A DNA stretch of 64,000 nucleotides from an uncultured Acidobacteriota bacterium (GTDB lineage: Bacteria; Acidobacteriota; UBA6911): contig CAWHCF010000034.1 of the NCBI GenBank assembly GCA_963827655.1, forward strand, positions 64,001-128,000, read 5' to 3'. The notes under the pieces were generated by a model that searched no databases, was not told the DNA's origin, and saw only the letters and a list, made by a program, of their open reading frames with translations. Positions 1 through 64,000 of the stretch are shown one piece after another. Made by a program: the position numbers and the translations under genes. The first letter of the stretch is position 1. Each line of letters opens with the position of its first letter.

Positions 1-349
1 TAGTGGTCTTGCCATTTGTGCCGGTAATGGCCACGAGATGGAGCTCTGAAGCCGGATTTCGAAAGAAAACGCCCGAGGCTCGAGCCAGGAATCTTCGCTC
101 ATCCGGGACCCTCAAGGCGGCCGTTTCGGCCGGCACTTCGACGGTGCGCTCGGAGGCAACGGCTACTGCGCCCCGGCCGAGAGCCTCCCCGACGAATTGA
201 GTTCCGTCCGTTTTCTCCCCTTTGATCGCCACGAAGAGGTGCCCGTCGCGGACCTTGCGTGAGTCGTACGAGATACCCAGGATGCGCACCAGAGGATTTC
301 CTTTCAGCTCAGTGCCGGGCACCTGGTTCAAGATTTCTTGCAGCAACAT
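1..349 (-). CDS. murE: UDP-N-acetylmuramoyl-L-alanyl-D-glutamate--2,6-diaminopimelate ligase, 5' part (runs off window)
   Basis: Hand translation of the minus strand gives MLLQEILNQVPG...YDSRKVRDGHLFVAIKGEKTDG...VAITGTNGKTT (Mur ligase P-loop); lies directly after ftsI. Confidence 0.85.
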   Translation of the reverse strand, partial: MLLQEILNQVPGTELKGNPLVRILGISYDSRKVRDGHLFVAIKGEKTDGTQFVGEALGRGAVAVASERTVEVPAETAALRVPDERRFLARASGVFFRNPASELHLVAITGTNGKTT

Positions 350-386
350 CGTCACAGACCAGCGCTAAGACTCAAGAGCGCGCCTT

Positions 387-2531
387 TTATTGACGGGTTG
401 GAACCGAAGTAACAACCTTGCTTCCGTAGGATTCTCCCTTTGTCCTGCTCTCGCCCTCGCCCGCGTGAGCCGAGGGATCGGGCACTGGCTCACGCGCCGC
501 ATCCAACCCCGGGACCTTGCGGTGGCTGCTGAGGTTTCCCCTGGCGAACGTCACGCTGCAGGAGTCGCCCAGAGAAATTCGAGATCCCGGAGGTGGCGCC
601 TGAAATACTGCAATTCCCGAACCAACGGCCCTGACCTGTATTCCGAGGTCCTGGCACCGATTTATGACGGTACGTTTCGCCAACCCTACGAAGTCCGGCA
701 TAAGGATGCTTTCCGACGGAAGATGGAGTGTGATACTCCTGCTGTTCTTGTTGTCGGCGACCAGCGGAACAATCGGTGTCGCGTTAGGTAGAAAATCCTC
801 GGAATGGGCGGAAGCCAGGGTCGGGTCCAGTTTCGGCGCCGGCAGGCTGTTATCAGGAGGCACATTCAGCTGAAGGAGCGCCTCCTGTGTGATTCTCTGG
901 AACACCGGGGCGGAAACTTCTCCGCCATAGATAGCTCCCTTGGGTTCATCAATCTGAACCAGGACTGTGACTCGTGGCTGGGGAAGGGGAGCGAAACCGA
1001 TAAACGAAGACACGTATTTCGTGTTGGAGTAGCGACCGTCGACAATCTTCTGGGCCGTCCCGGTCTTGCCCGCCGCCCGATATCCTTCCAGGGCGGCTCG
1101 GCGTCCGGTGCCCCGTAATACGACTCCCTCGAAAGCCTGGCGCACTGCGGCGGCAGTTTCCGGGCTCATAATCCTGGAACGTTGCGGGGTGGTGGAGCGC
1201 ACCAGATCGCCATTATGATCGATAACGCGGTCGACCAGGGACGGCTTCACGCGATATCCCCCGTTGGCGATGCTGTTGATGGCGACCAGCATCTGCAAGG
1301 GTGTGACGCCAACCTCTTGACCGAACGAGATCGCGCCGATGGAGAGGCCCGACCAGGAACGCCAGTCGCGGACCAGCCCGATGATTTCGCCCGGAAGATC
1401 GATGCCCGAGCGCGAGCCGAAACCAAATTTTCGCAGTGCTTCGTGCAGCCTTTGCTCGCCCAGACGTAAGCCCAGCTTCGCCGCGCCAACGTTGGACGAG
1501 TTCTCAAGAATCTGGGTGAAGGTCAGCAGGCCGTAGGGGTGGTGGTCGTGAAAGACATGACGGCCGATTTTGATGGAACCCATCTGGCAGTCGATGAGTT
1601 CGTCGGGACGCGTCAGTCCCGCCTCCAGCGCGGCTGCCGCCACGACCACTTTGAATGTGGATCCGGGCTCGAACATGTCGGACACCGCGCGATTGCGCCA
1701 GAAGTCAGGGGCGTAGCTGGAGTAAGCGTTGCTGTTGAAATCCGGATAGCTGGCCATAGCCAGAATTCTTCCGGTATCGGATTCCATGACGATCGCGACG
1801 CCCGCAGCGGCTTGATATCTCTGGACACCCGCCGTTAGCTCTCGTTCGGCAATGTACTGGATGGACCGATCGAGGCTGAGGATCAGAGAATGCCCCTGGA
1901 CAGGGGGACGCTCAACGGTTCCTCGGAAAGAACGCCGGCGCGCGTCCACGTTGAAAGAGATCTGTCCGGGCATTCCCTTCAGTTCCTTGTCGTGCTCGAC
2001 TTCAAGCCCTGCGCCCCCGTCTCCGTTCATATTGACGAAGCCTAAGGCGTGCGAGGCCAGCTCCTTACTGGGATAGACGCGCATGCTCTCGTCGACCAGA
2101 TAAATGCCGTCGACATTCAGCGCTTCAATTCGCGCTTCCTCCTTGGGGCTGATCCGCCGTTTGATGACCTGAAAGATCTGGCGCGCTGGATCTCTGAGAC
2201 GGCTCTCCATCCCGTCCGGCTCCATTCCCAGACTGGCGGCCAGGCTGCGTGCAGCCGCCGAAATGTCTTGAATGCGCCGGGGTTCGGCTACGACCGTACT
2301 CACCGTTACGCTGGTCGCTAGTTCGTCCAGACGGCTGTCGTAAATGATCCCGCGGGGTGCCAGGATGGAACGCGTTACTTGTTGTCGTTGCAGGGCAAGC
2401 TGAGTGAACTCGCGGTGCTGAAAAACCTGAAGCTGTACGAGGCGTGCAAGGATCAAGGAACTCCACAGCGTAATGAAGGCTATTACCAGGGCATTTCTTC
2501 CCGGATGCGCTTGGGTCCCTCTCTCCATCAT
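387..2531 (-). CDS. ftsI: Class B penicillin-binding protein FtsI/PBP3 with C-terminal PASTA-like domain
   Basis: EPGSTFK (SxxK), SSN and KTGTAQK motifs; N-terminal TM segment; dcw position. Confidence 0.92.
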   Translation of the reverse strand: MMERGTQAHPGRNALVIAFITLWSSLILARLVQLQVFQHREFTQLALQRQQVTRSILAPRGIIYDSRLDELATSVTVSTVVAEPRRIQDISAAARSLAASLGMEPDGMESRLRDPARQIFQVIKRRISPKEEARIEALNVDGIYLVDESMRVYPSKELASHALGFVNMNGDGGAGLEVEHDKELKGMPGQISFNVDARRRSFRGTVERPPVQGHSLILSLDRSIQYIAERELTAGVQRYQAAAGVAIVMESDTGRILAMASYPDFNSNAYSSYAPDFWRNRAVSDMFEPGSTFKVVVAAAALEAGLTRPDELIDCQMGSIKIGRHVFHDHHPYGLLTFTQILENSSNVGAAKLGLRLGEQRLHEALRKFGFGSRSGIDLPGEIIGLVRDWRSWSGLSIGAISFGQEVGVTPLQMLVAINSIANGGYRVKPSLVDRVIDHNGDLVRSTTPQRSRIMSPETAAAVRQAFEGVVLRGTGRRAALEGYRAAGKTGTAQKIVDGRYSNTKYVSSFIGFAPLPQPRVTVLVQIDEPKGAIYGGEVSAPVFQRITQEALLQLNVPPDNSLPAPKLDPTLASAHSEDFLPNATPIVPLVADNKNSRSITLHLPSESILMPDFVGLAKRTVINRCQDLGIQVRAVGSGIAVFQAPPPGSRISLGDSCSVTFARGNLSSHRKVPGLDAAREPVPDPSAHAGEGESRTKGESYGSKVVTSVPTRQ

Positions 2532-2563
2532 TATTCCATGCCGAGCCAGTTACAGCCCGTTGC

Positions 2564-2989
2564 CTAGTGTGTTGCAGCGACCTTCTCTGAGTCGCCGCCC
2601 GGGCTGGTCGTTTTGGCAAGAGCCAGCTCGGACGAAGCACCCCACTCGATCTCCGGACTTACCGCCGGGATCAACTGATGCGGGCGCAAGGGGGTCATGC
2701 CTAAGAGGTCCCTGGCGATCGTGTCGATACGCGCAGGATCCTTGAGGGTCTCTGTTTCCAGGACGAGCGCCTTTTCCACCCGAAGCAGCGTCGCCTCGAG
2801 TTCCATCAAACGCTGGCTCTGGTAGCCGAGTTCGATAATCTGGCTGCGCTGCCACGCATACATGACCAGAACTCCTGCCAACACTGTCAGAACCAGGGTC
2901 ATGCAAAGAAGTCCGGCCAGGTTGCGTGAGTCGGTCACGCGCTTGATACCGTAGTTTCGAATTTCTATTCCACTTGACCAATCGGTCAT
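2564..2989 (-). CDS. ftsL: Cell division protein FtsL
   Basis: Single TM plus coiled coil, LKDPARIDTIARDLLGM; between rsmH and ftsI; GGAGGA RBS before the ATG at 2989. Confidence 0.8.
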   Translation of the reverse strand: MTDWSSGIEIRNYGIKRVTDSRNLAGLLCMTLVLTVLAGVLVMYAWQRSQIIELGYQSQRLMELEATLLRVEKALVLETETLKDPARIDTIARDLLGMTPLRPHQLIPAVSPEIEWGASSELALAKTTSPGGDSEKVAATH

Positions 2990-3003
2990 GAGCGATCCTC
3001 CAA

Positions 3004-3978
3004 TCAAGACGATCCCGTCGAGGCCTCGACCCGTTCAGCCGCGCGCAACCGGGCGCTTCGCGCTCGCGGATTAGCCTCCAGCTCTGACGGGCTTGGCCTT
3101 ATCGGTCGGCTGGTCAGCGTGGTGGCAAGGATGCGCCGAGGGCAGGTACAAAGCTCTCGGGGCCGGCCGCAGACGCACCGGCCGGAGAGCCTTCGAAGAG
3201 TTTGTTTTACAATTCGGTCTTCCAGGGAGTGGAAGGAAATCACGACAATCCTCCCGCCAGGCCGAAGAAAAGAAACGGCTTCCGTTACGAACTCCTCAAG
3301 TCCGTCCAGCTCCTGGTTTACCGCGATGCGTAAAGCCTGGAAAGTCCGGGTTGCCGGGTGGATAGCCGGATGGGAGCGGGTCTTCGCTGCACCGGTCACG
3401 ATCTCGCCCAGCTGCGAGCTTCGCGTGATCCGGCCTTTTTCTCTCGCGCGGACGATCGCGGCGGCAATACGCCGGGCGAAGCGTTCCTCGCCGTATCGAT
3501 AAATCAAACGCGCGAGTTCTTCCTCGGGCAATTCGTTAACCAGATCCGCCGCCGTCTGGCGCTGGCTTCGGTCCATCCGCATATCGAGCAGCCCTTCCCC
3601 CCGGAAGCTGAAACCGCGCTCCGGCGTCAGAAGCTGGTACGAGGAGACTCCCAGGTCGGCGAGGATTCCGTCCAGCGCCGGCACCGAAAGGTTGTTGAGG
3701 ATCAGGGGCAGGTTTTTGAAGTTCTCGTGGTACAGGCGGACCCTCGCGGAAAAAGCATCGAGCGCTTGCCGTGCCTTTTCCAGCGATTCCTTGTCTCGAT
3801 CCAATCCGATGAGAGTTCCATCGGGCCCGATCTTCTCCAGGATGGCACGCGCATGTCCGCCCAGACCCAGGGTGGCATCTACATAAGTCCCTCCGGATCT
3901 GCACCTTAACAGGTCCAGGACTTCGTGGAGCATTACCGGACGGTGTTCCGTTGGGCCGAGTTCCGATCGGTCGATCAT
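3004..3978 (-). CDS. rsmH: 16S rRNA m4C1402 methyltransferase RsmH (start uncertain)
   Basis: HRPVM, DATLGLGGHA, DLGVSSYQL, HPATRTFQALRIAVN, NPRARSARLRAAE motifs. Confidence 0.96.
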   Translation of the reverse strand: MIDRSELGPTEHRPVMLHEVLDLLRCRSGGTYVDATLGLGGHARAILEKIGPDGTLIGLDRDKESLEKARQALDAFSARVRLYHENFKNLPLILNNLSVPALDGILADLGVSSYQLLTPERGFSFRGEGLLDMRMDRSQRQTAADLVNELPEEELARLIYRYGEERFARRIAAAIVRAREKGRITRSSQLGEIVTGAAKTRSHPAIHPATRTFQALRIAVNQELDGLEEFVTEAVSFLRPGGRIVVISFHSLEDRIVKQTLRRLSGRCVCGRPRELCTCPRRILATTLTSRPIRPSPSELEANPRARSARLRAAERVEASTGSS

Positions 3979-4018
3979 CAAATCTGAGTGAAAGGCTGCT
4001 CGCAGACTACCAGTCAAG

Positions 4019-4459
4019 CTAGAATCCCTGTTCTGCCAGGCGCTCGCGATCCGCGTCGGTCAATGGTTGTTCCTGAAGGCTCCTGCGAATCACCTCGTTG
4101 TTCCAGATCTCGAGGTGGTCGTTCTTCCCGATAACGATTACATCGCCGGAGATGTTTGCGTCTTCACGCAGAGCCTGCGGGATGAGGATTCTTCCCTGGG
4201 GGTCCATCTGGGTTAGGGCGCCATAATAGCTGGTGAATTTCTGAAGCTTGACTTTGGCTGGATCCATGCGGGGGGGTTCTTGAAATTTTTGGGCTACGCG
4301 CTCCCAGACGGGAATCGGGTAAATCTGGGCGCACCGGCCGTCATCGCTCGTGACAAAATAAATGTTCTCTTCGGTATCGGGGAGATCACGTCGGAACTTG
4401 GCCGGAATCTTGAGCCGGAACTTCTCGTCAATTTTCGCGGGATAACTTCCCCAGAGCAT
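4019..4459 (-). CDS. mraZ: Division/cell wall cluster transcriptional repressor MraZ
   Basis: Two SpoVT/AbrB-type repeats (IDEKFRLKIP, MDPQGRILIP); first gene of the dcw cluster. Confidence 0.93.
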   Translation of the reverse strand: MLWGSYPAKIDEKFRLKIPAKFRRDLPDTEENIYFVTSDDGRCAQIYPIPVWERVAQKFQEPPRMDPAKVKLQKFTSYYGALTQMDPQGRILIPQALREDANISGDVIVIGKNDHLEIWNNEVIRRSLQEQPLTDADRERLAEQGF

Positions 4460-4565
4460 AAAATTATCCGCCCACGCCTCTTAACCGTCGCTGACGTGCA
4501 ACCTATGAACCGGATTAAAGGAAAACCCTAAACAGTGGGGAATACGTCCAAGAGACCTCCATAGT

Positions 4566-4589
4566 CCAATTCAGGCCACTTTGGACCAC
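4566..4589 (-). promoter_or_regulatory. Putative MraZ operator (GTGG/TTGG boxes at 10-bp spacing)
   Basis: Minus strand GTGGtccaaaGTGGcctgaaTTGG between the promoter and mraZ, matching the known periodic MraZ box arrangement. Confidence 0.6.
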
Positions 4590-4597
4590 CGGGCGCG

Positions 4598-4627
4598 AGC
4601 ATAAAGGCAGTGGAACTCTTCTGTCAA
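4598..4627 (-). promoter_or_regulatory. Sigma70-type promoter of the dcw operon
   Basis: TTGACA-N18-TATGCT on the minus strand upstream of mraZ. Confidence 0.6.
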
Positions 4628-4792
4628 GTTAAATCTTTCGACTATTTACACTTCTTTGCTGACGGGAGGGCGCGAACCCGAGCCGGTTCTTGCTCGAAAA
4701 CGAGGGCGTCCCGGCAGGTTGGGCTTGCGGATCGCGGGGGTCCAGTCTATAAATCCGCAGTTCAGAACCGTGGGCGGTGATGGGGGTACCCT

Positions 4793-5917
4793 GTGAAGGT
4801 GGGAATCGTCGGCTTTCCTCAGGTCGGCAAAACGACTATCTTCGACTTGTTGACGGGCGGGCACACCGCCTCGTCACCGGGAGGGAAGGGAGAAGCCCAC
4901 GTTGGGGTGGCTCGTGTGCCGGATGCCGGGCTGAAGCATTTGGCTCAAATCTTTCGACCCGAAAAGGTTACGCCCGCAATAGTCGAATACGTGGATCTGC
5001 CCGGGCTCGCGCCCGGAGAGGAATCGGCGGCGAGCGCCCAGAAGGCTCGAGATTTGAGCACTTATCTGAAAAACTTGAAAAATGTTGATGCCTTGGTGCA
5101 TGTCGTTCGCGCTTTCGAGGATGCCGCAATTGCGCACGTGGAAGGATCCATCGATCCGGCGAGGGACATCGCCCTTTTCGAACTGGAGATGATCCTTTCA
5201 GACCTGACGATCGTTGAAAAACGCCTCGAGCGATTAGAGCGAGACACAAAGAAAATGAAGAACGTCGAGCTTGAGGCAGAGCAGGCTGTGCTGTTGAGGT
5301 TCAAGGAGGCTCTGGAAAGGGAGATGCCTCTACGTAGTCTGGAATTGACTCAGGATGAGCAGCGTCGGGTCAAAGGCTTTACCTTTCTTTCGGCAAAACC
5401 CCTCCTCCTGGTCCTCAACCTGGGGGACTCTGACGCCGGGAAAATTCCTCGGGCGGCGCGCGAGTTCAATCTTGAGGAGCAGGCTTCGATGCGCTGCGTA
5501 GCCCTCACGGCGGTCTGTGGAAAAATTGAAGCGGAAATCGCCTCGCTTTCCGATGAAGATGCTCGCGCCTTCATGGAGGATCTTGGTCTTTCGGGAAGCG
5601 GGCTCGCCCGTATTATTGAAAAATCGTACGCTTTGCTCGGCCTTATTTCCTTCTACACGGCCGGAGATCCGGAAGTCAGGGCCTGGACAATTCCCAGGCA
5701 CACTTCGGCGCAAAAGGCTGCCGGCGTCATCCATACCGATTTCGAAAAGGGTTTTATAAAAGCTGAAGTTGTTTCTTTCAAAGACATGATTGAGTTCGGT
5801 TCCTTTCAAGCGGCCAAAAGCAAGGGAGTTCTGCGTCTGGAGGGGAAGGATTACATAGTTCGCGAAGGAGACGTAATCCTCTTCCGCTTTAGTCCAGCAG
5901 CAGGCAGCAGACAGTAA
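4793..5917 (+). CDS. ychF: Redox-regulated ATPase YchF
   Basis: GIVGFPQVGKTT, DLPGL, VRAWTI, IHTDFEKGFIKAEV, EGKDYIVREGDVILFRF. Confidence 0.95.
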   Translation: MKVGIVGFPQVGKTTIFDLLTGGHTASSPGGKGEAHVGVARVPDAGLKHLAQIFRPEKVTPAIVEYVDLPGLAPGEESAASAQKARDLSTYLKNLKNVDALVHVVRAFEDAAIAHVEGSIDPARDIALFELEMILSDLTIVEKRLERLERDTKKMKNVELEAEQAVLLRFKEALEREMPLRSLELTQDEQRRVKGFTFLSAKPLLLVLNLGDSDAGKIPRAAREFNLEEQASMRCVALTAVCGKIEAEIASLSDEDARAFMEDLGLSGSGLARIIEKSYALLGLISFYTAGDPEVRAWTIPRHTSAQKAAGVIHTDFEKGFIKAEVVSFKDMIEFGSFQAAKSKGVLRLEGKDYIVREGDVILFRFSPAAGSRQ

Positions 5918-5981
5918 GCGGCAAGCGGCAGCGCTCTGTTATGCTGCCGGCTGCGCACTGCCCGCCGCCTACTGCCTACTG
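5895..5981. repeat. Inverted pair of degenerate heptamer tandem repeats (GCAG(C/T)AG-type and its complement)
   Basis: cagcagcaggcagcagacagtaagcggcaagcggcag followed by ctgccggctgcgcactgcccgccgcctactgcctactg. Confidence 0.6.
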
Positions 5982-5986
5982 TTCCT

Positions 5987-6730
5987 ATGGATACACGCCT
6001 GGCATCCGTTCTGATCCTCGGCCTGGTAGCCTCGCTGGCCAATCTTCTCGGAGGTTGGCTGGTTTCGTCCCAGCACAGGATTCGGCGGCCCGCGCTAAAC
6101 ACGCTTCTGTCGGTCGGGGCAGGATTCATGCTCGCGGCTGCCATCCTCGAGGTGATCCCTCGCAGCATCGCCCTGAACCAATCGGCCGCGGTCATCATTC
6201 TGGCAGGTTATCTGTTCGTTCATCTTGTGGAACACACCATTGCCACGCATTTCCACTTTGGAGAGGAAACCCATCTCGACCAGATTCTAGGCGCCCGAGC
6301 CGCCTACTCCGCGCTCGGCGGACTGGTGCTGCACACCTTCTTCGACGGCGCGCTGATTGCGGCGGGGTTCTGGGTGTCAATGCACCTCGGGACCCTGCTG
6401 TTTCTGGCGATCTTGTTGCACAAGATCCCGGAAGGCTTTACCGCCGCAAGCATCATGCGCGCTTCAGGTCGGAGCAGCAGGGCAGCCCACCTCGCTACGC
6501 TGGCGATCAGCGTGAGCACCCTGGCGGGGGTTCTGAGCATCGGCTTCAGTCAGAACCTGGTGCGCTCCGCCCTTCCCTTCAGCGCCGGCGTCACTCTGTA
6601 TGTTGCGGCGTCCGATCTCATTCCTGAAGTGAACAAAGAAGCGCGCGGGGCCGTCTCCACAGGAGTGTTTTTCGGAGTGGCTCTCTTCTTCGTCTCTGAG
6701 TTGCTGCTGAGACTCATCTTCGCGGAGTAG
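5987..6730 (+). CDS. ZIP family metal transporter
   Basis: Multiple TM helices; HTFFDG, LHKIPEG, LYVAASDLIPE motifs; His-rich loop. Confidence 0.9.
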   Translation: MDTRLASVLILGLVASLANLLGGWLVSSQHRIRRPALNTLLSVGAGFMLAAAILEVIPRSIALNQSAAVIILAGYLFVHLVEHTIATHFHFGEETHLDQILGARAAYSALGGLVLHTFFDGALIAAGFWVSMHLGTLLFLAILLHKIPEGFTAASIMRASGRSSRAAHLATLAISVSTLAGVLSIGFSQNLVRSALPFSAGVTLYVAASDLIPEVNKEARGAVSTGVFFGVALFFVSELLLRLIFAE

Positions 6731-6774
6731 TCTTTCCGACTTGGTGGTTGGTGTCTGCGCGGCCGGAATTGGTA

Positions 6775-6803
6775 TTGATTTTCGCGGTAGTGGAATCTAG
6801 AAT
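6775..6803 (+). promoter_or_regulatory. Sigma70-type promoter for rplU-rpmA
   Basis: TTGATT-N17-TAGAAT, 27 nt before the rplU start. Confidence 0.6.
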
Positions 6804-6830
6804 TACGCTTTTCTTCGTAGGGGAACGCCT

Positions 6831-7169
6831 GTGTACGCAGTAATCAAGAGTGGTGGAAAGCAATATCGGGTCGCAGAGGGCGAAGTGCTGCGAGTGGAGA
6901 AACTGGATGCCGATTCGGGCTCGCAAGTCGAATTTACCGATGTGCTGCTGGTAAAGACCGAAACCCGGACGTTAATAGGTCAACCCCTGGTCCAGGGGGC
7001 CATGGTTAAAGGAGTGATAGAAGGGGCCGGGAAGGCGGATAAGGTGCTCGTGTTCAAGTATAAGAAGAAGAAACAGTATCGGCGCACGCGCGGTCATCGC
7101 CAGCAGTTCTCCTCGGTTCGAATCGAAAGCATTTCAGTGGGCGGGGATCAGTCCGCGACCACCGATTGA
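6831..7169 (+). CDS. rplU: 50S ribosomal protein L21
   Basis: [14 protein letters not shown]...GHRQ. Confidence 0.98.
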
Positions 7170-7182
7170 CACCGGAGGAGCT

Positions 7183-7440
7183 ATGGCTCACAAAAAGGGA
7201 GTTGGAAGTTCGAGGAACGGACGCGACAGCCAGTCCAAACGGCTGGGCGTCAAGCGCTTCGCCGGTCAGGATGTGACGGGTGGGACGATCCTGGTAAGAC
7301 AGCGAGGAACCAAGTTCAAGCCCGGCCTGAATGTCGGCATCGGCAGGGATGACACCCTTTTTGCGAAGGTTCGCGGGATCGTGAAGTTTCAAGACCGGGG
7401 AAGGCTTGGTCAGTTCGTTCACATCATTGTGGAAGGATAG
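7183..7440 (+). CDS. rpmA: 50S ribosomal protein L27
   Basis: [16 protein letters not shown]...RQRGTKF. Confidence 0.98.
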
Positions 7441-7482
7441 ATATTCGGAGACTTCAAGGGCGAGCCTGAGGCTAATGACAGG

Positions 7483-7513
7483 AAGGACCCCGCAGCTGGG
7501 GTCCTTTTTTTTT
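7483..7513 (+). terminator. Rho-independent terminator
   Basis: aaggacccc-gcagct-ggggtcctt hairpin followed by a T-run. Confidence 0.85.
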
Positions 7514-7734
7514 AGAGAGTTGATGGACAACATTTTTTCACCGCAGTAACGCCGGGATTGTGAGATTTACTAATTCTTTTGCCTGCTCTGCGTTCTCTGC
7601 ACGCGCAACTCCGTAGAGGGCAAAGAAAAGACTCTGCGTGACTGTGCGTTCTCAGCGTCTCTGCGGTTCTTTTTCCTTTCGGTTGCGGCCTCACTGCCGC
7701 GTTATGTCTTCGCGTCTAAGCGATCGGCGCATGA

Positions 7735-8748
<1,014 letters not shown>

Positions 8749-8824
8749 CCGGCTGGCAGAAAATGCTGAGCGCCCGGCCTCATCGGTGTGCTAGCATCGC
8801 TCAGGACGACTCGACTTGGGCACG

Positions 8825-9499
8825 ATGAGAATAGGAGTTCTTGGCGGCACGTTCGATCCCATCCATCTGGGTCATCTCCACATCGCTTATAGCGCCCAGA
8901 GACTCTTCGGCCTTTCGCACGTTCACTTCGTGGTGGCTGCTGCGCCGCCCCACAAGGCCGTCGAGCATGTGATTCCTTTCAACCATCGATATGCCATGGT
9001 GGCGCTGGCTACCGCTGGTTTTCCTTCGTTTCTGCCGTCCATGACGGAGCTCGAACCGCCGGCGAGTTCATTTTCCATTCACACCTTGGGCAAGCTGGCG
9101 CGTCCTCGCCGCGGCCCGCGGCCCCGGCTCTATTTCATAGCCGGCGAAGATTCGCTTCAAGATGTGGCCAACTGGCGAGCGAGCCGCGAGCTGCTCATCT
9201 CCTACAATTTTGTCTTCGTTACGCGACCGGGAGTGCGGACCATACCGGCGGAATCCCTGTTGCCGAAAAGGACGGTCGCACGGCTGTGCGATCTGAGGGG
9301 CGTCAAGCCTCGAGAGCTGCGGCGAAAGATCGAGAAGGAACAAGAATCCAAGGAAAATCGGGTGTACCTCATCGACGTGGGAGCGCTCGACATCTCGTCT
9401 ACGCAAATTCGTGAGCGAGCCGTTTCCGGCAAGAGGATCAGTCACCTCGTGCCGGCTCCTATTCACGAATACATACAGAAACTTCATATCTACGGTTGA
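8825..9499 (+). CDS. nadD: Nicotinate-nucleotide adenylyltransferase
   Basis: GGTFDPIHLGH, ISSTQIR; obg-nadD-rsfS-rlmH synteny. Confidence 0.95.
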   Translation: MRIGVLGGTFDPIHLGHLHIAYSAQRLFGLSHVHFVVAAAPPHKAVEHVIPFNHRYAMVALATAGFPSFLPSMTELEPPASSFSIHTLGKLARPRRGPRPRLYFIAGEDSLQDVANWRASRELLISYNFVFVTRPGVRTIPAESLLPKRTVARLCDLRGVKPRELRRKIEKEQESKENRVYLIDVGALDISSTQIRERAVSGKRISHLVPAPIHEYIQKLHIYG

Positions 9500-9502
9500 A
9501 CG

Positions 9503-9895
9503 ATGAAGGAAACTTTAAGAGTCGCCCTGGAGGCGGTTGAGGAAAAGAAGGCTCTCGACGTGGTGATCCTGGACATTTCAAGTATCGCTTCCTTTGCCAG
9601 TCATTTTCTGCTGTGCTCCGGCGATTCCTCACGCCAGATTCAAGCCATCGTCGACGAAGTCGAGAAACGGCTGAAGGACCAGGGAATTCGTCCGAAGCAT
9701 ATCGAGGGGTATCGCAACGCGGAATGGGTCTTGATGGACTACCTGGATCTTGTGGTCCATGTCTTCTCGAAGAATGCTCGGGCGTATTATGACCTGGAAA
9801 GATTGTGGAGAGATGGAAAGCGCCTCGATACCAAGAAGCTTCTCAAGCCCAGACCTGCTGCAAAGAAGCCTGCGAAGAAGGTCAGGCAATCGTGA
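9503..9895 (+). CDS. rsfS: Ribosome silencing factor RsfS
   Basis: EKKALDVVILD, WVLMDYLDLVVHVF, YDLERLW. Confidence 0.96.
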   Translation: MKETLRVALEAVEEKKALDVVILDISSIASFASHFLLCSGDSSRQIQAIVDEVEKRLKDQGIRPKHIEGYRNAEWVLMDYLDLVVHVFSKNARAYYDLERLWRDGKRLDTKKLLKPRPAAKKPAKKVRQS

Positions 9896-10042
9896 GGGCA
9901 ATCTCAGCCAGGTTCGTGGCGTTTCTTCGTGTCTTTTCGTCCTGGTGGTTGCCAAGCCGGCTCTGTTGAATTGGCTACTTCCTTAAAGTAAAATTCGCTG
10001 CTTTGCCGACTGGTCGCGGAGATGTGAGGGTTATCTCGGGCC

Positions 10043-10525
10043 ATGCAGATCAAGATCCTGTGGGTCGGGAAAACCAAAAATGCGGCTATCAAGTCTCTTT
10101 GGACCGAGTATCTGGAGCGGCTACGCCACCTTGTCTCCTGTGAGATTGTCGAGATCCGGGACCTGTCCAAGGTGCGCGGACTTCGAGGCGCGAGGCTGCG
10201 ATCGGCGGAAGGAGCTGTACTCGAAGAAGCCTTGAGCCCTAAGGGCCGGCTCGTGGTGTTAGACGCGAAGGGAAAGGAGTTTAGCTCTGAGGAATTTGCC
10301 CGCTGGTTTCAGAACCAGCAGATCCGGGGAGTGAGCGAAATCGACTTCGTTATAGGGGGCGCCGAAGGTATCTGTGAGGCTCTCTTGAGGCGTGCCCATC
10401 TGACATTTTCTTTGGGCAAGCTGACCTGGACCCACGAAATGGTTCGCGCGTTGCTCCTCGAGCAAATCTATCGGGCATTTTCTATTTTGCGAAATATCCC
10501 GTACCACCGGGGGGAAAGAGAATAA
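10043..10525 (+). CDS. rlmH: 23S rRNA pseudouridine1915 N3-methyltransferase RlmH
   Basis: FVIGGAEG, LTWTHEMVRALLLEQIYRA, PYHR. Confidence 0.96.
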   Translation: MQIKILWVGKTKNAAIKSLWTEYLERLRHLVSCEIVEIRDLSKVRGLRGARLRSAEGAVLEEALSPKGRLVVLDAKGKEFSSEEFARWFQNQQIRGVSEIDFVIGGAEGICEALLRRAHLTFSLGKLTWTHEMVRALLLEQIYRAFSILRNIPYHRGERE

Positions 10526-10881
10526 TGGACACCAAGAGGTTAGATTATTTCAAAGATGTGTTGATGCGGAAGCAGCTTTCCCTGACCGACATGGTCCAGC
10601 GGACTGAGGGTTACGGTCGTGAGAAGGAACCCGATATTCAAGACATGGCCGACATGGCCGTGGAGTCCTACACCAAAGAGTTCATGTTCGGCAAGAGCTC
10701 CGGAGACCGGCATGTGCTCCAGCTCATCCGCGAGGCCCTGGACCGGATCGAAAATAAATCCTACGGAACGTGCGTGAATTGCGAGAATCCCATTCAGCCC
10801 AAGCGGCTTGAAGCTGTCCCCTGGACCCGCCACTGCATCCAGTGCCAGGGTTTGCTCGAAAAGGGTTTGCTGGAAAGCTGA
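10525..10881 (+). CDS. TraR/DksA family C4 zinc-finger protein
   Basis: DMADMA acidic tip; YGTCVNC...RLEAVPWTRHCIQC. Confidence 0.9.
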   Translation: MDTKRLDYFKDVLMRKQLSLTDMVQRTEGYGREKEPDIQDMADMAVESYTKEFMFGKSSGDRHVLQLIREALDRIENKSYGTCVNCENPIQPKRLEAVPWTRHCIQCQGLLEKGLLES

Positions 10882-10964
10882 CCGATTACGGATCGCGGAT
10901 TGCAGAGAGGCGTCAGTGTTCGGCAGGCATGATGCTCAATCGGAAATCCGCAATCTGCCATCGG
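10882..10964. repeat. Inverted pair of heptamer repeats (GATTGCG / CAATC(C/T/G)G type)
   Basis: ccgattacggatcgcggattgcag ... caatcggaaatccgcaatctgccatcgg between the dksA-like gene and comF. Confidence 0.6.
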
Positions 10965-10972
10965 GCAGGTTA

Positions 10973-11788
10973 ATGTTCCCGACACCTCGGGATTCACCCT
11001 ATTCCAATTTTCGCCAGATAAGGGATGCGGCTCTCAATCTCGTTTACCCTCAAGACTGCCTGGTCTGCAACGTTCCCGTGGCTCGTTACCAGGACCACGG
11101 CGTTTGCTGCCGGTGCTGGGAGAGAGTGCTGCAGTTGCGCCTGGTTCCGCCCTGGTGCCCATCGTGCGGAGTACCCGTGGGGACTGCGCCTTTAGAGCAA
11201 GGCGAAACAAACGCGGGACCGATGGCGGCCGCCCCGGCTTCTCTTTGCTTGAAATGCGCCCTCCAGCTGCCGCCTTACTCGGGCGCGCGCTCGTTTGGAT
11301 ACTACACCTCCGAATTGAGGCAACTCATCCAGGCATTCAAATTCAAAGGACGGCGAGATCTGGCCCGCCTTCTTGCTCCATTGATCGCCTCGACCTACCT
11401 CGAATCCTGGCCTGAGCGTGAAGCTGATGTGATAGTACCGGTACCGCTTCATTCAAAACGCAAAAGAGAGCGCAGCTACAATCAGGCGGCTTTGCTGGCA
11501 ACCATGGTTGCCCGTTTTCTGAGGCTCGGCTGCTGGGAGAAAATACTCGCCCGCGTGCGCCACACTGCGCCTCAGATCGGTCTCACAGATGCGGAGCGCT
11601 CCCGCAACGTGTGGAAGGCTTTCAAATGTACGCAGCCGGCTCTTGTGCGCCGAAAGCGGCTGCTTCTGATTGATGATGTGATGACCACAGGCGCAACCGT
11701 CGCCAGCGCCACCGAAGCGTTATTGGAGGCAGGGGCACTGCGGGTATCGGTGTTGACGATCGCGCGCGCCGTGCCGGGCGTCGAATGA
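10973..11788 (+). CDS. comF: ComF family protein (double zinc ribbon plus PRTase domain)
   Basis: Several CxxC pairs, VPVPLH, ERSYNQA, LLIDDVMTTGAT. Confidence 0.88.
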   Translation: MFPTPRDSPYSNFRQIRDAALNLVYPQDCLVCNVPVARYQDHGVCCRCWERVLQLRLVPPWCPSCGVPVGTAPLEQGETNAGPMAAAPASLCLKCALQLPPYSGARSFGYYTSELRQLIQAFKFKGRRDLARLLAPLIASTYLESWPEREADVIVPVPLHSKRKRERSYNQAALLATMVARFLRLGCWEKILARVRHTAPQIGLTDAERSRNVWKAFKCTQPALVRRKRLLLIDDVMTTGATVASATEALLEAGALRVSVLTIARAVPGVE

Positions 11789-11826
11789 TCGAGCTTCTTG
11801 GCGGTTAGTTCCTGTTCCGACGGGAA

Positions 11827-12223
11827 TTACTTCGGCTGGCGGGAACTCCGACTCTTGCGCCGGCTATCCCACTCGCTGATGATTTTTTCGAATTGAGCCT
11901 TCTGATCTTCGCGGAGGATCTGCCGAATTTCCTGGTTGGTCTCGTTGCGGATAACTTGGTATTGAGGGCGGAACTGCACGGACAAGGCGTGGTAGCGGTC
12001 GCGACTCTGGCTGATGATCACCTGAAGCTTTTCCTTCTGCTGCGGATCGAGATTGAGCCCCATGTGCGAGATCATCGACGATTTTTTGAGATCCCTTCAC
12101 CCGGGATTTCGCGCTCGCAGCCTCGACGTGACTCTTGTACAGAGAGTGAGAAACAGCGCCGGTAACGGCGCCCAGCACGAATACTCCAAGGAGTAAGATT
12201 CCTGCGCCGGTTCTTGATTTCAT
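11827..12223 (-). pseudogene. Periplasmic Spy/CpxP-like protein split by a 1-bp frameshift near 12060
   Basis: The signal/TM ORF 11864-12223 joins LNLDPQQKEKL... of ORF 11827-12075 if one G is removed from CATGGGGCTC. Confidence 0.6.
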
Positions 12224-12244
12224 GCACCTGCTCCTGGGGCGTGG

Positions 12245-12757
12245 CTAATTCTGCGGTCGATCCCCCGATTCAACTCCGAGAGTCTGGGGCGACTCCTCTT
12301 CGGCAATTGAGCGAAGGACGGCCTCTTCTGTGATGTCATCATCCTGCTCGGCGATCACCATTCGGACGGGCCGGTCACCTGGCATGAAGATCATGTCGTA
12401 GGCCTGATACACGTCCACATCGGTGGTTCCGAGCTGCGAATAGGCGAACACGGAGACGAGCACAAGTGTAACAACCGCAAGAGCCGGTACCAACTGCCGC
12501 GAAAGACCCAGAACGACCTGCCAAATAGTGATGCTTTGTGACTCTGCTAGCTGCGCGCGAAGCCTCTGGTAGAAGAATGGCGAAGGCTCAAAGGCCGGAA
12601 GTGCCCGGCCGATTCGGCGGGGAAGCAGGAGGAGCTTCATCTGCCGGGCACAAGAAGGGCACTCGGCAAGATGAATTTGAAGCTGCTCGCTTTCCCGAAC
12701 ATTCAGCTCCTGATCCAGGCTACGGAAGATCGAGGTTCCTGCTGCGGCGCAGTCCAT
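12245..12757 (-). CDS. zf-HC2 anti-sigma factor-like membrane protein
   Basis: MDC...HLAECPSC (HxxxCxxC) followed by one TM helix. Confidence 0.8.
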   Translation of the reverse strand: MDCAAAGTSIFRSLDQELNVRESEQLQIHLAECPSCARQMKLLLLPRRIGRALPAFEPSPFFYQRLRAQLAESQSITIWQVVLGLSRQLVPALAVVTLVLVSVFAYSQLGTTDVDVYQAYDMIFMPGDRPVRMVIAEQDDDITEEAVLRSIAEEESPQTLGVESGDRPQN

Positions 12758-13037
12758 CGGTAAACCTCTAGGCTAAAACAGCAGTGGTGATCTCAAGATC
12801 GGTGCTCTGGGCCAAGGACCTTCGAGATTCTCGGCCTCACCGCTCCTTTTCCCCACAGTGCTTAATTACGTTCGGTATGAAGCGCTTATTTCGTTTTTAT
12901 GAGAACCCGATTCAAGCTTTTGGATCCTTCGTAATGACAGCATCTTAGCATAGCCATTCCACAAGTCCAAGGAATTACTCGGTCGTTTGCTTCCCATTCA
13001 GACGCTGCGTCAAGTGCGCGTTTTCGTATCAAAGAAC

Positions 13038-14066
13038 TTACAGGATAAGCATGCAGTCCCCGTAGCTGAAGAACCGGTAGCGGCGGGATACGGCTTCCCG
13101 GTAGCACTCCATCATGAACTCCCGTCCGCCGAAAGCACAAACCAGCATCAGCAGAGTAGATCTCGGAAGGTGAAAATTGGTTAGCAAGCCATCGATGGCG
13201 CGGAACTGGAAGCCGGGGTATATGAATAGATCGCACCAGCCTGAGGATTCCTGAATCCCGTGTGGTTCCTGGCGGGCCAGGTACTCCAGGGTCCTGGTCG
13301 TGGTGGTCCCGACCGCGATGAGACGGCTTCCCTGGTTCTTGCGATTTCGAATGAAGGCGGCCGACTCCTCGGACACTTCAAAGTACTCGGCCTCGATGCG
13401 GTGGTCTTCGATCTCGTCGCAGCGCACCGGCTGAAAGGTTCCATAACCTACGTGGAGAAGAATCTCGCATTGCGGCACGCCGCTCTCATCCAGACGTTGT
13501 AGCACCTCCCGGGTAAAATGAAGACCCGCAGTCGGAGCGGCGATCGAGCCCTGATGCGAGGCGAAAACGGTCTGGTAGCGCTCACGATCCTGGGATAAGT
13601 CTTTTCTGCGGATGTAGGCCGGCACTGGGGGCTCGCCGATCTTATCCACGACCGTCAGGAGATTCTCGGGAGGATCAAATTGAAGCAGACGGCGCCCGTC
13701 TTCTCGCACCCCGACCACTTCCGCCTGGAGGCCCCCCAGTTCCAATAGCTGTCCTCGGGCGGCCTTACGCGCCGGCTTGATAAGAGCCACCCACAGCCCG
13801 GGCCCCTCCTCGCGCGTCAGGAGAATCTCAATTCTCTCTTCCTTGCCTGGTCTCCGGGCCCAGATCCTCGCGGGGAAGACCCTTGTGTTATTCACGACGA
13901 GAAATGACGGTGGCGTCAGCAGGTCTGGGAGCTCGCGAAAAAACCGGTGCTCCCACCGGAGTCCTTCACGCCGGACAACCATCATCCGGGACTGGTCGCG
14001 TGAAGGAAGCGGCAGCTGAGCGATCAATTCCTCCGGGAGTGAATAATCGAAGTCGCGAAGCTTCAC
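13038..14066 (-). CDS. queA: tRNA preQ1(34) SAM ribosyltransferase-isomerase QueA
   Basis: DFDYSLPEELIAQ, RYQTVFA, AAPTAGLHFT, TNFHLPRSTL, YRFFSYGD. Confidence 0.98.
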   Translation of the reverse strand: MKLRDFDYSLPEELIAQLPLPSRDQSRMMVVRREGLRWEHRFFRELPDLLTPPSFLVVNNTRVFPARIWARRPGKEERIEILLTREEGPGLWVALIKPARKAARGQLLELGGLQAEVVGVREDGRRLLQFDPPENLLTVVDKIGEPPVPAYIRRKDLSQDRERYQTVFASHQGSIAAPTAGLHFTREVLQRLDESGVPQCEILLHVGYGTFQPVRCDEIEDHRIEAEYFEVSEESAAFIRNRKNQGSRLIAVGTTTTRTLEYLARQEPHGIQESSGWCDLFIYPGFQFRAIDGLLTNFHLPRSTLLMLVCAFGGREFMMECYREAVSRRYRFFSYGDCMLIL

Positions 14067-14119
14067 CGTTTGAACTTAGGACCAGGTTTTCCGTTTACTA
14101 CGCAGCCTGGCACCCCTCG

Positions 14120-14269
14120 GGATCGCGCTCCTTCGGGCTGCGGCCCGCAGGCCCGCTGGCTTTGTTTGCTCGCTCTTCACGACGGCACCTGGCTACGCAT
14201 CGTCGCTCGCGCCTCGCGAGCGGGCCTGGAGCCTGCAGCAGAATGCGAACTTATTTCTGCGCGAACCCT
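14120..14269 (-). mobile_element. MITE copy A (partial, inverted relative to copy C)
   Basis: Reverse-complement match to the left part of 16389-16620, including the terminal repeat cagaatgcgaacttatttctgcgcgaaccct. Confidence 0.75.
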
Positions 14270-15189
14270 TAGCGCGGCCAGGAAAAGGGACGGATTCCGG
14301 AACTGGAGCTGTTCTGGACTGAATCGACCTCGAGGGGTGACTCAGGCTCCAACCAGGGCCTGTGAAGCTGAGCGGAGAAATTGGCGCCAAACAGCATGAT
14401 AAAGCTCGATGTGTAGACCCAGGCCAGAATCGTAATGACGGCTCCCATCGTGCCATACACCCTTTCATAATCAAAGAAAGGGACTAGCTTGACGAAAACT
14501 GTGCTGCTGACTTCCCACAGAGAAGACGCCACGATGGCGCCCGAGAAGGCTTCACGCCACCTGATTTCCCGGTCCGGCATCAACTTGTACACCAGGAGAA
14601 ACACCAGCGTGGCAATGAGGAATCCGGCGCTCAGAATGAGCGTTGACCAGATCGAATTGATAATCTCATCCCGCGCGAACTCCGGCACCCGTGCAGCGGC
14701 CCTGGAACGGACGGCGCTCACCGACCACGTAATTCCGGTGGCTGCCAGGAGGAGAATTCCGCCGAGGACAAGAAGGGCGATGCCCAGGAGCCGGCTTTCC
14801 CAGAAGGTTCTTCTCCTGCGCACCGCCCAGGCCATGTTCATAGCGTTCTCGACGAACATGAATACCCAGTTGGAAGACCAGAGAAGAACTACCAGGCAGG
14901 AAACAACCAGAGCGGCAGACGGGTCGGTAAGCTCCGAAAGGTTACCTTCCAGAAAAGCCCGGGAAGCCGGGAAAAGGTCGACGATTCGCCCCAGGACCGT
15001 ATCGTGCAAGTCGAGCCATCCGAGCAGAGCATCTACCAGGGCTACCATGACCAGGGTGGCCGGGAAGATTCCGAAGAGACTGAAATACGAAATTGCAGCG
15101 GCTGTGCCTGGGATTTCGTAGTGAAGCATTGCCCGGGAAGCTCCAGCCAGCGCCACAGCCACTCGTCTGATCCGAGACGGCTTCCTCAT
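14269..15189 (-). CDS. YihY/virulence factor BrkB family membrane protein
   Basis: AAAISYFSLFGIFP, LVYKLMP, YERVYGTMGAVITILAWVY; the longer ORF start lies inside a MITE. Confidence 0.88.
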   Translation of the reverse strand: MRKPSRIRRVAVALAGASRAMLHYEIPGTAAAISYFSLFGIFPATLVMVALVDALLGWLDLHDTVLGRIVDLFPASRAFLEGNLSELTDPSAALVVSCLVVLLWSSNWVFMFVENAMNMAWAVRRRRTFWESRLLGIALLVLGGILLLAATGITWSVSAVRSRAAARVPEFARDEIINSIWSTLILSAGFLIATLVFLLVYKLMPDREIRWREAFSGAIVASSLWEVSSTVFVKLVPFFDYERVYGTMGAVITILAWVYTSSFIMLFGANFSAQLHRPWLEPESPLEVDSVQNSSSSGIRPFSWPR

Positions 15190-15237
15190 AATCCTGGTTT
15201 CGGTGACATGCAGGGACTTTGCTTTCCAAGAAATACG

Positions 15238-15422
15238 CCCCCAGGCCGCTGGCGAGGCGCGAGCGACGATGCGTACCCGGTGCGGTACGTGAGGAGCGAG
15301 CAAAGCCAGCGGGGCTGCGGGCCGCAGCCCGAAGGGGCGCGATCCTCAGCGTGCTTATACAACGGTTCATGATTGACCACCGACTCTCGCGCCAGAATGT
15401 GAAGTTATTTCTGCGCGAGCCT
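15238..15422 (+). mobile_element. MITE copy B (lacks an intact left terminus)
   Basis: Near-identical to the central and right parts of 16389-16620. Confidence 0.75.
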
Positions 15423-15612
15423 AGATCCTCTCTCGGCGAATGCTGACAGACAAGCCCGAGCTTAGCTATTATCCGCCGTTACAGTAGCCGATAGCGGGTT
15501 CCCGAGGTTAGGGGAAAGCGAGTCTGTCACCCAATTCCCGCTTTGACTTATCGCCGGCTGCGGCCTAATATAACCACTCCTCGATAGTCGGTCGTGCGGA
15601 GCGCAACCAGAG

Positions 15613-16371
15613 TTGTCACCCCAGCCCAAATCGGAAATGCCTTTCCCTGGTGACGTTGCCCCCCTGATTGGATTGCCGTCCAGAATGGATCCAGGGACCG
15701 ACACCCAGTACCTCAGCCGCCACTATGCCGATGCCATCCTGGATGCAGGCGGCATCCCGGTCATTATACCTCTACTGGAAAAGCCCGGTGCCCTCCGAAG
15801 CCTGGCCGAGACTCTGGACGGTATCTTGCTCACCGGGAGCAGCAGCGACGTCGATCCTCAGGAGTACGGCGCGGAGCGCGAGCCGGCGTGCGGTCCGGTG
15901 CAACCATTGCGCGACGCCACCGACTTCCAGCTCCTGGATATCGCTCTGAACCGGAAGAAACCCGTTCTCGGGATCTGCTTCGGCATGCAGTCAGTAAATG
16001 TTTTTTTGGGTGGGACCTTGATTCAAGACATCGACACGCGAATCGGAAACACTATCGTTCATGACAATCCGAGTACGGAGGGACGTCCGGCCCATGGCAT
16101 CGAGATTCGGCAGGGATCGGTTCTGGAAGAGCTTGTTCCCGGGGTCAAGGCGGAAGTGAACAGCACGCATCACCAGGCCATCGATCGTGTAGCGCCTGGT
16201 CTGGAAGTCATCGCCAGAGCACCCGACGGAGTCGTCGAGTCAGTAATCAGCCGAGGCTCCGACCCGTGGATCCTGGGCGTCCAATGGCACCCTGAGAAAA
16301 GCTTCCGCTACGACAGGTTGTCGAAAAAAATTTTCGAGCTGTTTCTGTCGCGATGCCGCACGCCGCTTTAG
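15613..16371 (+). CDS. Gamma-glutamyl-gamma-aminobutyrate hydrolase family (peptidase C26, class I glutamine amidotransferase)
   Basis: LGICFGMQ, VNSTHHQAI, GVQWHPE. Confidence 0.9.
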   Translation: MSPQPKSEMPFPGDVAPLIGLPSRMDPGTDTQYLSRHYADAILDAGGIPVIIPLLEKPGALRSLAETLDGILLTGSSSDVDPQEYGAEREPACGPVQPLRDATDFQLLDIALNRKKPVLGICFGMQSVNVFLGGTLIQDIDTRIGNTIVHDNPSTEGRPAHGIEIRQGSVLEELVPGVKAEVNSTHHQAIDRVAPGLEVIARAPDGVVESVISRGSDPWILGVQWHPEKSFRYDRLSKKIFELFLSRCRTPL

Positions 16372-16388
16372 CTCGGCGTCAAGGTGTC

Positions 16389-16620
16389 AGGGTTCGCGCA
16401 GAAATAAGTTCGCATTCTGCTGCAGGCCCCAGGCCGCTGGCGAGGCGCGAGCGACGATGCGTACCCGTGCGGTACGTGAGGAGCGAGCAACAAAGCCAGC
16501 GGGCCTGCGGGCCGCAGCCCGAAGGGGCGCGATCCTCAGCCTGCTTAGCGAACAGAAACCGGTTCATGATTGACTACCGACTCTCGCGCCAGAATGTGAA
16601 GTTATTTCTGCGCGAGCCCT
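16389..16620 (+). mobile_element. MITE copy C, full length (232 bp) with ~31-bp imperfect terminal inverted repeats
   Basis: AGGGTTCGCGCAGAAATAAGTTCGCATTCTG ... CAGAATGTGAAGTTATTTCTGCGCGAGCCCT; no credible coding capacity. Confidence 0.82.
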
Positions 16621-16662
16621 AAGACGCGAAGAACGGCTGAATCGCATTCAAAAGGAGCAGCA

Positions 16663-17229
16663 TTGCCGACCCATTCCATGAAAGATCATGTGCGCAAAAT
16701 CCTGGTTGAAATCGGAGAGGATCCTGATCGCGAGGGCTTGAAAGGAACGCCCTACCGGGTCGATCAGGCGTTGAGATACCTGACCAAGGGCTATTCTCAA
16801 GATGTCGATAAGATTCTGAACAACGCTCTCTTCAACGTGAAGTACGACGAAATGGTCATCGTGACCGACATCGATTTTTTCAGCCTGTGTGAGCATCACC
16901 TGCTCCCGTTTTTCGGTAAATGCCACGTGGCCTATCTCCCGGACAAGAAGGTGATCGGGTTGAGCAAGATTCCGCGCCTGGTTGAGCTCTTTAGCCGGAG
17001 GCTTCAAGTTCAGGAGCGGTTGACCTATCAGATTGCCGAGACCATAAGCAAGAAGATTGCCCCCCTGGGGGTGGGGGTGGTCATCGAGGCCCAGCACATG
17101 TGCATGATAATGCGCGGTGTGGAGAAGCAGAATTCCCGGGCCATCACGAGCGCCATGCTCGGCGTATTCCAGACCCAGGAGACCCGTATCGAATTCCTGG
17201 ATCTGATTCTCAGAGGCAGGACGCGATAG
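16663..17229 (+). CDS. folE: GTP cyclohydrolase I
   Basis: [44 protein letters not shown]. Confidence 0.97.
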
Positions 17230-17296
17230 AATTCCTGGTGTTTCTTCGTGTCTTTGGGTCCTGGTGGTATTTGTTTCGGTGCGGGAAGCGGGTAAG

Positions 17297-18925
17297 CTAG
17301 CGTATCCGTATTCGAAATGGCATCCAGAGTAACACGGCTGCTCTGCCAATCCATTCCAATGCTCCAAGCAACTCGACACCCGGATGGGGTGCCGCGAAAA
17401 GTCGCAAACCAGCCGTGATGTCGGGCGCAATTAACTCTCGGAGCCGCCGACGCCGGTGGTAGTGTACGAGCCTCGTTTTTTGGGTTTCGGGTATGCCGGC
17501 TCGCCGGCGGGCTTCCTCAATCGCTTCCCTTAACCCGGCGGTCATATCCACCAAACCGTTATCCCGGGCGCGCACGCCGCTCCAGATGCGGCCTCGACCA
17601 ACCTGGTCCGCCGCATCGTCCGACATTCTTCGGCCATCGGCCACCTTCTTCAGGAAATCCTGCCGATAGAATTCTTCCAGCTGTCTGGCGAGTCGGTCGG
17701 ACTCGCCTTGAGAAAATGACGATAACGGCGACCCGTATTCCGCGTGGTCTCCACGGCGCAGCGACGTGTGGTGAACACCCAGGCGTTCAATCAACTTCTT
17801 GGCGACGAACTTACCTCCCATGACCCCTATCGACCCGGTGATTGAAGTAGGCTCGGCGACGATGCTCGAGGCTGCGGCAGCGATGTAATAAGCGCCCGAA
17901 GCGGCGACGTCCCCGAAGCTTGCCACCACGGGTTTTTTCTTCTGGAGAAGAGAAACCTTCCTCCAGATTACATCGGACGCGATGCCGGTCCCGCCGGGCG
18001 AGTCTATTCGCAGAACGACGGCGCGGATCCGCCGCGACTTGTTGGCGTGATCCAGGAACCCGCCGATGGTATCCGATCCTGAGATGGCGCGGCCATCCGC
18101 CCCCCGGCGACTCTCGCCCGACGATAAGTTGCCGATTACATGTACCAACGCAACGCGGGGACGCCGGAAGGTGATGAGTCGTCGAATGAAACCTTCACCC
18201 ACAGAAAGTTTACTGGCGGGAATCGCCCGCAGCGCGCAGCCGAATTTTTCTTCGAGCTTCTCTTTGATTTCGTCCTCGTAACCGAGGCCATCCACCAGCC
18301 GTTGTTCGTAGGCCTCCCTTGCGGTGTAGGGACCCTGGTTGATTTTGGCCATGATTTCTTCGCGCGGCAGGCCGCGCCCCTCGCCCAGGAGCCGGCAAAA
18401 CTCTTCGAACAGGTCATCCAGCAGAACATTCCACTGCTCGCGCGACTGTGGCGACATTTCATTGCGGGTAAAGGTCTCGCCCGCCGACTTGTACTCTCCC
18501 ACTGACTGAAGACTTGGTTCGATCCCGAGACGGTCCAGGACATCGCGAAAAAAGAAAACCTCGGCTTTCAGCCCGACAAGATGGAGACTGGAAGCCGGCG
18601 GGATAAAGATTTGATCGCACGCGCTGGCCAAGAAGTATTCCGCGTTGCCGCCACTCTCCATGAAACAATAGATCGGCTTCCCGCTGCGTCGAAACTGGAC
18701 CAGCGAACGGCGAAGGGCGCTCAAGCGGCCCCAGCCAATGACCAGGTCGTCCAGAGTCAACTCCATGGCGACAATCTTGCGGTTCCGCGCGGCCTTTTCG
18801 ATAGCTGCGAGGACGTCTTCCAGCGCCGTCTTCTCGCGGCGTGAGAACAGGGTGTAATCGGGCCGACCCTCAATGATTTCTTCCTTCAGGAGCAGCTGAA
18901 GGTACCGTGGTTTAGGTTTTCTCAT
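17297..18925 (-). CDS. sppA: Signal peptide peptidase SppA (tandem S49 domains)
   Basis: GEYKSAGE, LRIDSPGG, VAASGAYY, ITGSIGV, GRIWSG. Confidence 0.92.
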   Translation of the reverse strand: MRKPKPRYLQLLLKEEIIEGRPDYTLFSRREKTALEDVLAAIEKAARNRKIVAMELTLDDLVIGWGRLSALRRSLVQFRRSGKPIYCFMESGGNAEYFLASACDQIFIPPASSLHLVGLKAEVFFFRDVLDRLGIEPSLQSVGEYKSAGETFTRNEMSPQSREQWNVLLDDLFEEFCRLLGEGRGLPREEIMAKINQGPYTAREAYEQRLVDGLGYEDEIKEKLEEKFGCALRAIPASKLSVGEGFIRRLITFRRPRVALVHVIGNLSSGESRRGADGRAISGSDTIGGFLDHANKSRRIRAVVLRIDSPGGTGIASDVIWRKVSLLQKKKPVVASFGDVAASGAYYIAAAASSIVAEPTSITGSIGVMGGKFVAKKLIERLGVHHTSLRRGDHAEYGSPLSSFSQGESDRLARQLEEFYRQDFLKKVADGRRMSDDAADQVGRGRIWSGVRARDNGLVDMTAGLREAIEEARRRAGIPETQKTRLVHYHRRRRLRELIAPDITAGLRLFAAPHPGVELLGALEWIGRAAVLLWMPFRIRIR

Positions 18926-20237
18926 ACAATCTCCGTTCCAGCCAGGATGACAGTATGGGCCCCTTCCGCCGTATTTCCCACGCCATCAGAGCGTACATAG
19001 GAAGATACTCGACCAGCAACACCCAGGGCGGCTCGTACACGGGATGATAGGCATAGGCCAGGTACGACAGAAAAACCGCGCCGGTCCAGTAGATCATGAA
19101 TCCATAGGGAAGTATCGGCAGCGCCAACGCCGCCCAGGAGAGGTACCAGGGGTGCACAGTGGTCGACAGGCAAAGGTCGGCGATCATTAGCCAGAAACCC
19201 GCATGCAGCAGATCGCGCTCGCTTCGAACAGGAAATTTCCACCAGATCACAGCGCAGATCAAGACCAGGATGACAGCGAGAAAAGGGCCGGTAAACTTGT
19301 CCCACGCCTGCTGGAACACCTCGCGACCGATAAACCGGAGCAGATAGTGGACACTGGCATTGAACTCGAAGAGCCGGTAATAAAGTGAGAGCGACCGAAT
19401 GTAGCGCAGGCCCGAGGAGGGTGTGTAGTAGATCCAAACGAGGACGGCGCCGGCTGCGATACCGGCGAGCGCCGCCTTCCAGCCGGTTCGGCGCAGGTAG
19501 AACGGAAACCACAGCGCCGGGTGCAGTTTCACGAGCGTGGCCGCCGCATAAGAGACCATCGCCGTGATTTTCCTGGAGTGATGAAGAAGAAGAATCGAAA
19601 GGAGCATGAAGAACATCATCGCGCTGTCCGAGTGGCCGGAGTGCGAAAACTCGAAGATGAAAAACGGATTCCAGGCGAGAAGGTACAGCGGCTGCATCGG
19701 CCGACCGAGAGCTTTGATGAGCCTCCAGGCCAGTATCACAACTCCGAATTCAAAGGCGCTGAAAACAGCCTTCATGGCAAGAAAACTGTTGCCGAAGACT
19801 TCATACGAAAACCGGAAAAGGATTTGTGAAAGGGGAGGATAGGCCGTCAGGTACTGTTTCGAATTCAGGAACGGATAAATGCTCGAATCGCGAAGCGCCT
19901 GCAGCTCGGGGGCGTCCGGGGTGAACCGGAACGGATCGTACCCCATCGCCGAAACTCTCGCGTCCCACATATACCGGTACACATCTTCGCTCTGGTAGGG
20001 CGGGGCCGGTAAGACCGTGAGACGAAAGAGAAATGCGAATGCCAGGATTGAAATGAGCCCGGGAGTGTTCCTTATGGGTAGCCGGAAAAAGGCCCAGAGG
20101 CAGAGTGCGAACTCGGCCAGCATCAAGCAGACAAAAGCGACGGCATGCTCACGAAGCGGCCCCAGGCCGAGGGCCGCGACCCAGAGCAACTCGACCGTGG
20201 TTCCCAGCATGAAGATTGGTGCTAACTGCTTGAGCAT
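18912..20237 (-). CDS. GT-C fold membrane glycosyltransferase (GT87-like)
   Basis: SEDVYRYMWD, YPPLSQ, AWNP, GHSD, TTVHPWY; many TM helices. Confidence 0.75.
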   Translation of the reverse strand: MLKQLAPIFMLGTTVELLWVAALGLGPLREHAVAFVCLMLAEFALCLWAFFRLPIRNTPGLISILAFAFLFRLTVLPAPPYQSEDVYRYMWDARVSAMGYDPFRFTPDAPELQALRDSSIYPFLNSKQYLTAYPPLSQILFRFSYEVFGNSFLAMKAVFSAFEFGVVILAWRLIKALGRPMQPLYLLAWNPFFIFEFSHSGHSDSAMMFFMLLSILLLHHSRKITAMVSYAAATLVKLHPALWFPFYLRRTGWKAALAGIAAGAVLVWIYYTPSSGLRYIRSLSLYYRLFEFNASVHYLLRFIGREVFQQAWDKFTGPFLAVILVLICAVIWWKFPVRSERDLLHAGFWLMIADLCLSTTVHPWYLSWAALALPILPYGFMIYWTGAVFLSYLAYAYHPVYEPPWVLLVEYLPMYALMAWEIRRKGPILSSWLERRLYEKT

Positions 20238-20468
20238 TCAAACAATATATCATGGTCCGGGCGGGACAAAACTCCTTGACGACCCTGGAGCCCTATGATA
20301 CTTCTTACCCTCTTCGCGTCTTCATGGTTAACGCTGGGGAACAGAGACCAGCCAACGAGACACGAAGACGCGAAGAAGCGCAAGAATCTTCGTAAGAAAA
20401 GCAAGAAACTACCAATCAGCGACGTCGAAGACGCTGGGGGAAGAGTGTCCTCGGCGCAGAGTAAGCCT

Positions 20469-20891
20469 GTGATCAGCCTTGATAGCTCCATAATACCGGC
20501 GATACTTATTTTTTTCTTGCTGATCTTTGCGCTCAATTCTCTTTTGTTCCGGCCGCTGATGCGGGTTCAGGCCGAGCGAGAAAGCAGAACCTCGGGTCTC
20601 TTGCTCGAGACGCAAAAGAAGGTCGACCACCACCTGGATTCATTCAGCAGTTATCAAGCCTCGCTCAAGAATGCCCGCATGCAGGGCTACCGGCACCAGG
20701 AGCAAGTTCGCGCGCAGGCAATGAAAAAACGCGCCGAAGTTCTGGAATCGGCCCGGCTAAATGCCGAAAAACTGATCCAGGATTCTCGCGCCACGATTCA
20801 GAGCCAGGTTGTCACCGCGAAGGAGCAGTTGGGCCGCGACGCCCAGGAAATCGCTCGCAGCATTGTGAGCACCATTCTGCAAAGGCCCTAA
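20469..20891 (+). CDS. ATP synthase F0 subunit b'
   Basis: N-terminal TM (FFLLIFALNSLLFRPL) plus long coiled coil; first of two b-type genes; GTG start inferred. Confidence 0.85.
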   Translation: MISLDSSIIPAILIFFLLIFALNSLLFRPLMRVQAERESRTSGLLLETQKKVDHHLDSFSSYQASLKNARMQGYRHQEQVRAQAMKKRAEVLESARLNAEKLIQDSRATIQSQVVTAKEQLGRDAQEIARSIVSTILQRP

Positions 20892-20893
20892 CA

Positions 20894-21027
20894 ATTGCGG
20901 ATTACCGATTTCAGATTGCGGATTGCGGATTGCGGATTGTCTCAGCTGACATTCTCACTCCGCGTGCAGCTTCTTGAAATCCGCAATCCGCAATCTGCAA
21001 TCCGCAATCGGTAAATCCGCAATCGGA
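20894..21027. repeat. Long inverted heptamer tandem repeat hairpin, (GATTGCG)n / (CAATCCG)n
   Basis: Arms at about 20894-20939 and 20977-21027 are mutually complementary, including the variant unit ATTACCG/CGGTAA. Confidence 0.85.
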
Positions 21028-21558
21028 ATGCTCCTGCTGCCCTCGGTGGCTCTTGCGGCCGAAGGCTCCGGCGATAAATGGGGACCCTGGTTAACCATCG
21101 GCCGATTTTTCAATCTGGCGCTGGTTATCGGAGTTGTGGTGTGGGTTGCGCGCAAGCCGCTGGCAAGCTTCTTTGCCGGCCGGACCCAGTCGATTCAGGA
21201 GCAACTGGCAGCCGCGCGCAAGGCCCGGGAAGAAGCCGAGGCCAAGCTCGCGGAGATCGAGTCGCAGATGAGCCATCTCAATGAAGAACTGCGGGACCTG
21301 GAGACCGCGGCGGAGAAAGAGGCCCAGGACGAGTATCAACGTCTTCTGGCTGAGACGCAGCGTGATGCCGATAAGATTGTCGAAAGAGCCCGCCAGGAAA
21401 TCGACGGTCTGACGCGAACCGCCCAGATGGAACTCAAGGCGCACGTGGCGGAATTGTCGGTCCGTCTAGCGGAGGAAGGCATTCGCCGGGAGATTACCGA
21501 CCAGGATCGCGACCGGCTGTTTATGCGGTTTGTCACCAAGCTGGGAGCGAAGCAATGA
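21028..21558 (+). CDS. atpF: ATP synthase F0 subunit b
   Basis: TM RFFNLALVIGVVVWVARKPL plus coiled coil; precedes atpH; an alternative TTG start at 20974 is possible. Confidence 0.9.
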   Translation: MLLLPSVALAAEGSGDKWGPWLTIGRFFNLALVIGVVVWVARKPLASFFAGRTQSIQEQLAAARKAREEAEAKLAEIESQMSHLNEELRDLETAAEKEAQDEYQRLLAETQRDADKIVERARQEIDGLTRTAQMELKAHVAELSVRLAEEGIRREITDQDRDRLFMRFVTKLGAKQ

Positions 21559-22097
21559 TCTCTTCGGCGCTCTTTGCGCGCTACGCGCGCGCCCTGGCGG
21601 ACGTCGTGATGGAGCAACGGCAAGAGCAACAGGTAACGGAGGATCTTGCCGTTTTTCGTGAGATTTTCAGGAGCGTTCCCGACCTGCTGGACGTCTTCGA
21701 CAGTCCGGCGATTCCGCGCGAAGCAAAGGAACGAGTACTGAAGGAGCTGATTGCTCGATACCCCGTCAGCCCGACGACGGCGAACTTCTTGCGCGCTCTC
21801 CTGGGACACAATCGAATTCGCTACTTCCACGAGATCTTCAACTACTACGTCAGGACGATAAACGACCGGAAGGGAATCGTCGCTGCCCAGGTGACCGCCG
21901 CGTCGCCGCTGTCCGAGCCTGACCAGGCCAGCCTTCGCGCCAGTCTTGCCGGCGCTACCAGCCGGACCGTAGTCCTGGACGTTCGCACCGACCCGGATCT
22001 TCTGGGCGGACTGGTCGTGCAAATCGGCAGTACCGTCTACGACGGATCGATCCGGACGCAGCTGACGGAAATGCAGCGCCGGTTACGCGAGAGCTGA
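21555..22097 (+). CDS. atpH: ATP synthase F1 delta subunit
   Basis: ARYARAL, DPDLLGGLVVQIGSTVYDGSIR. Confidence 0.95.
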   Translation: MISSALFARYARALADVVMEQRQEQQVTEDLAVFREIFRSVPDLLDVFDSPAIPREAKERVLKELIARYPVSPTTANFLRALLGHNRIRYFHEIFNYYVRTINDRKGIVAAQVTAASPLSEPDQASLRASLAGATSRTVVLDVRTDPDLLGGLVVQIGSTVYDGSIRTQLTEMQRRLRES

Positions 22098-22162
22098 CCG
22101 CATCAAGGGGCCGCCGCCGCAAGACAGGCGCCCTCGCCTACGTCTAATAACGAAGGGACGTC

Positions 22163-23689
22163 ATGGAAATAAGGGCCGACGAGATCAGCAAGATACTGAG
22201 AGATCAGATCAAGGATTACCAGACCGGGGTCGTCGTGAGCGAAATAGGCACGGTGATTTCGGTCGGGGATGGAATTGCCCGGGTCCATGGACTGGAGAAG
22301 GTGATGGCCGGGGAACTTCTGGATTTTCCCCACGGCGTGAAGGGAATTGCGCTCAACCTGGAAGAAGATAACGTCGGAGTTGTCCTCTTCGGGGAATACA
22401 CGCGTATAGGCGAGGGAGATGTCGTCCAGCGCACCAAGCGAATCATGTCGGTCCCGGTAGGACCGGCGCTCATCGGGAGAGTCGTCAATGCGCTGGGTGA
22501 GCCGCTGGACGACCGCGGACCCATCCCGACTACAGAGTTCGCTCCAATCGAGCGCCTGGCTCCCGGTGTCATAGATCGCCAGCCCGTGAAAGAGCCTCTT
22601 CAAACCGGACTCAAGGCGATCGACGCCATGATTCCCATCGGGCGGGGACAACGGGAGCTGATCATCGGCGATCGCCAGACCGGCAAAACTGCCATCGCAA
22701 TCGACACGATCATCAACCAGAAGAACACGGACGTCATCTCCATCTACGTGGCCATAGGGCAGAAGCGCTCGACCGTGGCGCAGGTGGTCAAGACGCTGGC
22801 GGATTACGATGTTCTAGACCGCACCATCGTGGTGTCGGCCTCAGCCTCCGATCCAGCCACGATGCAGTACATAGCCCCCTATTGTGGCTGCGCCATGGGA
22901 GAGTACTTCCGCGACCGCGGTCAGCACGCGCTGCTGATCTACGACGACCTGTCGAAGCACGCCGCCGCCTATCGCGAAATCTCTCTGTTATTGAGGCGTC
23001 CTCCGGGCCGGGAGGCCTTTCCCGGAGATGTGTTCTACCTCCATTCCCGTCTGCTCGAGCGCGCCGCGAAGCTGAACGCCGCCAACGGCGGGGGTTCCTT
23101 GACGGCGCTTCCTATCATCGAGACTCAGGCCGGCGACATTTCCGCCTATATCCCGACCAACGTCATCTCCATCACCGACGGCCAGATCTTTCTGGAGGCC
23201 GACCTGTTTCACGCCGGCATCCGTCCGGCCGTTCACGTCGGCAACTCGGTAAGCCGCGTGGGGGGAAATGCCCAGATCAAAGCCATGAAGCAGGTGGCAG
23301 GCACCCTGCGGTTGGAACTGGCGCAGTTCCGGGAACTGGCAGCATTCGCACAGTTCGGATCGGAACTGGACAAGGCGACGCAGGCCCAGCTCTTCCGCGG
23401 CGAGCGTTTGACCGAGATCCTGAAGCAGGGCCAATACCAACCGGTGGACGTGATCAAGCAGGTGTTGGTTGTCTTCGCGGGAACTCAGGGTTTAACGGAT
23501 GACCTGAAACTGGAAGAGATCAGTTCGTTCGAGAAGGGATTGTACAGTTTCATGGACAGCGCAAAGAGCTCGCTGTTGCAGCGCCTCGCCAGTGAGAAAG
23601 CCCTGAGTGATCAGTTGCGCGGCGAACTCCTTTCCGCATTGAAGGAATACAAAGAGAAGTTCGTCGCCGAGAAAGCCGTCGCTACCTAG
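22163..23689 (+). CDS. atpA: ATP synthase F1 alpha subunit
   Basis: [30 protein letters not shown]. Confidence 0.99.
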
Positions 23690-23751
23690 CCGATTGCGCG
23701 TCTGGTAGCGTGTTGGTGCATCGTCAGACCTTGTAGACGTCACAATTCAAG

Positions 23752-24608
23752 ATGGCAAACGTCCGCGACATCCGAAGGCGAATTCGAAGCGCCAAAAGCA
23801 TTCAGCAGATCACTCGCGCGATGAAATTCGTCTCCGCAGCGAGACTGCGCAAAGCGCAGGACCGGGTCATCGCCGCGCGTCCCTACGCCCAGCAAATGCT
23901 GGCGGTCCTCAATAGCCTGGCAACAAGGGTACGGGAGCGGAGTCATCCACTGCTGGCGCGGCGTGGAGATGAAAAGATTGGACTTGTCATCATCACCGCC
24001 GACCGGGGGTTGTGCGGAGGATACAACACCAACATTCTCAAGCGGGCTACTGAATTCCTGGTCGGGCGCCATGGCAAGTCGGTACACTTGACCGTGCTGG
24101 GGAAACGCGGGAGGGACTTCTTCCGGCGTCGAACTTACGCCGTGCGGCATGAAGCCGTTAGCGTCCTCGAAAAACCGAGCTTCGAAACCGCGGCCGCCAT
24201 TGCCCGCGACGTCATTGAGGAGTTTGAGAAAGGCGCGCACGACCAGGTCTGGCTTTTGTACAACGAGTTCAAGTCGGTGGTGCAGCAGCGGGTCGTGGTG
24301 GAGCCGCTGCTTCCGATCAAGCCTGTCGAGCAGCCGGGCGAGGATACTCATCTGGAGTATCTTTATGATGTGCCTCCGGAAAAGATTCTCAAAAACCTGC
24401 TGCCGCGTTACGTGGAGGCACAGATTTTTCGCGCCCTTCTGGAGGCCGCAGCCTCGGAGCACGGAGCGAGAATGACGGCCATGGATGCTGCCACCAAGAA
24501 TGCCACCGAGATGATTGACAATCTTACGCTGTTTGCCAACAAAGTGCGCCAGGCCGCGATCACGAAGGAGTTGATCGAAGTTGTGAGCGGCGCAGCCGCG
24601 CATGATGT

Positions 24609-24615
<7 letters not shown>
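23752..24615 (+). CDS. atpG: ATP synthase F1 gamma subunit
   Basis: QITRAMKFVSAARL, DRGLCG, RQAAITKELIEVVSGA. Confidence 0.98.
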
Positions 24616-26087
<1,472 letters not shown>

Positions 26088-26132
26088 AGTTCACGGCTAG
26101 AAAGCGCACGCCAACGTCATCGTCACTAATCG

Positions 26133-26160
26133 TCAATCGTCAATCGTAAATCGTCAATCG
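26133..26160. repeat. Right arm of a perfect 28-bp inverted repeat (TCAATCG TCAATCG TAAATCG TCAATCG)
   Basis: Exact reverse complement of 24609-24636; ends 2 nt before the atpC ATG. Confidence 0.9.
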
Positions 26161-26162
26161 GA

Positions 26163-26582
26163 ATGGTTTTGCCGGATCAGATTCAGCTGGAAATCGTGAC
26201 GCCTGAGAAGCGGCTCTTCAGCGGCCGGGTAGACGAAGTAACGGTTCCATCGTCTCGTGGCTACCTTGGAATCCTTCCAGGACATGCGCCCCTTCTCGGA
26301 GAACTCGGCATTGGTGAAATCAGCTGTCGCATGGCGGACCGCCGGGAATATTTCTTTTGCGCCGGAGGTTTTCTTGAAGTCCTGCCGGATCGGGTTGTGA
26401 TTCTGGCGCAGACTGCGGAGAAGGCCTCGGAGATTGACGTGGGTCGCGCAGAGCAAGCCAGGCTCCGCGCCGAGAAGCTGCTGGCTTCGAAGGATCCTGA
26501 TACCGACTTCGATCAAGTCCAGTCGGAGTTGAAGCGCGCTACGGCCCGGCTCGAGACTGCAAGACATCAGCAGCGCAAGTAA
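26163..26582 (+). CDS. atpC: ATP synthase F1 epsilon subunit
   Basis: LEIVTPEK, GYLGILPGHAP, GGFLEV. Confidence 0.97.
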   Translation: MVLPDQIQLEIVTPEKRLFSGRVDEVTVPSSRGYLGILPGHAPLLGELGIGEISCRMADRREYFFCAGGFLEVLPDRVVILAQTAEKASEIDVGRAEQARLRAEKLLASKDPDTDFDQVQSELKRATARLETARHQQRK

Positions 26583-26622
26583 GAGCTTTTCTGGGCGGCT
26601 TCGCGCCTTTGCGGTGACCGGT

Positions 26623-27099
26623 TCAAACCTGGGCAGCGCGCGGTTTGAGAATTGCCACCCCCAGGATCCCTCCCAGGATACCAAAGACCACCGAGACACC
26701 GAACCGGATGACGATTTTGAAGAATAGAGCTACGCCTACAACGGTTCCGAAATGGGTGAAAAAGAACTCCAGAAGAGGCCGGATCTCCTCCGGAGCGTCC
26801 GCCAGGCTGGGGACGGCCCTGCTCAGAAAGGACTGCAGAATCCCGCCGAAGATCAGCGTGACGGGACCGAGCAGCAACCCATAGATCAGGGTCCCGACGA
26901 CCCCGGTCATTACTCCGAGGATGATGCCGTCATTGTTCGTGGGAGGGGTGGGGCTCGAGCTTCGATATACCGCTACCGCGACGATGCTTCCCAGGATAGG
27001 AAAGACGCAGCAGGCAAGATTGAGAATTGGAACAAAAGGGCCGAGGCCTGTGATCAGGCCACCGATCAGTATCGCTCTCCACTTTCCTTCAAGAGCCAC
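26623..27099 (-). CDS. Hypothetical membrane protein (about 4 TM helices)
   Basis: Hydrophobic ORF with Gly-rich TM segments and an NLACC motif. Confidence 0.65.
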   Translation of the reverse strand: MALEGKWRAILIGGLITGLGPFVPILNLACCVFPILGSIVAVAVYRSSSPTPPTNNDGIILGVMTGVVGTLIYGLLLGPVTLIFGGILQSFLSRAVPSLADAPEEIRPLLEFFFTHFGTVVGVALFFKIVIRFGVSVVFGILGGILGVAILKPRAAQV

Positions 27100-27144
27100 G
27101 GGCCCCCGGGGTGGCTGATCACAGCAAGCGGGAACAGTTTACGG

Positions 27145-28239
27145 TTATTTTACGCCGAGCTCTTGGGCAGCCTTGGCGTATCTCCTTTCGACTCCTACCA
27201 GGGTATTGTTGTGCGCGGCCTTGTAAATTCTCTCGAGGCGTTCTTTGGCCTCGTCGGCCGCCTCGCCTTTGAGCACGACCGCCTTGGCAAAAGTGATGAC
27301 CGCCTCTTCCATTAAGTCGTAATTATTCTGCGAGAAGGCGATTTTCTCCTGGCTGAGCCCGATGTAGTAGTAAGGCCAATCGAACTTCTTATCAATAGCC
27401 AGCGCCTGCTCCATGGACTTGATGGCTTCGGTGTACTTATCCTGGTCGTAGTAGTTAACCCCGATGAAGTAATGGCACTCGCGCTTATATGCGGTAAGCT
27501 TCTTGCGCCAATCGGCTTCGGACACACCGTCGGGTTTCTTCGTCGTTTCAAGAGATTTCAACACAAGCTGAGCGGACTCGGCGGCTTTAGCGAAGTTCTT
27601 CTCCTTTAGGAAGGCCTCCTCCATTTTGTCTACGCGAAGATTGAATTCGCCCACCGCATACTTTGGATCCGCGAGGGTTTTCTCTGTCCACTCCTCGTAC
27701 TTGGCCTGATCTCCAATCTTCTTGAAGGTCTGAGCGATTTCATAGGCCATGTCCGCGCTGGGTTTGGCCGCATAGATCTTCTGGCCATACTCTACGAATT
27801 TCTTGTCGTCGCCCAGCCCTTTGGCGGCGTCGGCGATATAAGCCATGCTTCCAAGATCATTGGGTTCGTACTTGAGCCATTGTTCGGCGGCAGGGAGCAG
27901 TTTGGCGTAGTTCTTGTTCTTGTGGTACTCGGCGAGAAGGCTCTTGTAAGAGTGAACGATGTATTGCTGGAGCTTCGACTTGGGATACTTCTCCATGAAG
28001 GCTATCAGAGCCGCCTGGCGCTTGTCCGGGTCGGGCTCCTTGGTCGCCTTCTCGTAGGCATCGTATTCTTCTTCCGTGTACTCTTCCTCTGGTTGTGCCG
28101 GCTGCTGTGCCGGGGCGGGCTTTGGCTTCGGCTGGGTTTGGGGCGGAGTCTGGCTGAAACCCGGCTCTACCGTGGCTGGCGCGATCAATAGACCGACCAG
28201 CAAACCTAAAAAGAAATTTTTATGATGGCTAAGACTCAT
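27145..28239 (-). CDS. Exported tetratricopeptide-repeat protein
   Basis: Signal peptide, Pro/Gln linker, TPR-like helices (YFIGVNYY...AIKSMEQALAID...YYYIGLS). Confidence 0.8.
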   Translation of the reverse strand: MSLSHHKNFFLGLLVGLLIAPATVEPGFSQTPPQTQPKPKPAPAQQPAQPEEEYTEEEYDAYEKATKEPDPDKRQAALIAFMEKYPKSKLQQYIVHSYKSLLAEYHKNKNYAKLLPAAEQWLKYEPNDLGSMAYIADAAKGLGDDKKFVEYGQKIYAAKPSADMAYEIAQTFKKIGDQAKYEEWTEKTLADPKYAVGEFNLRVDKMEEAFLKEKNFAKAAESAQLVLKSLETTKKPDGVSEADWRKKLTAYKRECHYFIGVNYYDQDKYTEAIKSMEQALAIDKKFDWPYYYIGLSQEKIAFSQNNYDLMEEAVITFAKAVVLKGEAADEAKERLERIYKAAHNNTLVGVERRYAKAAQELGVK

Positions 28240-28616
28240 TGGATTTGTGCCCCCCTCTGTGTAGCGACTGCGGGCATTCTAATGGAATGCCAAAATTCAA
28301 ATCAACTATATTCATCCCAAAGTATTCCCTGCGCGATATCCGAAGGCTTTTTGCCTGGTGAGGTTAGGAGCGAAAGCTCCACGCACCATACACGGACTCG
28401 GTTCACCTACGGTTCCTGGAAGATGCCGGATATCGGGAGAAGTTGCACCTCTCCTACGCTTGTTTGAACCCGAGCGATGAAAAAAGGTTCCAACCTTCCC
28501 AGCGACCGAGAACTGGCACTCGGTTCCAGAGCCCTTTTTGACCAGACGAGATTCCAATCCGCCACGAGGCGCTCAGGTTTACGGGCACCGCGCCGCTGGA
28601 CGGCCCCGGAAGGTCC

Positions 28617-28645
28617 TTGAAATCTCCGGATCGATTCTCTAACAT
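28617..28645 (+). promoter_or_regulatory. Sigma70-type promoter of tRNA-Gln
   Basis: TTGAAA-N17-TAACAT, 15 nt before the tRNA. Confidence 0.55.
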
Positions 28646-28660
28646 GAAGCACTTTCGGGT

Positions 28661-28734
28661 TGGGAGATCGTCTAACGGTAGGACGGGTGGCTCTGGACCA
28701 CTTAATCGGGGTTCGAATCCCTGTCTCCCAGCCA
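28661..28734 (+). tRNA. tRNA-Gln (anticodon CTG)
   Basis: TGGGAGA/TCTCCCA acceptor stem, GGTGG-CT-CTG-GA-CCACT anticodon arm, GTTCGAATC T-loop, encoded CCA. Confidence 0.97.
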
Positions 28735-28749
28735 CAACCTCTGCATTCT

Positions 28750-28910
28750 CATAACCCACTGATTAAAGAAAAGTTAGTTTTTCGTACCTTCCTCAAAAAT
28801 CTCCCTCGGGTGCCACTTTGGGTGCCACCTCGCCCTGAGACCAGAGACGTTAGCTTGCTCACAATTTCCCGAAGATGCTGCTGTTCGACCTTTGCATAAG
28901 TGTCGTGAGT
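28750..28910 (-). pseudogene. Possible C-terminal remnant of a tyrosine integrase
   Basis: Minus-strand frame THDTYAKVEQQHLREIVSKL resembles the catalytic-Tyr tail of integrases and points at the tRNA 3' end. Confidence 0.35.
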
Positions 28911-28989
28911 CGCCTGCCTGATGCCTGCCGGGGGCAGATCATTTTCAGCGCTCGACCTTGATGATGCGATCGTTTCTACGGGTCTTCGT

Positions 28990-29620
28990 TACCTGGCCGT
29001 ACAGACACACTGGCCCCAAAATGCAACGGTCTCTTGTAAAACTGGAAGCCGTCTGTGGCGATCAGGGGGACACGTCCAAGATTCATTCGGCTGGTTAGGT
29101 CTTGAAAGAGGGCGAGCGTGTTTCGATAGCTTCGTCTCCCTACGACCGTCGCTGGTCAAAGCCGGGACCAGACCTCAATCGTGGTGAAGTTCCAGATCGG
29201 GTGTTTCTTGCTGCGGACGACCCGCCGAATCTCATCAGCCTGGAAGTTCCGCGATGCCGAGAGTTGCAATTCTTCGATCGTTGAACCGACGACACGAATG
29301 GGCTGCCTTTTCGAGCCATCGAGCGACGGTATTCCAGCAATCTGCTTACCCGTGCGATTGCAGACTTGTCCAGACCCTCTACGCTGAGGATTGCGACTTC
29401 GTCGAAAGTCGAGCGACGGTGTTGGAGTCGATAGTATGGCGTACCGGTGTTCGAGCAGAATGTCTTCGCACAAATCCGGCACACAGATATCGCCGACACT
29501 TCTCGGAGTTGGTCTGGTAGAACCCATGGAGGATGATGCTTCCGGCACCGCCATCTCTCGACAAACGGAAGTTGCGATCGAGCTGCCAACAGTCAACGGC
29601 GGAAGCACCGGGAGTTGAGA
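28990..29620 (-). pseudogene. IS1-family-like transposase, multiply frameshifted
   Basis: Zn-ribbon CRICAKTF, HTH SAIARV...WNTVARW, DDE start QADEIR..., W.FTTIEVWSRLW spread across different frames. Confidence 0.65.
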
Positions 29621-29881
29621 GACTGCGACCCTTCTACGAGTAGCCGACAATTCGTCCAAGTGAACCGAGCCTTTGTAGGAGCCATGGTCCTTTTGGGTGT
29701 AGGATTGGCACTATAGAGACTACGGAGCAGTCCGCGGTACTGCCCCCATTTTTTTCGCAGCTTCAAAGACGCTAAGAATCACCAGGAGGGGTGCGCTTCG
29801 AGGTTTGCTATAATGGCCCGCTATTGGTCGCCGTTTTGAGGCACTGATTTCACCGCGTCTCCGCGTCAGCCGAAACCTCAC

Positions 29882-32614
29882 ATGACGTTGTCCTCTGGAA
29901 CTCGTTTGGGGCCGTACGAAATCTTCTCCGCCATCGCTGCCGGCGGCATGGGCGAAGTGTATCGAGCGCGTGATCTGCGGCTCGGGCGCGACGTGGCGAT
30001 CAAGGCGCTGCCCGCTCTCTCTGTTGCTGATTCGGAGCATGTTGCCCGTTTTCGGCGCGAGGCGCAGATCCTCGCCGCCCTAAACCATCCCCACATCGCC
30101 GCCATCTACGGGCTCGAAGAGGTGAACGGCTCTCAGTTCCTCGTCCTCGAGCTGGTCGAAGGGGACACTCTCGCCCAGCGGCTGAAGGAGGGACCGCTTC
30201 CGCTGTCCGAGGCCTTGACGATCGCGCGCCAGGTGGCCGACGCGCTGGAAGCCGCGCACGAGAAAGGGATCATCCACCGCGATCTGAAGCCGGCCAACAT
30301 CGCTCTGACGACCGACGGCCGCGTGAAGGTCCTCGATTTCGGCCTCGCCAAGGCGCTCGACTCCGATCCGTCGAAAGACCTCTCCAATTCACCCACGGTG
30401 ACCTGGGCCGCGACTCGGGCCGGGGTCATTCTTGGCACGGCTGCCTACATGAGTCCGGAGCAGGCACGAGGGAAGCCCGTCGATAAGCGTACTGACATCT
30501 GGGCCTTCGGCTGTGTCCAGTATGAGATGCTGACGGGCCGGCGCCCGTTCGTTGGACAGACGATCTCCGACACAATCGCCGCGATCCTGGGACAGGAGCC
30601 TGACTGGCCCGCGCTGCCCACGGCGACTCCCGCGCGCGTGCAGTGGCTGATACGCCGATGTCTTGAGAAAGATCCGAAGCGCCGGCTCCACGACATCGCC
30701 GACGCACGGATCGAGCTCGACGAAACGCTGAATCACCCCCCCGAATCCGATCAGGTGGTACTAGCGGGTCTGTCCGCCCCCGTCTCGCGTGGCAGGATGC
30801 GGGAGCGGATCGCCTGGACCATTGCAGGCGTGTGCCTGACCGCGTTGATCGTCGCCTTGGCTTTCGACTGGGCCGGCATTCTCGGTCGGAACGCGGTGGA
30901 CACCCGCCTTTATCAGTCGTCGATTGTTCTTCCCGAGGGTCTACGCCTGGCACGCCATCCGGCGGGACGCTTTGCGCTGTCGCCCGACGGCCGTCGCCTC
31001 GCATTCGTGGCGTCGGATGGCACCGGACAACCGAGGCTGTGGCTGCGTCCGCTGACCATGCTCTACGCCCAGCCGCTCTTGGGAACCGAAGGCGCGGAGT
31101 TCCCATTCTGGTCGCCCGACTCCCGCTTCATCGCGTTCCGGGCGCAAGGGAAGCTGAAGAGGGTCGAGGTCGCCGGCGGCTCGCCCGTCACGTTGTGCAA
31201 CGCGGCCTTTGGCGCCACCGGCGCCTGGAGCCCGGACGACGTTATTCTCTTCACCCCCAAGGGGGAGTCTCCTCTCTATCGTGTGTCGGCGTCAGGCGGC
31301 ACGCCATCCCCCGTCACCACGCTCGACGCGTCGAGCGGGGATTCCCAGCACTCGTACCCCGTCTTCCTCCCCGACGGCAGGCACTTTCTCTATCTCGCGC
31401 TGGGGAGCAAGACAGAGGGTGCTCTCGCCCCGCACGCCGTGTATGTAGGCTCACTAGATCCACAGGAGCCGCGCAAGCTCCTGTTGAGGGGTGGCTCCAA
31501 CGCGAAGTACGCGCAGGGCTATTTGATTTTTCTGCGCGAGAGCACGCTCATGGCGCAGGCGCTTGACCTGAGCCGCCTGGAGCTACGCGGCGAGGCGGTG
31601 CCAGTTGCTGAAAAGACGCAGATTTTCAAAGAAAGTGTGAGCGACGTGACCGGCGCCTTCACCGTATCGGAGACCGGAGTGCTCGCATATCAGGCAGGTC
31701 TGGGTATGGTCTCGGCCGAGCTCGTCTGGTTCGACCGCGCAGGAAAGCAAATCGCCGTGCTTGGAGACCGGGCTGACTACGGAGACGTCTCGCTGTCGCC
31801 CGATAATGCTCGGGCGGCGGTCAGTCTCCTTGATCCGGAGCGGGGGACTCGCGACGTGTGGCTCTACGATGTGGCGCGCGGCCTCCGCCAGCGCTTCACG
31901 TTCGATCCCGGGGACGAGTTCGGGCCGAGTTGGTCGCCTGACGGCGACCTCCTCGTCTTCAGTGCGCGGCGAAAGGCGAGCATCGATCTGTATCAGAAAG
32001 CGTCGAGCGGCGCGGGCAGCGAGAATGTGCTCCTGGAAGCTGGTCTCGGTAAATTTCAGGCCAGCTGGTCTCCGGACGGCCGCTACCTCCTTTACGTGGC
32101 CGGCGGTGCCGCGATACAGAGAAGCGACCTTTGGGTTCTGCCGCTCTTCGGGGAGCGGAAGCCGTTTCCGTTCCTGGAAACGGCGTATGTCGAAACCCAG
32201 GGTCAGTTTTCTCCCGATGGGAGGTGGATCGCATACGCGGCAGGCGAGTTTGGACGATTGGAAGTCTATGTTCTTCCGTTCCGGGGACCGGACGGGGCCC
32301 GCCCGAACGGCAAGCGAGTGTCCACCGCCGGAGGCGGTTGGCCGCGATGGCGGCGCGACGGAAGAGAGATTGTCTACCTGGCGCCCGATAACACACTGGT
32401 TTCCGCAACGGTCAACGGCCAGGCTGCGGAGTTCGAGGTAGTCACTGTGCGACCGCTGTTCAGGGTTCGTCCACGCCCGTTTGTACGACAGGATGCCTAT
32501 GCCTATGACGTCTCGTCCGACGGTAAGCGCTTTCTCGTCAACACGCTCGTCGAAGACGCGCCGTCGACGCCCATCACGCTCGTCGTGAACTGGACGACTG
32601 GACTCAAGAAATGA
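29882..32614 (+). CDS. Hanks-type Ser/Thr protein kinase with TM and PD40/TolB-like beta-propeller
   Basis: GGMGEVY, VAIK, HRDLKPAN, DFGLAK, YMSPEQ; repeated (W/F/L)SPDG motifs. Confidence 0.95.
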   Translation: MTLSSGTRLGPYEIFSAIAAGGMGEVYRARDLRLGRDVAIKALPALSVADSEHVARFRREAQILAALNHPHIAAIYGLEEVNGSQFLVLELVEGDTLAQRLKEGPLPLSEALTIARQVADALEAAHEKGIIHRDLKPANIALTTDGRVKVLDFGLAKALDSDPSKDLSNSPTVTWAATRAGVILGTAAYMSPEQARGKPVDKRTDIWAFGCVQYEMLTGRRPFVGQTISDTIAAILGQEPDWPALPTATPARVQWLIRRCLEKDPKRRLHDIADARIELDETLNHPPESDQVVLAGLSAPVSRGRMRERIAWTIAGVCLTALIVALAFDWAGILGRNAVDTRLYQSSIVLPEGLRLARHPAGRFALSPDGRRLAFVASDGTGQPRLWLRPLTMLYAQPLLGTEGAEFPFWSPDSRFIAFRAQGKLKRVEVAGGSPVTLCNAAFGATGAWSPDDVILFTPKGESPLYRVSASGGTPSPVTTLDASSGDSQHSYPVFLPDGRHFLYLALGSKTEGALAPHAVYVGSLDPQEPRKLLLRGGSNAKYAQGYLIFLRESTLMAQALDLSRLELRGEAVPVAEKTQIFKESVSDVTGAFTVSETGVLAYQAGLGMVSAELVWFDRAGKQIAVLGDRADYGDVSLSPDNARAAVSLLDPERGTRDVWLYDVARGLRQRFTFDPGDEFGPSWSPDGDLLVFSARRKASIDLYQKASSGAGSENVLLEAGLGKFQASWSPDGRYLLYVAGGAAIQRSDLWVLPLFGERKPFPFLETAYVETQGQFSPDGRWIAYAAGEFGRLEVYVLPFRGPDGARPNGKRVSTAGGGWPRWRRDGREIVYLAPDNTLVSATVNGQAAEFEVVTVRPLFRVRPRPFVRQDAYAYDVSSDGKRFLVNTLVEDAPSTPITLVVNWTTGLKK

Positions 32615-32879
32615 ATCGGCCTGTGCCGGCATCGAAGCCTCGATGAAAATCTGGCAAAAGCGCTCCATCGCGGTTCGCGGCTCTGATGAATACTGGGCTC
32701 GCCGCATTCCATACCAAGTGAGACCTAAAGAGGCGAAGAATCACGAAGAGCGGGCCCTTCAAGGTGGGATTCAAGCAGTGACGGAGAAGAAGTTGCTGTA
32801 AATCACGAGCGCATATAGAACGTGCGCGGCTCTGGATTGCCCACCTGTAGCCACATAGCGTTTCAGAAACCGCTCTCCG

Positions 32880-33268
32880 ACGCTGATTCTCAGCCCGACA
32901 AACCAGCGGAACAGGAGGTTGTACTCCAATTGCTCAATCAGCAGGCGCTCACTGCGAATCGAGTACAGTGCCTGCAGCAGCAGTGCACGAATCAGTTTCT
33001 CTGGAGCTACCGACGGCCTTCCAGTACGCGAATAGAGTTTCGCGAACTGCAGCGACATGCCTCGCAATGCTTCGTCGACCATCGTGCGAACCGATCGCAA
33101 CGGGTGATCCTGCGGCACGCGCTTCTCCGGAGAGATGTAACTGAACATCCAGCCCTGCTGTTCGTCGCTTCCTCGCATGACATCGGCCTCCTGCAAAGAA
33201 ATACGATGTTCAGGTTTTTCCGGTTTCATATTCATGCATTCGAACCGAGTTTTTCAGCATCCTGTTAG
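32880..33268 (-). mobile_element. IS5-family element, left end plus truncated transposase 5' part
   Basis: MRGSDEQQGWMFSYISPEKRVPQDHPLR...YSRTGRPS...RSERLLIEQLEYNLLFRWFVGL; terminus CTAA-CAGGATGCTGAAAAA. Confidence 0.85.
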
Positions 33269-33285
33269 AGCTATGGGAGGCAAAG

Positions 33286-34239
33286 ATGACAAAATGGAGA
33301 GTCCTTTTCTTTCTTGTGAGTCTAGTGGCATGGACCACTAGAGTTGACACACCGGTTTTTGCTCAGACACAGACAACCGATAAAAAGGCGCAAGATATGG
33401 CCGGCATCGAGAAGTTCCACCAGCAGGACATCGCCGCTACTCTGTCGCGAGATCCTATTGCCCTGACGGATTTGTGGACCGATGACGCGGTGCGCCTCAG
33501 ATTGGGCCAGTCGCCTGAGCTTGGCAAGAAAGCGATTCAAGAGAGCTACCAAAGCTGGGCCGCTGTGCCAGGCATCAAGGTGGTGAGCTACGTTCCAGAA
33601 ACCAAGGACATCACGATACTCGACGGCTGGGCGGTCGAGTGGGGCTACATCACTGGTTCGTATGTTGAGACGCCGGGTGGTGAGGTCAAGCAGATTCTTG
33701 GAACGCGGCTGATGGTCCTGAAGAAGATGCCGGACGGGAGCTGGAAATGCTTCCGGGGAATGGGGGGTCCGACGTTCACAGCGCCGTTGGCAGGGCAAGT
33801 GGTTCAGGTGCCGGCCGCGTCGGCTGCAAAAAACAGAGCGGACCGCGCTGCAGACGTCGCCGGCATCGAGAAGCTCCGCCAGCAGGACATCGCCGCTAGT
33901 TTGTCGCTAGATCATGTTGCCCTGACGGAATTGTGGACCGATGACGCGGTGCGCCTCGGCCCAGTCCCGCCCGCGGACGTCGGCAGGCAAGCTATCCGAG
34001 AGAGCAACGAACGCCTGACGGCTAACAAAGAGTTAAAGGTGTTGAGCTACGTCCCGGAAAACAAGGAAATGATTTTTCTGGATGGTGGCTGGGAAGTCGA
34101 GTGGCGTCCGTACACCTTGTCGTTTATCCCATCGCCGGGCGGTGCGCCGGTGCACCTTCGTGGCATGGTGCTCGGGGTGCAAAAGAAGCTGCCGGACGGC
34201 ACTTGGAAAGGCTACCGCGGGGCGGGGATCTTCTACTGA
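33286..34239 (+). CDS. Exported protein with tandem NTF2/SnoaL-like (DUF4440-type) domains
   Basis: Signal peptide; two internal repeats AGIEK..QQDIAA...LWTDDAVRL...KKxPDGxWK. Confidence 0.8.
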
Positions 34240-34274
34240 GTGAGTTGCACGACAGTGGAGTTGACTGACACGCC

Positions 34275-34332
34275 GCCGAACAAGGAGTTGCAGCGGACAC
34301 GCTTCGCGCGCCGCTGAACTCCAGCGTTCGGC
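34275..34332 (+). other. Integron attC recombination site
   Basis: GCCGAAC-aaGGAGTTgCAGCGG...CCGCTGAACTCC-agc-GTTCGGC; R''/R' and L''/L' boxes with an extrahelical base. Confidence 0.8.
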
Positions 34333-34365
34333 TGCTTACAAGCTGAGATGAACGTAGGAGATGTG

Positions 34366-34839
34366 ATGAGCGATACAACCACCTTAATAGCCGCCTTAGA
34401 AAATGCCCCTGGTGTTATCATTCCCCTTATTCGTGAGGTGCCGCCCCAGTTCCTGAAGCGTCGGCCCAGTCCGACGAAATGGTCCGCTCATGAACACGCT
34501 TGTCATCTCTCCGCCAGTGATGGGCCATTCCTCGCGCGCCTCGACTTGATGTTATCTGCTCCAGCGCCTTTTATAAGGTCCATCCTTAATTCTCCAGAGG
34601 TGGAATCGGGAGCGCTACTTAGCGTTGATTTAGACGAAGCACTCGACCGGTATGTGAGAGAGCGAGCCAGTCTGGTTAAGAGGCTGAAGGAACTATCGGT
34701 GGAGGACTGGCAGCGAACGGCAGAGCATGAGGCATTCAGTCATTATTCGGTATGGATCATGTTCCGGCATGTGCTGAACCACGAGATGTTTCATGCCTAC
34801 AGGATTGAAGAATTGCTGCTAAAGAAGGACTGGGAATAG
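34366..34839 (+). CDS. DinB family protein (gene cassette-like)
   Basis: KWSAHEHACHL...HVLNHEMFH; starts just after the attC site. Confidence 0.85.
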   Translation: MSDTTTLIAALENAPGVIIPLIREVPPQFLKRRPSPTKWSAHEHACHLSASDGPFLARLDLMLSAPAPFIRSILNSPEVESGALLSVDLDEALDRYVRERASLVKRLKELSVEDWQRTAEHEAFSHYSVWIMFRHVLNHEMFHAYRIEELLLKKDWE

Positions 34840-34859
34840 GTAGAAACTACAGCAGGTCG

Positions 34860-35134
34860 GTGGATAAGAGAAACAAGCGTCATTTTCAGCTCGAGTCGGG
34901 GCAACTCAGGTTCTGAGAACGGGCTTTATGTTAACTTTGCGCGATGTTCCTCGGTCCTGGATGAGTCCGACTCTGCGGATTATACGCCAGGTGCATTGGA
35001 AGCGCGAAGAACCTAGCCGTGAAATCGTGAGATTTTGCGGAAGAATCCTACCGCGAGGGAGTGCCCTAATGCCCCATTAATACCTCCAGTCGGCTTCCTC
35101 TACCGCAGGAGAGATTGGCGGAGCGCGGGAAGGC
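34860..35134 (-). mobile_element. Repeat unit copy 1 (275 bp): putative oriIS end of an IS91/ISCR-like rolling-circle element
   Basis: Identical to copies 2 and 3; contiguous with the transposase remnant at 35386-35630. Confidence 0.75.
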
Positions 35135-35385
35135 AGGCCAGCACATGGCTGCGCTTGCGGATTCAGCGCCGACTATGTATAAGCATTTCTATGTCGAGAG
35201 GGCTGGAGAAGCAAGAGAAATTCCGGCGCGGGCGAGGGCTGGTAGGTCTGTTCGGAGCAAGTTGACGGCTCCAGGTCAAGGGGAAAGGGGTTGGTTGTCA
35301 TTCACGGACACTGGGAAGGCTACGGCCGTCTGGTGGTGACCGGATTCAGGAGAGACGGGTATCCACAAGGTGTGCCGTGGTCCGG

Positions 35386-35630
35386 TTAGGTGGGCGAAGG
35401 GCTTGCCGCCGCGGGCGGAGCCCGGGGCTCAAACGGATCGCGCGCCTTGCAGGCTTCGCTCGCTAGGTGCCTCAGGATCCGGTCGACGACACGGGGTTCC
35501 GTGATGAAGGAGACGATTTTCATCTGCGCTCCGCAGGCACACAGAAGAGGGTCCACCTCGAAGATCTTACGGAGCAAGCGCGCCGAGGAAGCCCTCCGCG
35601 CGCGGTTGGAGTCGATTTCCCCCTCATCTT
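35386..35630 (-). pseudogene. C-terminal remnant of an IS91/ISCR-family (Y2 HUH) transposase
   Basis: SARLLRKIFEVDPLLCACGAQMKIVSFITEPRVVDRILRHL...RAPP matches the WARLL..(V/I)FE.DPL.C..CG..M.I..FI......IL.HL...RAPP tail typical of this family. Confidence 0.8.
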
Positions 35631-35905
35631 CCTGCTGCTGCACCCCGGACGGGCGGCAGCTCTGGTCGTTGAGCCCCGCTATCGTGACGCGCGACCGGTT
35701 TCCGAAAGCGAAGTCCGCGCACGTATCGGATCTTGAGATCCCGAGGCATTCGTCTCCCCTTGTTCAGCGGAATCCCGGCTTGGAGTGAGGGGGGCACGCC
35801 ATTCCTTGAGGGAACTGCGAAGATGGATGGCAGGCGGATCGTGAACATGTCCCCCCGAACAGTTGTTCGGACCCGAAACGCGCTCCAGCGGGAGGGCGGC
35901 GTCGT

Positions 35906-36874
35906 ATGAACTCCGTCGGAATCGCCGGCCGGCTTATCAGCGTGGTTATTCCAGTCCACAACGAAAACGATTCGTTGCAGGAATTGGCCGGGGAGCTGCT
36001 TGCCGTTGCAGCCTCGCACTCTCTTCCCCTGGAGATCGTTTTCGTCGATGACGGCAGCACGGATGGCTCCTGGAAAACGATCTGCGCGCTTGCCGCTAAG
36101 GATTCCCGTATGCGGGGGATCCGCTTCCGACGCAACTTCGGCAAAGCGGCGGCGCTGGCGGCGGGATTCCAGGACGCGCGCGGACAGGTTGTGTTCCAGA
36201 TGGATGCGGACTTGCAGGACGATCCCGCGGAACTGCCCCGCTTTCTCTCCCGCCTGCAATCGGGCGTCGACGTCGTCAACGGCTGGAAGCGAACCCGTCA
36301 CGATCCCTGGCATAGGGTCTGGTCGAGCCGGGCGTTTAACTGGATGGTCAGCCGTTTGACCGGCCTCCGGTTGCACGATCACAACTGCGGATTCAAGTGT
36401 TTCCGGGCGGACGTGGTGAAGGAACTGAAGCTTTACGGCGAGATGCATCGGTTCATTCCCGTGATCGGATTCGCGCGCGGCTACTGCGTGGAAGAGATGG
36501 AAGTGCGGCACCGGCCGCGGCGCCACGGGCGCTCCAACTACGATTTCCGCAGGATTCCCAAGGGTTTTCTTGACTTGATGACCGTGGCGTTCCTAACGGT
36601 CTTCGGACGGCGCCCCCTTCACCTCCTGGGAGGTGTCGGGTTGGTTCCCTTCTGCCTGGGAGGTCTCGGATTGACCTACCTGGCCGTACAATGGCTTCTG
36701 GCGCGGCTTGGGCTGGAAGGGTACGGTCCCATCGGCCAGCGGCCGCTGCTGCTGTATTCGGTTGCGGGGGTCCTGTCTGGCCTGCATCTCCTTTCGATCG
36801 GCTTTCTCGCCGAGTTGCTTCTCGCTCTCAACATCCGCCACGTGGACAGCTTCAGCGTTCTCGATCGGACGTAG
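35906..36874 (+). CDS. GT2 polyprenyl-phosphate glycosyltransferase (ArnC/GtrB-like)
   Basis: VIPVHNE, VDDGSTD, RNFGKAAAL, DADLQDDP, GEMHRFIP; two C-terminal TM helices. Confidence 0.9.
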   Translation: MNSVGIAGRLISVVIPVHNENDSLQELAGELLAVAASHSLPLEIVFVDDGSTDGSWKTICALAAKDSRMRGIRFRRNFGKAAALAAGFQDARGQVVFQMDADLQDDPAELPRFLSRLQSGVDVVNGWKRTRHDPWHRVWSSRAFNWMVSRLTGLRLHDHNCGFKCFRADVVKELKLYGEMHRFIPVIGFARGYCVEEMEVRHRPRRHGRSNYDFRRIPKGFLDLMTVAFLTVFGRRPLHLLGGVGLVPFCLGGLGLTYLAVQWLLARLGLEGYGPIGQRPLLLYSVAGVLSGLHLLSIGFLAELLLALNIRHVDSFSVLDRT

Positions 36875-36936
36875 GCTCAGGCTGCAGATTCCGGACATCC
36901 CTGCGCTAGCCGTTGGCGGTGCCTGGTGGACGGGCT

Positions 36937-38430
36937 TCATCGGGACGCCGGCTGAGCGAAGGCCAGGGCGGCCTGCTTTCCTTCCGTATAGAAGTACGTC
37001 GCCGTTGCGACGCGTGGCGTGACCCGGGTGAGGTCCACCTCGAAGTTTTTCGTCACGAACTCCGCCAGAGCAGGAGGCATCGCCCGGCTCCGCGATCCCT
37101 CCCAGACGACGAGGAGGGGCCGGCCCCCGGATGGAATCCCGGCCGTAAGCAGAGGCACGATCAGGTCGCTGTCGCGGAAGTAAAGCCGCAGATTCGCTCC
37201 CAGAGCCTTGTTCTCGGCGACAATCGTCCCCCCGGTGAAGCCCGCCTTCCTGATTTCCGCGGCCATGTCTGCGGCCGGATAGTGAAGCGGAAGAATAACG
37301 CCGTTTGCACCGGCCAGCGGAACGCGCGCGTGCAGAATGGTCAAGGCGAGAATCGACGAGAGGCCCGAAACAATCGCGAATCTTTTGAATGTGGGCGCGG
37401 TGACTGGTCCCTTGACGAGGCTCAGGAAATAGATGGGGACGAAAAAAAGAACCGGCTCGAGCCAACGATCCTTGAACCGGGTAGCGCCGGTGGCGACCAC
37501 AACGAGGAAGCATAATATCAGAACGACCGCCAGAGTCCTTCCCAGGATCGTCGAGAGCAGTCGAGTTTCCGGATCGGAGCCGAAAGGATCGGGCCTTTTG
37601 AAGAGCCAGTAATAACACAGGAGGAGCGGTCCCAGGAAACTCAAGAGTGCGATGAGCAAGTGCCCGATGCCCGTGGAGGCGATCGTCAGGAAGCCTTGAG
37701 AAACATCCGGATCGAGCTTTCTCACCACCTCGGAAACGTAGCCGCGATGTTGCCGCAACCAGAATCCGTGCGGGACGACGAGGATGAGGAAGCTGAAAAG
37801 GGCGGGAATCACTCTGCCGTCGAGCAACCGTTTGCGCCCTAGTGGAGTCGAAAGGCATCCAAGTCCCAGGGCCGCCGCAAATGCGGCGAAATTGTAATAG
37901 CTGAGGATGCCGAGCGCCGCTGAAAGACCGAGACCGCAGTAGTTCGCGGTCGAGGGGGTTTTGAGCAACCTAAGGGTGCACAGGAGCGTCAGCCCTGCCA
38001 TGAGCGTCGCCAGCACACTGTGTGCCTGGCTGCGCAGGGCTTCCCAGACAAAGGTCGGAATGAGGAAGAGCGAGAGCGAGGCGATGAGCGAGATGTTTTC
38101 GTCCTTGAGCACATGCTTTGCGCACCCGTACAGCGAGAGGTACACGCCGAACAGGATCAGATTTTTCAGGAGGGCGAGGGAAAAAACACTAACGCCGAAA
38201 AGCCGGAAACAGGCACTTTGCAGCCAGGGGTACAGCGGTGGCGGGGTCTTGTAGCCCCACGCCAGCTCCTGAGACACGAGCGCCATTTCCGACTCGTCAA
38301 ATCCCAGGCTGGGGGACACCGCGACGCGAAGCAGCATATTCGTCATAAAGTAGAGAGCCAGCAGCGAGAAGACGACGAGTTTGAGCCTCGCGCCGTTTGC
38401 CGCCGCGGGCCATGCCCGGGAATACTCCAT
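36937..38430 (-). CDS. ArnT/GT39-like membrane glycosyltransferase
   Basis: FDESE...WGYKTPPPLYPWLQ and many TM helices; the ORF extension upstream of 38430 lies in unrelated fragments. Confidence 0.8.
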   Translation of the reverse strand: MEYSRAWPAAANGARLKLVVFSLLALYFMTNMLLRVAVSPSLGFDESEMALVSQELAWGYKTPPPLYPWLQSACFRLFGVSVFSLALLKNLILFGVYLSLYGCAKHVLKDENISLIASLSLFLIPTFVWEALRSQAHSVLATLMAGLTLLCTLRLLKTPSTANYCGLGLSAALGILSYYNFAAFAAALGLGCLSTPLGRKRLLDGRVIPALFSFLILVVPHGFWLRQHRGYVSEVVRKLDPDVSQGFLTIASTGIGHLLIALLSFLGPLLLCYYWLFKRPDPFGSDPETRLLSTILGRTLAVVLILCFLVVVATGATRFKDRWLEPVLFFVPIYFLSLVKGPVTAPTFKRFAIVSGLSSILALTILHARVPLAGANGVILPLHYPAADMAAEIRKAGFTGGTIVAENKALGANLRLYFRDSDLIVPLLTAGIPSGGRPLLVVWEGSRSRAMPPALAEFVTKNFEVDLTRVTPRVATATYFYTEGKQAALAFAQPASR

Positions 38431-38569
38431 TGCGCGGACGAGACTATCACACGCGCAGATATCCTTGCCAATTCTGAAGCGCTTCTCGGTCCATGGCGTC
38501 CCCCCGGCGGGCACCTTGCGGTCCCGGCAGTGTCTGAGTCGAACTCGGCGGCGGGAAAAAACAGCCTCA

Positions 38570-39270
38570 TCAAGCCTTGGCGAGGGGCTGACGGCTGCGC
38601 CGCAGGAAATCGCGCTCGGTCGTGTTCTCGGTGCGGGCGATCGCCGCCTCGTAGGCCAGCACCGCCTCGGCGTTGCGGCCGAGGCGTCGAAGCAGGTCGG
38701 CGCGGGTGGCGTGGAACAGGTAGTAGTCACGGAGGTCGAGGCCGTCGACGACGGCGAGCGCCGCTTCCGGTCCGTTCACCTCAGCCACCGCCACGGCGCG
38801 GTTCAGGGCCACGGCCGGGCTCGGGGCCAGCAACAGGAGATGGTCGTATAGCTGCCACGGTCGCGCCGTGGCCGTGCTGGTCCGCCACTTCGAACCGGAG
38901 GTCATGGGCCTGCTTGCGCTCATGCTGCTCGTCGAGTCGCGCCGGGCCACGCGCACGACCCCGGACGGCGACCTCGTACTGCTGGCGGATCAGGACCGCG
39001 GCCGCTGGGATCGAGGCCTCATTGCCGAAGGCCAGGCCATCGTCCGGCAATGCCTCCGGCGCAACCAGCCCGGCCCGTACCAGATCCAGGCGGCGATCAA
39101 CGCTGTCCACAGCGACGCTCCGGCCGCGGCAGCTACAGACTGGCGGCAGATCCTGGCGGCTCCGGGGCGGAGAAGTCCTGACGACCGACGGCCCGTTCGC
39201 CGAGGGCAAAGTGCACATCGGCGGATTCTTGATCATCAAAGCGCCTGATCTCGACGCCGCGCTCGAGTGG
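38570..39270. pseudogene. Scrambled fragments of an ECF42-type sigma factor and a DGPF/YciI gene
   Basis: 38570-38854 (-) QLYDHLL...HATRADLLRRLG; 38856-38891 (+) HGRAVAVLVRHF; 38892-39155 (+) EPEVMGLLALMLL...DWRQIL; 39157-39270 (+) TDGPFAE...DLDAALEW. Confidence 0.8.
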
Positions 39271-39532
39271 GTGGATAAGAGAAACAAGCGTCATTTTCAG
39301 CTCGAGTCGGGGCAACTCAGGTTCTGAGAACGGGCTTTATGTTAACTTTGCGCGATGTTCCTCGGTCCTGGATGAGTCCGACTCTGCGGATTATACGCCA
39401 GGTGCATTGGAAGCGCGAAGAACCTAGCCGTGAAATCGTGAGATTTTGCGGAAGAATCCTACCGCGAGGGAGTGCCCTAATGCCCCATTAATACCTCCAG
39501 TCGGCTTCCTCTACCGCAGGAGAGATTGGCGG
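39271..39532 (-). mobile_element. Repeat unit copy 2 (262 bp)
   Basis: Identical to 34860-35121; preceded by a second GTGG. Confidence 0.8.
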
Positions 39533-40673
39533 CTCAAGATCTACACGACGCTCGATCCGACGATCCAAGCAGCGGCAGGAAGCCATCGTCACGGAGCTCG
39601 ACCGTCTGCAAAACGGGCGCCCCGCGCTCGAAGGCGCCGTGATCGTCACGAATCCGCACAACGCCGAAGTGCGCGCGCTGGTCGGCAGCCGCCGAATCGG
39701 CTACGACGGCTTCAACCGCGCGCTCGACGCGAAGCGGCAAGTGGGCTCGCTCATCAAACCCGTCGTCTATCTCGCGGCGCTCGAGTCGGGCCGGCATTCG
39801 CTCGCGACGCAGATCGAAGATGCGCCGATCACGATATCGCTCGACAACGGCACGGCCTGGACGCCCGCGAACTTCACGGAGGAAATGCACGGCTCGGTGA
39901 CCACCGTGCGCGCGCTTGCGGAGTCGTTCAATCTCGCAACCGTGCATCTCGGCTTGGATGTCGGACTTTCTCCGGTTGCGGACGTGCTCGGCCGACTCGG
40001 TCTCGATCGAACGCCCTCGCTGTACCCATCACTCCTCTTGGGCGCCGTCGACATGACGCCGCTCGAGGTCACGCAGATCTACAACACGCTCGCGAACGGC
40101 GGATTCCGCGTGCCCTTGCGCACCGTGCGCAGGGTCGTCGGCGGCGACGGGCAGACGTTGCAGCGCTACGCGCTCAAGATCGAGCAAGTCAGCGATCCCG
40201 TGTCCGTCTATGCGTTGAATCAGGGATTGGTCCAAGTCATGCAGCGCGGCACAGGCAAGGCGGCACGCGCACAGCTTCCCGCATCGCTAAGAACCGCGGG
40301 CAAGACCGGGACATCCGACGGGCTGCGCGACAGTTGGTTTGCAGGTTTCAGCGACGATCATTTGGTCGTCACATGGGTCGGCAACGATGCGAACGAGGTC
40401 GTCGGTCTCACGGGAGGCACGGGGGCATCGCAAATCTGGGCGCGCACGTTCGCGGAGCTCGAAGCAAGCCCTTATAGCACTCCTCCGCCCGCAGGCGCCG
40501 AAGTGGTCTGGATCGACTACAACACCGGTTTGACGACGGACGAACGGTGTCCCGACGCCGTGCTCGTCGCGATGACAGCCCCCGATGTCCCGCCGAAAGC
40601 AGTCGCATGCGGCAGCAATAGCACACGCGTCGGCTCGAGGATTCGCTCGTGGTTCCAGAACGCATTGCACTAA
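39533..40673 (+). pseudogene. mrcB: 5'-truncated class A PBP1B (transpeptidase domain only)
   Basis: LKIYTTLDP, FNRALDAKRQVGSLIKP, SFNLATV, AGKTGTSDGLRDSWFAG; begins exactly at the repeat junction. Confidence 0.85.
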
Positions 40674-41086
40674 TGAAGCTTTGGTCGTTTCTCGTAACTG
40701 CATGCGTCGTTGCGGCCGGCTGCTCGACGCTTGCGCCTGCGGACTCGGGCTCCTCGTCATCAGAGCCCGGTGCCGCCGCGCCAAATCGCGTACCGGCCCC
40801 GGACGCCGAAGATCGCGCTGCCGAGGTCCCGCAACCGAGCGCGGCGAGCGTCGCGTTGCTCGAGCGCAGTCGCAGTGAGCGCGCAGCCGGAGATTTCACC
40901 GCAGCCGCTGTCTCCGTGGAGCGCGCGCTGCGCATCGAGCCGAACAACCCGTCGCTCTGGATCGAGCTCGCCGAGATCAAGGCCGCGGAGGGCGATCGCG
41001 ATCAAGCGGAAATGATCGCACGCAAAGCCTTGACACTCGCGGGCTCCGACCGCTCGATCCGCGAGCGCGCCGACCGCCTCTTGTAG
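40673..41086 (+). CDS. TPR lipoprotein, LpoP-like PBP1B activator
   Basis: Lipobox AAGC, Pro/Ser linker, ERALRIEPNNPSLW TPR; TAATG overlap with mrcB. Confidence 0.75.
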   Translation: MKLWSFLVTACVVAAGCSTLAPADSGSSSSEPGAAAPNRVPAPDAEDRAAEVPQPSAASVALLERSRSERAAGDFTAAAVSVERALRIEPNNPSLWIELAEIKAAEGDRDQAEMIARKALTLAGSDRSIRERADRLL

Positions 41087-41120
41087 GAGCGAGCTCCGCT
41101 CGCGATTCTTGACTATGCTG

Positions 41121-42137
41121 TTATTTCGGCTCGTGCACCGTGTAGCCCAGTTCCGCCAGTGTGCGCACCAGTGACAAGCTGCCCTTGATGTACGCCACGG
41201 GCAGCATCGTGAACGTGGAGCGGTTGTGCTCGAGTGCGGATACTGCCGCGTCGAGCCAGCGTTGCCTGCTTTCCTCCAGCAATTCTTGCGCCAGCTCGCC
41301 TTCCGAACTGGTCAGCAGCAATTCGGAGCAGGGATCTTCTAGGCTGCCCGGCTGTACGAAATCTTCGATGTCGCGGGCATTGCCGGTAGCCCAGGCATTG
41401 GCCACTTCCTTTATATCATTCAGGTGACTCTCGAACAGCGTCAGTTGCGACTCGAAACAGTCGATCTCGCTTTGGAGCGGCAGGCTGTCAGTCATCTCTT
41501 CCAGACGATTGCTGAGATCGCGATAGTCGCCTTCCAGCATCCGTTCCACCTTGACGTCCGTTTTGCGGATATCCCGATTCTTGCGAATCAGCTTGTCCAC
41601 ATGGCGGGTGATGACCTCGAAGCCCGTGAGTCGCTCTTGCGCCTGGACCTCTCTCGCGATCATTGCGGCGGCGAAGGCGGGGCGCAGCATGTCGACGTCG
41701 CTGTTGTGGGGAAAATATTCGGCTTTCACGGCGGTATAACGCTGATAGATGTCTTCGGGCAGCACTTCGGCCAGCGACGCGTCATCGGGGTTTCGTTGCA
41801 GCCGCCGGTACAGGCGTGGGCCGCGAATAAGATTGATGGGGTTGAGCAACAACAGCTTTGACACGCCAACTGAAATATCGGGTTCGCCGATGGCTGCGTC
41901 CGCATCGGCAATGATCGCCGCCACTCTGTCGTCTTCCCAGATCATGTCTTTGGGCACGATAGGGACCAAAGGCAGGATCCAGAGCACATGATCACCGCTG
42001 CTCACTTTCCACAGTGGCGGACCGGGCTGCCGGCCCGTGACGACGATCTCTTCGACGTCGTGCTCTTGCGCCAGAACAGGGAACAGGGAAGGGTTGAGCA
42101 GCAAGCAGCAAAGCACGAGTCGTTTGAAGTATTTCAT
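41121..42137 (-). CDS. TraB/GumN family exported protein
   Basis: Signal peptide; VTGRQPGPPLWKVSSGDHVLWIL, ANAWATG, GYTVHEP. Confidence 0.7.
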   Translation of the reverse strand: MKYFKRLVLCCLLLNPSLFPVLAQEHDVEEIVVTGRQPGPPLWKVSSGDHVLWILPLVPIVPKDMIWEDDRVAAIIADADAAIGEPDISVGVSKLLLLNPINLIRGPRLYRRLQRNPDDASLAEVLPEDIYQRYTAVKAEYFPHNSDVDMLRPAFAAAMIAREVQAQERLTGFEVITRHVDKLIRKNRDIRKTDVKVERMLEGDYRDLSNRLEEMTDSLPLQSEIDCFESQLTLFESHLNDIKEVANAWATGNARDIEDFVQPGSLEDPCSELLLTSSEGELAQELLEESRQRWLDAAVSALEHNRSTFTMLPVAYIKGSLSLVRTLAELGYTVHEPK

Positions 42138-42152
42138 GACCTTCAGCGCCGC

Positions 42153-45100
42153 CTATAGGCTGCGGGCGTTGTCCTGCGCTCGCCGGTCGAGCATCAAGCC
42201 GTAGGGATCGACCGCGACTCGCCCCGGCCGCGCGGGCACGCGCACGACGACGCGTTGCGGGCCGGACGTAAGCCAGTGCTTCTCGAGGTAGATCGGACCG
42301 GCGATCGCTGCTGCGTCTGTCGCGAACACCGCGACGTCGAAAGGTGCCCGCAACGGCACTTCCGTCTCGACGCCGGCGCCGTCGACGTCGAGCTGCCGCG
42401 CAGCGATCTCGATCGTGACCTCGTAGCCGTCGCCCGCGGCGCGCTCTTCCGCGCCCGTGACGGCAACGTCGTACAACGTGATCCGCTCGAACCAGTCCGT
42501 GATCAACGCCTGATGCTCTTCACCGGCCACAGCACGCAGCTCCGCGACGAGCTCGCGCGTCGTCGGATTCGGCGGCGGCCGATTGCCGTACTTCTCGATG
42601 AAGCGCTTGAGCGCGAGGTTCACGCGATCCGCGCCGAGCACATCGCGTAGCGCGTACATCGCGTGCACGCCTTTGGTCCCGGCGATCGCCGTCTCGCTGC
42701 GCATGATCGGCAACTCCTCGATGCGCTGGCGGCTGCGCGTGTCGAGGTACTGGCCTCCCAACGCTGCGACGTCGGGATAAACGGCCGCTCTGCCCTCGAC
42801 GTGCTCGCTCAACATGAGCGCCGAGTAGCTCGAGAGCGTCTCGTTCAGCACGAACATGCCTTGCAGGACTTGGCTGCGGACCTGCCCGCCCCACCACATG
42901 TGCCCGAGCTCGTGCGCGGTCACGAAATCGATTTCGCGGTCGCCGTACTTCGAGAAGAAGCCCGCGCCCTCGTTGAACGCGATGATGCCCAAGCGCGCAT
43001 CTACGACCGTGCTGTAGCGCGGATACTCGAAGATGCGGAACGAGCCGAACACATACGGCCCGAACTCCGCAACGTAGTAATCCAAGCCGCGCTTCACCGT
43101 GTTCATGATCGTCGGGACGGCCCCCGCATGCTTCGGGTCGTAAAAGATCTCGATCGGAATGCCGCGCGCCGAATCGCGCGCCACGTCGTAGCGCGCGGAC
43201 GCGAACGCCAGGCCGACGGGGAACGGGGGCCGATACTCGAAATAGCGCCGCCCGCCTTCGCTCCACTCGCGTTGCAGTGCGCCGGCCGCGACGGCGGTTT
43301 GGTCCGCCGACGTGCTGAGCACGACGCGAACGTCCGCGGCCTCGAGCCGCATACCGGCAGCGCGGCGCGCCTCCGGATCGTCGAGATCCGGCATACGCCC
43401 CGCCGGGGGCAAACCCTCCCGCCCGCGCGCCGCGGGGTCCGTGAGCTCGCGCTCCGGGTCGTAGCGCATGTCCGGCATGACGGTGGGGCCGTCGAGGTAG
43501 GCGCCGTTGGCGGCCACGGCGCCGTTTGCCATCAAGTTCGCAAAGCCGTCGTTGCGCCACGAGAAGTCCCACGTCCCCGTGATGCTCGCTCCGACCGCCA
43601 GCGGCTCGGCGAACCGGTAGACGCGCCCGCCCGAGCCCTGCTCGACGATCTCGGCATCACCGAGCTCGAGGGCGTTGACGGTGAGCGCGGGGTTCAGCGT
43701 CACAAGCACTTCTTCGATCGGCCGGTCGGAGTTGTTGACGAGCTGTGCCGTGCCGCGCGACTCGACGCGCCGCTCTTCCGGGAAGAAGTCGATCGCCATA
43801 TCGACGGCGGTGGGGAACGGCGCCGGCAGACCCGCGTAGCGGCGGAACTTCCTCTCGTACTCGGCCGCGCGCGCCTCGAGGTCGCCGCTGTCCAGGTACT
43901 CGTTCAAGACGTGCGTGTTGTAGAAGATCCAAGCGCCAAGCCCGACGAACGCGACCGCGGCCGCTGCGGCAACCGCCACCGTTGCGCGCGTCACGCGTGA
44001 ACGTGCGTCGGCAACGCGATGCGCGAGCCGGTCGTAGTAGCCGCGCGGCGCGACCAAGTACGCGGCGACTGTCGCAAGCACGAGGAATGCGGACCAATAC
44101 GCCATCAGCGAGGCGTGCCGCACGGCGAAGTGACCGAAGCCGTTCATGTCCGAGTGCGGAACGCTCGGCAGCCGGAACGTGTACAGCAGATCTTGGAACC
44201 CGAACGGCAGCAGCGACAGCGACGCCACGAACGCCGCGAGGAACGCGAGCGTGCCGAGCCAGCGGTTCGGGAAGAGCAGATGGAGGAGCACGGCAGGCAC
44301 GACGAGCAGGTAGTGATTGAAGCCGTACCAGATCAGCCCCTTGAGATAGAGGCCGAGCTCGAAGCGCGTGTAGCCGCTCGCCGCTTGCAGCACGATGAAC
44401 GTGAGAATTCCGGCGCCGAGCAGCAGCGTGAGCGCGACCCACAGCGCGCCGATCTGGCTCAAGACAAAGGTCGCGCTCGAGACGGGCGATGCGTCCGCGA
44501 TCTCCGCGACGCGCGCCTCGCGCGCGCGGTGCGCGAGCAGGCCCGCGTAGTAGGCGATGAAGAGCAGCAGCTGCATTGCGAGGCCGGGATCGAGAAAACC
44601 GATCATGAGACTCGTGAGAGGCTCGCGGGGCCCGATCATGAGAAGCTCCGCGGGCGGCTGAAAGTCGAAATGCTGCGCGCAGCCGAGCACCACGATCGCC
44701 AGGACGAGGAAGAACGGCGGACTGCGCAAGGTCGCGCGCAGATCCATCTTGAGCTGCGACTTAAGCTGCGCGAGCGTGGCGCCTTGACCGAAATGCGGCG
44801 CGACTCGGGCGCCGGACAACGCCGGCGCATGCGTTCCAGCGGACGTGCGAAGGCGCCATAGCCGCGGTGCCGTGCGCTGCACGACGAATCGGTACCGCAC
44901 GAGCGTCGCGACCATCGCCGCGGCCGCGACGCCGAGCCACAACGCTCGGTTCACGAACAGCACGCCGCCCGGCAGGTCGCTCGCGAGCTCGGCGCCCGTC
45001 CAATAGCGCGTGACGTCGACGATCGCGAGCAGACCGAACGGGTCCACCAGCGGGAGCCAGCCGCCGCCGTCCGGATCCAGGTACCCCTGCGCGACGAGCG

Positions 45101-45683
45101 GTATGAGCGGCAGCACGATGGCTACACAAAACGCCGCGGCGATCGACCGCGCAGCGGCCGCGGCGCTGAACGCGAGTGCCGCGACGATGATCGTGTTCGG
45201 CACGGCCACGGCGCCGACCACGAACCACCATGGCGCCGCGGCGAACGCGCCGAGTCGTGCCGGATCGACGCCCGGAGCCGCAAGGGCCACGAGACCGCCG
45301 AGCACGCCCGCGAGCGACGCGAGCAGCGCGAACGCGAGCCCGCCCGCGAACCGGCCGAGCACGTAGCTCGGCTCGCGTATCGGCCGCACGAAGAAGAGCT
45401 CGGCCATCAAGCGCTCGTAGTCGCGCGTGATGGCGGCGGCGACGATCGCGACGGCCGGGAAGATCGCGAACAGGCTCAAGACGAGCTCGTTCTGGATGAT
45501 CGCGACTGCGGCGTTCAGCGGAATCGTCGCCGCGTCCGCATTCGCGCCGATGCCGATGTCGATGCCGAGCTTGCGCGCCGTGAGGAAGTGAATCAGAAAG
45601 AACAGCACAGCCACCGCGATGTACAGCGGCGACTTGACCTGGAACCGGCATTCAAACCGGAAGATCTCGAGAAATGCACGCAT
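42153..45683 (-). CDS. ABC-2-type permease fused to an M1-family (gluzincin) peptidase domain
   Basis: About 12-14 TM helices in the N-terminal half, YSDMNG-like HSDMNGFG, VTAHELGHMWWG...NETL zinc motif. Confidence 0.85.
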   Translation of the reverse strand: MRAFLEIFRFECRFQVKSPLYIAVAVLFFLIHFLTARKLGIDIGIGANADAATIPLNAAVAIIQNELVLSLFAIFPAVAIVAAAITRDYERLMAELFFVRPIREPSYVLGRFAGGLAFALLASLAGVLGGLVALAAPGVDPARLGAFAAAPWWFVVGAVAVPNTIIVAALAFSAAAAARSIAAAFCVAIVLPLIPLVAQGYLDPDGGGWLPLVDPFGLLAIVDVTRYWTGAELASDLPGGVLFVNRALWLGVAAAAMVATLVRYRFVVQRTAPRLWRLRTSAGTHAPALSGARVAPHFGQGATLAQLKSQLKMDLRATLRSPPFFLVLAIVVLGCAQHFDFQPPAELLMIGPREPLTSLMIGFLDPGLAMQLLLFIAYYAGLLAHRAREARVAEIADASPVSSATFVLSQIGALWVALTLLLGAGILTFIVLQAASGYTRFELGLYLKGLIWYGFNHYLLVVPAVLLHLLFPNRWLGTLAFLAAFVASLSLLPFGFQDLLYTFRLPSVPHSDMNGFGHFAVRHASLMAYWSAFLVLATVAAYLVAPRGYYDRLAHRVADARSRVTRATVAVAAAAAVAFVGLGAWIFYNTHVLNEYLDSGDLEARAAEYERKFRRYAGLPAPFPTAVDMAIDFFPEERRVESRGTAQLVNNSDRPIEEVLVTLNPALTVNALELGDAEIVEQGSGGRVYRFAEPLAVGASITGTWDFSWRNDGFANLMANGAVAANGAYLDGPTVMPDMRYDPERELTDPAARGREGLPPAGRMPDLDDPEARRAAGMRLEAADVRVVLSTSADQTAVAAGALQREWSEGGRRYFEYRPPFPVGLAFASARYDVARDSARGIPIEIFYDPKHAGAVPTIMNTVKRGLDYYVAEFGPYVFGSFRIFEYPRYSTVVDARLGIIAFNEGAGFFSKYGDREIDFVTAHELGHMWWGGQVRSQVLQGMFVLNETLSSYSALMLSEHVEGRAAVYPDVAALGGQYLDTRSRQRIEELPIMRSETAIAGTKGVHAMYALRDVLGADRVNLALKRFIEKYGNRPPPNPTTRELVAELRAVAGEEHQALITDWFERITLYDVAVTGAEERAAGDGYEVTIEIAARQLDVDGAGVETEVPLRAPFDVAVFATDAAAIAGPIYLEKHWLTSGPQRVVVRVPARPGRVAVDPYGLMLDRRAQDNARSL

Positions 45684-45689
45684 CGTCAG

Positions 45690-46577
45690 TTACTCCGCAG
45701 TCGTGTCGATGCCGTGCTCGAGCAGCGTCGCGAAGTAGACGTCTTCGAGCGTCGGTGCAGCGCCCTGCATGCCCGCAGGAGCCGAGTCCGCGAGCACGCG
45801 CGCTTCCGTGCGCCCAGCCACGATGCGTGTCGAAATGACTTTCAGCGTCGCACGCAAGCGCTCCGCTTCGGCCTTGTCGACGGCCGTCGACCAGAGCCTC
45901 CCGTCGAGCTCGGCCGTGAGCGCGCGCGGCTCGCCGACGCGCAAGATCTTGCCGGCCGCCATGATCGCGACGCGCGGGCACAGCGCCGAGACGTCGTCGA
46001 CGATGTGTGTCGACAGGATCACGACGACGTCCTCGCCGACCTCGGACAACAAATTCTGGAAGCGCCGCCGCTCGACGGGGTCGAGGCCGGCCGTCGGCTC
46101 GTCGACGATGAGCAGGCTCGGGTTGCCAATCAGCGCCTGCGCGACGCCGAAGCGCTGGCGCATGCCGCCCGAGAACTTGTCGATGCTGCGTTTACGTACG
46201 TCCCAGAGGTTCGTGCGCACGAGCGCGTCGCGGACCACCGCTTTGCGCTCCGCGCCGTGAATGCCCTTGAGCGCCGCGAAGTGCCCGAGCATCACTTCCG
46301 GCGACGTGCGCGGATACGCGCCGAATTCCTGCGGCAGGTAGCCCAAGCGCTTGCGCAGCTCCATCTTCGCGCCGAGCACGTCGAACCCGTCGAACGTGAT
46401 GGCGCCGCTGTCGGGATCTTGCAGCGTCGCGATCGTGCGCATCAGCGTCGACTTGCCCGCGCCATTCGGGCCGAGCAGGCCGAACATGCCTTTCGGTATG
46501 TCGAGGCTCACGGCGTCGAGCGCACGCACGCCGCCCGAATAGGTTTTGGACAGGTTTGAAATGCTCAGCATGGGCAA
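45690..46577 (-). CDS. ABC transporter ATP-binding protein
   Basis: GPNGAGKST, FSGGMRQR, IVDEPTAGLDP, ILSTH. Confidence 0.95.
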   Translation of the reverse strand: MPMLSISNLSKTYSGGVRALDAVSLDIPKGMFGLLGPNGAGKSTLMRTIATLQDPDSGAITFDGFDVLGAKMELRKRLGYLPQEFGAYPRTSPEVMLGHFAALKGIHGAERKAVVRDALVRTNLWDVRKRSIDKFSGGMRQRFGVAQALIGNPSLLIVDEPTAGLDPVERRRFQNLLSEVGEDVVVILSTHIVDDVSALCPRVAIMAAGKILRVGEPRALTAELDGRLWSTAVDKAEAERLRATLKVISTRIVAGRTEARVLADSAPAGMQGAAPTLEDVYFATLLEHGIDTTAE

Positions 46578-46587
46578 CCTCTTGTTG

Positions 46588-47669
46588 TCATTCGACGGCC
46601 CAATCCGCGAGACGTAGTTGCGGCACGATCAGGCGGGACGTGAAGTGCTCGCGCGGCCGGAAGGGCACGTACCGCACGAGCCAGTCTTCGCGCCGCGCGT
46701 CGTCGGGCAACGGCACGTCGATCTCGAAGCTCTCGAACAGCCGAAAGCCGAGCTGGAAGCGGGAGTAGTCCGGCTGGCAAATCAAGCGCTCGCCGACGCG
46801 CGCGTCGCCCGCGCGCTTCTCGGCACTCACGCTGTAGCAGGACGGTCGATGCAGCGTGAGGCAGCGCATCCGCACGCCGTCGCGGTTGCGCAGCGGTTCC
46901 GTGGTGCACCGATCGTTGCTCGCAAAGCGCGCCTCGCCGCCGTCCGCAGGCAGGGAGAGCTCGCCGTCCATCTCGAGGGCCGTGAGCGAGTAATCGACCT
47001 CGAGCCGCAGCGCTTCGTCGCGATGCCGGTCGAATACATCCGACGGGACGAAGAGAATCTGCACCTCTTCCGTCTCCGCGTGCACTTCGAGCGCGTCGCC
47101 CGTGCCGCGATACACGACGCGGCCGCCGGCGTCGACGAGGCGCGCCTCGACCCGGTCGGCCCAGAGCACATCGCCGTCATGACTCCGCGTGATCTTGAGC
47201 GGCAGTGCGAGCGTCGTGCCTTGCGTCTGCCGGGACAACCACACCCCGAGCTCGCCGTTGCTAGCCTGGCCGGCGAGACTGGCGCGCGCCCTGAAGATTT
47301 CGGCCTGCGCGGGGCTCAGCATGTCCGGCGCAGTGACGTGCCCGCGCGCGAGGTCGAGCTCGAGCGCGACGTCCGCCGGGACGGCCGGTGTACCGGTCGA
47401 TCGTTGTTGCAGCCCGTGCGCAAAACCCCATGGCAGCTGCCCGACCGCTGCGTAGGCAACCGTCGCGACGAGGACGGCCGCACGCGCCGAGCGCGTAGCA
47501 CCGCGCCTGAAGTACTGCAGGCCGATCACTGCGAGCGCGCCTATTACCACGACGGAGATTCGGCCGAGCATCGTGATCCACGCGATGCCCGTGCCGCACG
47601 TGGCGCACGGAATTCCCGCAAGCCCGAAGAACAAGAGCGCGGCAGCTTCCGCCACGATAGAAACGATGA
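46588..47669 (-). pseudogene. 5'-truncated membrane-anchored hypothetical protein
   Basis: The frame is open up to and through the repeat junction with no native start; begins within TM segments. Confidence 0.6.
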
Positions 47670-47944
47670 GTGGATAAGAGAAACAAGCGTCATTTTCAGC
47701 TCGAGTCGGGGCAACTCAGGTTCTGAGAACGGGCTTTATGTTAACTTTGCGCGATGTTCCTCGGTCCTGGATGAGTCCGACTCTGCGGATTATACGCCAG
47801 GTGCATTGGAAGCGCGAAGAACCTAGCCGTGAAATCGTGAGATTTTGCGGAAGAATCCTACCGCGAGGGAGTGCCCTAATGCCCCATTAATACCTCCAGT
47901 CGGCTTCCTCTACCGCAGGAGAGATTGGCGGAGCGCGGGAAGGC
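47670..47944 (-). mobile_element. Repeat unit copy 3 (275 bp)
   Basis: Identical to 34860-35134; followed by a 15-bp tandem duplication of its end. Confidence 0.8.
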
Positions 47945-48096
47945 CGGAGCGCGGGAAGGGCCTTTCTGTAGACGTAGTGGCTGTAGTGAACCAGCGGTAT
48001 CAGATGTTCCTACGATCAATACACCGTCGTCGAACACGTGACCAGGCTGTCGCCCAATCATTGAGTACCTGTTCCATACCAGAAGTTGCCATGACA

Positions 48097-49026
48097 TTAC
48101 CGGATTTGTTGTTTTGCTAAAAAGCTCTGGATCAATTGGGCGATGTGGTCGTCTTCTTCTTCAAGCGCAAAGTGTCCGGTGTCGAGCAGGTGAAACTCAA
48201 TATTCTTCAAATCGCGCTTGTACGGTTCCGCGCCTTCCGCAGGAAAAATGTGGTCGTTTTTGCCCCACACAATCAGCGTTGGCGGCTGGTGTTTGCGGAA
48301 ATACGCCTGCCACTTCGGGTACAGCGCTGGGTTCGAGCCGTAATCAAGAAACAGCTTGAGTTGGATCTCCTGATTACCGGGACGGTCAAGCAGGGCTTGG
48401 TCAAGTGTCCATGTGTCGGGTGAAATGCGGTTCGGATTGCGCGTGCCGTGCGTGTACTGCCACTTCGTCGCCTCGACTTTCAAGAAATCGCGCAGTTTAT
48501 TGGCGTTTTCCTCGGTCGAATTTTCCCAGTAGTTTTTGAGCGGATTCCAAAAACCGCGCAAACCTTCCTCATAAGCGTTGCCATTTTGCACAATCAACGC
48601 CTGTACCCGTTCGGGATATTTCACCGCGAGGCGATAACCGACAGGTGCGCCGTAGTCCTGTACATAGAGGCTATATTTTTTCAGTCCCTTGGCGATGGTA
48701 AATTTTTCAATGACGTCCGCCAAATGGTCGAACGTGTAGCTAAACTCGCCCACACTCGGCGCGGAACTGTAACCGAAACCCGGATAGTCCGGCGTGACGA
48801 CGTGATACTTGTCCGCCAAAAGCGGAATCAGATTGCGAAACATGTGCGACGAAGTTGGAAAGCCATGCAGCAAAAGAATTGTCGGCTTGTTCGGATCGCC
48901 CGCTTCGCGGTAAAAAATCTCCAGATTGTCAATTTTCAACGTGTTGTAAATCACCTGGTGTTGGTTTGACAACGCAGGCACAGTTTGTGCTCTGGCGGCT
49001 AAACTGTCGTTATTTTTGTCTTTCAT
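48097..49026 (-). CDS. Alpha/beta hydrolase (epoxide hydrolase/dehalogenase-like)
   Basis: [35 protein letters not shown]. Confidence 0.92.
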
Positions 49027-49107
49027 TTTCTCATCCTTCTCTTTCTTGTTCTGATTCGGAGCGTTACCCGATCGCGAAACGGCTACGCTGCGCGTGCGGC
49101 CGCCCCC

Positions 49108-49653
49108 TTACGCCGGCACTCCGAGTTGGACTTTCGGAAAGTCAATGTCGGTTTTGGCAATTACGTTGAAGTAGTTAGTGAAGATGTTGAGCGCGACGTT
49201 GGCGATGATTTCGCCGATCTCACCGTCGGAAAAACCGGCGCCCTTCACCGACTGTAAATCCGCGTCCGAAACTTCGCCGCGATTGACGATCACGGTGCGC
49301 GCGAATTTCAAAGCTGCGTCGGTTTTGGCGTCGGCGGCATTCCCGTTGCGCGCCGCCAGAATCGCGTCTTCGCCCAGACCGACCATCTTGCCGATTGCCG
49401 TGTGGGCCGAAGCGCAATAGTCGCAGCCGTTAATCTCCGCCGAGATGAGGGCGATCTGTTCGCGCAAGCGTGCGTTCAGTTTGCCGCCGCCGAGCGCACC
49501 GCTAAATTTCAGGTAGGCTTCCAGAACCGCGGGCGATTGCGCCATCGTTTTCATCATGTTCGGCGTCATGCCGAGCTGGGCTTTGACGGCGTCCAGCAAC
49601 TCCTTCGCTTTCCCGGTTGACTGCTCGTAGCTGACGGGTTGAATTCTGGTCAT
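49108..49653 (-). CDS. Carboxymuconolactone decarboxylase/AhpD family peroxidase-related protein
   Basis: REQIAL...NGCDYCASAH, NIFTNYFN...DIDFP. Confidence 0.92.
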   Translation of the reverse strand: MTRIQPVSYEQSTGKAKELLDAVKAQLGMTPNMMKTMAQSPAVLEAYLKFSGALGGGKLNARLREQIALISAEINGCDYCASAHTAIGKMVGLGEDAILAARNGNAADAKTDAALKFARTVIVNRGEVSDADLQSVKGAGFSDGEIGEIIANVALNIFTNYFNVIAKTDIDFPKVQLGVPA

Positions 49654-49702
49654 CGTTTCCTCCTTAGCTAATTTCGGCGTCTCGCGCCGCGCCTCCCCTT
49701 AG

Positions 49703-49719
49703 TGCACCGCTCGTGCCGA
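49703..49719 (-). promoter_or_regulatory. Sigma54 (-24/-12) promoter for the AhpD-hydrolase operon
   Basis: Minus strand TCGGCACGAGCGGTGCA = GG-N10-GC. Confidence 0.7.
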
Positions 49720-49803
49720 TCAAGCTTAACTTGTTAAATCAATGACACGCAGCAACATAACGAAGAGAGGTATCAGCCGGTCAACTTGAAGAATCGTTAT
49801 CTC

Positions 49804-49838
49804 ACGAAATCTCGTTGCCTATGATCACGAACACTCGT
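49804..49838. promoter_or_regulatory. Two palindromic ACGA-N4-TCGT sites, putative enhancer (UAS)
   Basis: ACGAaatcTCGT (49804) and ACGAacacTCGT (49827), about 100 bp upstream of the sigma54 promoter. Confidence 0.55.
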
Positions 49839-49850
49839 TAAGCTTGTCGC

Positions 49851-50915
49851 ATGACACCTGCCACAGATCATTTCTACGAAGAAGAAGGAGACGAAAGAGA
49901 GCCGGTCGAGGGGTTGATCGGCGAGAGCGCGGCCTGGCGCAAGGTCCTGCAGCAGATCGAGCTTGTCGCTTCCTCCAACGCGACCGTTTTAATTACGGGT
50001 GAATCGGGAACGGGCAAGGAAGTGGTGGCAAAGGCTATTCATGCCAAAGGTGCGCGCCGCCAACGTCCGCTTGTCAAAGTCAACTGTGCGGCAATCGCGC
50101 CAGACCTTTTCGAGTCGGAATTCTTCGGGCACGTAAAGGGCGCGTTTACCGGAGCGCACAAAGACCGTGTTGGCAGATTCGGACTTGCCGACGGCGGGAC
50201 GATCTTTCTCGACGAAGTCGGCGAAATCCCGCTCGCCCTGCAGGGCAAACTGCTGCGCGTTTTGCAGGAAGGACAGTATGAGCGCGTCGGCGAAGACCGC
50301 ACGCGAAAGGTCGATGTGCGCGTGATCGGGGCGACGAATCACGACCTGGGAAAGGAAGTCGAAGCGGGCAGATTCAGGCAGGATCTATTTTACAGGCTGA
50401 CCGTTTTTCCGATTCATGTGGCGCCTCTTCGCGAGCGGTTGGAGGATGTGCCGCTGCTGGCTGAACATTTCATGCGAAAGCTGAATTGGCGCGACCGAAG
50501 TAACCTGCCAGTGCGTTTAAGCGAGGAGAACGTGAGCGCTCTGCTTGATTATCACTATCCAGGGAACGTCCGCGAGCTCCAAAATATCATCGAGCGAGCC
50601 GGCATTCTGACGCATTGTTTCCTGTATAACCTAAGTGTGCAGCAGATTCTCGACGCGATGTTGCTCTCTGAACAGAGGAAACAGCTTGACTTGGCTGTCA
50701 AAGAACCTTTGATCGCCAATGGTCGTTCGCAGAAAAAAATCATGACATATGCGGAAATGAAAGACTTGGAACGTCAAAACTTGATCGGCGCTTTACAGGC
50801 TACGAATTACAAAATTTATGGCGCTGGCGGGGCCGCCGAGCTTCTCGGCGTTAAGCCGACGACGCTCGCCTCGCGCATCAAGGCTTTGCAAATCCCGCTT
50901 CGCCCGAGCACATAA
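49851..50915 (+). CDS. Sigma54-dependent enhancer-binding protein lacking an N-terminal sensor domain
   Basis: [33 protein letters not shown]-terminal HTH GAAELLG. Confidence 0.93.
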
Positions 50916-51099
50916 ACCGGGGTGGCATTGAGCGATTAACACCACTGGCGGCAGAACCCCGCCTTGCACTCGACTCGCCTCCGCTGGCGCCCGGCGAGCG
51001 GGTGGTGGATAAGCCTATCTCAGGCGGAACGAGCGCACAGCGCGGCGTTGGGAAAAAACAGAGGGATTGCCGGTTTACCGGCACGCCCACGCGAAGCGA

Positions 51100-52363
51100 A
51101 GGCTTCTATCTCCGCCAGCTAAATCCGGAAATTATCTCGCTCCATCCTTATCCCCCAGCGGGCGTTACCTCGCTTTTGTGCAAAGAACCGATTTCGTGGT
51201 GAGTGAAATCTATCTCAGCACTCTGCAGCCCGATTTCACACCGGAGGGCGAACCGAAAAGGATCACCTACGAGAACCGGCTGACGACCAGTCCTGTAATG
51301 GGCTGTTGATGGGCGTGAAATCATGTTCCTGTCCGGCGAGCTTGGTGCGGACGCCGCCCTCTATAGCGTATCAATCTCAGGAGTTGGGAAGCCCAACGTG
51401 TTGCCGTTTCTCCGAGAAGGTGCTGCCCTCCTTGCGCTGGCTCGACCTGCCGGGGGTCCGTTCCCGCCCGGGCCGCGACGCCTCGCCTACACGCGCGCGA
51501 TCAAGGATCACAACATATGGCGCACCGACGCATACCGCGCGGACGGTCGGTTCAGTGCGCCACGCCCTTTCATCCCCTCCACGCGCATCGATTTCAATCC
51601 GCAACTGTCACCGGATGGTACGAGAATCGCCTTCGAATCGAGCCGCTCGGGCAGCACGGAGATCTGGGTTGCCAATAGCGACGGTTCAAATCCCATGCAA
51701 GTGACCTATGTCGGTGGTCCGCTGACCTCAGCCGCCCGCTGGTGTCCGGATAGCCAGTGCATCGTCTTTAACTCACGTGCAGGAGGGCAGTCCGACATCT
51801 ACGTCGTCAGCGCCAACGGGGGCAAGCCGCGGCGGTTGACGGATGAGCCCAGTATGGAGGACATGCCAAGCTTTTCGAGAGACGGGCATTGGTTCTATTT
51901 CCAATCAAACCGCAGCGGGAGCAACCAGGTTTGGAAAATGCCTGTGCAGGGAGGCAAGCTAATCCAGGTAACAAACAAAGGAGGGCTCCTTGCAGTGGAG
52001 TCACCCGACCGTAAGTTTGTCTACTATTCGAAGGGTAATGCGCTCGGACCCGCCTCCCTCTGGAGAGTTCCGTTGTCCGGAGCTGGCCCCGGCGGCGATG
52101 AGACTCAAGTTTTGGAATCTCTTGCTGACTGGAGCACATTCTCGGTCGTTCGTGATGGAATTTACTTCATCCCGTACGCAGCGGGTAACCTGAGAACCTC
52201 CATTCAGTTCTTTGGCTTCGCTGACAAGAAGACCAGGCAGGTAACCGCCATTGACAAGCCGGTTGCTGTGGGTCTTGCGGTTTCGCCGAATAGTCGCACC
52301 ATTTTGTACAGTCAGGTTGACTACGAAACTAACGACCTGATGCTCGTTGAGAATTTGCGGTAG
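51100..52363 (+). pseudogene. 5'-truncated, frameshifted PD40/TolB-like beta-propeller (C-terminus of a kinase- or wHTH-TolB-type protein)
   Basis: SPSGRYLAF (ORF 51067) continues into ORF 51323 after a frameshift near 51298; SPDGTRIAFESSRSG; ends DLMLVENLR. Confidence 0.75.
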
Positions 52364-52546
52364 TCCGGCCGCGCCCCGCTAGCATGGTGGCGGCACAGCG
52401 TTGGCAAAGTGTTGCGGCGGCCAGAATGTCTTTCAGTTGATACTGGCCGCTTCGTCTCTTTTCGATTTCTGCGTGTCGACTTGCTCCGATGACAATGGTT
52501 GCCAGACGGCCCACGTGATAGAATGAGCCATTCTAAAGGAGTCCTG

Positions 52547-52933
52547 ATGCCCCCTACGCTCGCGAACGGCAAGGTGTGCTACATCGAGATCCCCGCTGAC
52601 GACATCCAGCGTTCGGCCGACTTCTATGCCAGGGTTTTCGGCTGGCGGATCAGGCAGCGCGGCGACGGTCACACCGCATTCGACGACACGACCGGCGAAG
52701 TGAGCGGCACGTGGGTGGTCGGCAGGCCGGCGTCGTCGGAACCGGGCCTGCTCGTCTACATCATGGTCGACAGCGTGGCCGCGACCATAGACGCCGTAAT
52801 TAGCCACGGAGGCGAACTCGTGCAACCGATTGGCGCGGATGCGCCCGAGGTGACCGCCAGGTTCCTCGACCCCGCTGGAAACGTGATCGGCCTCTACCAG
52901 GAACCCGGCCGTTTGCCCTCTTCCGAGAAGTAA
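52547..52933 (+). CDS. VOC/glyoxalase family protein
   Basis: CYIEIPADD...FYARVFGW...FLDPAGNVIGLYQ; AAGGAG RBS. Confidence 0.92.
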   Translation: MPPTLANGKVCYIEIPADDIQRSADFYARVFGWRIRQRGDGHTAFDDTTGEVSGTWVVGRPASSEPGLLVYIMVDSVAATIDAVISHGGELVQPIGADAPEVTARFLDPAGNVIGLYQEPGRLPSSEK

Positions 52934-53366
52934 TACAATCCCCTCGTCGCGCGGCGCGGCCATGTCTTTCTCCATGTGCGCCGGGTAAAACCGGCGAGGG
53001 TCGCGCTAGCAGCGCCTCACGGGTATAGAGCGACAGGTTCGGCATCGCGTTCGGCATGAAGCACTAGAGGAGGTAAGACGCGAATGCCAGAACCGCGCCG
53101 CGGGGCCTATTCGATGACCGCCCTCCGCTACGAGTATTCCATGGCCCCTGCCGGCTTCAACCAAACGACGAGAATGCGGTTGAGAATGCGATGGAAACGC
53201 AGCCGGGGCTGACGTCCTCGCGACCGAACACGACCTGAAAGCTCTTGCGGATTGAGTCGTAGGCCGTGCGCGACAGCAGGCCCAGCAACCTTCGGACTCC
53301 ACGCGCAGATCCCTAGCCCGGAAACGACTTGGCTGCAAGCGCGTCGGGCCAGAACTGCTCGAAACG

Positions 53367-53572
53367 TCATTTCGTTATCGGCGCCGCGGCAATGTTCTTG
53401 TTAACGATGTCAATCGTCTGCTGGTACTCCTTCTTTGGACTGAACTCAAGAACCTCGGTGTCCTCCTCATAGACGGGCACGTGTCCAGGTTCGAGGTAAT
53501 AGACGTCTCCAGTTTTCAACACAACATCGCCATCCGCGCTCTTGATGCGCACTCGGCCCCTGAATACATAAC
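53367..53572 (-). pseudogene. 5'-truncated cupin-domain protein
   Basis: YVFRGRVRIK...GDVYYLEPGHVP...LEFSP; N-terminal half missing, repeat copy 4 about 25 bp upstream. Confidence 0.65.
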
Positions 53573-53596
53573 GGTACTGTCGAACCGTCTCCGTCA

Positions 53597-53668
53597 GTGG
53601 ATAAGAGAAACAAGCGTCATTTCAGCTCGAGTCGGGGCAACTCAGGTTCTGAGAACGGGCTTTATGTT
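53597..53668 (-). mobile_element. Repeat unit copy 4 (72 bp, one T deleted)
   Basis: Same left terminus GTGGATAAGAGAAACAAGCG; diverges after TTTATGTT. Confidence 0.78.
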
Positions 53669-53940
53669 CGAGGTTCAAGAACTGGGTTGGTACTCTCGAT
53701 CGCGTCGTCAATCCTCATCGCCACACAAAGCCGAGTCGTTAGCCGACGCGGGAACGGAGCTAAGTCTCAAAGCATGTGCTAGAAAAATTAGGACAAAATG
53801 ATTGTTCTGTCCTAAATCCTAGGGATGGACCTTCGAACGGTCAAGAGAGCTGATCTGATCACGTTAGACAGAACAGTGATATCGTATTATACGGAACTGT
53901 CTAATTCCTGTTAGCCGGACACAAATCGGCCGAGAACCGA

Positions 53941-54786
53941 ATGGAAGAGGGCTCTCCAGTTATCACCGGTGCGACGGGTCAGGTCGGACGAGTGACAATT
54001 GACGCGCTTGTCCGCCGAGGCATCAGACCCACAGCCCTCATCCGCGGAACCGCACAACTCAAGGGCTGTGTCACAATCTCCGACTGGCTAGTCTCTGACA
54101 GAGCCGTCGCGGCAATCGAGCGTGCACCGACGGTCGTGCATCTCGCCGGTACTCTGAATCCCGCTGACCGTGATTACGAGCAGGCGAATATCCTTCCGAC
54201 CCAGAGGGTTGCCAGCGCGGTGAGTCCGGTTCGGACCCGCAGTCTGGTCTTCTTGAGCTATGTCGGCGCCTCCGAGCAATCAGCGAATCGCTATCTGGCC
54301 ACAAAGGCGCGCGCCGAGCGTTTGCTTCGGGAAACCGGCGTGCCTCTGACAGTGATCCGGTGCACTCACATCATTGGCTCTCCAAGTAGCCCAGGCCCGA
54401 CTGCGGCCAGCCTTCTCGCCAAGGGCAAAAACTCGGTCACGGTCTTGGGCAACGGCAAACAGCGGGTGGCTCCCGTCTACCTTGGTGACGTCGTGGCAGC
54501 GATAGAGGCCGCTATCATCTCGGGGCAGGCTGGCACGTTCGACCTACAGGGCCCTGAAGAAATGACCCTTGACGACCTCGTTCGTCGACTGAATGGGCCG
54601 GCCAAGGTGTCCATCGCTCACGTGCCCGCCGTGTTGGCCCGTGTGCTCCGGTTCGTAGGCCCGAAATTACCGGGGCCGCTGATAGATGTCATGCTGAGTG
54701 ATTGCCGCAGCGAGCACCCGACAGCACACTCGGTGTTCGGGTTTTCGCTAACGTCTTTGGATCGTGTGTGGTCGCGGGCCGGCTAA
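53941..54786 (+). CDS. NAD(P)-binding atypical SDR/epimerase family protein (cassette-like)
   Basis: ITGATGQVG, VVHLAG, YLATKARAE, PVYLGDV. Confidence 0.85.
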   Translation: MEEGSPVITGATGQVGRVTIDALVRRGIRPTALIRGTAQLKGCVTISDWLVSDRAVAAIERAPTVVHLAGTLNPADRDYEQANILPTQRVASAVSPVRTRSLVFLSYVGASEQSANRYLATKARAERLLRETGVPLTVIRCTHIIGSPSSPGPTAASLLAKGKNSVTVLGNGKQRVAPVYLGDVVAAIEAAIISGQAGTFDLQGPEEMTLDDLVRRLNGPAKVSIAHVPAVLARVLRFVGPKLPGPLIDVMLSDCRSEHPTAHSVFGFSLTSLDRVWSRAG

Positions 54787-54836
54787 CGAATAAAGGATTT
54801 TTGTCGCGCTTGCCGCGACAAGATCCTGGGTTGGAC
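54781..54836 (+). other. attC-like site
   Basis: GGCTAAC overlapping the stop codon, AGGATTTTTGTCGCG/CGCGACAAGATCCT stem, GTTGGAC; a matching GTTAGCC core lies upstream of the gene near 53910. Confidence 0.55.
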
Positions 54837-55139
54837 TAAATCCGAAAGCTTGATATTGGAGATCGGATGCGTTTTGGCTCTGGCTTGTTAGCTTGGAATC
54901 GCCTGAGTTGCGAGGGTGGCTCTGGTGAGATCGGGCGTCAGGCGTTGTGCAGGGTATGGAAAAATCGTTCTCTGGGCAAAGCTATGCCTGACTGTGCAGG
55001 CGTGGGTAAGCAGGACGGGAAAGAAAAACGGCGATGGGCGTAGCGTTATCATGGGGGAACCTTGCGCTGGGGATATACGGGTTCAATCGGAATCAGCTGC
55101 CCGATCCTGCAATAGGGACAACGATCCAGCGGGCAAACG

Positions 55140-55846
55140 GGCGCACCGAGGCTGCACGGGGAACTACTGAAGCTCGGAATCGAGGTATCGCAGGCAACGG
55201 TTGCCAAGTACATGGTGAAGCACCGCAAGCCGCCGTCGCAGACGTGGCGGACGTTTCTGGAGAACCACGTAAAGCAGTTGGTATCGGTGGACTTCTTCGT
55301 GGTGCCGACTTTGAGTTTCCGAATCCTGTATGTGTTCCTCGTTCTGGCTCATGAACGCAGACGGGTGGTGCATTTCAACGTGACCGAACAGCCGACTGCA
55401 GAGTGGGCGGCGGCGCAGTTGAAGCAGGCATTCCCGTGGGACACGGCGCCGAGCTACATACTTCGGGACCGTGATCGAGTCTATGGCAAGACTTTCCGGA
55501 CATTGGCAGCCGACATGCAGATCACGGAAGTGCTCACGGCTGCCCGATCTCCCTGGCAGTTCCGTCTGGACAGTCCTTCGCAAGCGGAAGATGCCGGATC
55601 TGGGCCGGATTGTCGCCGTGCCGAAAGTCGGCGGGCTTCACCATCGATACGAACGCCGAGCCGCATAAACTCTCTACCTTCGGTGACCTTGGACCAGCGG
55701 GAGAATTCAGCTGGCTTGGGGCTGCATGGAAGCGAACGAGCTCCGGGACATTGGTCTCCTGACAAGGTATTCCCCTGGCTCATTGTAGGCTCTTCCACCT
55801 CCCACAGCGGCTCAGTTTGATCCGGACCGAGTTTTTAGTAACGACA
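55140..55846 (+). mobile_element. Internally deleted integrase-core (rve) IS, IS481-like
   Basis: ELLKLGIEVSQATVAKY...SQTWRTFL...DFFVV...LRDRDRVYG...SPWQ fused to VGGLHHRYERRAA; right end GTTTTTAGTAACGACA. Confidence 0.75.
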
Positions 55847-55871
55847 GGCCATCGAATCGGATCACTCGGAA

Positions 55872-56747
55872 TCAGCGTAAACCGGCTGAGGTGTTTCGGA
55901 AGGCGGCAGCGTGCTCGGCCGCCCAGGCCGCGAAGGTAAGTGCGGAGCGACCCAAGATCTGCTCAACGGTGTGCGAGGACGGGCCAGGTTGTTTGGCGTA
56001 GTCGGCCAGCGAGCCGAGCATCCGATCGGGGACATCCTCGGGGACGCCCTGCGCGATCAGAGCGTCGCGGATCTGTTGCGGAGGAACGTCCTGCCAAGAG
56101 AGTTCTTTTCCGATGGCTTCGCCGATGAGACGGACCTTGTCGCGCTGAGTAAGCGACTGCGGGCCGGTAAGTAGATAAGCCTGACCGGCGTGTTCCGCCT
56201 TCCGTAAGGCCCGTACGGCAACCGCGGCGACGTCCCGCTCGTGGATCGTCGATGTCGCCGCCTGGCCGTAAGCGCCCCGTACGACGCCGCTCGCGCGAAT
56301 CTGCGGCGCCCAGGCGAGGGCATTGGAGGCATAGTCAACGGACCGCAGGATGGTCCATTGCAGGCCAGACGCTTTGACGGCGTCCTCGACCGCCCTGAAG
56401 GCATCGGCGAAGCGCCGATAGCCGGCAGGGTACTCCACAGTCGCTGCCGAGAGCGCGACGACCCGCTTGACGCCCTGGTCGGCCGCAAACGCCAGCAATT
56501 CGGCGGTGGCGACTCCGGCCGTGGCGTCTCCAAGGGCGCGGGGACTGACCAAGACTGAGTCGACGCCGCGCAGTGCCGAGATCAGCGTCGATGGGCGGGA
56601 GGGGTCGCCGCTCACCACGTGGGCGTCGCTGGGCAGCGCGGCGGTGGCTGGATTGCGAGTCACCGCAGCCACCGTTTCACCGTCCTCTAGCAACAGCTTC
56701 ACCACCTCTCGCCCAACGTTTCCAGTTGCTCCGGTAATCAAGATCAT
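55872..56747 (-). CDS. NmrA-like NAD(P)H-binding protein
   Basis: ILITGATGNVG, WTILR, IHERDVAAVA, YLLTGP. Confidence 0.9.
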   Translation of the reverse strand: MILITGATGNVGREVVKLLLEDGETVAAVTRNPATAALPSDAHVVSGDPSRPSTLISALRGVDSVLVSPRALGDATAGVATAELLAFAADQGVKRVVALSAATVEYPAGYRRFADAFRAVEDAVKASGLQWTILRSVDYASNALAWAPQIRASGVVRGAYGQAATSTIHERDVAAVAVRALRKAEHAGQAYLLTGPQSLTQRDKVRLIGEAIGKELSWQDVPPQQIRDALIAQGVPEDVPDRMLGSLADYAKQPGPSSHTVEQILGRSALTFAAWAAEHAAAFRNTSAGLR

Positions 56748-56827
56748 GGTCGCCCCCGCTCGCTTGGTCAGATATTTTGAAGCTGTAGATCAGAACTCAC
56801 GTCAGTCCCATTGGTCGAGTTCGCCCA

Positions 56828-58018
56828 TCACCCACTTTTTTGCGCTGCTCGTAGGTCACGCTCGTCGAGTTCGGCAATCTTGCGCGCCAGCGCATGGGTG
56901 AGGAACGGCAGGTGCCCTGCGACGTTAATCGCGGCATTACGCAGCGTCCGCGCTGTGGGCGAACGGAGGGTCGCTATGCGCGTCAGATAATCAGTGAGCG
57001 CGACCACGTCCTTCGCAATATGGTGTCGATCGGACGCCCACGCATCGAGTTGTGCGGCGTCCTCTGCGCCACCCATCGCCCCGAAGATGTCCGCGAGCGA
57101 CATTGCATCCTGAATGCCCGTGTTCATGCCTTGGCCGCCGGCCGGACTGTGCACATGGGCCGCGTCCCCGCAAAGCAAGATCGGCCCCTTGTGCGCGCGT
57201 TCCGCGACCCGATGGTGCACGCGGAACCGGGAGGTCCAGACGCTGCCCAGAATATGGGCGCGCGTGGCCTGCGGACCACGCGCGTCGAGCAGCGCCTGAA
57301 CGTACGCCACCGACGGTTGCTCCGGTGCATCGTCGCCAGTGGCGACGATGCGATACCGGTTCTCGGGCAGCGGCGCCACGACGACCAGTCCGTCAGGTGA
57401 GAAGAACAGGCTGACCTCGTCGCGCGAAAGCGGCCAATCCATGTCGACGTCGGACAGCACGAAGTCCTGGTCGTATGCCGCACCTGAGAACGCGATCCCG
57501 GCGTCGTCGCGCACGCGGCTGTGCATGCCATCGCAGCCCACTACCCAGCGAGCGGTCACGACGCGTGTGACGCCGTTCAGGAGGATGTCGACCTCCACGA
57601 GGTCCTGTCCGACACGCACAGCGGTCGCTTCGGCCGGGCGCACCACATCGCCGCCCAGCGCCTGAAGCCTCGCCAGGAGGATCGCCTCAGTACGATTCTG
57701 GGGACACATCAGCGTGAAGGCGTACGCACTGGGTAGGTCCCTGAAGTCGAGCGTCATCAGCGTTCGGTCAGAATCGCGGACGCGGAAGATGGGAACCTTC
57801 ACACCCGCCTCCAGCATCGTAGGAACGACGCCAAGCGGCTCCAGGACTTCGAGTGTGCGCGCATGCACGACGGCGGCGCGGGAGGTGTTGGCGCCCTCGG
57901 CGATCTTGTCGATCGTAAGCGCCTCAACACCGCGACGTCGAAGTTCGGCGGAGAGCGCTAGGCCGGTTGGACCGGCGCCAATAATGAGGATCTCGGCGTG
58001 TAACGGAAGGCTTCGCAC
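56828..58018 (-). CDS. FAD-dependent monooxygenase (PheA/TfdB-like)
   Basis: GAGPTG, VGCDGMHSRVR, GDAAHVHSPAGGQGMNTGIQDA. Confidence 0.93.
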   Translation of the reverse strand: MRSLPLHAEILIIGAGPTGLALSAELRRRGVEALTIDKIAEGANTSRAAVVHARTLEVLEPLGVVPTMLEAGVKVPIFRVRDSDRTLMTLDFRDLPSAYAFTLMCPQNRTEAILLARLQALGGDVVRPAEATAVRVGQDLVEVDILLNGVTRVVTARWVVGCDGMHSRVRDDAGIAFSGAAYDQDFVLSDVDMDWPLSRDEVSLFFSPDGLVVVAPLPENRYRIVATGDDAPEQPSVAYVQALLDARGPQATRAHILGSVWTSRFRVHHRVAERAHKGPILLCGDAAHVHSPAGGQGMNTGIQDAMSLADIFGAMGGAEDAAQLDAWASDRHHIAKDVVALTDYLTRIATLRSPTARTLRNAAINVAGHLPFLTHALARKIAELDERDLRAAQKSG

Positions 58019-58616
58019 ATCTGCCTCACAACGAGAAGGGTGGAATCCATGCCAAAAACCGGCGGCTCAGGCACGATCGCGCGCGCGACAACAAAAGTGC
58101 CTCGGAACGTATCTTTGCAGCTTTCAGTGTCCGCCACGTCGCTCTAGGCAACCTGAACGCACCTCCTTGAGGTTGTTGCGCAGGCTCACCTTGAAATCGC
58201 ATCGCCGCCTGCGGGCCCGGCGCTGTGAACAAACAGAATCTGTTTCTCCCCTGTCATGGTTGTTGATCTCTCAACTGCCGGAGTACGCGCATCCGGGAAG
58301 GCCTTCGGCACCTGCGACGCTGTTTCGACGCGTGAGGCGTTCGTCACTCCCGCCGCCGGTACGTGGGCGGCGTGAGGCCATTGTGGTTGGTCAGGCGCCC
58401 GCCGGCCGGTAGGTGCAGATCACCAGTATCCGTCGGGTGCAAAGGCAGCACCCTCCAAATCATCGGCGACGCCGCACACGCGGTCTCTCCCTCGTCTGGA
58501 CAGGGCGCGTCGCGGGATCGTTCGCCGCACGCCATAAATAGATCGGTCTCGGCCTTCGCGGGTACAGGCGGTTCCGCGATAAGGAATAGTGTCGGCGGAG
58601 CGGGTGGGATTCGGGA

Positions 58617-59513
58617 TTACGATCGTCCCTGTCGCGCCCCCAAGTGCCGGAGGCGGCCGACGTCCGCGTGAAAGAAGACGCGGTGGATGCGGTTGTCTGC
58701 GACGGCAAGCAGAAGCGCTGCGAATGGTGTGTTCTGTTCGTAGAAGACGAGCGCCGGCTGGCCGTTGAGCTCGTGTACTTCGGCTTCCAGATCCGAGCTG
58801 CGAGCCGTCGCCGCCACGAACGCGGCGATCTTCGCGGCACCCAGGAGCGGGGCCCGAAGGTTACGAATAGCTCCAACACGCCTGCCTTCAGGGCCGCCGT
58901 CTGTGATCATCACGGCGTCTTCGGCCAGCATGGCGACGAGCGCGTCGAGGTCCCCTGCGTATGCGGCTTGCGTGAACGCCGCGAGCAGGCGCCGGTGCGC
59001 TTCAGGCGACGCGGAGAACAAGCGCTTCTCTGTCGCCACGTTCTGTCGAGCGCGCTCGAGGAGCTTTCGGCAAGCGGGCTCAGTCTTGCCGACCAGCGCC
59101 GCGATTTCCTTGTAATCGAAGTCGAAGACGTCGCGGAGGAGCAACACCGCACGTTCGGCGGGCGTCAAGCGCTGGAGCACTACCAGGAACGCCATCGAGA
59201 CCTGGTCGAGCATCTCGACGCGGCCGATGCCTCCTTCGTCGAGATCAACGGGCTCTGGCAGCCGGTCGCTGCGACTCTCCTCCCGGCGCGTTTTCGCCGA
59301 ATCGAGCTCGTTGAAGCACAGGCGCGTCACGAGCGTCACCAGATAGGCGCGCGGAGAGTCCACCTCCACGTGACGACCGTTCCAGCGAAGCCACGCCTCC
59401 TGCACCATATCTTCCGCGCGCCCGAGATCGCCGAGCATGCGGTAAGCATGCGCCACAAGTAGCGCCCGATGCGATTCGAAGGTGGCGAGATCTGCGGCAG
59501 TCGACCGGTCCAT
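58617..59513 (-). CDS. ECF41/SigJ-type sigma factor with SnoaL-like C-terminal extension
   Basis: AYRMLG...AEDMVQEAWLRW, LPEP, ERAVLLLRDVFDF, TDGG, LNGQP. Confidence 0.88.
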   Translation of the reverse strand: MDRSTAADLATFESHRALLVAHAYRMLGDLGRAEDMVQEAWLRWNGRHVEVDSPRAYLVTLVTRLCFNELDSAKTRREESRSDRLPEPVDLDEGGIGRVEMLDQVSMAFLVVLQRLTPAERAVLLLRDVFDFDYKEIAALVGKTEPACRKLLERARQNVATEKRLFSASPEAHRRLLAAFTQAAYAGDLDALVAMLAEDAVMITDGGPEGRRVGAIRNLRAPLLGAAKIAAFVAATARSSDLEAEVHELNGQPALVFYEQNTPFAALLLAVADNRIHRVFFHADVGRLRHLGARQGRS

Positions 59514-59944
59514 CAGAACGGTTTTACCTCCATCAGTACAGTAATGGCAACGATGAGCGCGCACATTCCATACGCGATCCGCTCGACCCGACGAAGGACA
59601 ATGGCTCCGTCGTTTTCTTTGGCGAGCCCCGAGCGAACCGCCCGGCGCGCCTCTCCGTGTAACACACCAGTCGCGACAAGGAGCAACGCCGATCCGCGAA
59701 ACCACCAAGCCACACGAAATGCCCCGCCCGCCGCTAGATCCAGGAGAACGCCGGTCACCAGCATTGCTGCGAGACTGAACGCTGAGTAACGGAGCAAAGG
59801 GCCGAACCACGCCGAACCGTCCATCGAGCCGCGACCGACTCTCCGGGCCGTAGCTGCCACTACGGCGATCGACGCGATCGAGCCGAGACCCAGGACCGCC
59901 ACCAGGACGTGCGCTACCAGCACGGGAGTGTAAAGACTGCTCAC
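59513..59944 (-). CDS. Hypothetical membrane protein (DUF2269-like)
   Basis: About four TM helices; HVLVAVLGLG...VLMEVKPF; overlapping start/stop with both neighbours. Confidence 0.65.
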   Translation of the reverse strand: MSSLYTPVLVAHVLVAVLGLGSIASIAVVAATARRVGRGSMDGSAWFGPLLRYSAFSLAAMLVTGVLLDLAAGGAFRVAWWFRGSALLLVATGVLHGEARRAVRSGLAKENDGAIVLRRVERIAYGMCALIVAITVLMEVKPF

Positions 59945-60573
59945 GACGCCACCCCCAATGCGTGCCCCAAGCCGACGATTTCGGTGAGATGCGTTCGATG
60001 CTCGACCGCATCCAGCATGAACGCCGCGACCGATCGGTACGATATCGCCCAGCTTCCCGGCGGTAGCGCGTCTCGAAGCGCGCGGAAGCTCACATCGGGA
60101 GATTTCTTCAAGCGAGGCGGCCGGGCAATGGTCCATTCGAGGCCGCTAGTCTGCACGATGTTCTCCATTGCGTAGAGGTCGCGTGCGTGATGTCTGAGAA
60201 GCCATCGAAAGAATGCGAAGTAGAGACCCTTTTCTGGGAACAGCACGGCAGCGGAAACAATGGCGAGACGAGCGATGCCCCTCGCGGTCATCGCGTTCAC
60301 GGTCGCGCGCGCGCAATCGGCAAGCAGCGTACTCGGGCGCAGCGCGTCCGGCGGATGGGGGCCGATCGCTGACAGCACCGCGTCATGGCCAGGCAGTGCG
60401 GCCGCGATCGATTCCGGGCGGCGCGGATCGCCACGGACGACCGTCAGCGAACCGGCCGGTTTGAGCTTTTCAGGCGACCGGACGAACGCGGTGACCTTGT
60501 GGCCTCGCGTGCGCGCGAGGTCCAGCAGCTCCGTGCCCGTTCTTCCGTTGGCGCCGAGCACAAATAGTCTCAT
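59941..60573 (-). CDS. NAD(P)H-binding flavin/biliverdin reductase-like oxidoreductase
   Basis: MRLFVLGANGRTG, VTAFVRSPEKL, WTIARP; AAGGAGG RBS. Confidence 0.88.
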   Translation of the reverse strand: MRLFVLGANGRTGTELLDLARTRGHKVTAFVRSPEKLKPAGSLTVVRGDPRRPESIAAALPGHDAVLSAIGPHPPDALRPSTLLADCARATVNAMTARGIARLAIVSAAVLFPEKGLYFAFFRWLLRHHARDLYAMENIVQTSGLEWTIARPPRLKKSPDVSFRALRDALPPGSWAISYRSVAAFMLDAVEHRTHLTEIVGLGHALGVAS

Positions 60574-60717
60574 GTGGGGACCCTCCTTTAAAGAGTCTTC
60601 TGGTCTTTCGCTCACAAATCCCGGCAAGAACCGCGACCGGGCCACTCGAATCGCTTCCTCCAGCTGGGCCGAGTTTCCTCTTGGGCCCAGCCGAAACAGA
60701 TGCCATTCATCCGTTAA

Positions 60718-60744
60718 GACCGAATAGCCCGGTAAGTTGTGACA
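60718..60744 (-). promoter_or_regulatory. Putative ECF41 target promoter
   Basis: TGTCACA-N16-GGTC versus the reported ECF41 consensus TGTCACA-N16-CGTC. Confidence 0.6.
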
Positions 60745-61104
60745 TGGCGTTCCGGAATATTGCGCAAACTCAGCCGAACACCGGATAGAAGTTCAGGACG
60801 CCCGGGGTGGGCGAAGAGATGATTCTTGAAGGCAACGCATTCGTGGAGGGGGTTCTTCCTGTGGCCCGGAGGCTCAAATCAGTGCCCTCACCCTCGCGGA
60901 TTAACCCCTGCCTTGTCGCCTTGTGTTTACCGATCGGATCTAGACCATTTGGTCTTGTAAAGGGCAAACCATCGAAGTGAGCCGACGGGGCGCCACGCCC
61001 TACTGGAGTTCCGAGACCGTTGGCAGGCAAAGCCGATTAAAGCAAGACCAGCGAGGATGTTGTAGTATCTCACTTCGACTTTAATCCTGACAATGGAGGA
61101 CAAA

Positions 61105-61507
61105 ATGGCAGAGACAGTCCGGACAGTCTATCGAAACCCCTGACAAGCCTGGAGAGGCGGCACGGGTGCTTTCGGCGCTTCGCGACGCGGGAGTGAATCT
61201 TCTTGCCTTTACCGCTTTCCCACACGGTCGAAAGTCTCAGCTGGATTTCATTCCAGAGGATGTGGTGACATTTAAGACAGCCGCCAAGAGCGCCGGGCTC
61301 AAGCTAAGTCCGAAGAAGACAGGCTTCTTGATCCAGGGAGAGGATCGACCGGGCGCCATAGCTGAGATACTGGAGAAGCTCGCTTCTGCAAGAATCAATG
61401 TCACTGCGACCGATGCGGTTTGCAGTGGGGGAGGACGATACGGGGCGATTCTGTGGGTAAAACAGCCTGACTTGGTTAAGGCGGCGAAGGCCCTCGGGGC
61501 CTCGTAG
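61105..61507 (+). pseudogene. Tandem ACT-domain protein with an N-terminal frameshifting deletion near 61130
   Basis: GGAGG RBS plus MAETVRTV, out of frame with IETPDKPGEAARVL...EDRPGAIAEIL. Confidence 0.6.
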
Positions 61508-61542
61508 GTGATCGTGTTATTCCGCAGCGGAGAAGCGCATAC

Positions 61543-61974
61543 ATGAAAACGATGGCTCCGAACGAATGGCGTGCCTTCTTGGAATCAGGCACGCGCACGG
61601 CTAAGCTTGCGACCCGCCGTCCTGACGGCCGCCCCCACGTAGCACCGATATGGTTCATACTGGACGGCCATGAGCTTGTTTTCACGACCGGACGCGATTC
61701 GGTGAAGGGCCGGAACATGCGGCAGGATCCACGCGTCATGCTCAGCGTCGATGACGAACTGCCGCCATTCGCCTTCGTCTTGATCGAAGGTTCGGCCGTC
61801 CTTCGCGAGCCTTTGGTGGAGGAGCTGCTGCCCTGGACTACCCGGATCGCAAAACGATACATGGGAGCAGAGCAGGCCGGAGCTTACGGAAGACGTAATG
61901 CCGAGGAGGGCGAGCTACTAGTTCGAGTGCCACTCTCGAAGGTCACCGCGCGAAAAGGGATCGCCGATTGGTAG
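61543..61974 (+). CDS. PPOX-class (pyridoxamine 5'-phosphate oxidase-like, putative F420-dependent) oxidoreductase
   Basis: KLATRRPDGRPHVAPIWF, KGRNMRQDPRV. Confidence 0.88.
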   Translation: MKTMAPNEWRAFLESGTRTAKLATRRPDGRPHVAPIWFILDGHELVFTTGRDSVKGRNMRQDPRVMLSVDDELPPFAFVLIEGSAVLREPLVEELLPWTTRIAKRYMGAEQAGAYGRRNAEEGELLVRVPLSKVTARKGIADW

Positions 61975-62412
61975 AGCCGAAGCCGTATCTTAAAAAACAG
62001 GATTGAGCGGCTGTCGGGCAAGGCCCAGCTTGATGGCCGTCGCAAGTTGGAGTTGGTCTGGTCAACCGCGATGTTGAGCTCGCGGTCGCAGGACCCGTTG
62101 CTCATTCTGGGATTTTCATGACTCCTTCGTCCAATCGCTGAATTGTAACGCTAGATGATGGCCCTCTCCGTCTCGTGGTTCTTAGCAGCGGTTGAAAACA
62201 GAGCCCAGTTTCAGTACGACAATTGGGGAGCCAGTGGTGGTTTTTGTGGGTTCTCACTTTCCGGTAATCCGACAAGTTGTCCACTTAGCCGGATTCGTAA
62301 AGAAAGCGGCGTTAGTCGGGATCGAGAGGTTCGCGTTCGGAACGTGTTTCTAGCGTGGGCGTTGGGCATCTTTTGTTGATTAATGAGATATGTGCCAAGA
62401 AAGGAGAGCATC

Positions 62413-63129
62413 ATGGCTGAAATACCAAGATTTGAAGCAAGAACTGTTGTTCTCGTCCACGGTGGCTTCGTGGACGGCTCCGGTTGGGAAGGCGTCTATA
62501 AGATCCTGAGGAAGGACGGCTACGAGGTCAGCATCGTTCAGAATCCGACGATATCGCTGGCCGACGATGTCGCCGCAACCAAGCGCATTATCGCCGTACA
62601 AAATGGCCCAGTGATTCTCGTCGGCCACTCCTACGGCGGAGCGGTGATCACCGAAGCCGGCAACGATCCAAAAGTCGCGGGACTTGTCTACATCACCGCA
62701 TTTGCCCCGGACAAGGGCGAGTCGGTGTCCACGCTTATCAAGAATCCACCGCCGGGCGCGCCTGTGCCGCCGATACTGCCGCCGCAGGACGGCTATCTAT
62801 TCCTCGACAAGGCGAAGTTCCCCGCCTCATTCGCGGCTGACGTGGACAGCGAAAGGGCTAGGTTCATGGCAGACTCCCAGGTTCCATGGGGCGTGGACGC
62901 GCTCAGCGGCACGATCAGCGAGCCGGCTTGGAAGACCAAGCCGAGCTGGTACCTGGTTGCCACCGACGACAAGATGATCCCACCGCCGGCCCAGTGCTTC
63001 ATGTCCAAGCGCGCGGGTTCGACTGTGGTCGAGGTCGCAGGCAGTCACGCGATCTACATGTCGCAGCCGAACGCGGTAGCCGCGCTCATCGAAAAGGCCG
63101 CAGGGCAAGTGAAGGCGGCGTCGAGGTAA
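62413..63129 (+). CDS. Alpha/beta hydrolase
   Basis: VVLVHGGFVDGSGW, GHSYGG, DDKMIPP, GSH. Confidence 0.92.
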   Translation: MAEIPRFEARTVVLVHGGFVDGSGWEGVYKILRKDGYEVSIVQNPTISLADDVAATKRIIAVQNGPVILVGHSYGGAVITEAGNDPKVAGLVYITAFAPDKGESVSTLIKNPPPGAPVPPILPPQDGYLFLDKAKFPASFAADVDSERARFMADSQVPWGVDALSGTISEPAWKTKPSWYLVATDDKMIPPPAQCFMSKRAGSTVVEVAGSHAIYMSQPNAVAALIEKAAGQVKAASR

Positions 63130-63214
63130 GTCTGGCGAACGAGGGGAAGGCGACTTGTTCTGGTGACGCGTGGCATCAAACCCTCGATGCGTCGAATCGG
63201 TTCGTCACAGCGAT

Positions 63215-63300
63215 GCCCAACAAGCGCTTGCAGCCTACTCGCCTGTACGGACCTTCTTTGGTTAGTTGAGTGTGCGAGCAGCTGAAGCGCAGCGTTAGGG
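63215..63300 (+). other. Integron attC recombination site
   Basis: GCCCAAC-aaGCGCTTgCAGC...GCTGAAGCGC-agc-GTTAGGG. Confidence 0.8.
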
Positions 63301-63479
63301 TTTGACATCCAGAACCATTTCGGGCAGGAACCGTCAAGTTTGGACTCGCCGAAACAAGGGGAACCCTCGGTCGGCCGCTCGTGTTGCCTCGGCCTGCCCG
63401 GCCACATAAATGGCGTCCTCCCTTTAAAACGTCGCTGTCTCGCCGCTCGCCACATTCAGGAGCGCGTGAATCGACTGCT

Positions 63480-64000
63480 CTAAAGCGTCGCCATACCGCC
63501 GTCGATGATGAGTTCTGCGCCCAAGACGAACGCGGATTCGGGTGCCGTCAAATAAAGTACTCCGGCGGCGATCTCCTCCGGCGTACCAAAGCGTTTGATA
63601 GGGACTTGGCTTTGAATCCAATCTTTGATTTCTTGCACCTTCTCCTGGCTCATCCCGTCTCGCCCGAGAAGCGCTGAGGTGATCGGACCCGGGCTGACGG
63701 CATTGACCCGAATCCCTTTTTCCAACAGATCTCTGGAGAATGTTTTGGCCATGTTGATAACGGCCGCTTTGGTCGCGCCGTACACCGTGGTGCCCGGCAT
63801 GCCCAGGTGCGCGTTGATCGAGGCATTGAGCACGATTGCCGAGCCTTTAGACATCAGCGGGATTGCTTTCTGGACGGTAAAAAAGACTCCCTTCATGTTG
63901 ATGTTGACCGTCTCATCAAAGAACTCTTCGGTGACCTCTTCGAAGGGGATAAGCTTCGCAACGCCGGCGTTAACGAACATGGCATCAATACGTCCGAAAC
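63480..64000 (-). CDS. Short-chain dehydrogenase/reductase, 3' part (start outside window)
   Basis: FVNAG, YGATKAA, IRVNAVSPGP, IDGG. Confidence 0.92.
   Translation of the reverse strand, partial: FGRIDAMFVNAGVAKLIPFEEVTEEFFDETVNINMKGVFFTVQKAIPLMSKGSAIVLNASINAHLGMPGTTVYGATKAAVINMAKTFSRDLLEKGIRVNAVSPGPITSALLGRDGMSQEKVQEIKDWIQSQVPIKRFGTPEEIAAGVLYLTAPESAFVLGAELIIDGGMATL

What the first reader, a model, noticed from the sequence alone, without database searches (positions are those of the whole stretch)
34860..53668. Stacked array of identical rolling-circle-type ends, each carrying a different captured DNA block (candidate gene-capture system)
Seen: four same-orientation copies start at exactly the same sequence GTGGATAAGAGAAACAAGCG (34860, 39271, 47670, 53597; spacings 4411, 8399 and 5927 bp). 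Copies 1-3 look identical over 262 bp. Right ends vary (copy 1 runs on into a transposase remnant; 262, 275, 72 bp), with no terminal inverted repeat and no consistent target duplication. The blocks between copies are unrelated and differ visibly in composition. Known: IS91/ISCR elements use an HUH Y2 transposase, start at a fixed oriIS downstream of the gene, insert at a short target without duplication and can mobilise flanking DNA by one-ended transposition. Inference: these are non-autonomous ori-only units, mobilised in trans, that pick up arbitrary kb-scale DNA and accumulate head-to-tail at GTGG targets. That would be a Helitron-like capture array in a bacterium.
Basis: partly seen in the sequence, partly recalled or inferred. 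Interest (0 to 1): 0.92.

Follow-up and report, generated by a model that had tools for sequence, protein, structure and literature searches.

The report
Truncated ISCR-like transposon ends in array
The four repeats are the origin-side ends of broken rolling-circle insertion sequences related to the ISCR/IS91 elements known from resistance plasmids, lying at rearrangement breakpoints in a soil bacterium; a gene-capture role is possible but not shown.

Summary
Four same-strand copies share one exact left end, and their right ends differ: 281, 262, 278 and 72 nt.

The unit is the oriIS-side end of an ISCR-like (IS91-superfamily) insertion sequence. It holds about 217 nt of 3' non-coding DNA plus the last ~21 codons of the transposase gene. 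An intact 516-aa relative in the same genome is 41% identical to the ISCR1 and ISCR2 transposases. Its end aligns from the terminal base with the ISCR1 and ISCR2 ends that I delimited from plasmids. There is no terminal inverted repeat and no target duplication.

A fifth end, of a sister subfamily, lies at 35173. All nine genomic copies of the unit lack a complete transposase gene.

Unit 2 separates two unrelated broken genes. Across the genome, neighbouring ends point the same way in 15 of 17 pairs.

Related metagenome contigs show both patterns: the same left junction with different truncations, and the same unit plus DNA to its right with a different left flank. Deletion and recombination between direct repeats explain both.

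No block in this window is shown to have moved with its unit. GTGG looks like element sequence, not a target.

Verdict: a new member of a known kind. The capture array is unproven.

The parts
34860..35140 (+). Unit 1: origin-side end of the 'fam1' ISCR-like element, 281 nt kept. Positions 1 to about 217 are non-coding and the rest is the antisense of the last ~21 transposase codons.
   Evidence: The transposase tail ...LGLPSRAPPISP... reads through the equivalent stretch in contig C8.
35173..35701 (+). Origin-side end of a second ISCR-like subfamily ('B'), about 528 nt kept, in the same orientation as the units.
   Evidence: 89.6% identical over 558 aligned positions to C26:120593-121147. Three further partial copies begin at this same point: C49 and C8, and C36 only as an internal piece (positions ~52-100). 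The terminus ATGTATAAG resembles the units' GTGGATAAG.
35386..35643 (-). C-terminal 85 codons of the subfamily-B transposase gene, reading towards the end at 35173.
   Evidence: 95% identical to residues 159-243 of the C26 ORF, whose residues 52-141 match Pfam Y2_Tnp. No significant direct match to the C52 transposase.
39271..39532 (+). Unit 2, 262 nt kept.
39160..39270 (+). Fragment of a YCII-family gene, cut at its 3' side by the sharp end of unit 2.
   Evidence: Pfam YCII profile positions 40-77 of 95; the match stops at the unit's edge.
39533..40673 (+). 5'-truncated penicillin-binding-protein gene that starts at the inner break of unit 2.
   Evidence: The frame is open up to the junction. 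The transpeptidase domain (profile 1-266 of 299) starts 34 codons in, and no upstream domain or start codon is present. A 2-nt difference at 39576 in a contig of run X2 joins the two frames.
47670..47947 (+). Unit 3, 278 nt kept. It is followed at 47948-47962 by a 15-nt repeat of the unit's own last bases.
53597..53668 (+). Unit 4, 72 nt kept.
53824..53891 (+). 68-nt stretch shared with C36:277802-277868, where it directly follows a fragment of the subfamily-B end.
   Evidence: Its meaning is unknown.

Best explanation
The repeats are origin-side (oriIS) end remnants of ISCR-like insertion sequences of the IS91 superfamily. These are rolling-circle elements whose HUH transposase gene is read towards a fixed end. 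That end has no inverted repeat and makes no target duplication. Each unit has lost the rest of the transposase gene and the terminating end, so it is non-autonomous. The window holds five such ends: four of one subfamily and one of a sister subfamily. All point the same way, and they lie in a patchwork of intact and broken genes downstream of a tRNA-Gln gene. How the array arose is inferred, not shown. My reading is repeated insertion in one orientation, possibly partly one-ended. This was followed by loss of the terminator-side part of each element together with neighbouring DNA, and by recombination between the direct repeats. As a result the ends now mark rearrangement breakpoints. My odds: identity as ISCR-like origin ends about 0.9; this route to the array about 0.5-0.6. 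The first ~72-80 nt that all copies keep correspond to the part that suffices for IS91 transposition. The ends could therefore still be nicked in trans by intact relatives in the genome, but no event of that kind is demonstrated here.
For: Layout: in contig C8 the unit runs on into a transposase reading frame that ends at unit position ~218. That frame is 63% identical over 120 aa to the C-terminus of the intact 516-aa transposase on C52. The C52 gene stops 221 nt before an end...CCACCTATCC, of the same kind. Family: C52 has Pfam Zn_Tnp_IS91 (65 bits) and Y2_Tnp (95 bits). Its best NCBIfam model is ISCR clade Ia, E 2e-116 over profile 5-485 of 509. It is 41% identical to ISCR1 and ISCR2, with the HFH and LCRY..RPAV motifs conserved, and 38-42% identical to at least 5000 plasmid records. 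Ends: I delimited ISCR1 (...CTTCCTATACCC, 232 nt after the stop) and ISCR2 (...CTTCCTATACGT, 235 nt after the stop) from three plasmids each. Reverse-complemented, both align without gaps from the terminal base with three of my ends: fam1, fam2 and C52; the B end was misplaced by the aligner. No inverted repeat and no duplication. Decay: 9 of 9 fam1 copies in the genome lack a complete transposase gene. Kept lengths are 33, 72, 113, ~250, 262, 270, 278 and 281 nt, and ~1 kb in the C8 copy. In metagenome contigs they are 59, 69, 270, 392, 392 and 408. Loss after insertion is seen directly: at one shared left junction a contig has a clean 146-bp deletion across the unit/flank border (L064 against C9). 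Two other shared left junctions carry different truncations: 171 against 74 nt, and 175 against 211 nt. Breakpoints: unit 2 lies between a 3'-cut YCII gene and a 5'-cut penicillin-binding-protein gene. Direction: 15 of 17 neighbouring end pairs within 10 kb point the same way (my count from the 40 hits). Bias: among relatives' homologues, 35 places keep only the origin-proximal part and 17 keep only the other part. There are also 20 full, 22 internal and 15 excluded at contig starts, from 123 of the 150 listed rows; 164 rows were not listed.
Against: No intact copy of this exact subfamily was found, so its terminating end is unknown and 'truncated' is judged against a 1-kb remnant. NCBIfam scores are below both curated cut-offs: ISCR clade Ia 389 against 925, and IS91 93 against 125. 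The flank next to the end shows no tetranucleotide like IS91's GTTC/CTTG. The subterminal hairpins expected of oriIS are not supported: fold z-scores are +0.6 and +1.6, and there is little covariation. Three copies within 13 kb that are 99.6-100% identical yet each broken at a different point is awkward for slow independent decay. It fits copies that are born truncated, or gene conversion. The bias towards origin-proximal remnants is moderate (p 0.018, and related genomes are not independent), and random deletion does not explain it. Long-range order of the array could not be checked with reads.
Confidence: 0.62

Rival explanations
1. Origin-only units are mobilised in trans by one-ended rolling-circle transposition, carry the DNA on their inner side as cargo, and pile up head to tail because each newcomer lands at the outer edge of a resident origin end.
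For: Two pairs of sequences share a unit with one truncation point plus DNA to its right, but have different left flanks that break exactly at the terminal base. In the first pair, L065 against C40, the shared part is unit 1-270 plus 1655 bp holding an ECF sigma-factor gene. It is 98.9% identical, while the L065 left flank matches another contig (C39) at 93% and cuts a kinase gene six codons in; the right flanks differ too. In the second pair, L061 against L066, the shared part is unit 1-392 plus at least 690 bp, 98.6% identical. L066 also has a further broken copy 740 bp upstream in the same orientation. Same-direction arrays recur on contigs C9, C31, C40, C45 and C52. Intact relatives exist in the genome. 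IS91 and IS1294 miss their terminator in 1-14% of events, and 82 bp of the origin end suffice (PMC13181058, passages read).
Against: No block of this window recurs anywhere in the genome, and no two genomic copies share DNA beyond the unit. Every copy has its own truncation point, which one-ended transposition does not create. The DNA in front of each unit shows no shared terminator-like sequence or tetranucleotide. Block 1 holds a further broken gene, a sigma-factor fragment at 38868, that is not at a unit. Both supporting pairs can arise by recombination between two same-direction units, which swaps left flanks exactly at the repeat.
Confidence: 0.2
2. The copies are born truncated. Rolling-circle copying starts at the origin end of an active master and aborts, or switches template, after tens to hundreds of bases, much as LINE copies are 5'-truncated.
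For: All 9 genomic copies are broken although five (units 1-4 and C27) are 99-100% identical. Kept lengths are skewed to short values, with clusters at 59-92 and 247-285 nt in two subfamilies. There is a junction micro-duplication at unit 3 and an inverted piece at C40:69972-70046. Origin-proximal remnants exceed the others 35 to 17 in relatives.
Against: A simple aborted insertion should leave contiguous flanks, and unit 2's flanks are unrelated broken genes. In four metagenome copies only one flank continues the matching stretch of this genome. No consistent motif or microhomology was seen at the break points. Post-insertion deletion is directly seen once.
Confidence: 0.13
3. Assembly artefact: unrelated contigs, possibly from different organisms in a metagenome bin, were joined through a shared 260-280-bp repeat.
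For: The genome looks like a metagenome bin (90% complete, 2.4% contamination, 53 contigs). Blocks differ in composition. No public contig spans a whole unit.
Against: Each unit-flank junction has its own break point, which is local sequence and not produced by mis-joining. Short public contigs reach two junctions from outside: 29 nt into unit 1 and 30 nt into unit 2, just under the tool's 31-nt criterion for bridging. Contigs of up to 569 kb and many split reading frames suggest a long-read assembly, which would span 280 bp; this is my inference. The same kind of array occurs on five other contigs.
Confidence: 0.04
4. An ordinary miniature inverted-repeat element (MITE) of fixed length.
For: Short, non-coding for most of its length, and multi-copy.
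Against: No inverted repeat and no target duplication. The length is not fixed: 33 to 408 nt with one common end. Transposase codons lie inside it.
Confidence: 0.01

Closest known systems
ISCR elements (ISCR1; ISCR2 = ISVsa3) of resistance plasmids and genomic islands
   Same: The transposase is 41% identical, with the same domains and motifs. The origin end lies 220-235 nt after the stop codon, and the terminal ~18-30 bases are alignable. The outer boundary is exact, with unrelated DNA beyond it in different contexts. Several same-direction copies can occur per replicon; for example three places in one plasmid record (H22). Broken copies are common.
   Different: The host is a soil bacterium, unnamed here, and no resistance genes are nearby. 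Scores are far below NCBI's ISCR clade Ia cut-off. In my sample of 60 plasmid rows, broken ISCR2 copies keep either side about equally: 8 origin side, 10 terminator side, 14 internal, 28 full. Those rows are dominated by a few widespread structures. Here all copies of the unit are origin-side remnants.
IS91, IS801, IS1294 (IS91 family proper)
   Same: HUH rolling-circle transposase with the zinc-binding and Y2_Tnp domains. Distinct origin and terminator ends, no target duplication, and one-ended transposition that carries adjacent DNA (PMC13181058, passages read).
   Different: The IS91 equivalog model scores 93 bits against a cut-off of 125. No GTTC/CTTG-type flank was seen. No orf121-like gene was looked for.
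Helitrons (eukaryotic rolling-circle transposons)
   Same: One fixed end, no inverted repeats, no duplication, and a reputation for gene-fragment capture (recalled, not from a call).
   Different: Helitron transposases carry a fused helicase (recalled). The C52 protein shows only the two IS91-type domains. It is a bacterial element with ISCR-type ends.

Membership tests
IS91 superfamily (including ISCR) | HUH rolling-circle transposase with an N-terminal zinc-binding domain and a Y2_Tnp domain | tested here: met
   The C52 intact copy has PF14319 at 65 bits (cut-off 26.3) and PF04986 at 95 bits (cut-off 20.9), and the HFH motif is conserved. The unit itself holds only the last ~21 codons. The link is the C8 copy, where the unit continues into a frame 63% identical to C52 over 120 aa.
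IS91 superfamily (including ISCR) | Origin end downstream of the transposase gene, with the gene read towards it | tested here: met
   The stop codon lies 217-221 nt from the end in C8 and C52, and about 211 nt in the window's subfamily-B remnant. The distance is 232 nt in ISCR1 and 235 nt in ISCR2.
IS91 superfamily (including ISCR) | No terminal inverted repeats and no target-site duplication | tested here: met
   0 of 4 copies score above shuffles for inverted ends, and 13 of 14 copies have no flank duplication.
IS91 superfamily (including ISCR) | Specific tetranucleotide next to the origin end (GTTC, CTTG or similar) | tested here: not met
   The 14 flanks show no consensus. The exact first base of the element is uncertain by 1-2 nt, so a weak preference cannot be excluded.
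IS91 superfamily (including ISCR) | Subterminal palindromes at the origin end | tested here: inconclusive
   A 5-bp stem (CTCAG..CTGAG) is present. Fold energies are no better than shuffles, and only 2 of 9 consensus pairs covary.
IS91 superfamily (including ISCR) | A distinct terminator end (terIS) at the other side | not testable with these tools
   No intact copy of this subfamily was found. The single intact C52 copy cannot be delimited on its upstream side.
ISCR clade Ia (NCBIfam NF052416) | Score above the curated cut-off of the model | tested here: not met
   389 bits against 925. It is the best-scoring model, with E 2e-116 over profile positions 5-485 of 509. This is a relative of the clade, not a member of it.
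ISCR group | Conserved terminal sequence of the origin end | tested here: met
   An ungapped alignment from the terminal base puts fam1, fam2 and C52 in register with ISCR1 and ISCR2. By my count on that alignment, 13 of the first 18 bases are identical between fam2 and ISCR2.
MITE | Fixed length, terminal inverted repeats, target duplication | tested here: not met
Helitron | Rep domain fused to a helicase | tested here: not met
   Pfam finds no helicase domain in the 516-aa protein. That this feature defines Helitrons is recalled.
Active one-ended capture element | The same unit plus cargo found at two sites, with an intact empty site at one of them | tested here: inconclusive
   Two pairs share unit plus right-hand DNA with different left flanks. 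In neither pair could an empty site be shown: the L065 tail matches neither contig.

The most novel reading that the evidence does not exclude
Origin-only remnants of ISCR-like elements remain live launch sites. Transposase supplied in trans starts rolling-circle transfer at their fixed end, carries whatever lies on the inner side (for example the 1.65-kb sigma-factor block shared by L065 and C40), and lands next to resident ends. Same-direction arrays would then be natural records of stepwise gene capture in a soil bacterium. ISCR mobility, long inferred from resistance islands, would be seen here in a non-clinical setting.
Probability: 0.2. Interest if true: 0.7.

Novelty: new member of a known kind. 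Interest (0 to 1): 0.35.

Why it matters
ISCR elements are blamed for assembling resistance regions. The evidence for how they move is mostly comparative, and one abstract seen in the listing (PMC9376610) says the mobility of a CR2-sul2 unit had not been demonstrated before that study. This bacterial family carries many relatives: 39 of 50 family genomes searched have a match, with 20 full-length places among those tallied. The window's genome shows several subfamilies, many origin-side remnants and same-direction arrays. That makes it a natural system, free of clinical selection, for testing three questions. Do broken origin ends still fire? Does termination fail? Do ends stack? As it stands, the finding is an annotation result: a new ISCR-like family and its debris. 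It is not a new kind of system.

Tried and rejected
Structured RNA: Rfam at E up to 1 over 30-58 kb gave only one weak unrelated hit at 38661-38718, and nothing on the units.

tRNA or att-site repeat: the only tRNA in the window is tRNA-Gln at 28661-28734. I did not compare its 3' end with the unit in a dedicated call.

Replication-strand bias as the cause of the common orientation: local GC skew is weak (absolute value 0.04 or less) and unrelated to unit direction. The window and C40 have positive skew but opposite directions, and C9 has negative skew with the + direction. This is inconclusive rather than negative.

Outward promoter in the unit, as in ISCR1: no sigma-70-like site in 47500-48100. 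This host's promoters may differ.

Hairpins: not significant.

Synteny in relatives, to tell native from imported blocks: the window's genome is the only member of its genus held. The ABC-permease/M1-peptidase gene of block 2 has homologues in only 3 of 40 relatives, at 31-37% identity. I gave this route up.

Genome-collection scan with the end pattern: one locus.

Public reads: the best runs hold 0.26-0.35 of the sampled words. All are short contigs, and none spans a unit. One contig of X3 follows the left flank to 34859 and then differs for 72 nt, but its letters were not shown. Parts without cover are not evidence either way.

Window ORFs 35390-35788 (+), 35467-35736 (+), 35035-35265 and 35115-35339 gave no Pfam match. 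The ORF 35386-35643 (-) has no significant direct match to the C52 transposase; its identity rests.

Paper look-up: PMC1489542 is not held. What I say of the ISCR review literature, and of Helitrons, is recalled. Supplementary tables of PMC13181058 on target sites were not seen and could bear on the tetranucleotide test.

I did not use structure prediction, complex prediction, the protein atlas or the large protein searches.

The count '63 of 137 genomes with a match' includes G034, which is flagged unpublished. No other claim rests on it.

Full report
OBSERVATION. Copies 1-3 are 99.6-100% identical over 262-278 nt. Copy 4 shares 72 nt. All four begin at the same base, and their right ends differ. 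The window is G000:C34:64001-128000, in an 8.18-Mb genome of 53 contigs. That genome holds five more copies of the same unit: C40 (three, all on one strand), C27 and C8. In register, the kept lengths are 33, 72, 113, about 250, 262, 270, 278 and 281 nt. The C8 copy lacks its first 27 nt but runs on for about 1 kb. This is therefore not a fixed-length element. No inverted repeat and no target duplication is present.

WHAT THE UNIT IS. In C8 the unit continues into a reading frame on the opposite strand that ends ...LGLPSRAPPISPAVEEADWRY, with its stop at unit position ~218. That frame is 63% identical over 120 aa to the C-terminus of an intact 516-aa protein on contig C52. The C52 protein has the zinc-binding and Y2_Tnp domains of IS91-type transposases. 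Its best NCBIfam model is 'ISCR element clade Ia' (389 bits, E 2e-116), far under that model's cut-off of 925; the IS91 model scores 93 against 125. It is 41% identical to the ISCR1 and ISCR2 (ISVsa3) transposases, with the HFH and LCRY..RPAV motifs in place. The C52 gene stops 221 nt before a sharp end...CCACCTATCC.

To avoid relying on memory, I delimited the origin ends of ISCR1 and ISCR2 myself. In each case I took the point where three plasmids with different neighbours diverge. The ends are ...CTTCCTATACCC, 232 nt after the stop, and ...CTTCCTATACGT, 235 nt after the stop. Reverse-complemented, these align without gaps from the terminal base with the fam1 unit, a second subfamily (fam2) and the C52 end. 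The unit is thus the oriIS-side end of an ISCR-like element: about 217 nt of non-coding DNA plus the antisense of the last ~21 transposase codons.

The first ~77 nt are conserved at 74-84% among subfamilies in this genome. For IS91, the last 82 bp of this end suffice for transposition (PMC13181058, passages read).

A FIFTH END. The 'transposase remnant' after copy 1 belongs to another subfamily (B). Copies on C26 and C49, a second locus on C8, and an internal piece on C36 show that this element has its own sharp end at about 35173, starting ATGTATAAG. The minus-strand ORF 35386-35643 is 95% identical to the C-terminal 85 residues of a C26 ORF that carries Y2_Tnp. Copy 1 breaks off 32 nt before this end. 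Subfamily B shows the same pattern of one fixed end with variable kept lengths: about 49, 83, 528 and 555 nt.

FLANKS. Unit 2 separates two unrelated broken genes. On its left, a YCII-family frame matches profile positions 40-77 of 95 and stops at the unit's edge. On its right, a penicillin-binding-protein frame is open from the first base after the unit (LKIYTTLD...), and the transpeptidase domain starts 34 codons in. There is no start codon and no upstream domain. Unit 2 is therefore not a simple insertion into contiguous DNA. Units 1, 3 and 4 lie between apparently whole genes. Other broken genes in the region are not at units: a sigma-factor fragment at 38868 and an IS5-type fragment at 32771. 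The region as a whole is a patchwork.

OTHER COPIES AND STRAINS. A pattern scan of metagenome contigs returned 22 loci, of which 17 are copies: 6 fam1 and 11 fam2. One further fam2 copy came from the genome collection. Kept lengths again vary. For fam1 they are 59, 69, 270, 392, 392 and 408. For fam2 they are 61, 67, 74, 85, 163, 171, 175 and 252, two copies of at least 284, and two cut by contig ends. Comparison with this genome gives two kinds of difference.

(a) Same left junction, different inner side. L064 against C9 has a clean 146-bp deletion across the unit/flank border. L067 against L074 keep 171 and 74 nt. L059 against C50 keep 175 and 211 nt.

(b) Same unit and right-hand DNA, different left flank, broken exactly at the terminal base. 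L065 against C40 share unit 1-270 plus 1655 bp with a sigma-factor gene at 98.9% identity. The L065 left flank matches C39 at 93%. L061 against L066 share unit 1-392 plus at least 690 bp.

Pattern (a) shows loss after insertion. Pattern (b) is what one-ended transposition of unit plus cargo would give. It is also what recombination between two same-direction units gives. In neither pair could I show an empty site.

GENOME-WIDE PATTERNS. A profile of the first 80 nt finds 40 hits at E up to 1. Of 17 neighbouring pairs within 10 kb, 15 point the same way (my count; one-sided binomial about 0.001, though pairs within one array are not independent). Arrays occur on C9 (4 ends), C31 (2), C34 (5), C40 (3), C45 (4 within 15 kb) and C52 (2). 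GC skew does not explain the direction.

The C52-type element has two partial copies, of 846 and 713 nt, and both keep the origin end. Across 136 other genomes of the class, homologues of the C52 protein occur in 62. Within the window's family they occur in 39 of 50 genomes (the class count includes one unpublished genome, G034). From the 123 listed rows of other genomes with at least 46% identity, I merged pieces into 109 places: 20 full, 35 origin-proximal only, 17 terminator-proximal only, 22 internal, and 15 excluded at contig starts. A further 164 rows were not listed. The bias is real but moderate (p 0.018, and related genomes are not independent).

In clinical plasmids, a 60-row sample of ISCR2 matches shows broken copies of both kinds in similar numbers.

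MECHANISM. Shown: the family, the layout, the fixed outer end, the variable inner breaks, the non-contiguous flanks at unit 2, the common direction, and one post-insertion deletion.

Inferred: the elements insert in one direction in a permissive region. Their terminator-side part is then lost together with neighbouring DNA, and direct repeats recombine. Because rolling-circle events start at the origin end, aborted or template-switched events would also leave origin-side pieces. The micro-duplication at unit 3 and the inverted piece on C40 fit copying errors. That three nearly identical copies within 13 kb are each broken differently keeps the 'born truncated' and 'live origin-only unit' readings open. 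I could not separate these with the data at hand.

WHAT IS NOT SUPPORTED. GTGG is the start of the element, not a target. No window block recurs elsewhere in the genome. No shared terminator-like sequence precedes the units. Public reads could not test long-range order. Contig sizes and frequent split frames suggest a long-read assembly that would span such repeats, but that is my inference.

VERDICT. This is a new ISCR-like (IS91-superfamily) element family with its origin-side debris. It is a member of a known kind, and its behaviour resembles what is described for ISCR elements in resistance regions. The capture-array idea stays a minority reading at about 0.2.

Noticed in passing
window 14072-14275, 15237-15421, 16389-16632: A very abundant short repeat of about 150-245 nt, at 80-97% identity, with three copies in 2.6 kb here and well over 80 copies across most contigs. 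It looks like a MITE-like or REP-like family unrelated to the finding.
   Followed up: no
window 28934-29553: A ~620-nt repeat starting 200 nt after tRNA-Gln (28661-28734). Partial copies lie on C2, C49, C6, C28, C38, C41 and C7, and several begin at the same point (28949). Its ORFs have no Pfam match. It contains ATCATTTTCAGCGCTCGA, which resembles positions 20-36 of the unit.
   Followed up: partly
window 32771-33235 (-): Fragment of an IS5/IS1182-type transposase (DUF772 domain only), another broken mobile element in the same region.
   Followed up: no
window 39576: A contig of run X2 has two extra bases (CG) here. They join the two reading frames of the truncated penicillin-binding-protein gene, so the frameshift in the window may be a strain difference or an assembly error. 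Split frames elsewhere (the C8 transposase remnant; the C47 paralogue of the ABC/M1 gene) suggest indel errors in the assembly.
   Followed up: partly
C8:5183-8188, C52:173748-174399, L065 left flank (matches C39 near 29181): At three loci the outer side of an origin end faces the start of a Ser/Thr protein kinase gene that reads away from it. In L065 the end cuts the gene six codons in. Kinase genes are very numerous in this genome, so this may be chance.
   Followed up: no
window 42153-47655 (-): A three-gene operon (unknown protein, ABC ATPase, ABC-2 permease fused to an M1 peptidase domain) with GC3 of 0.84-0.88. Its homologues occur in only 3 of 40 relatives. Its first gene starts 14 nt from the outer edge of unit 3, so any promoter would lie inside the unit.
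   Followed up: partly
window 33393-33626 and 33852-34085: An internal 234-nt direct repeat (75% identity) within one ORF that carries two SnoaL/DUF4440-like domains.
   Followed up: no
C27:38892-40548: A near-full-length ISCR-like copy of yet another subfamily: 54% identical to C52 over residues 56-512, with one in-frame TAG. Its origin end faces the 113-nt fam1 remnant at C27:36443 in the opposite direction. This is one of the two discordant neighbour pairs.
   Followed up: no
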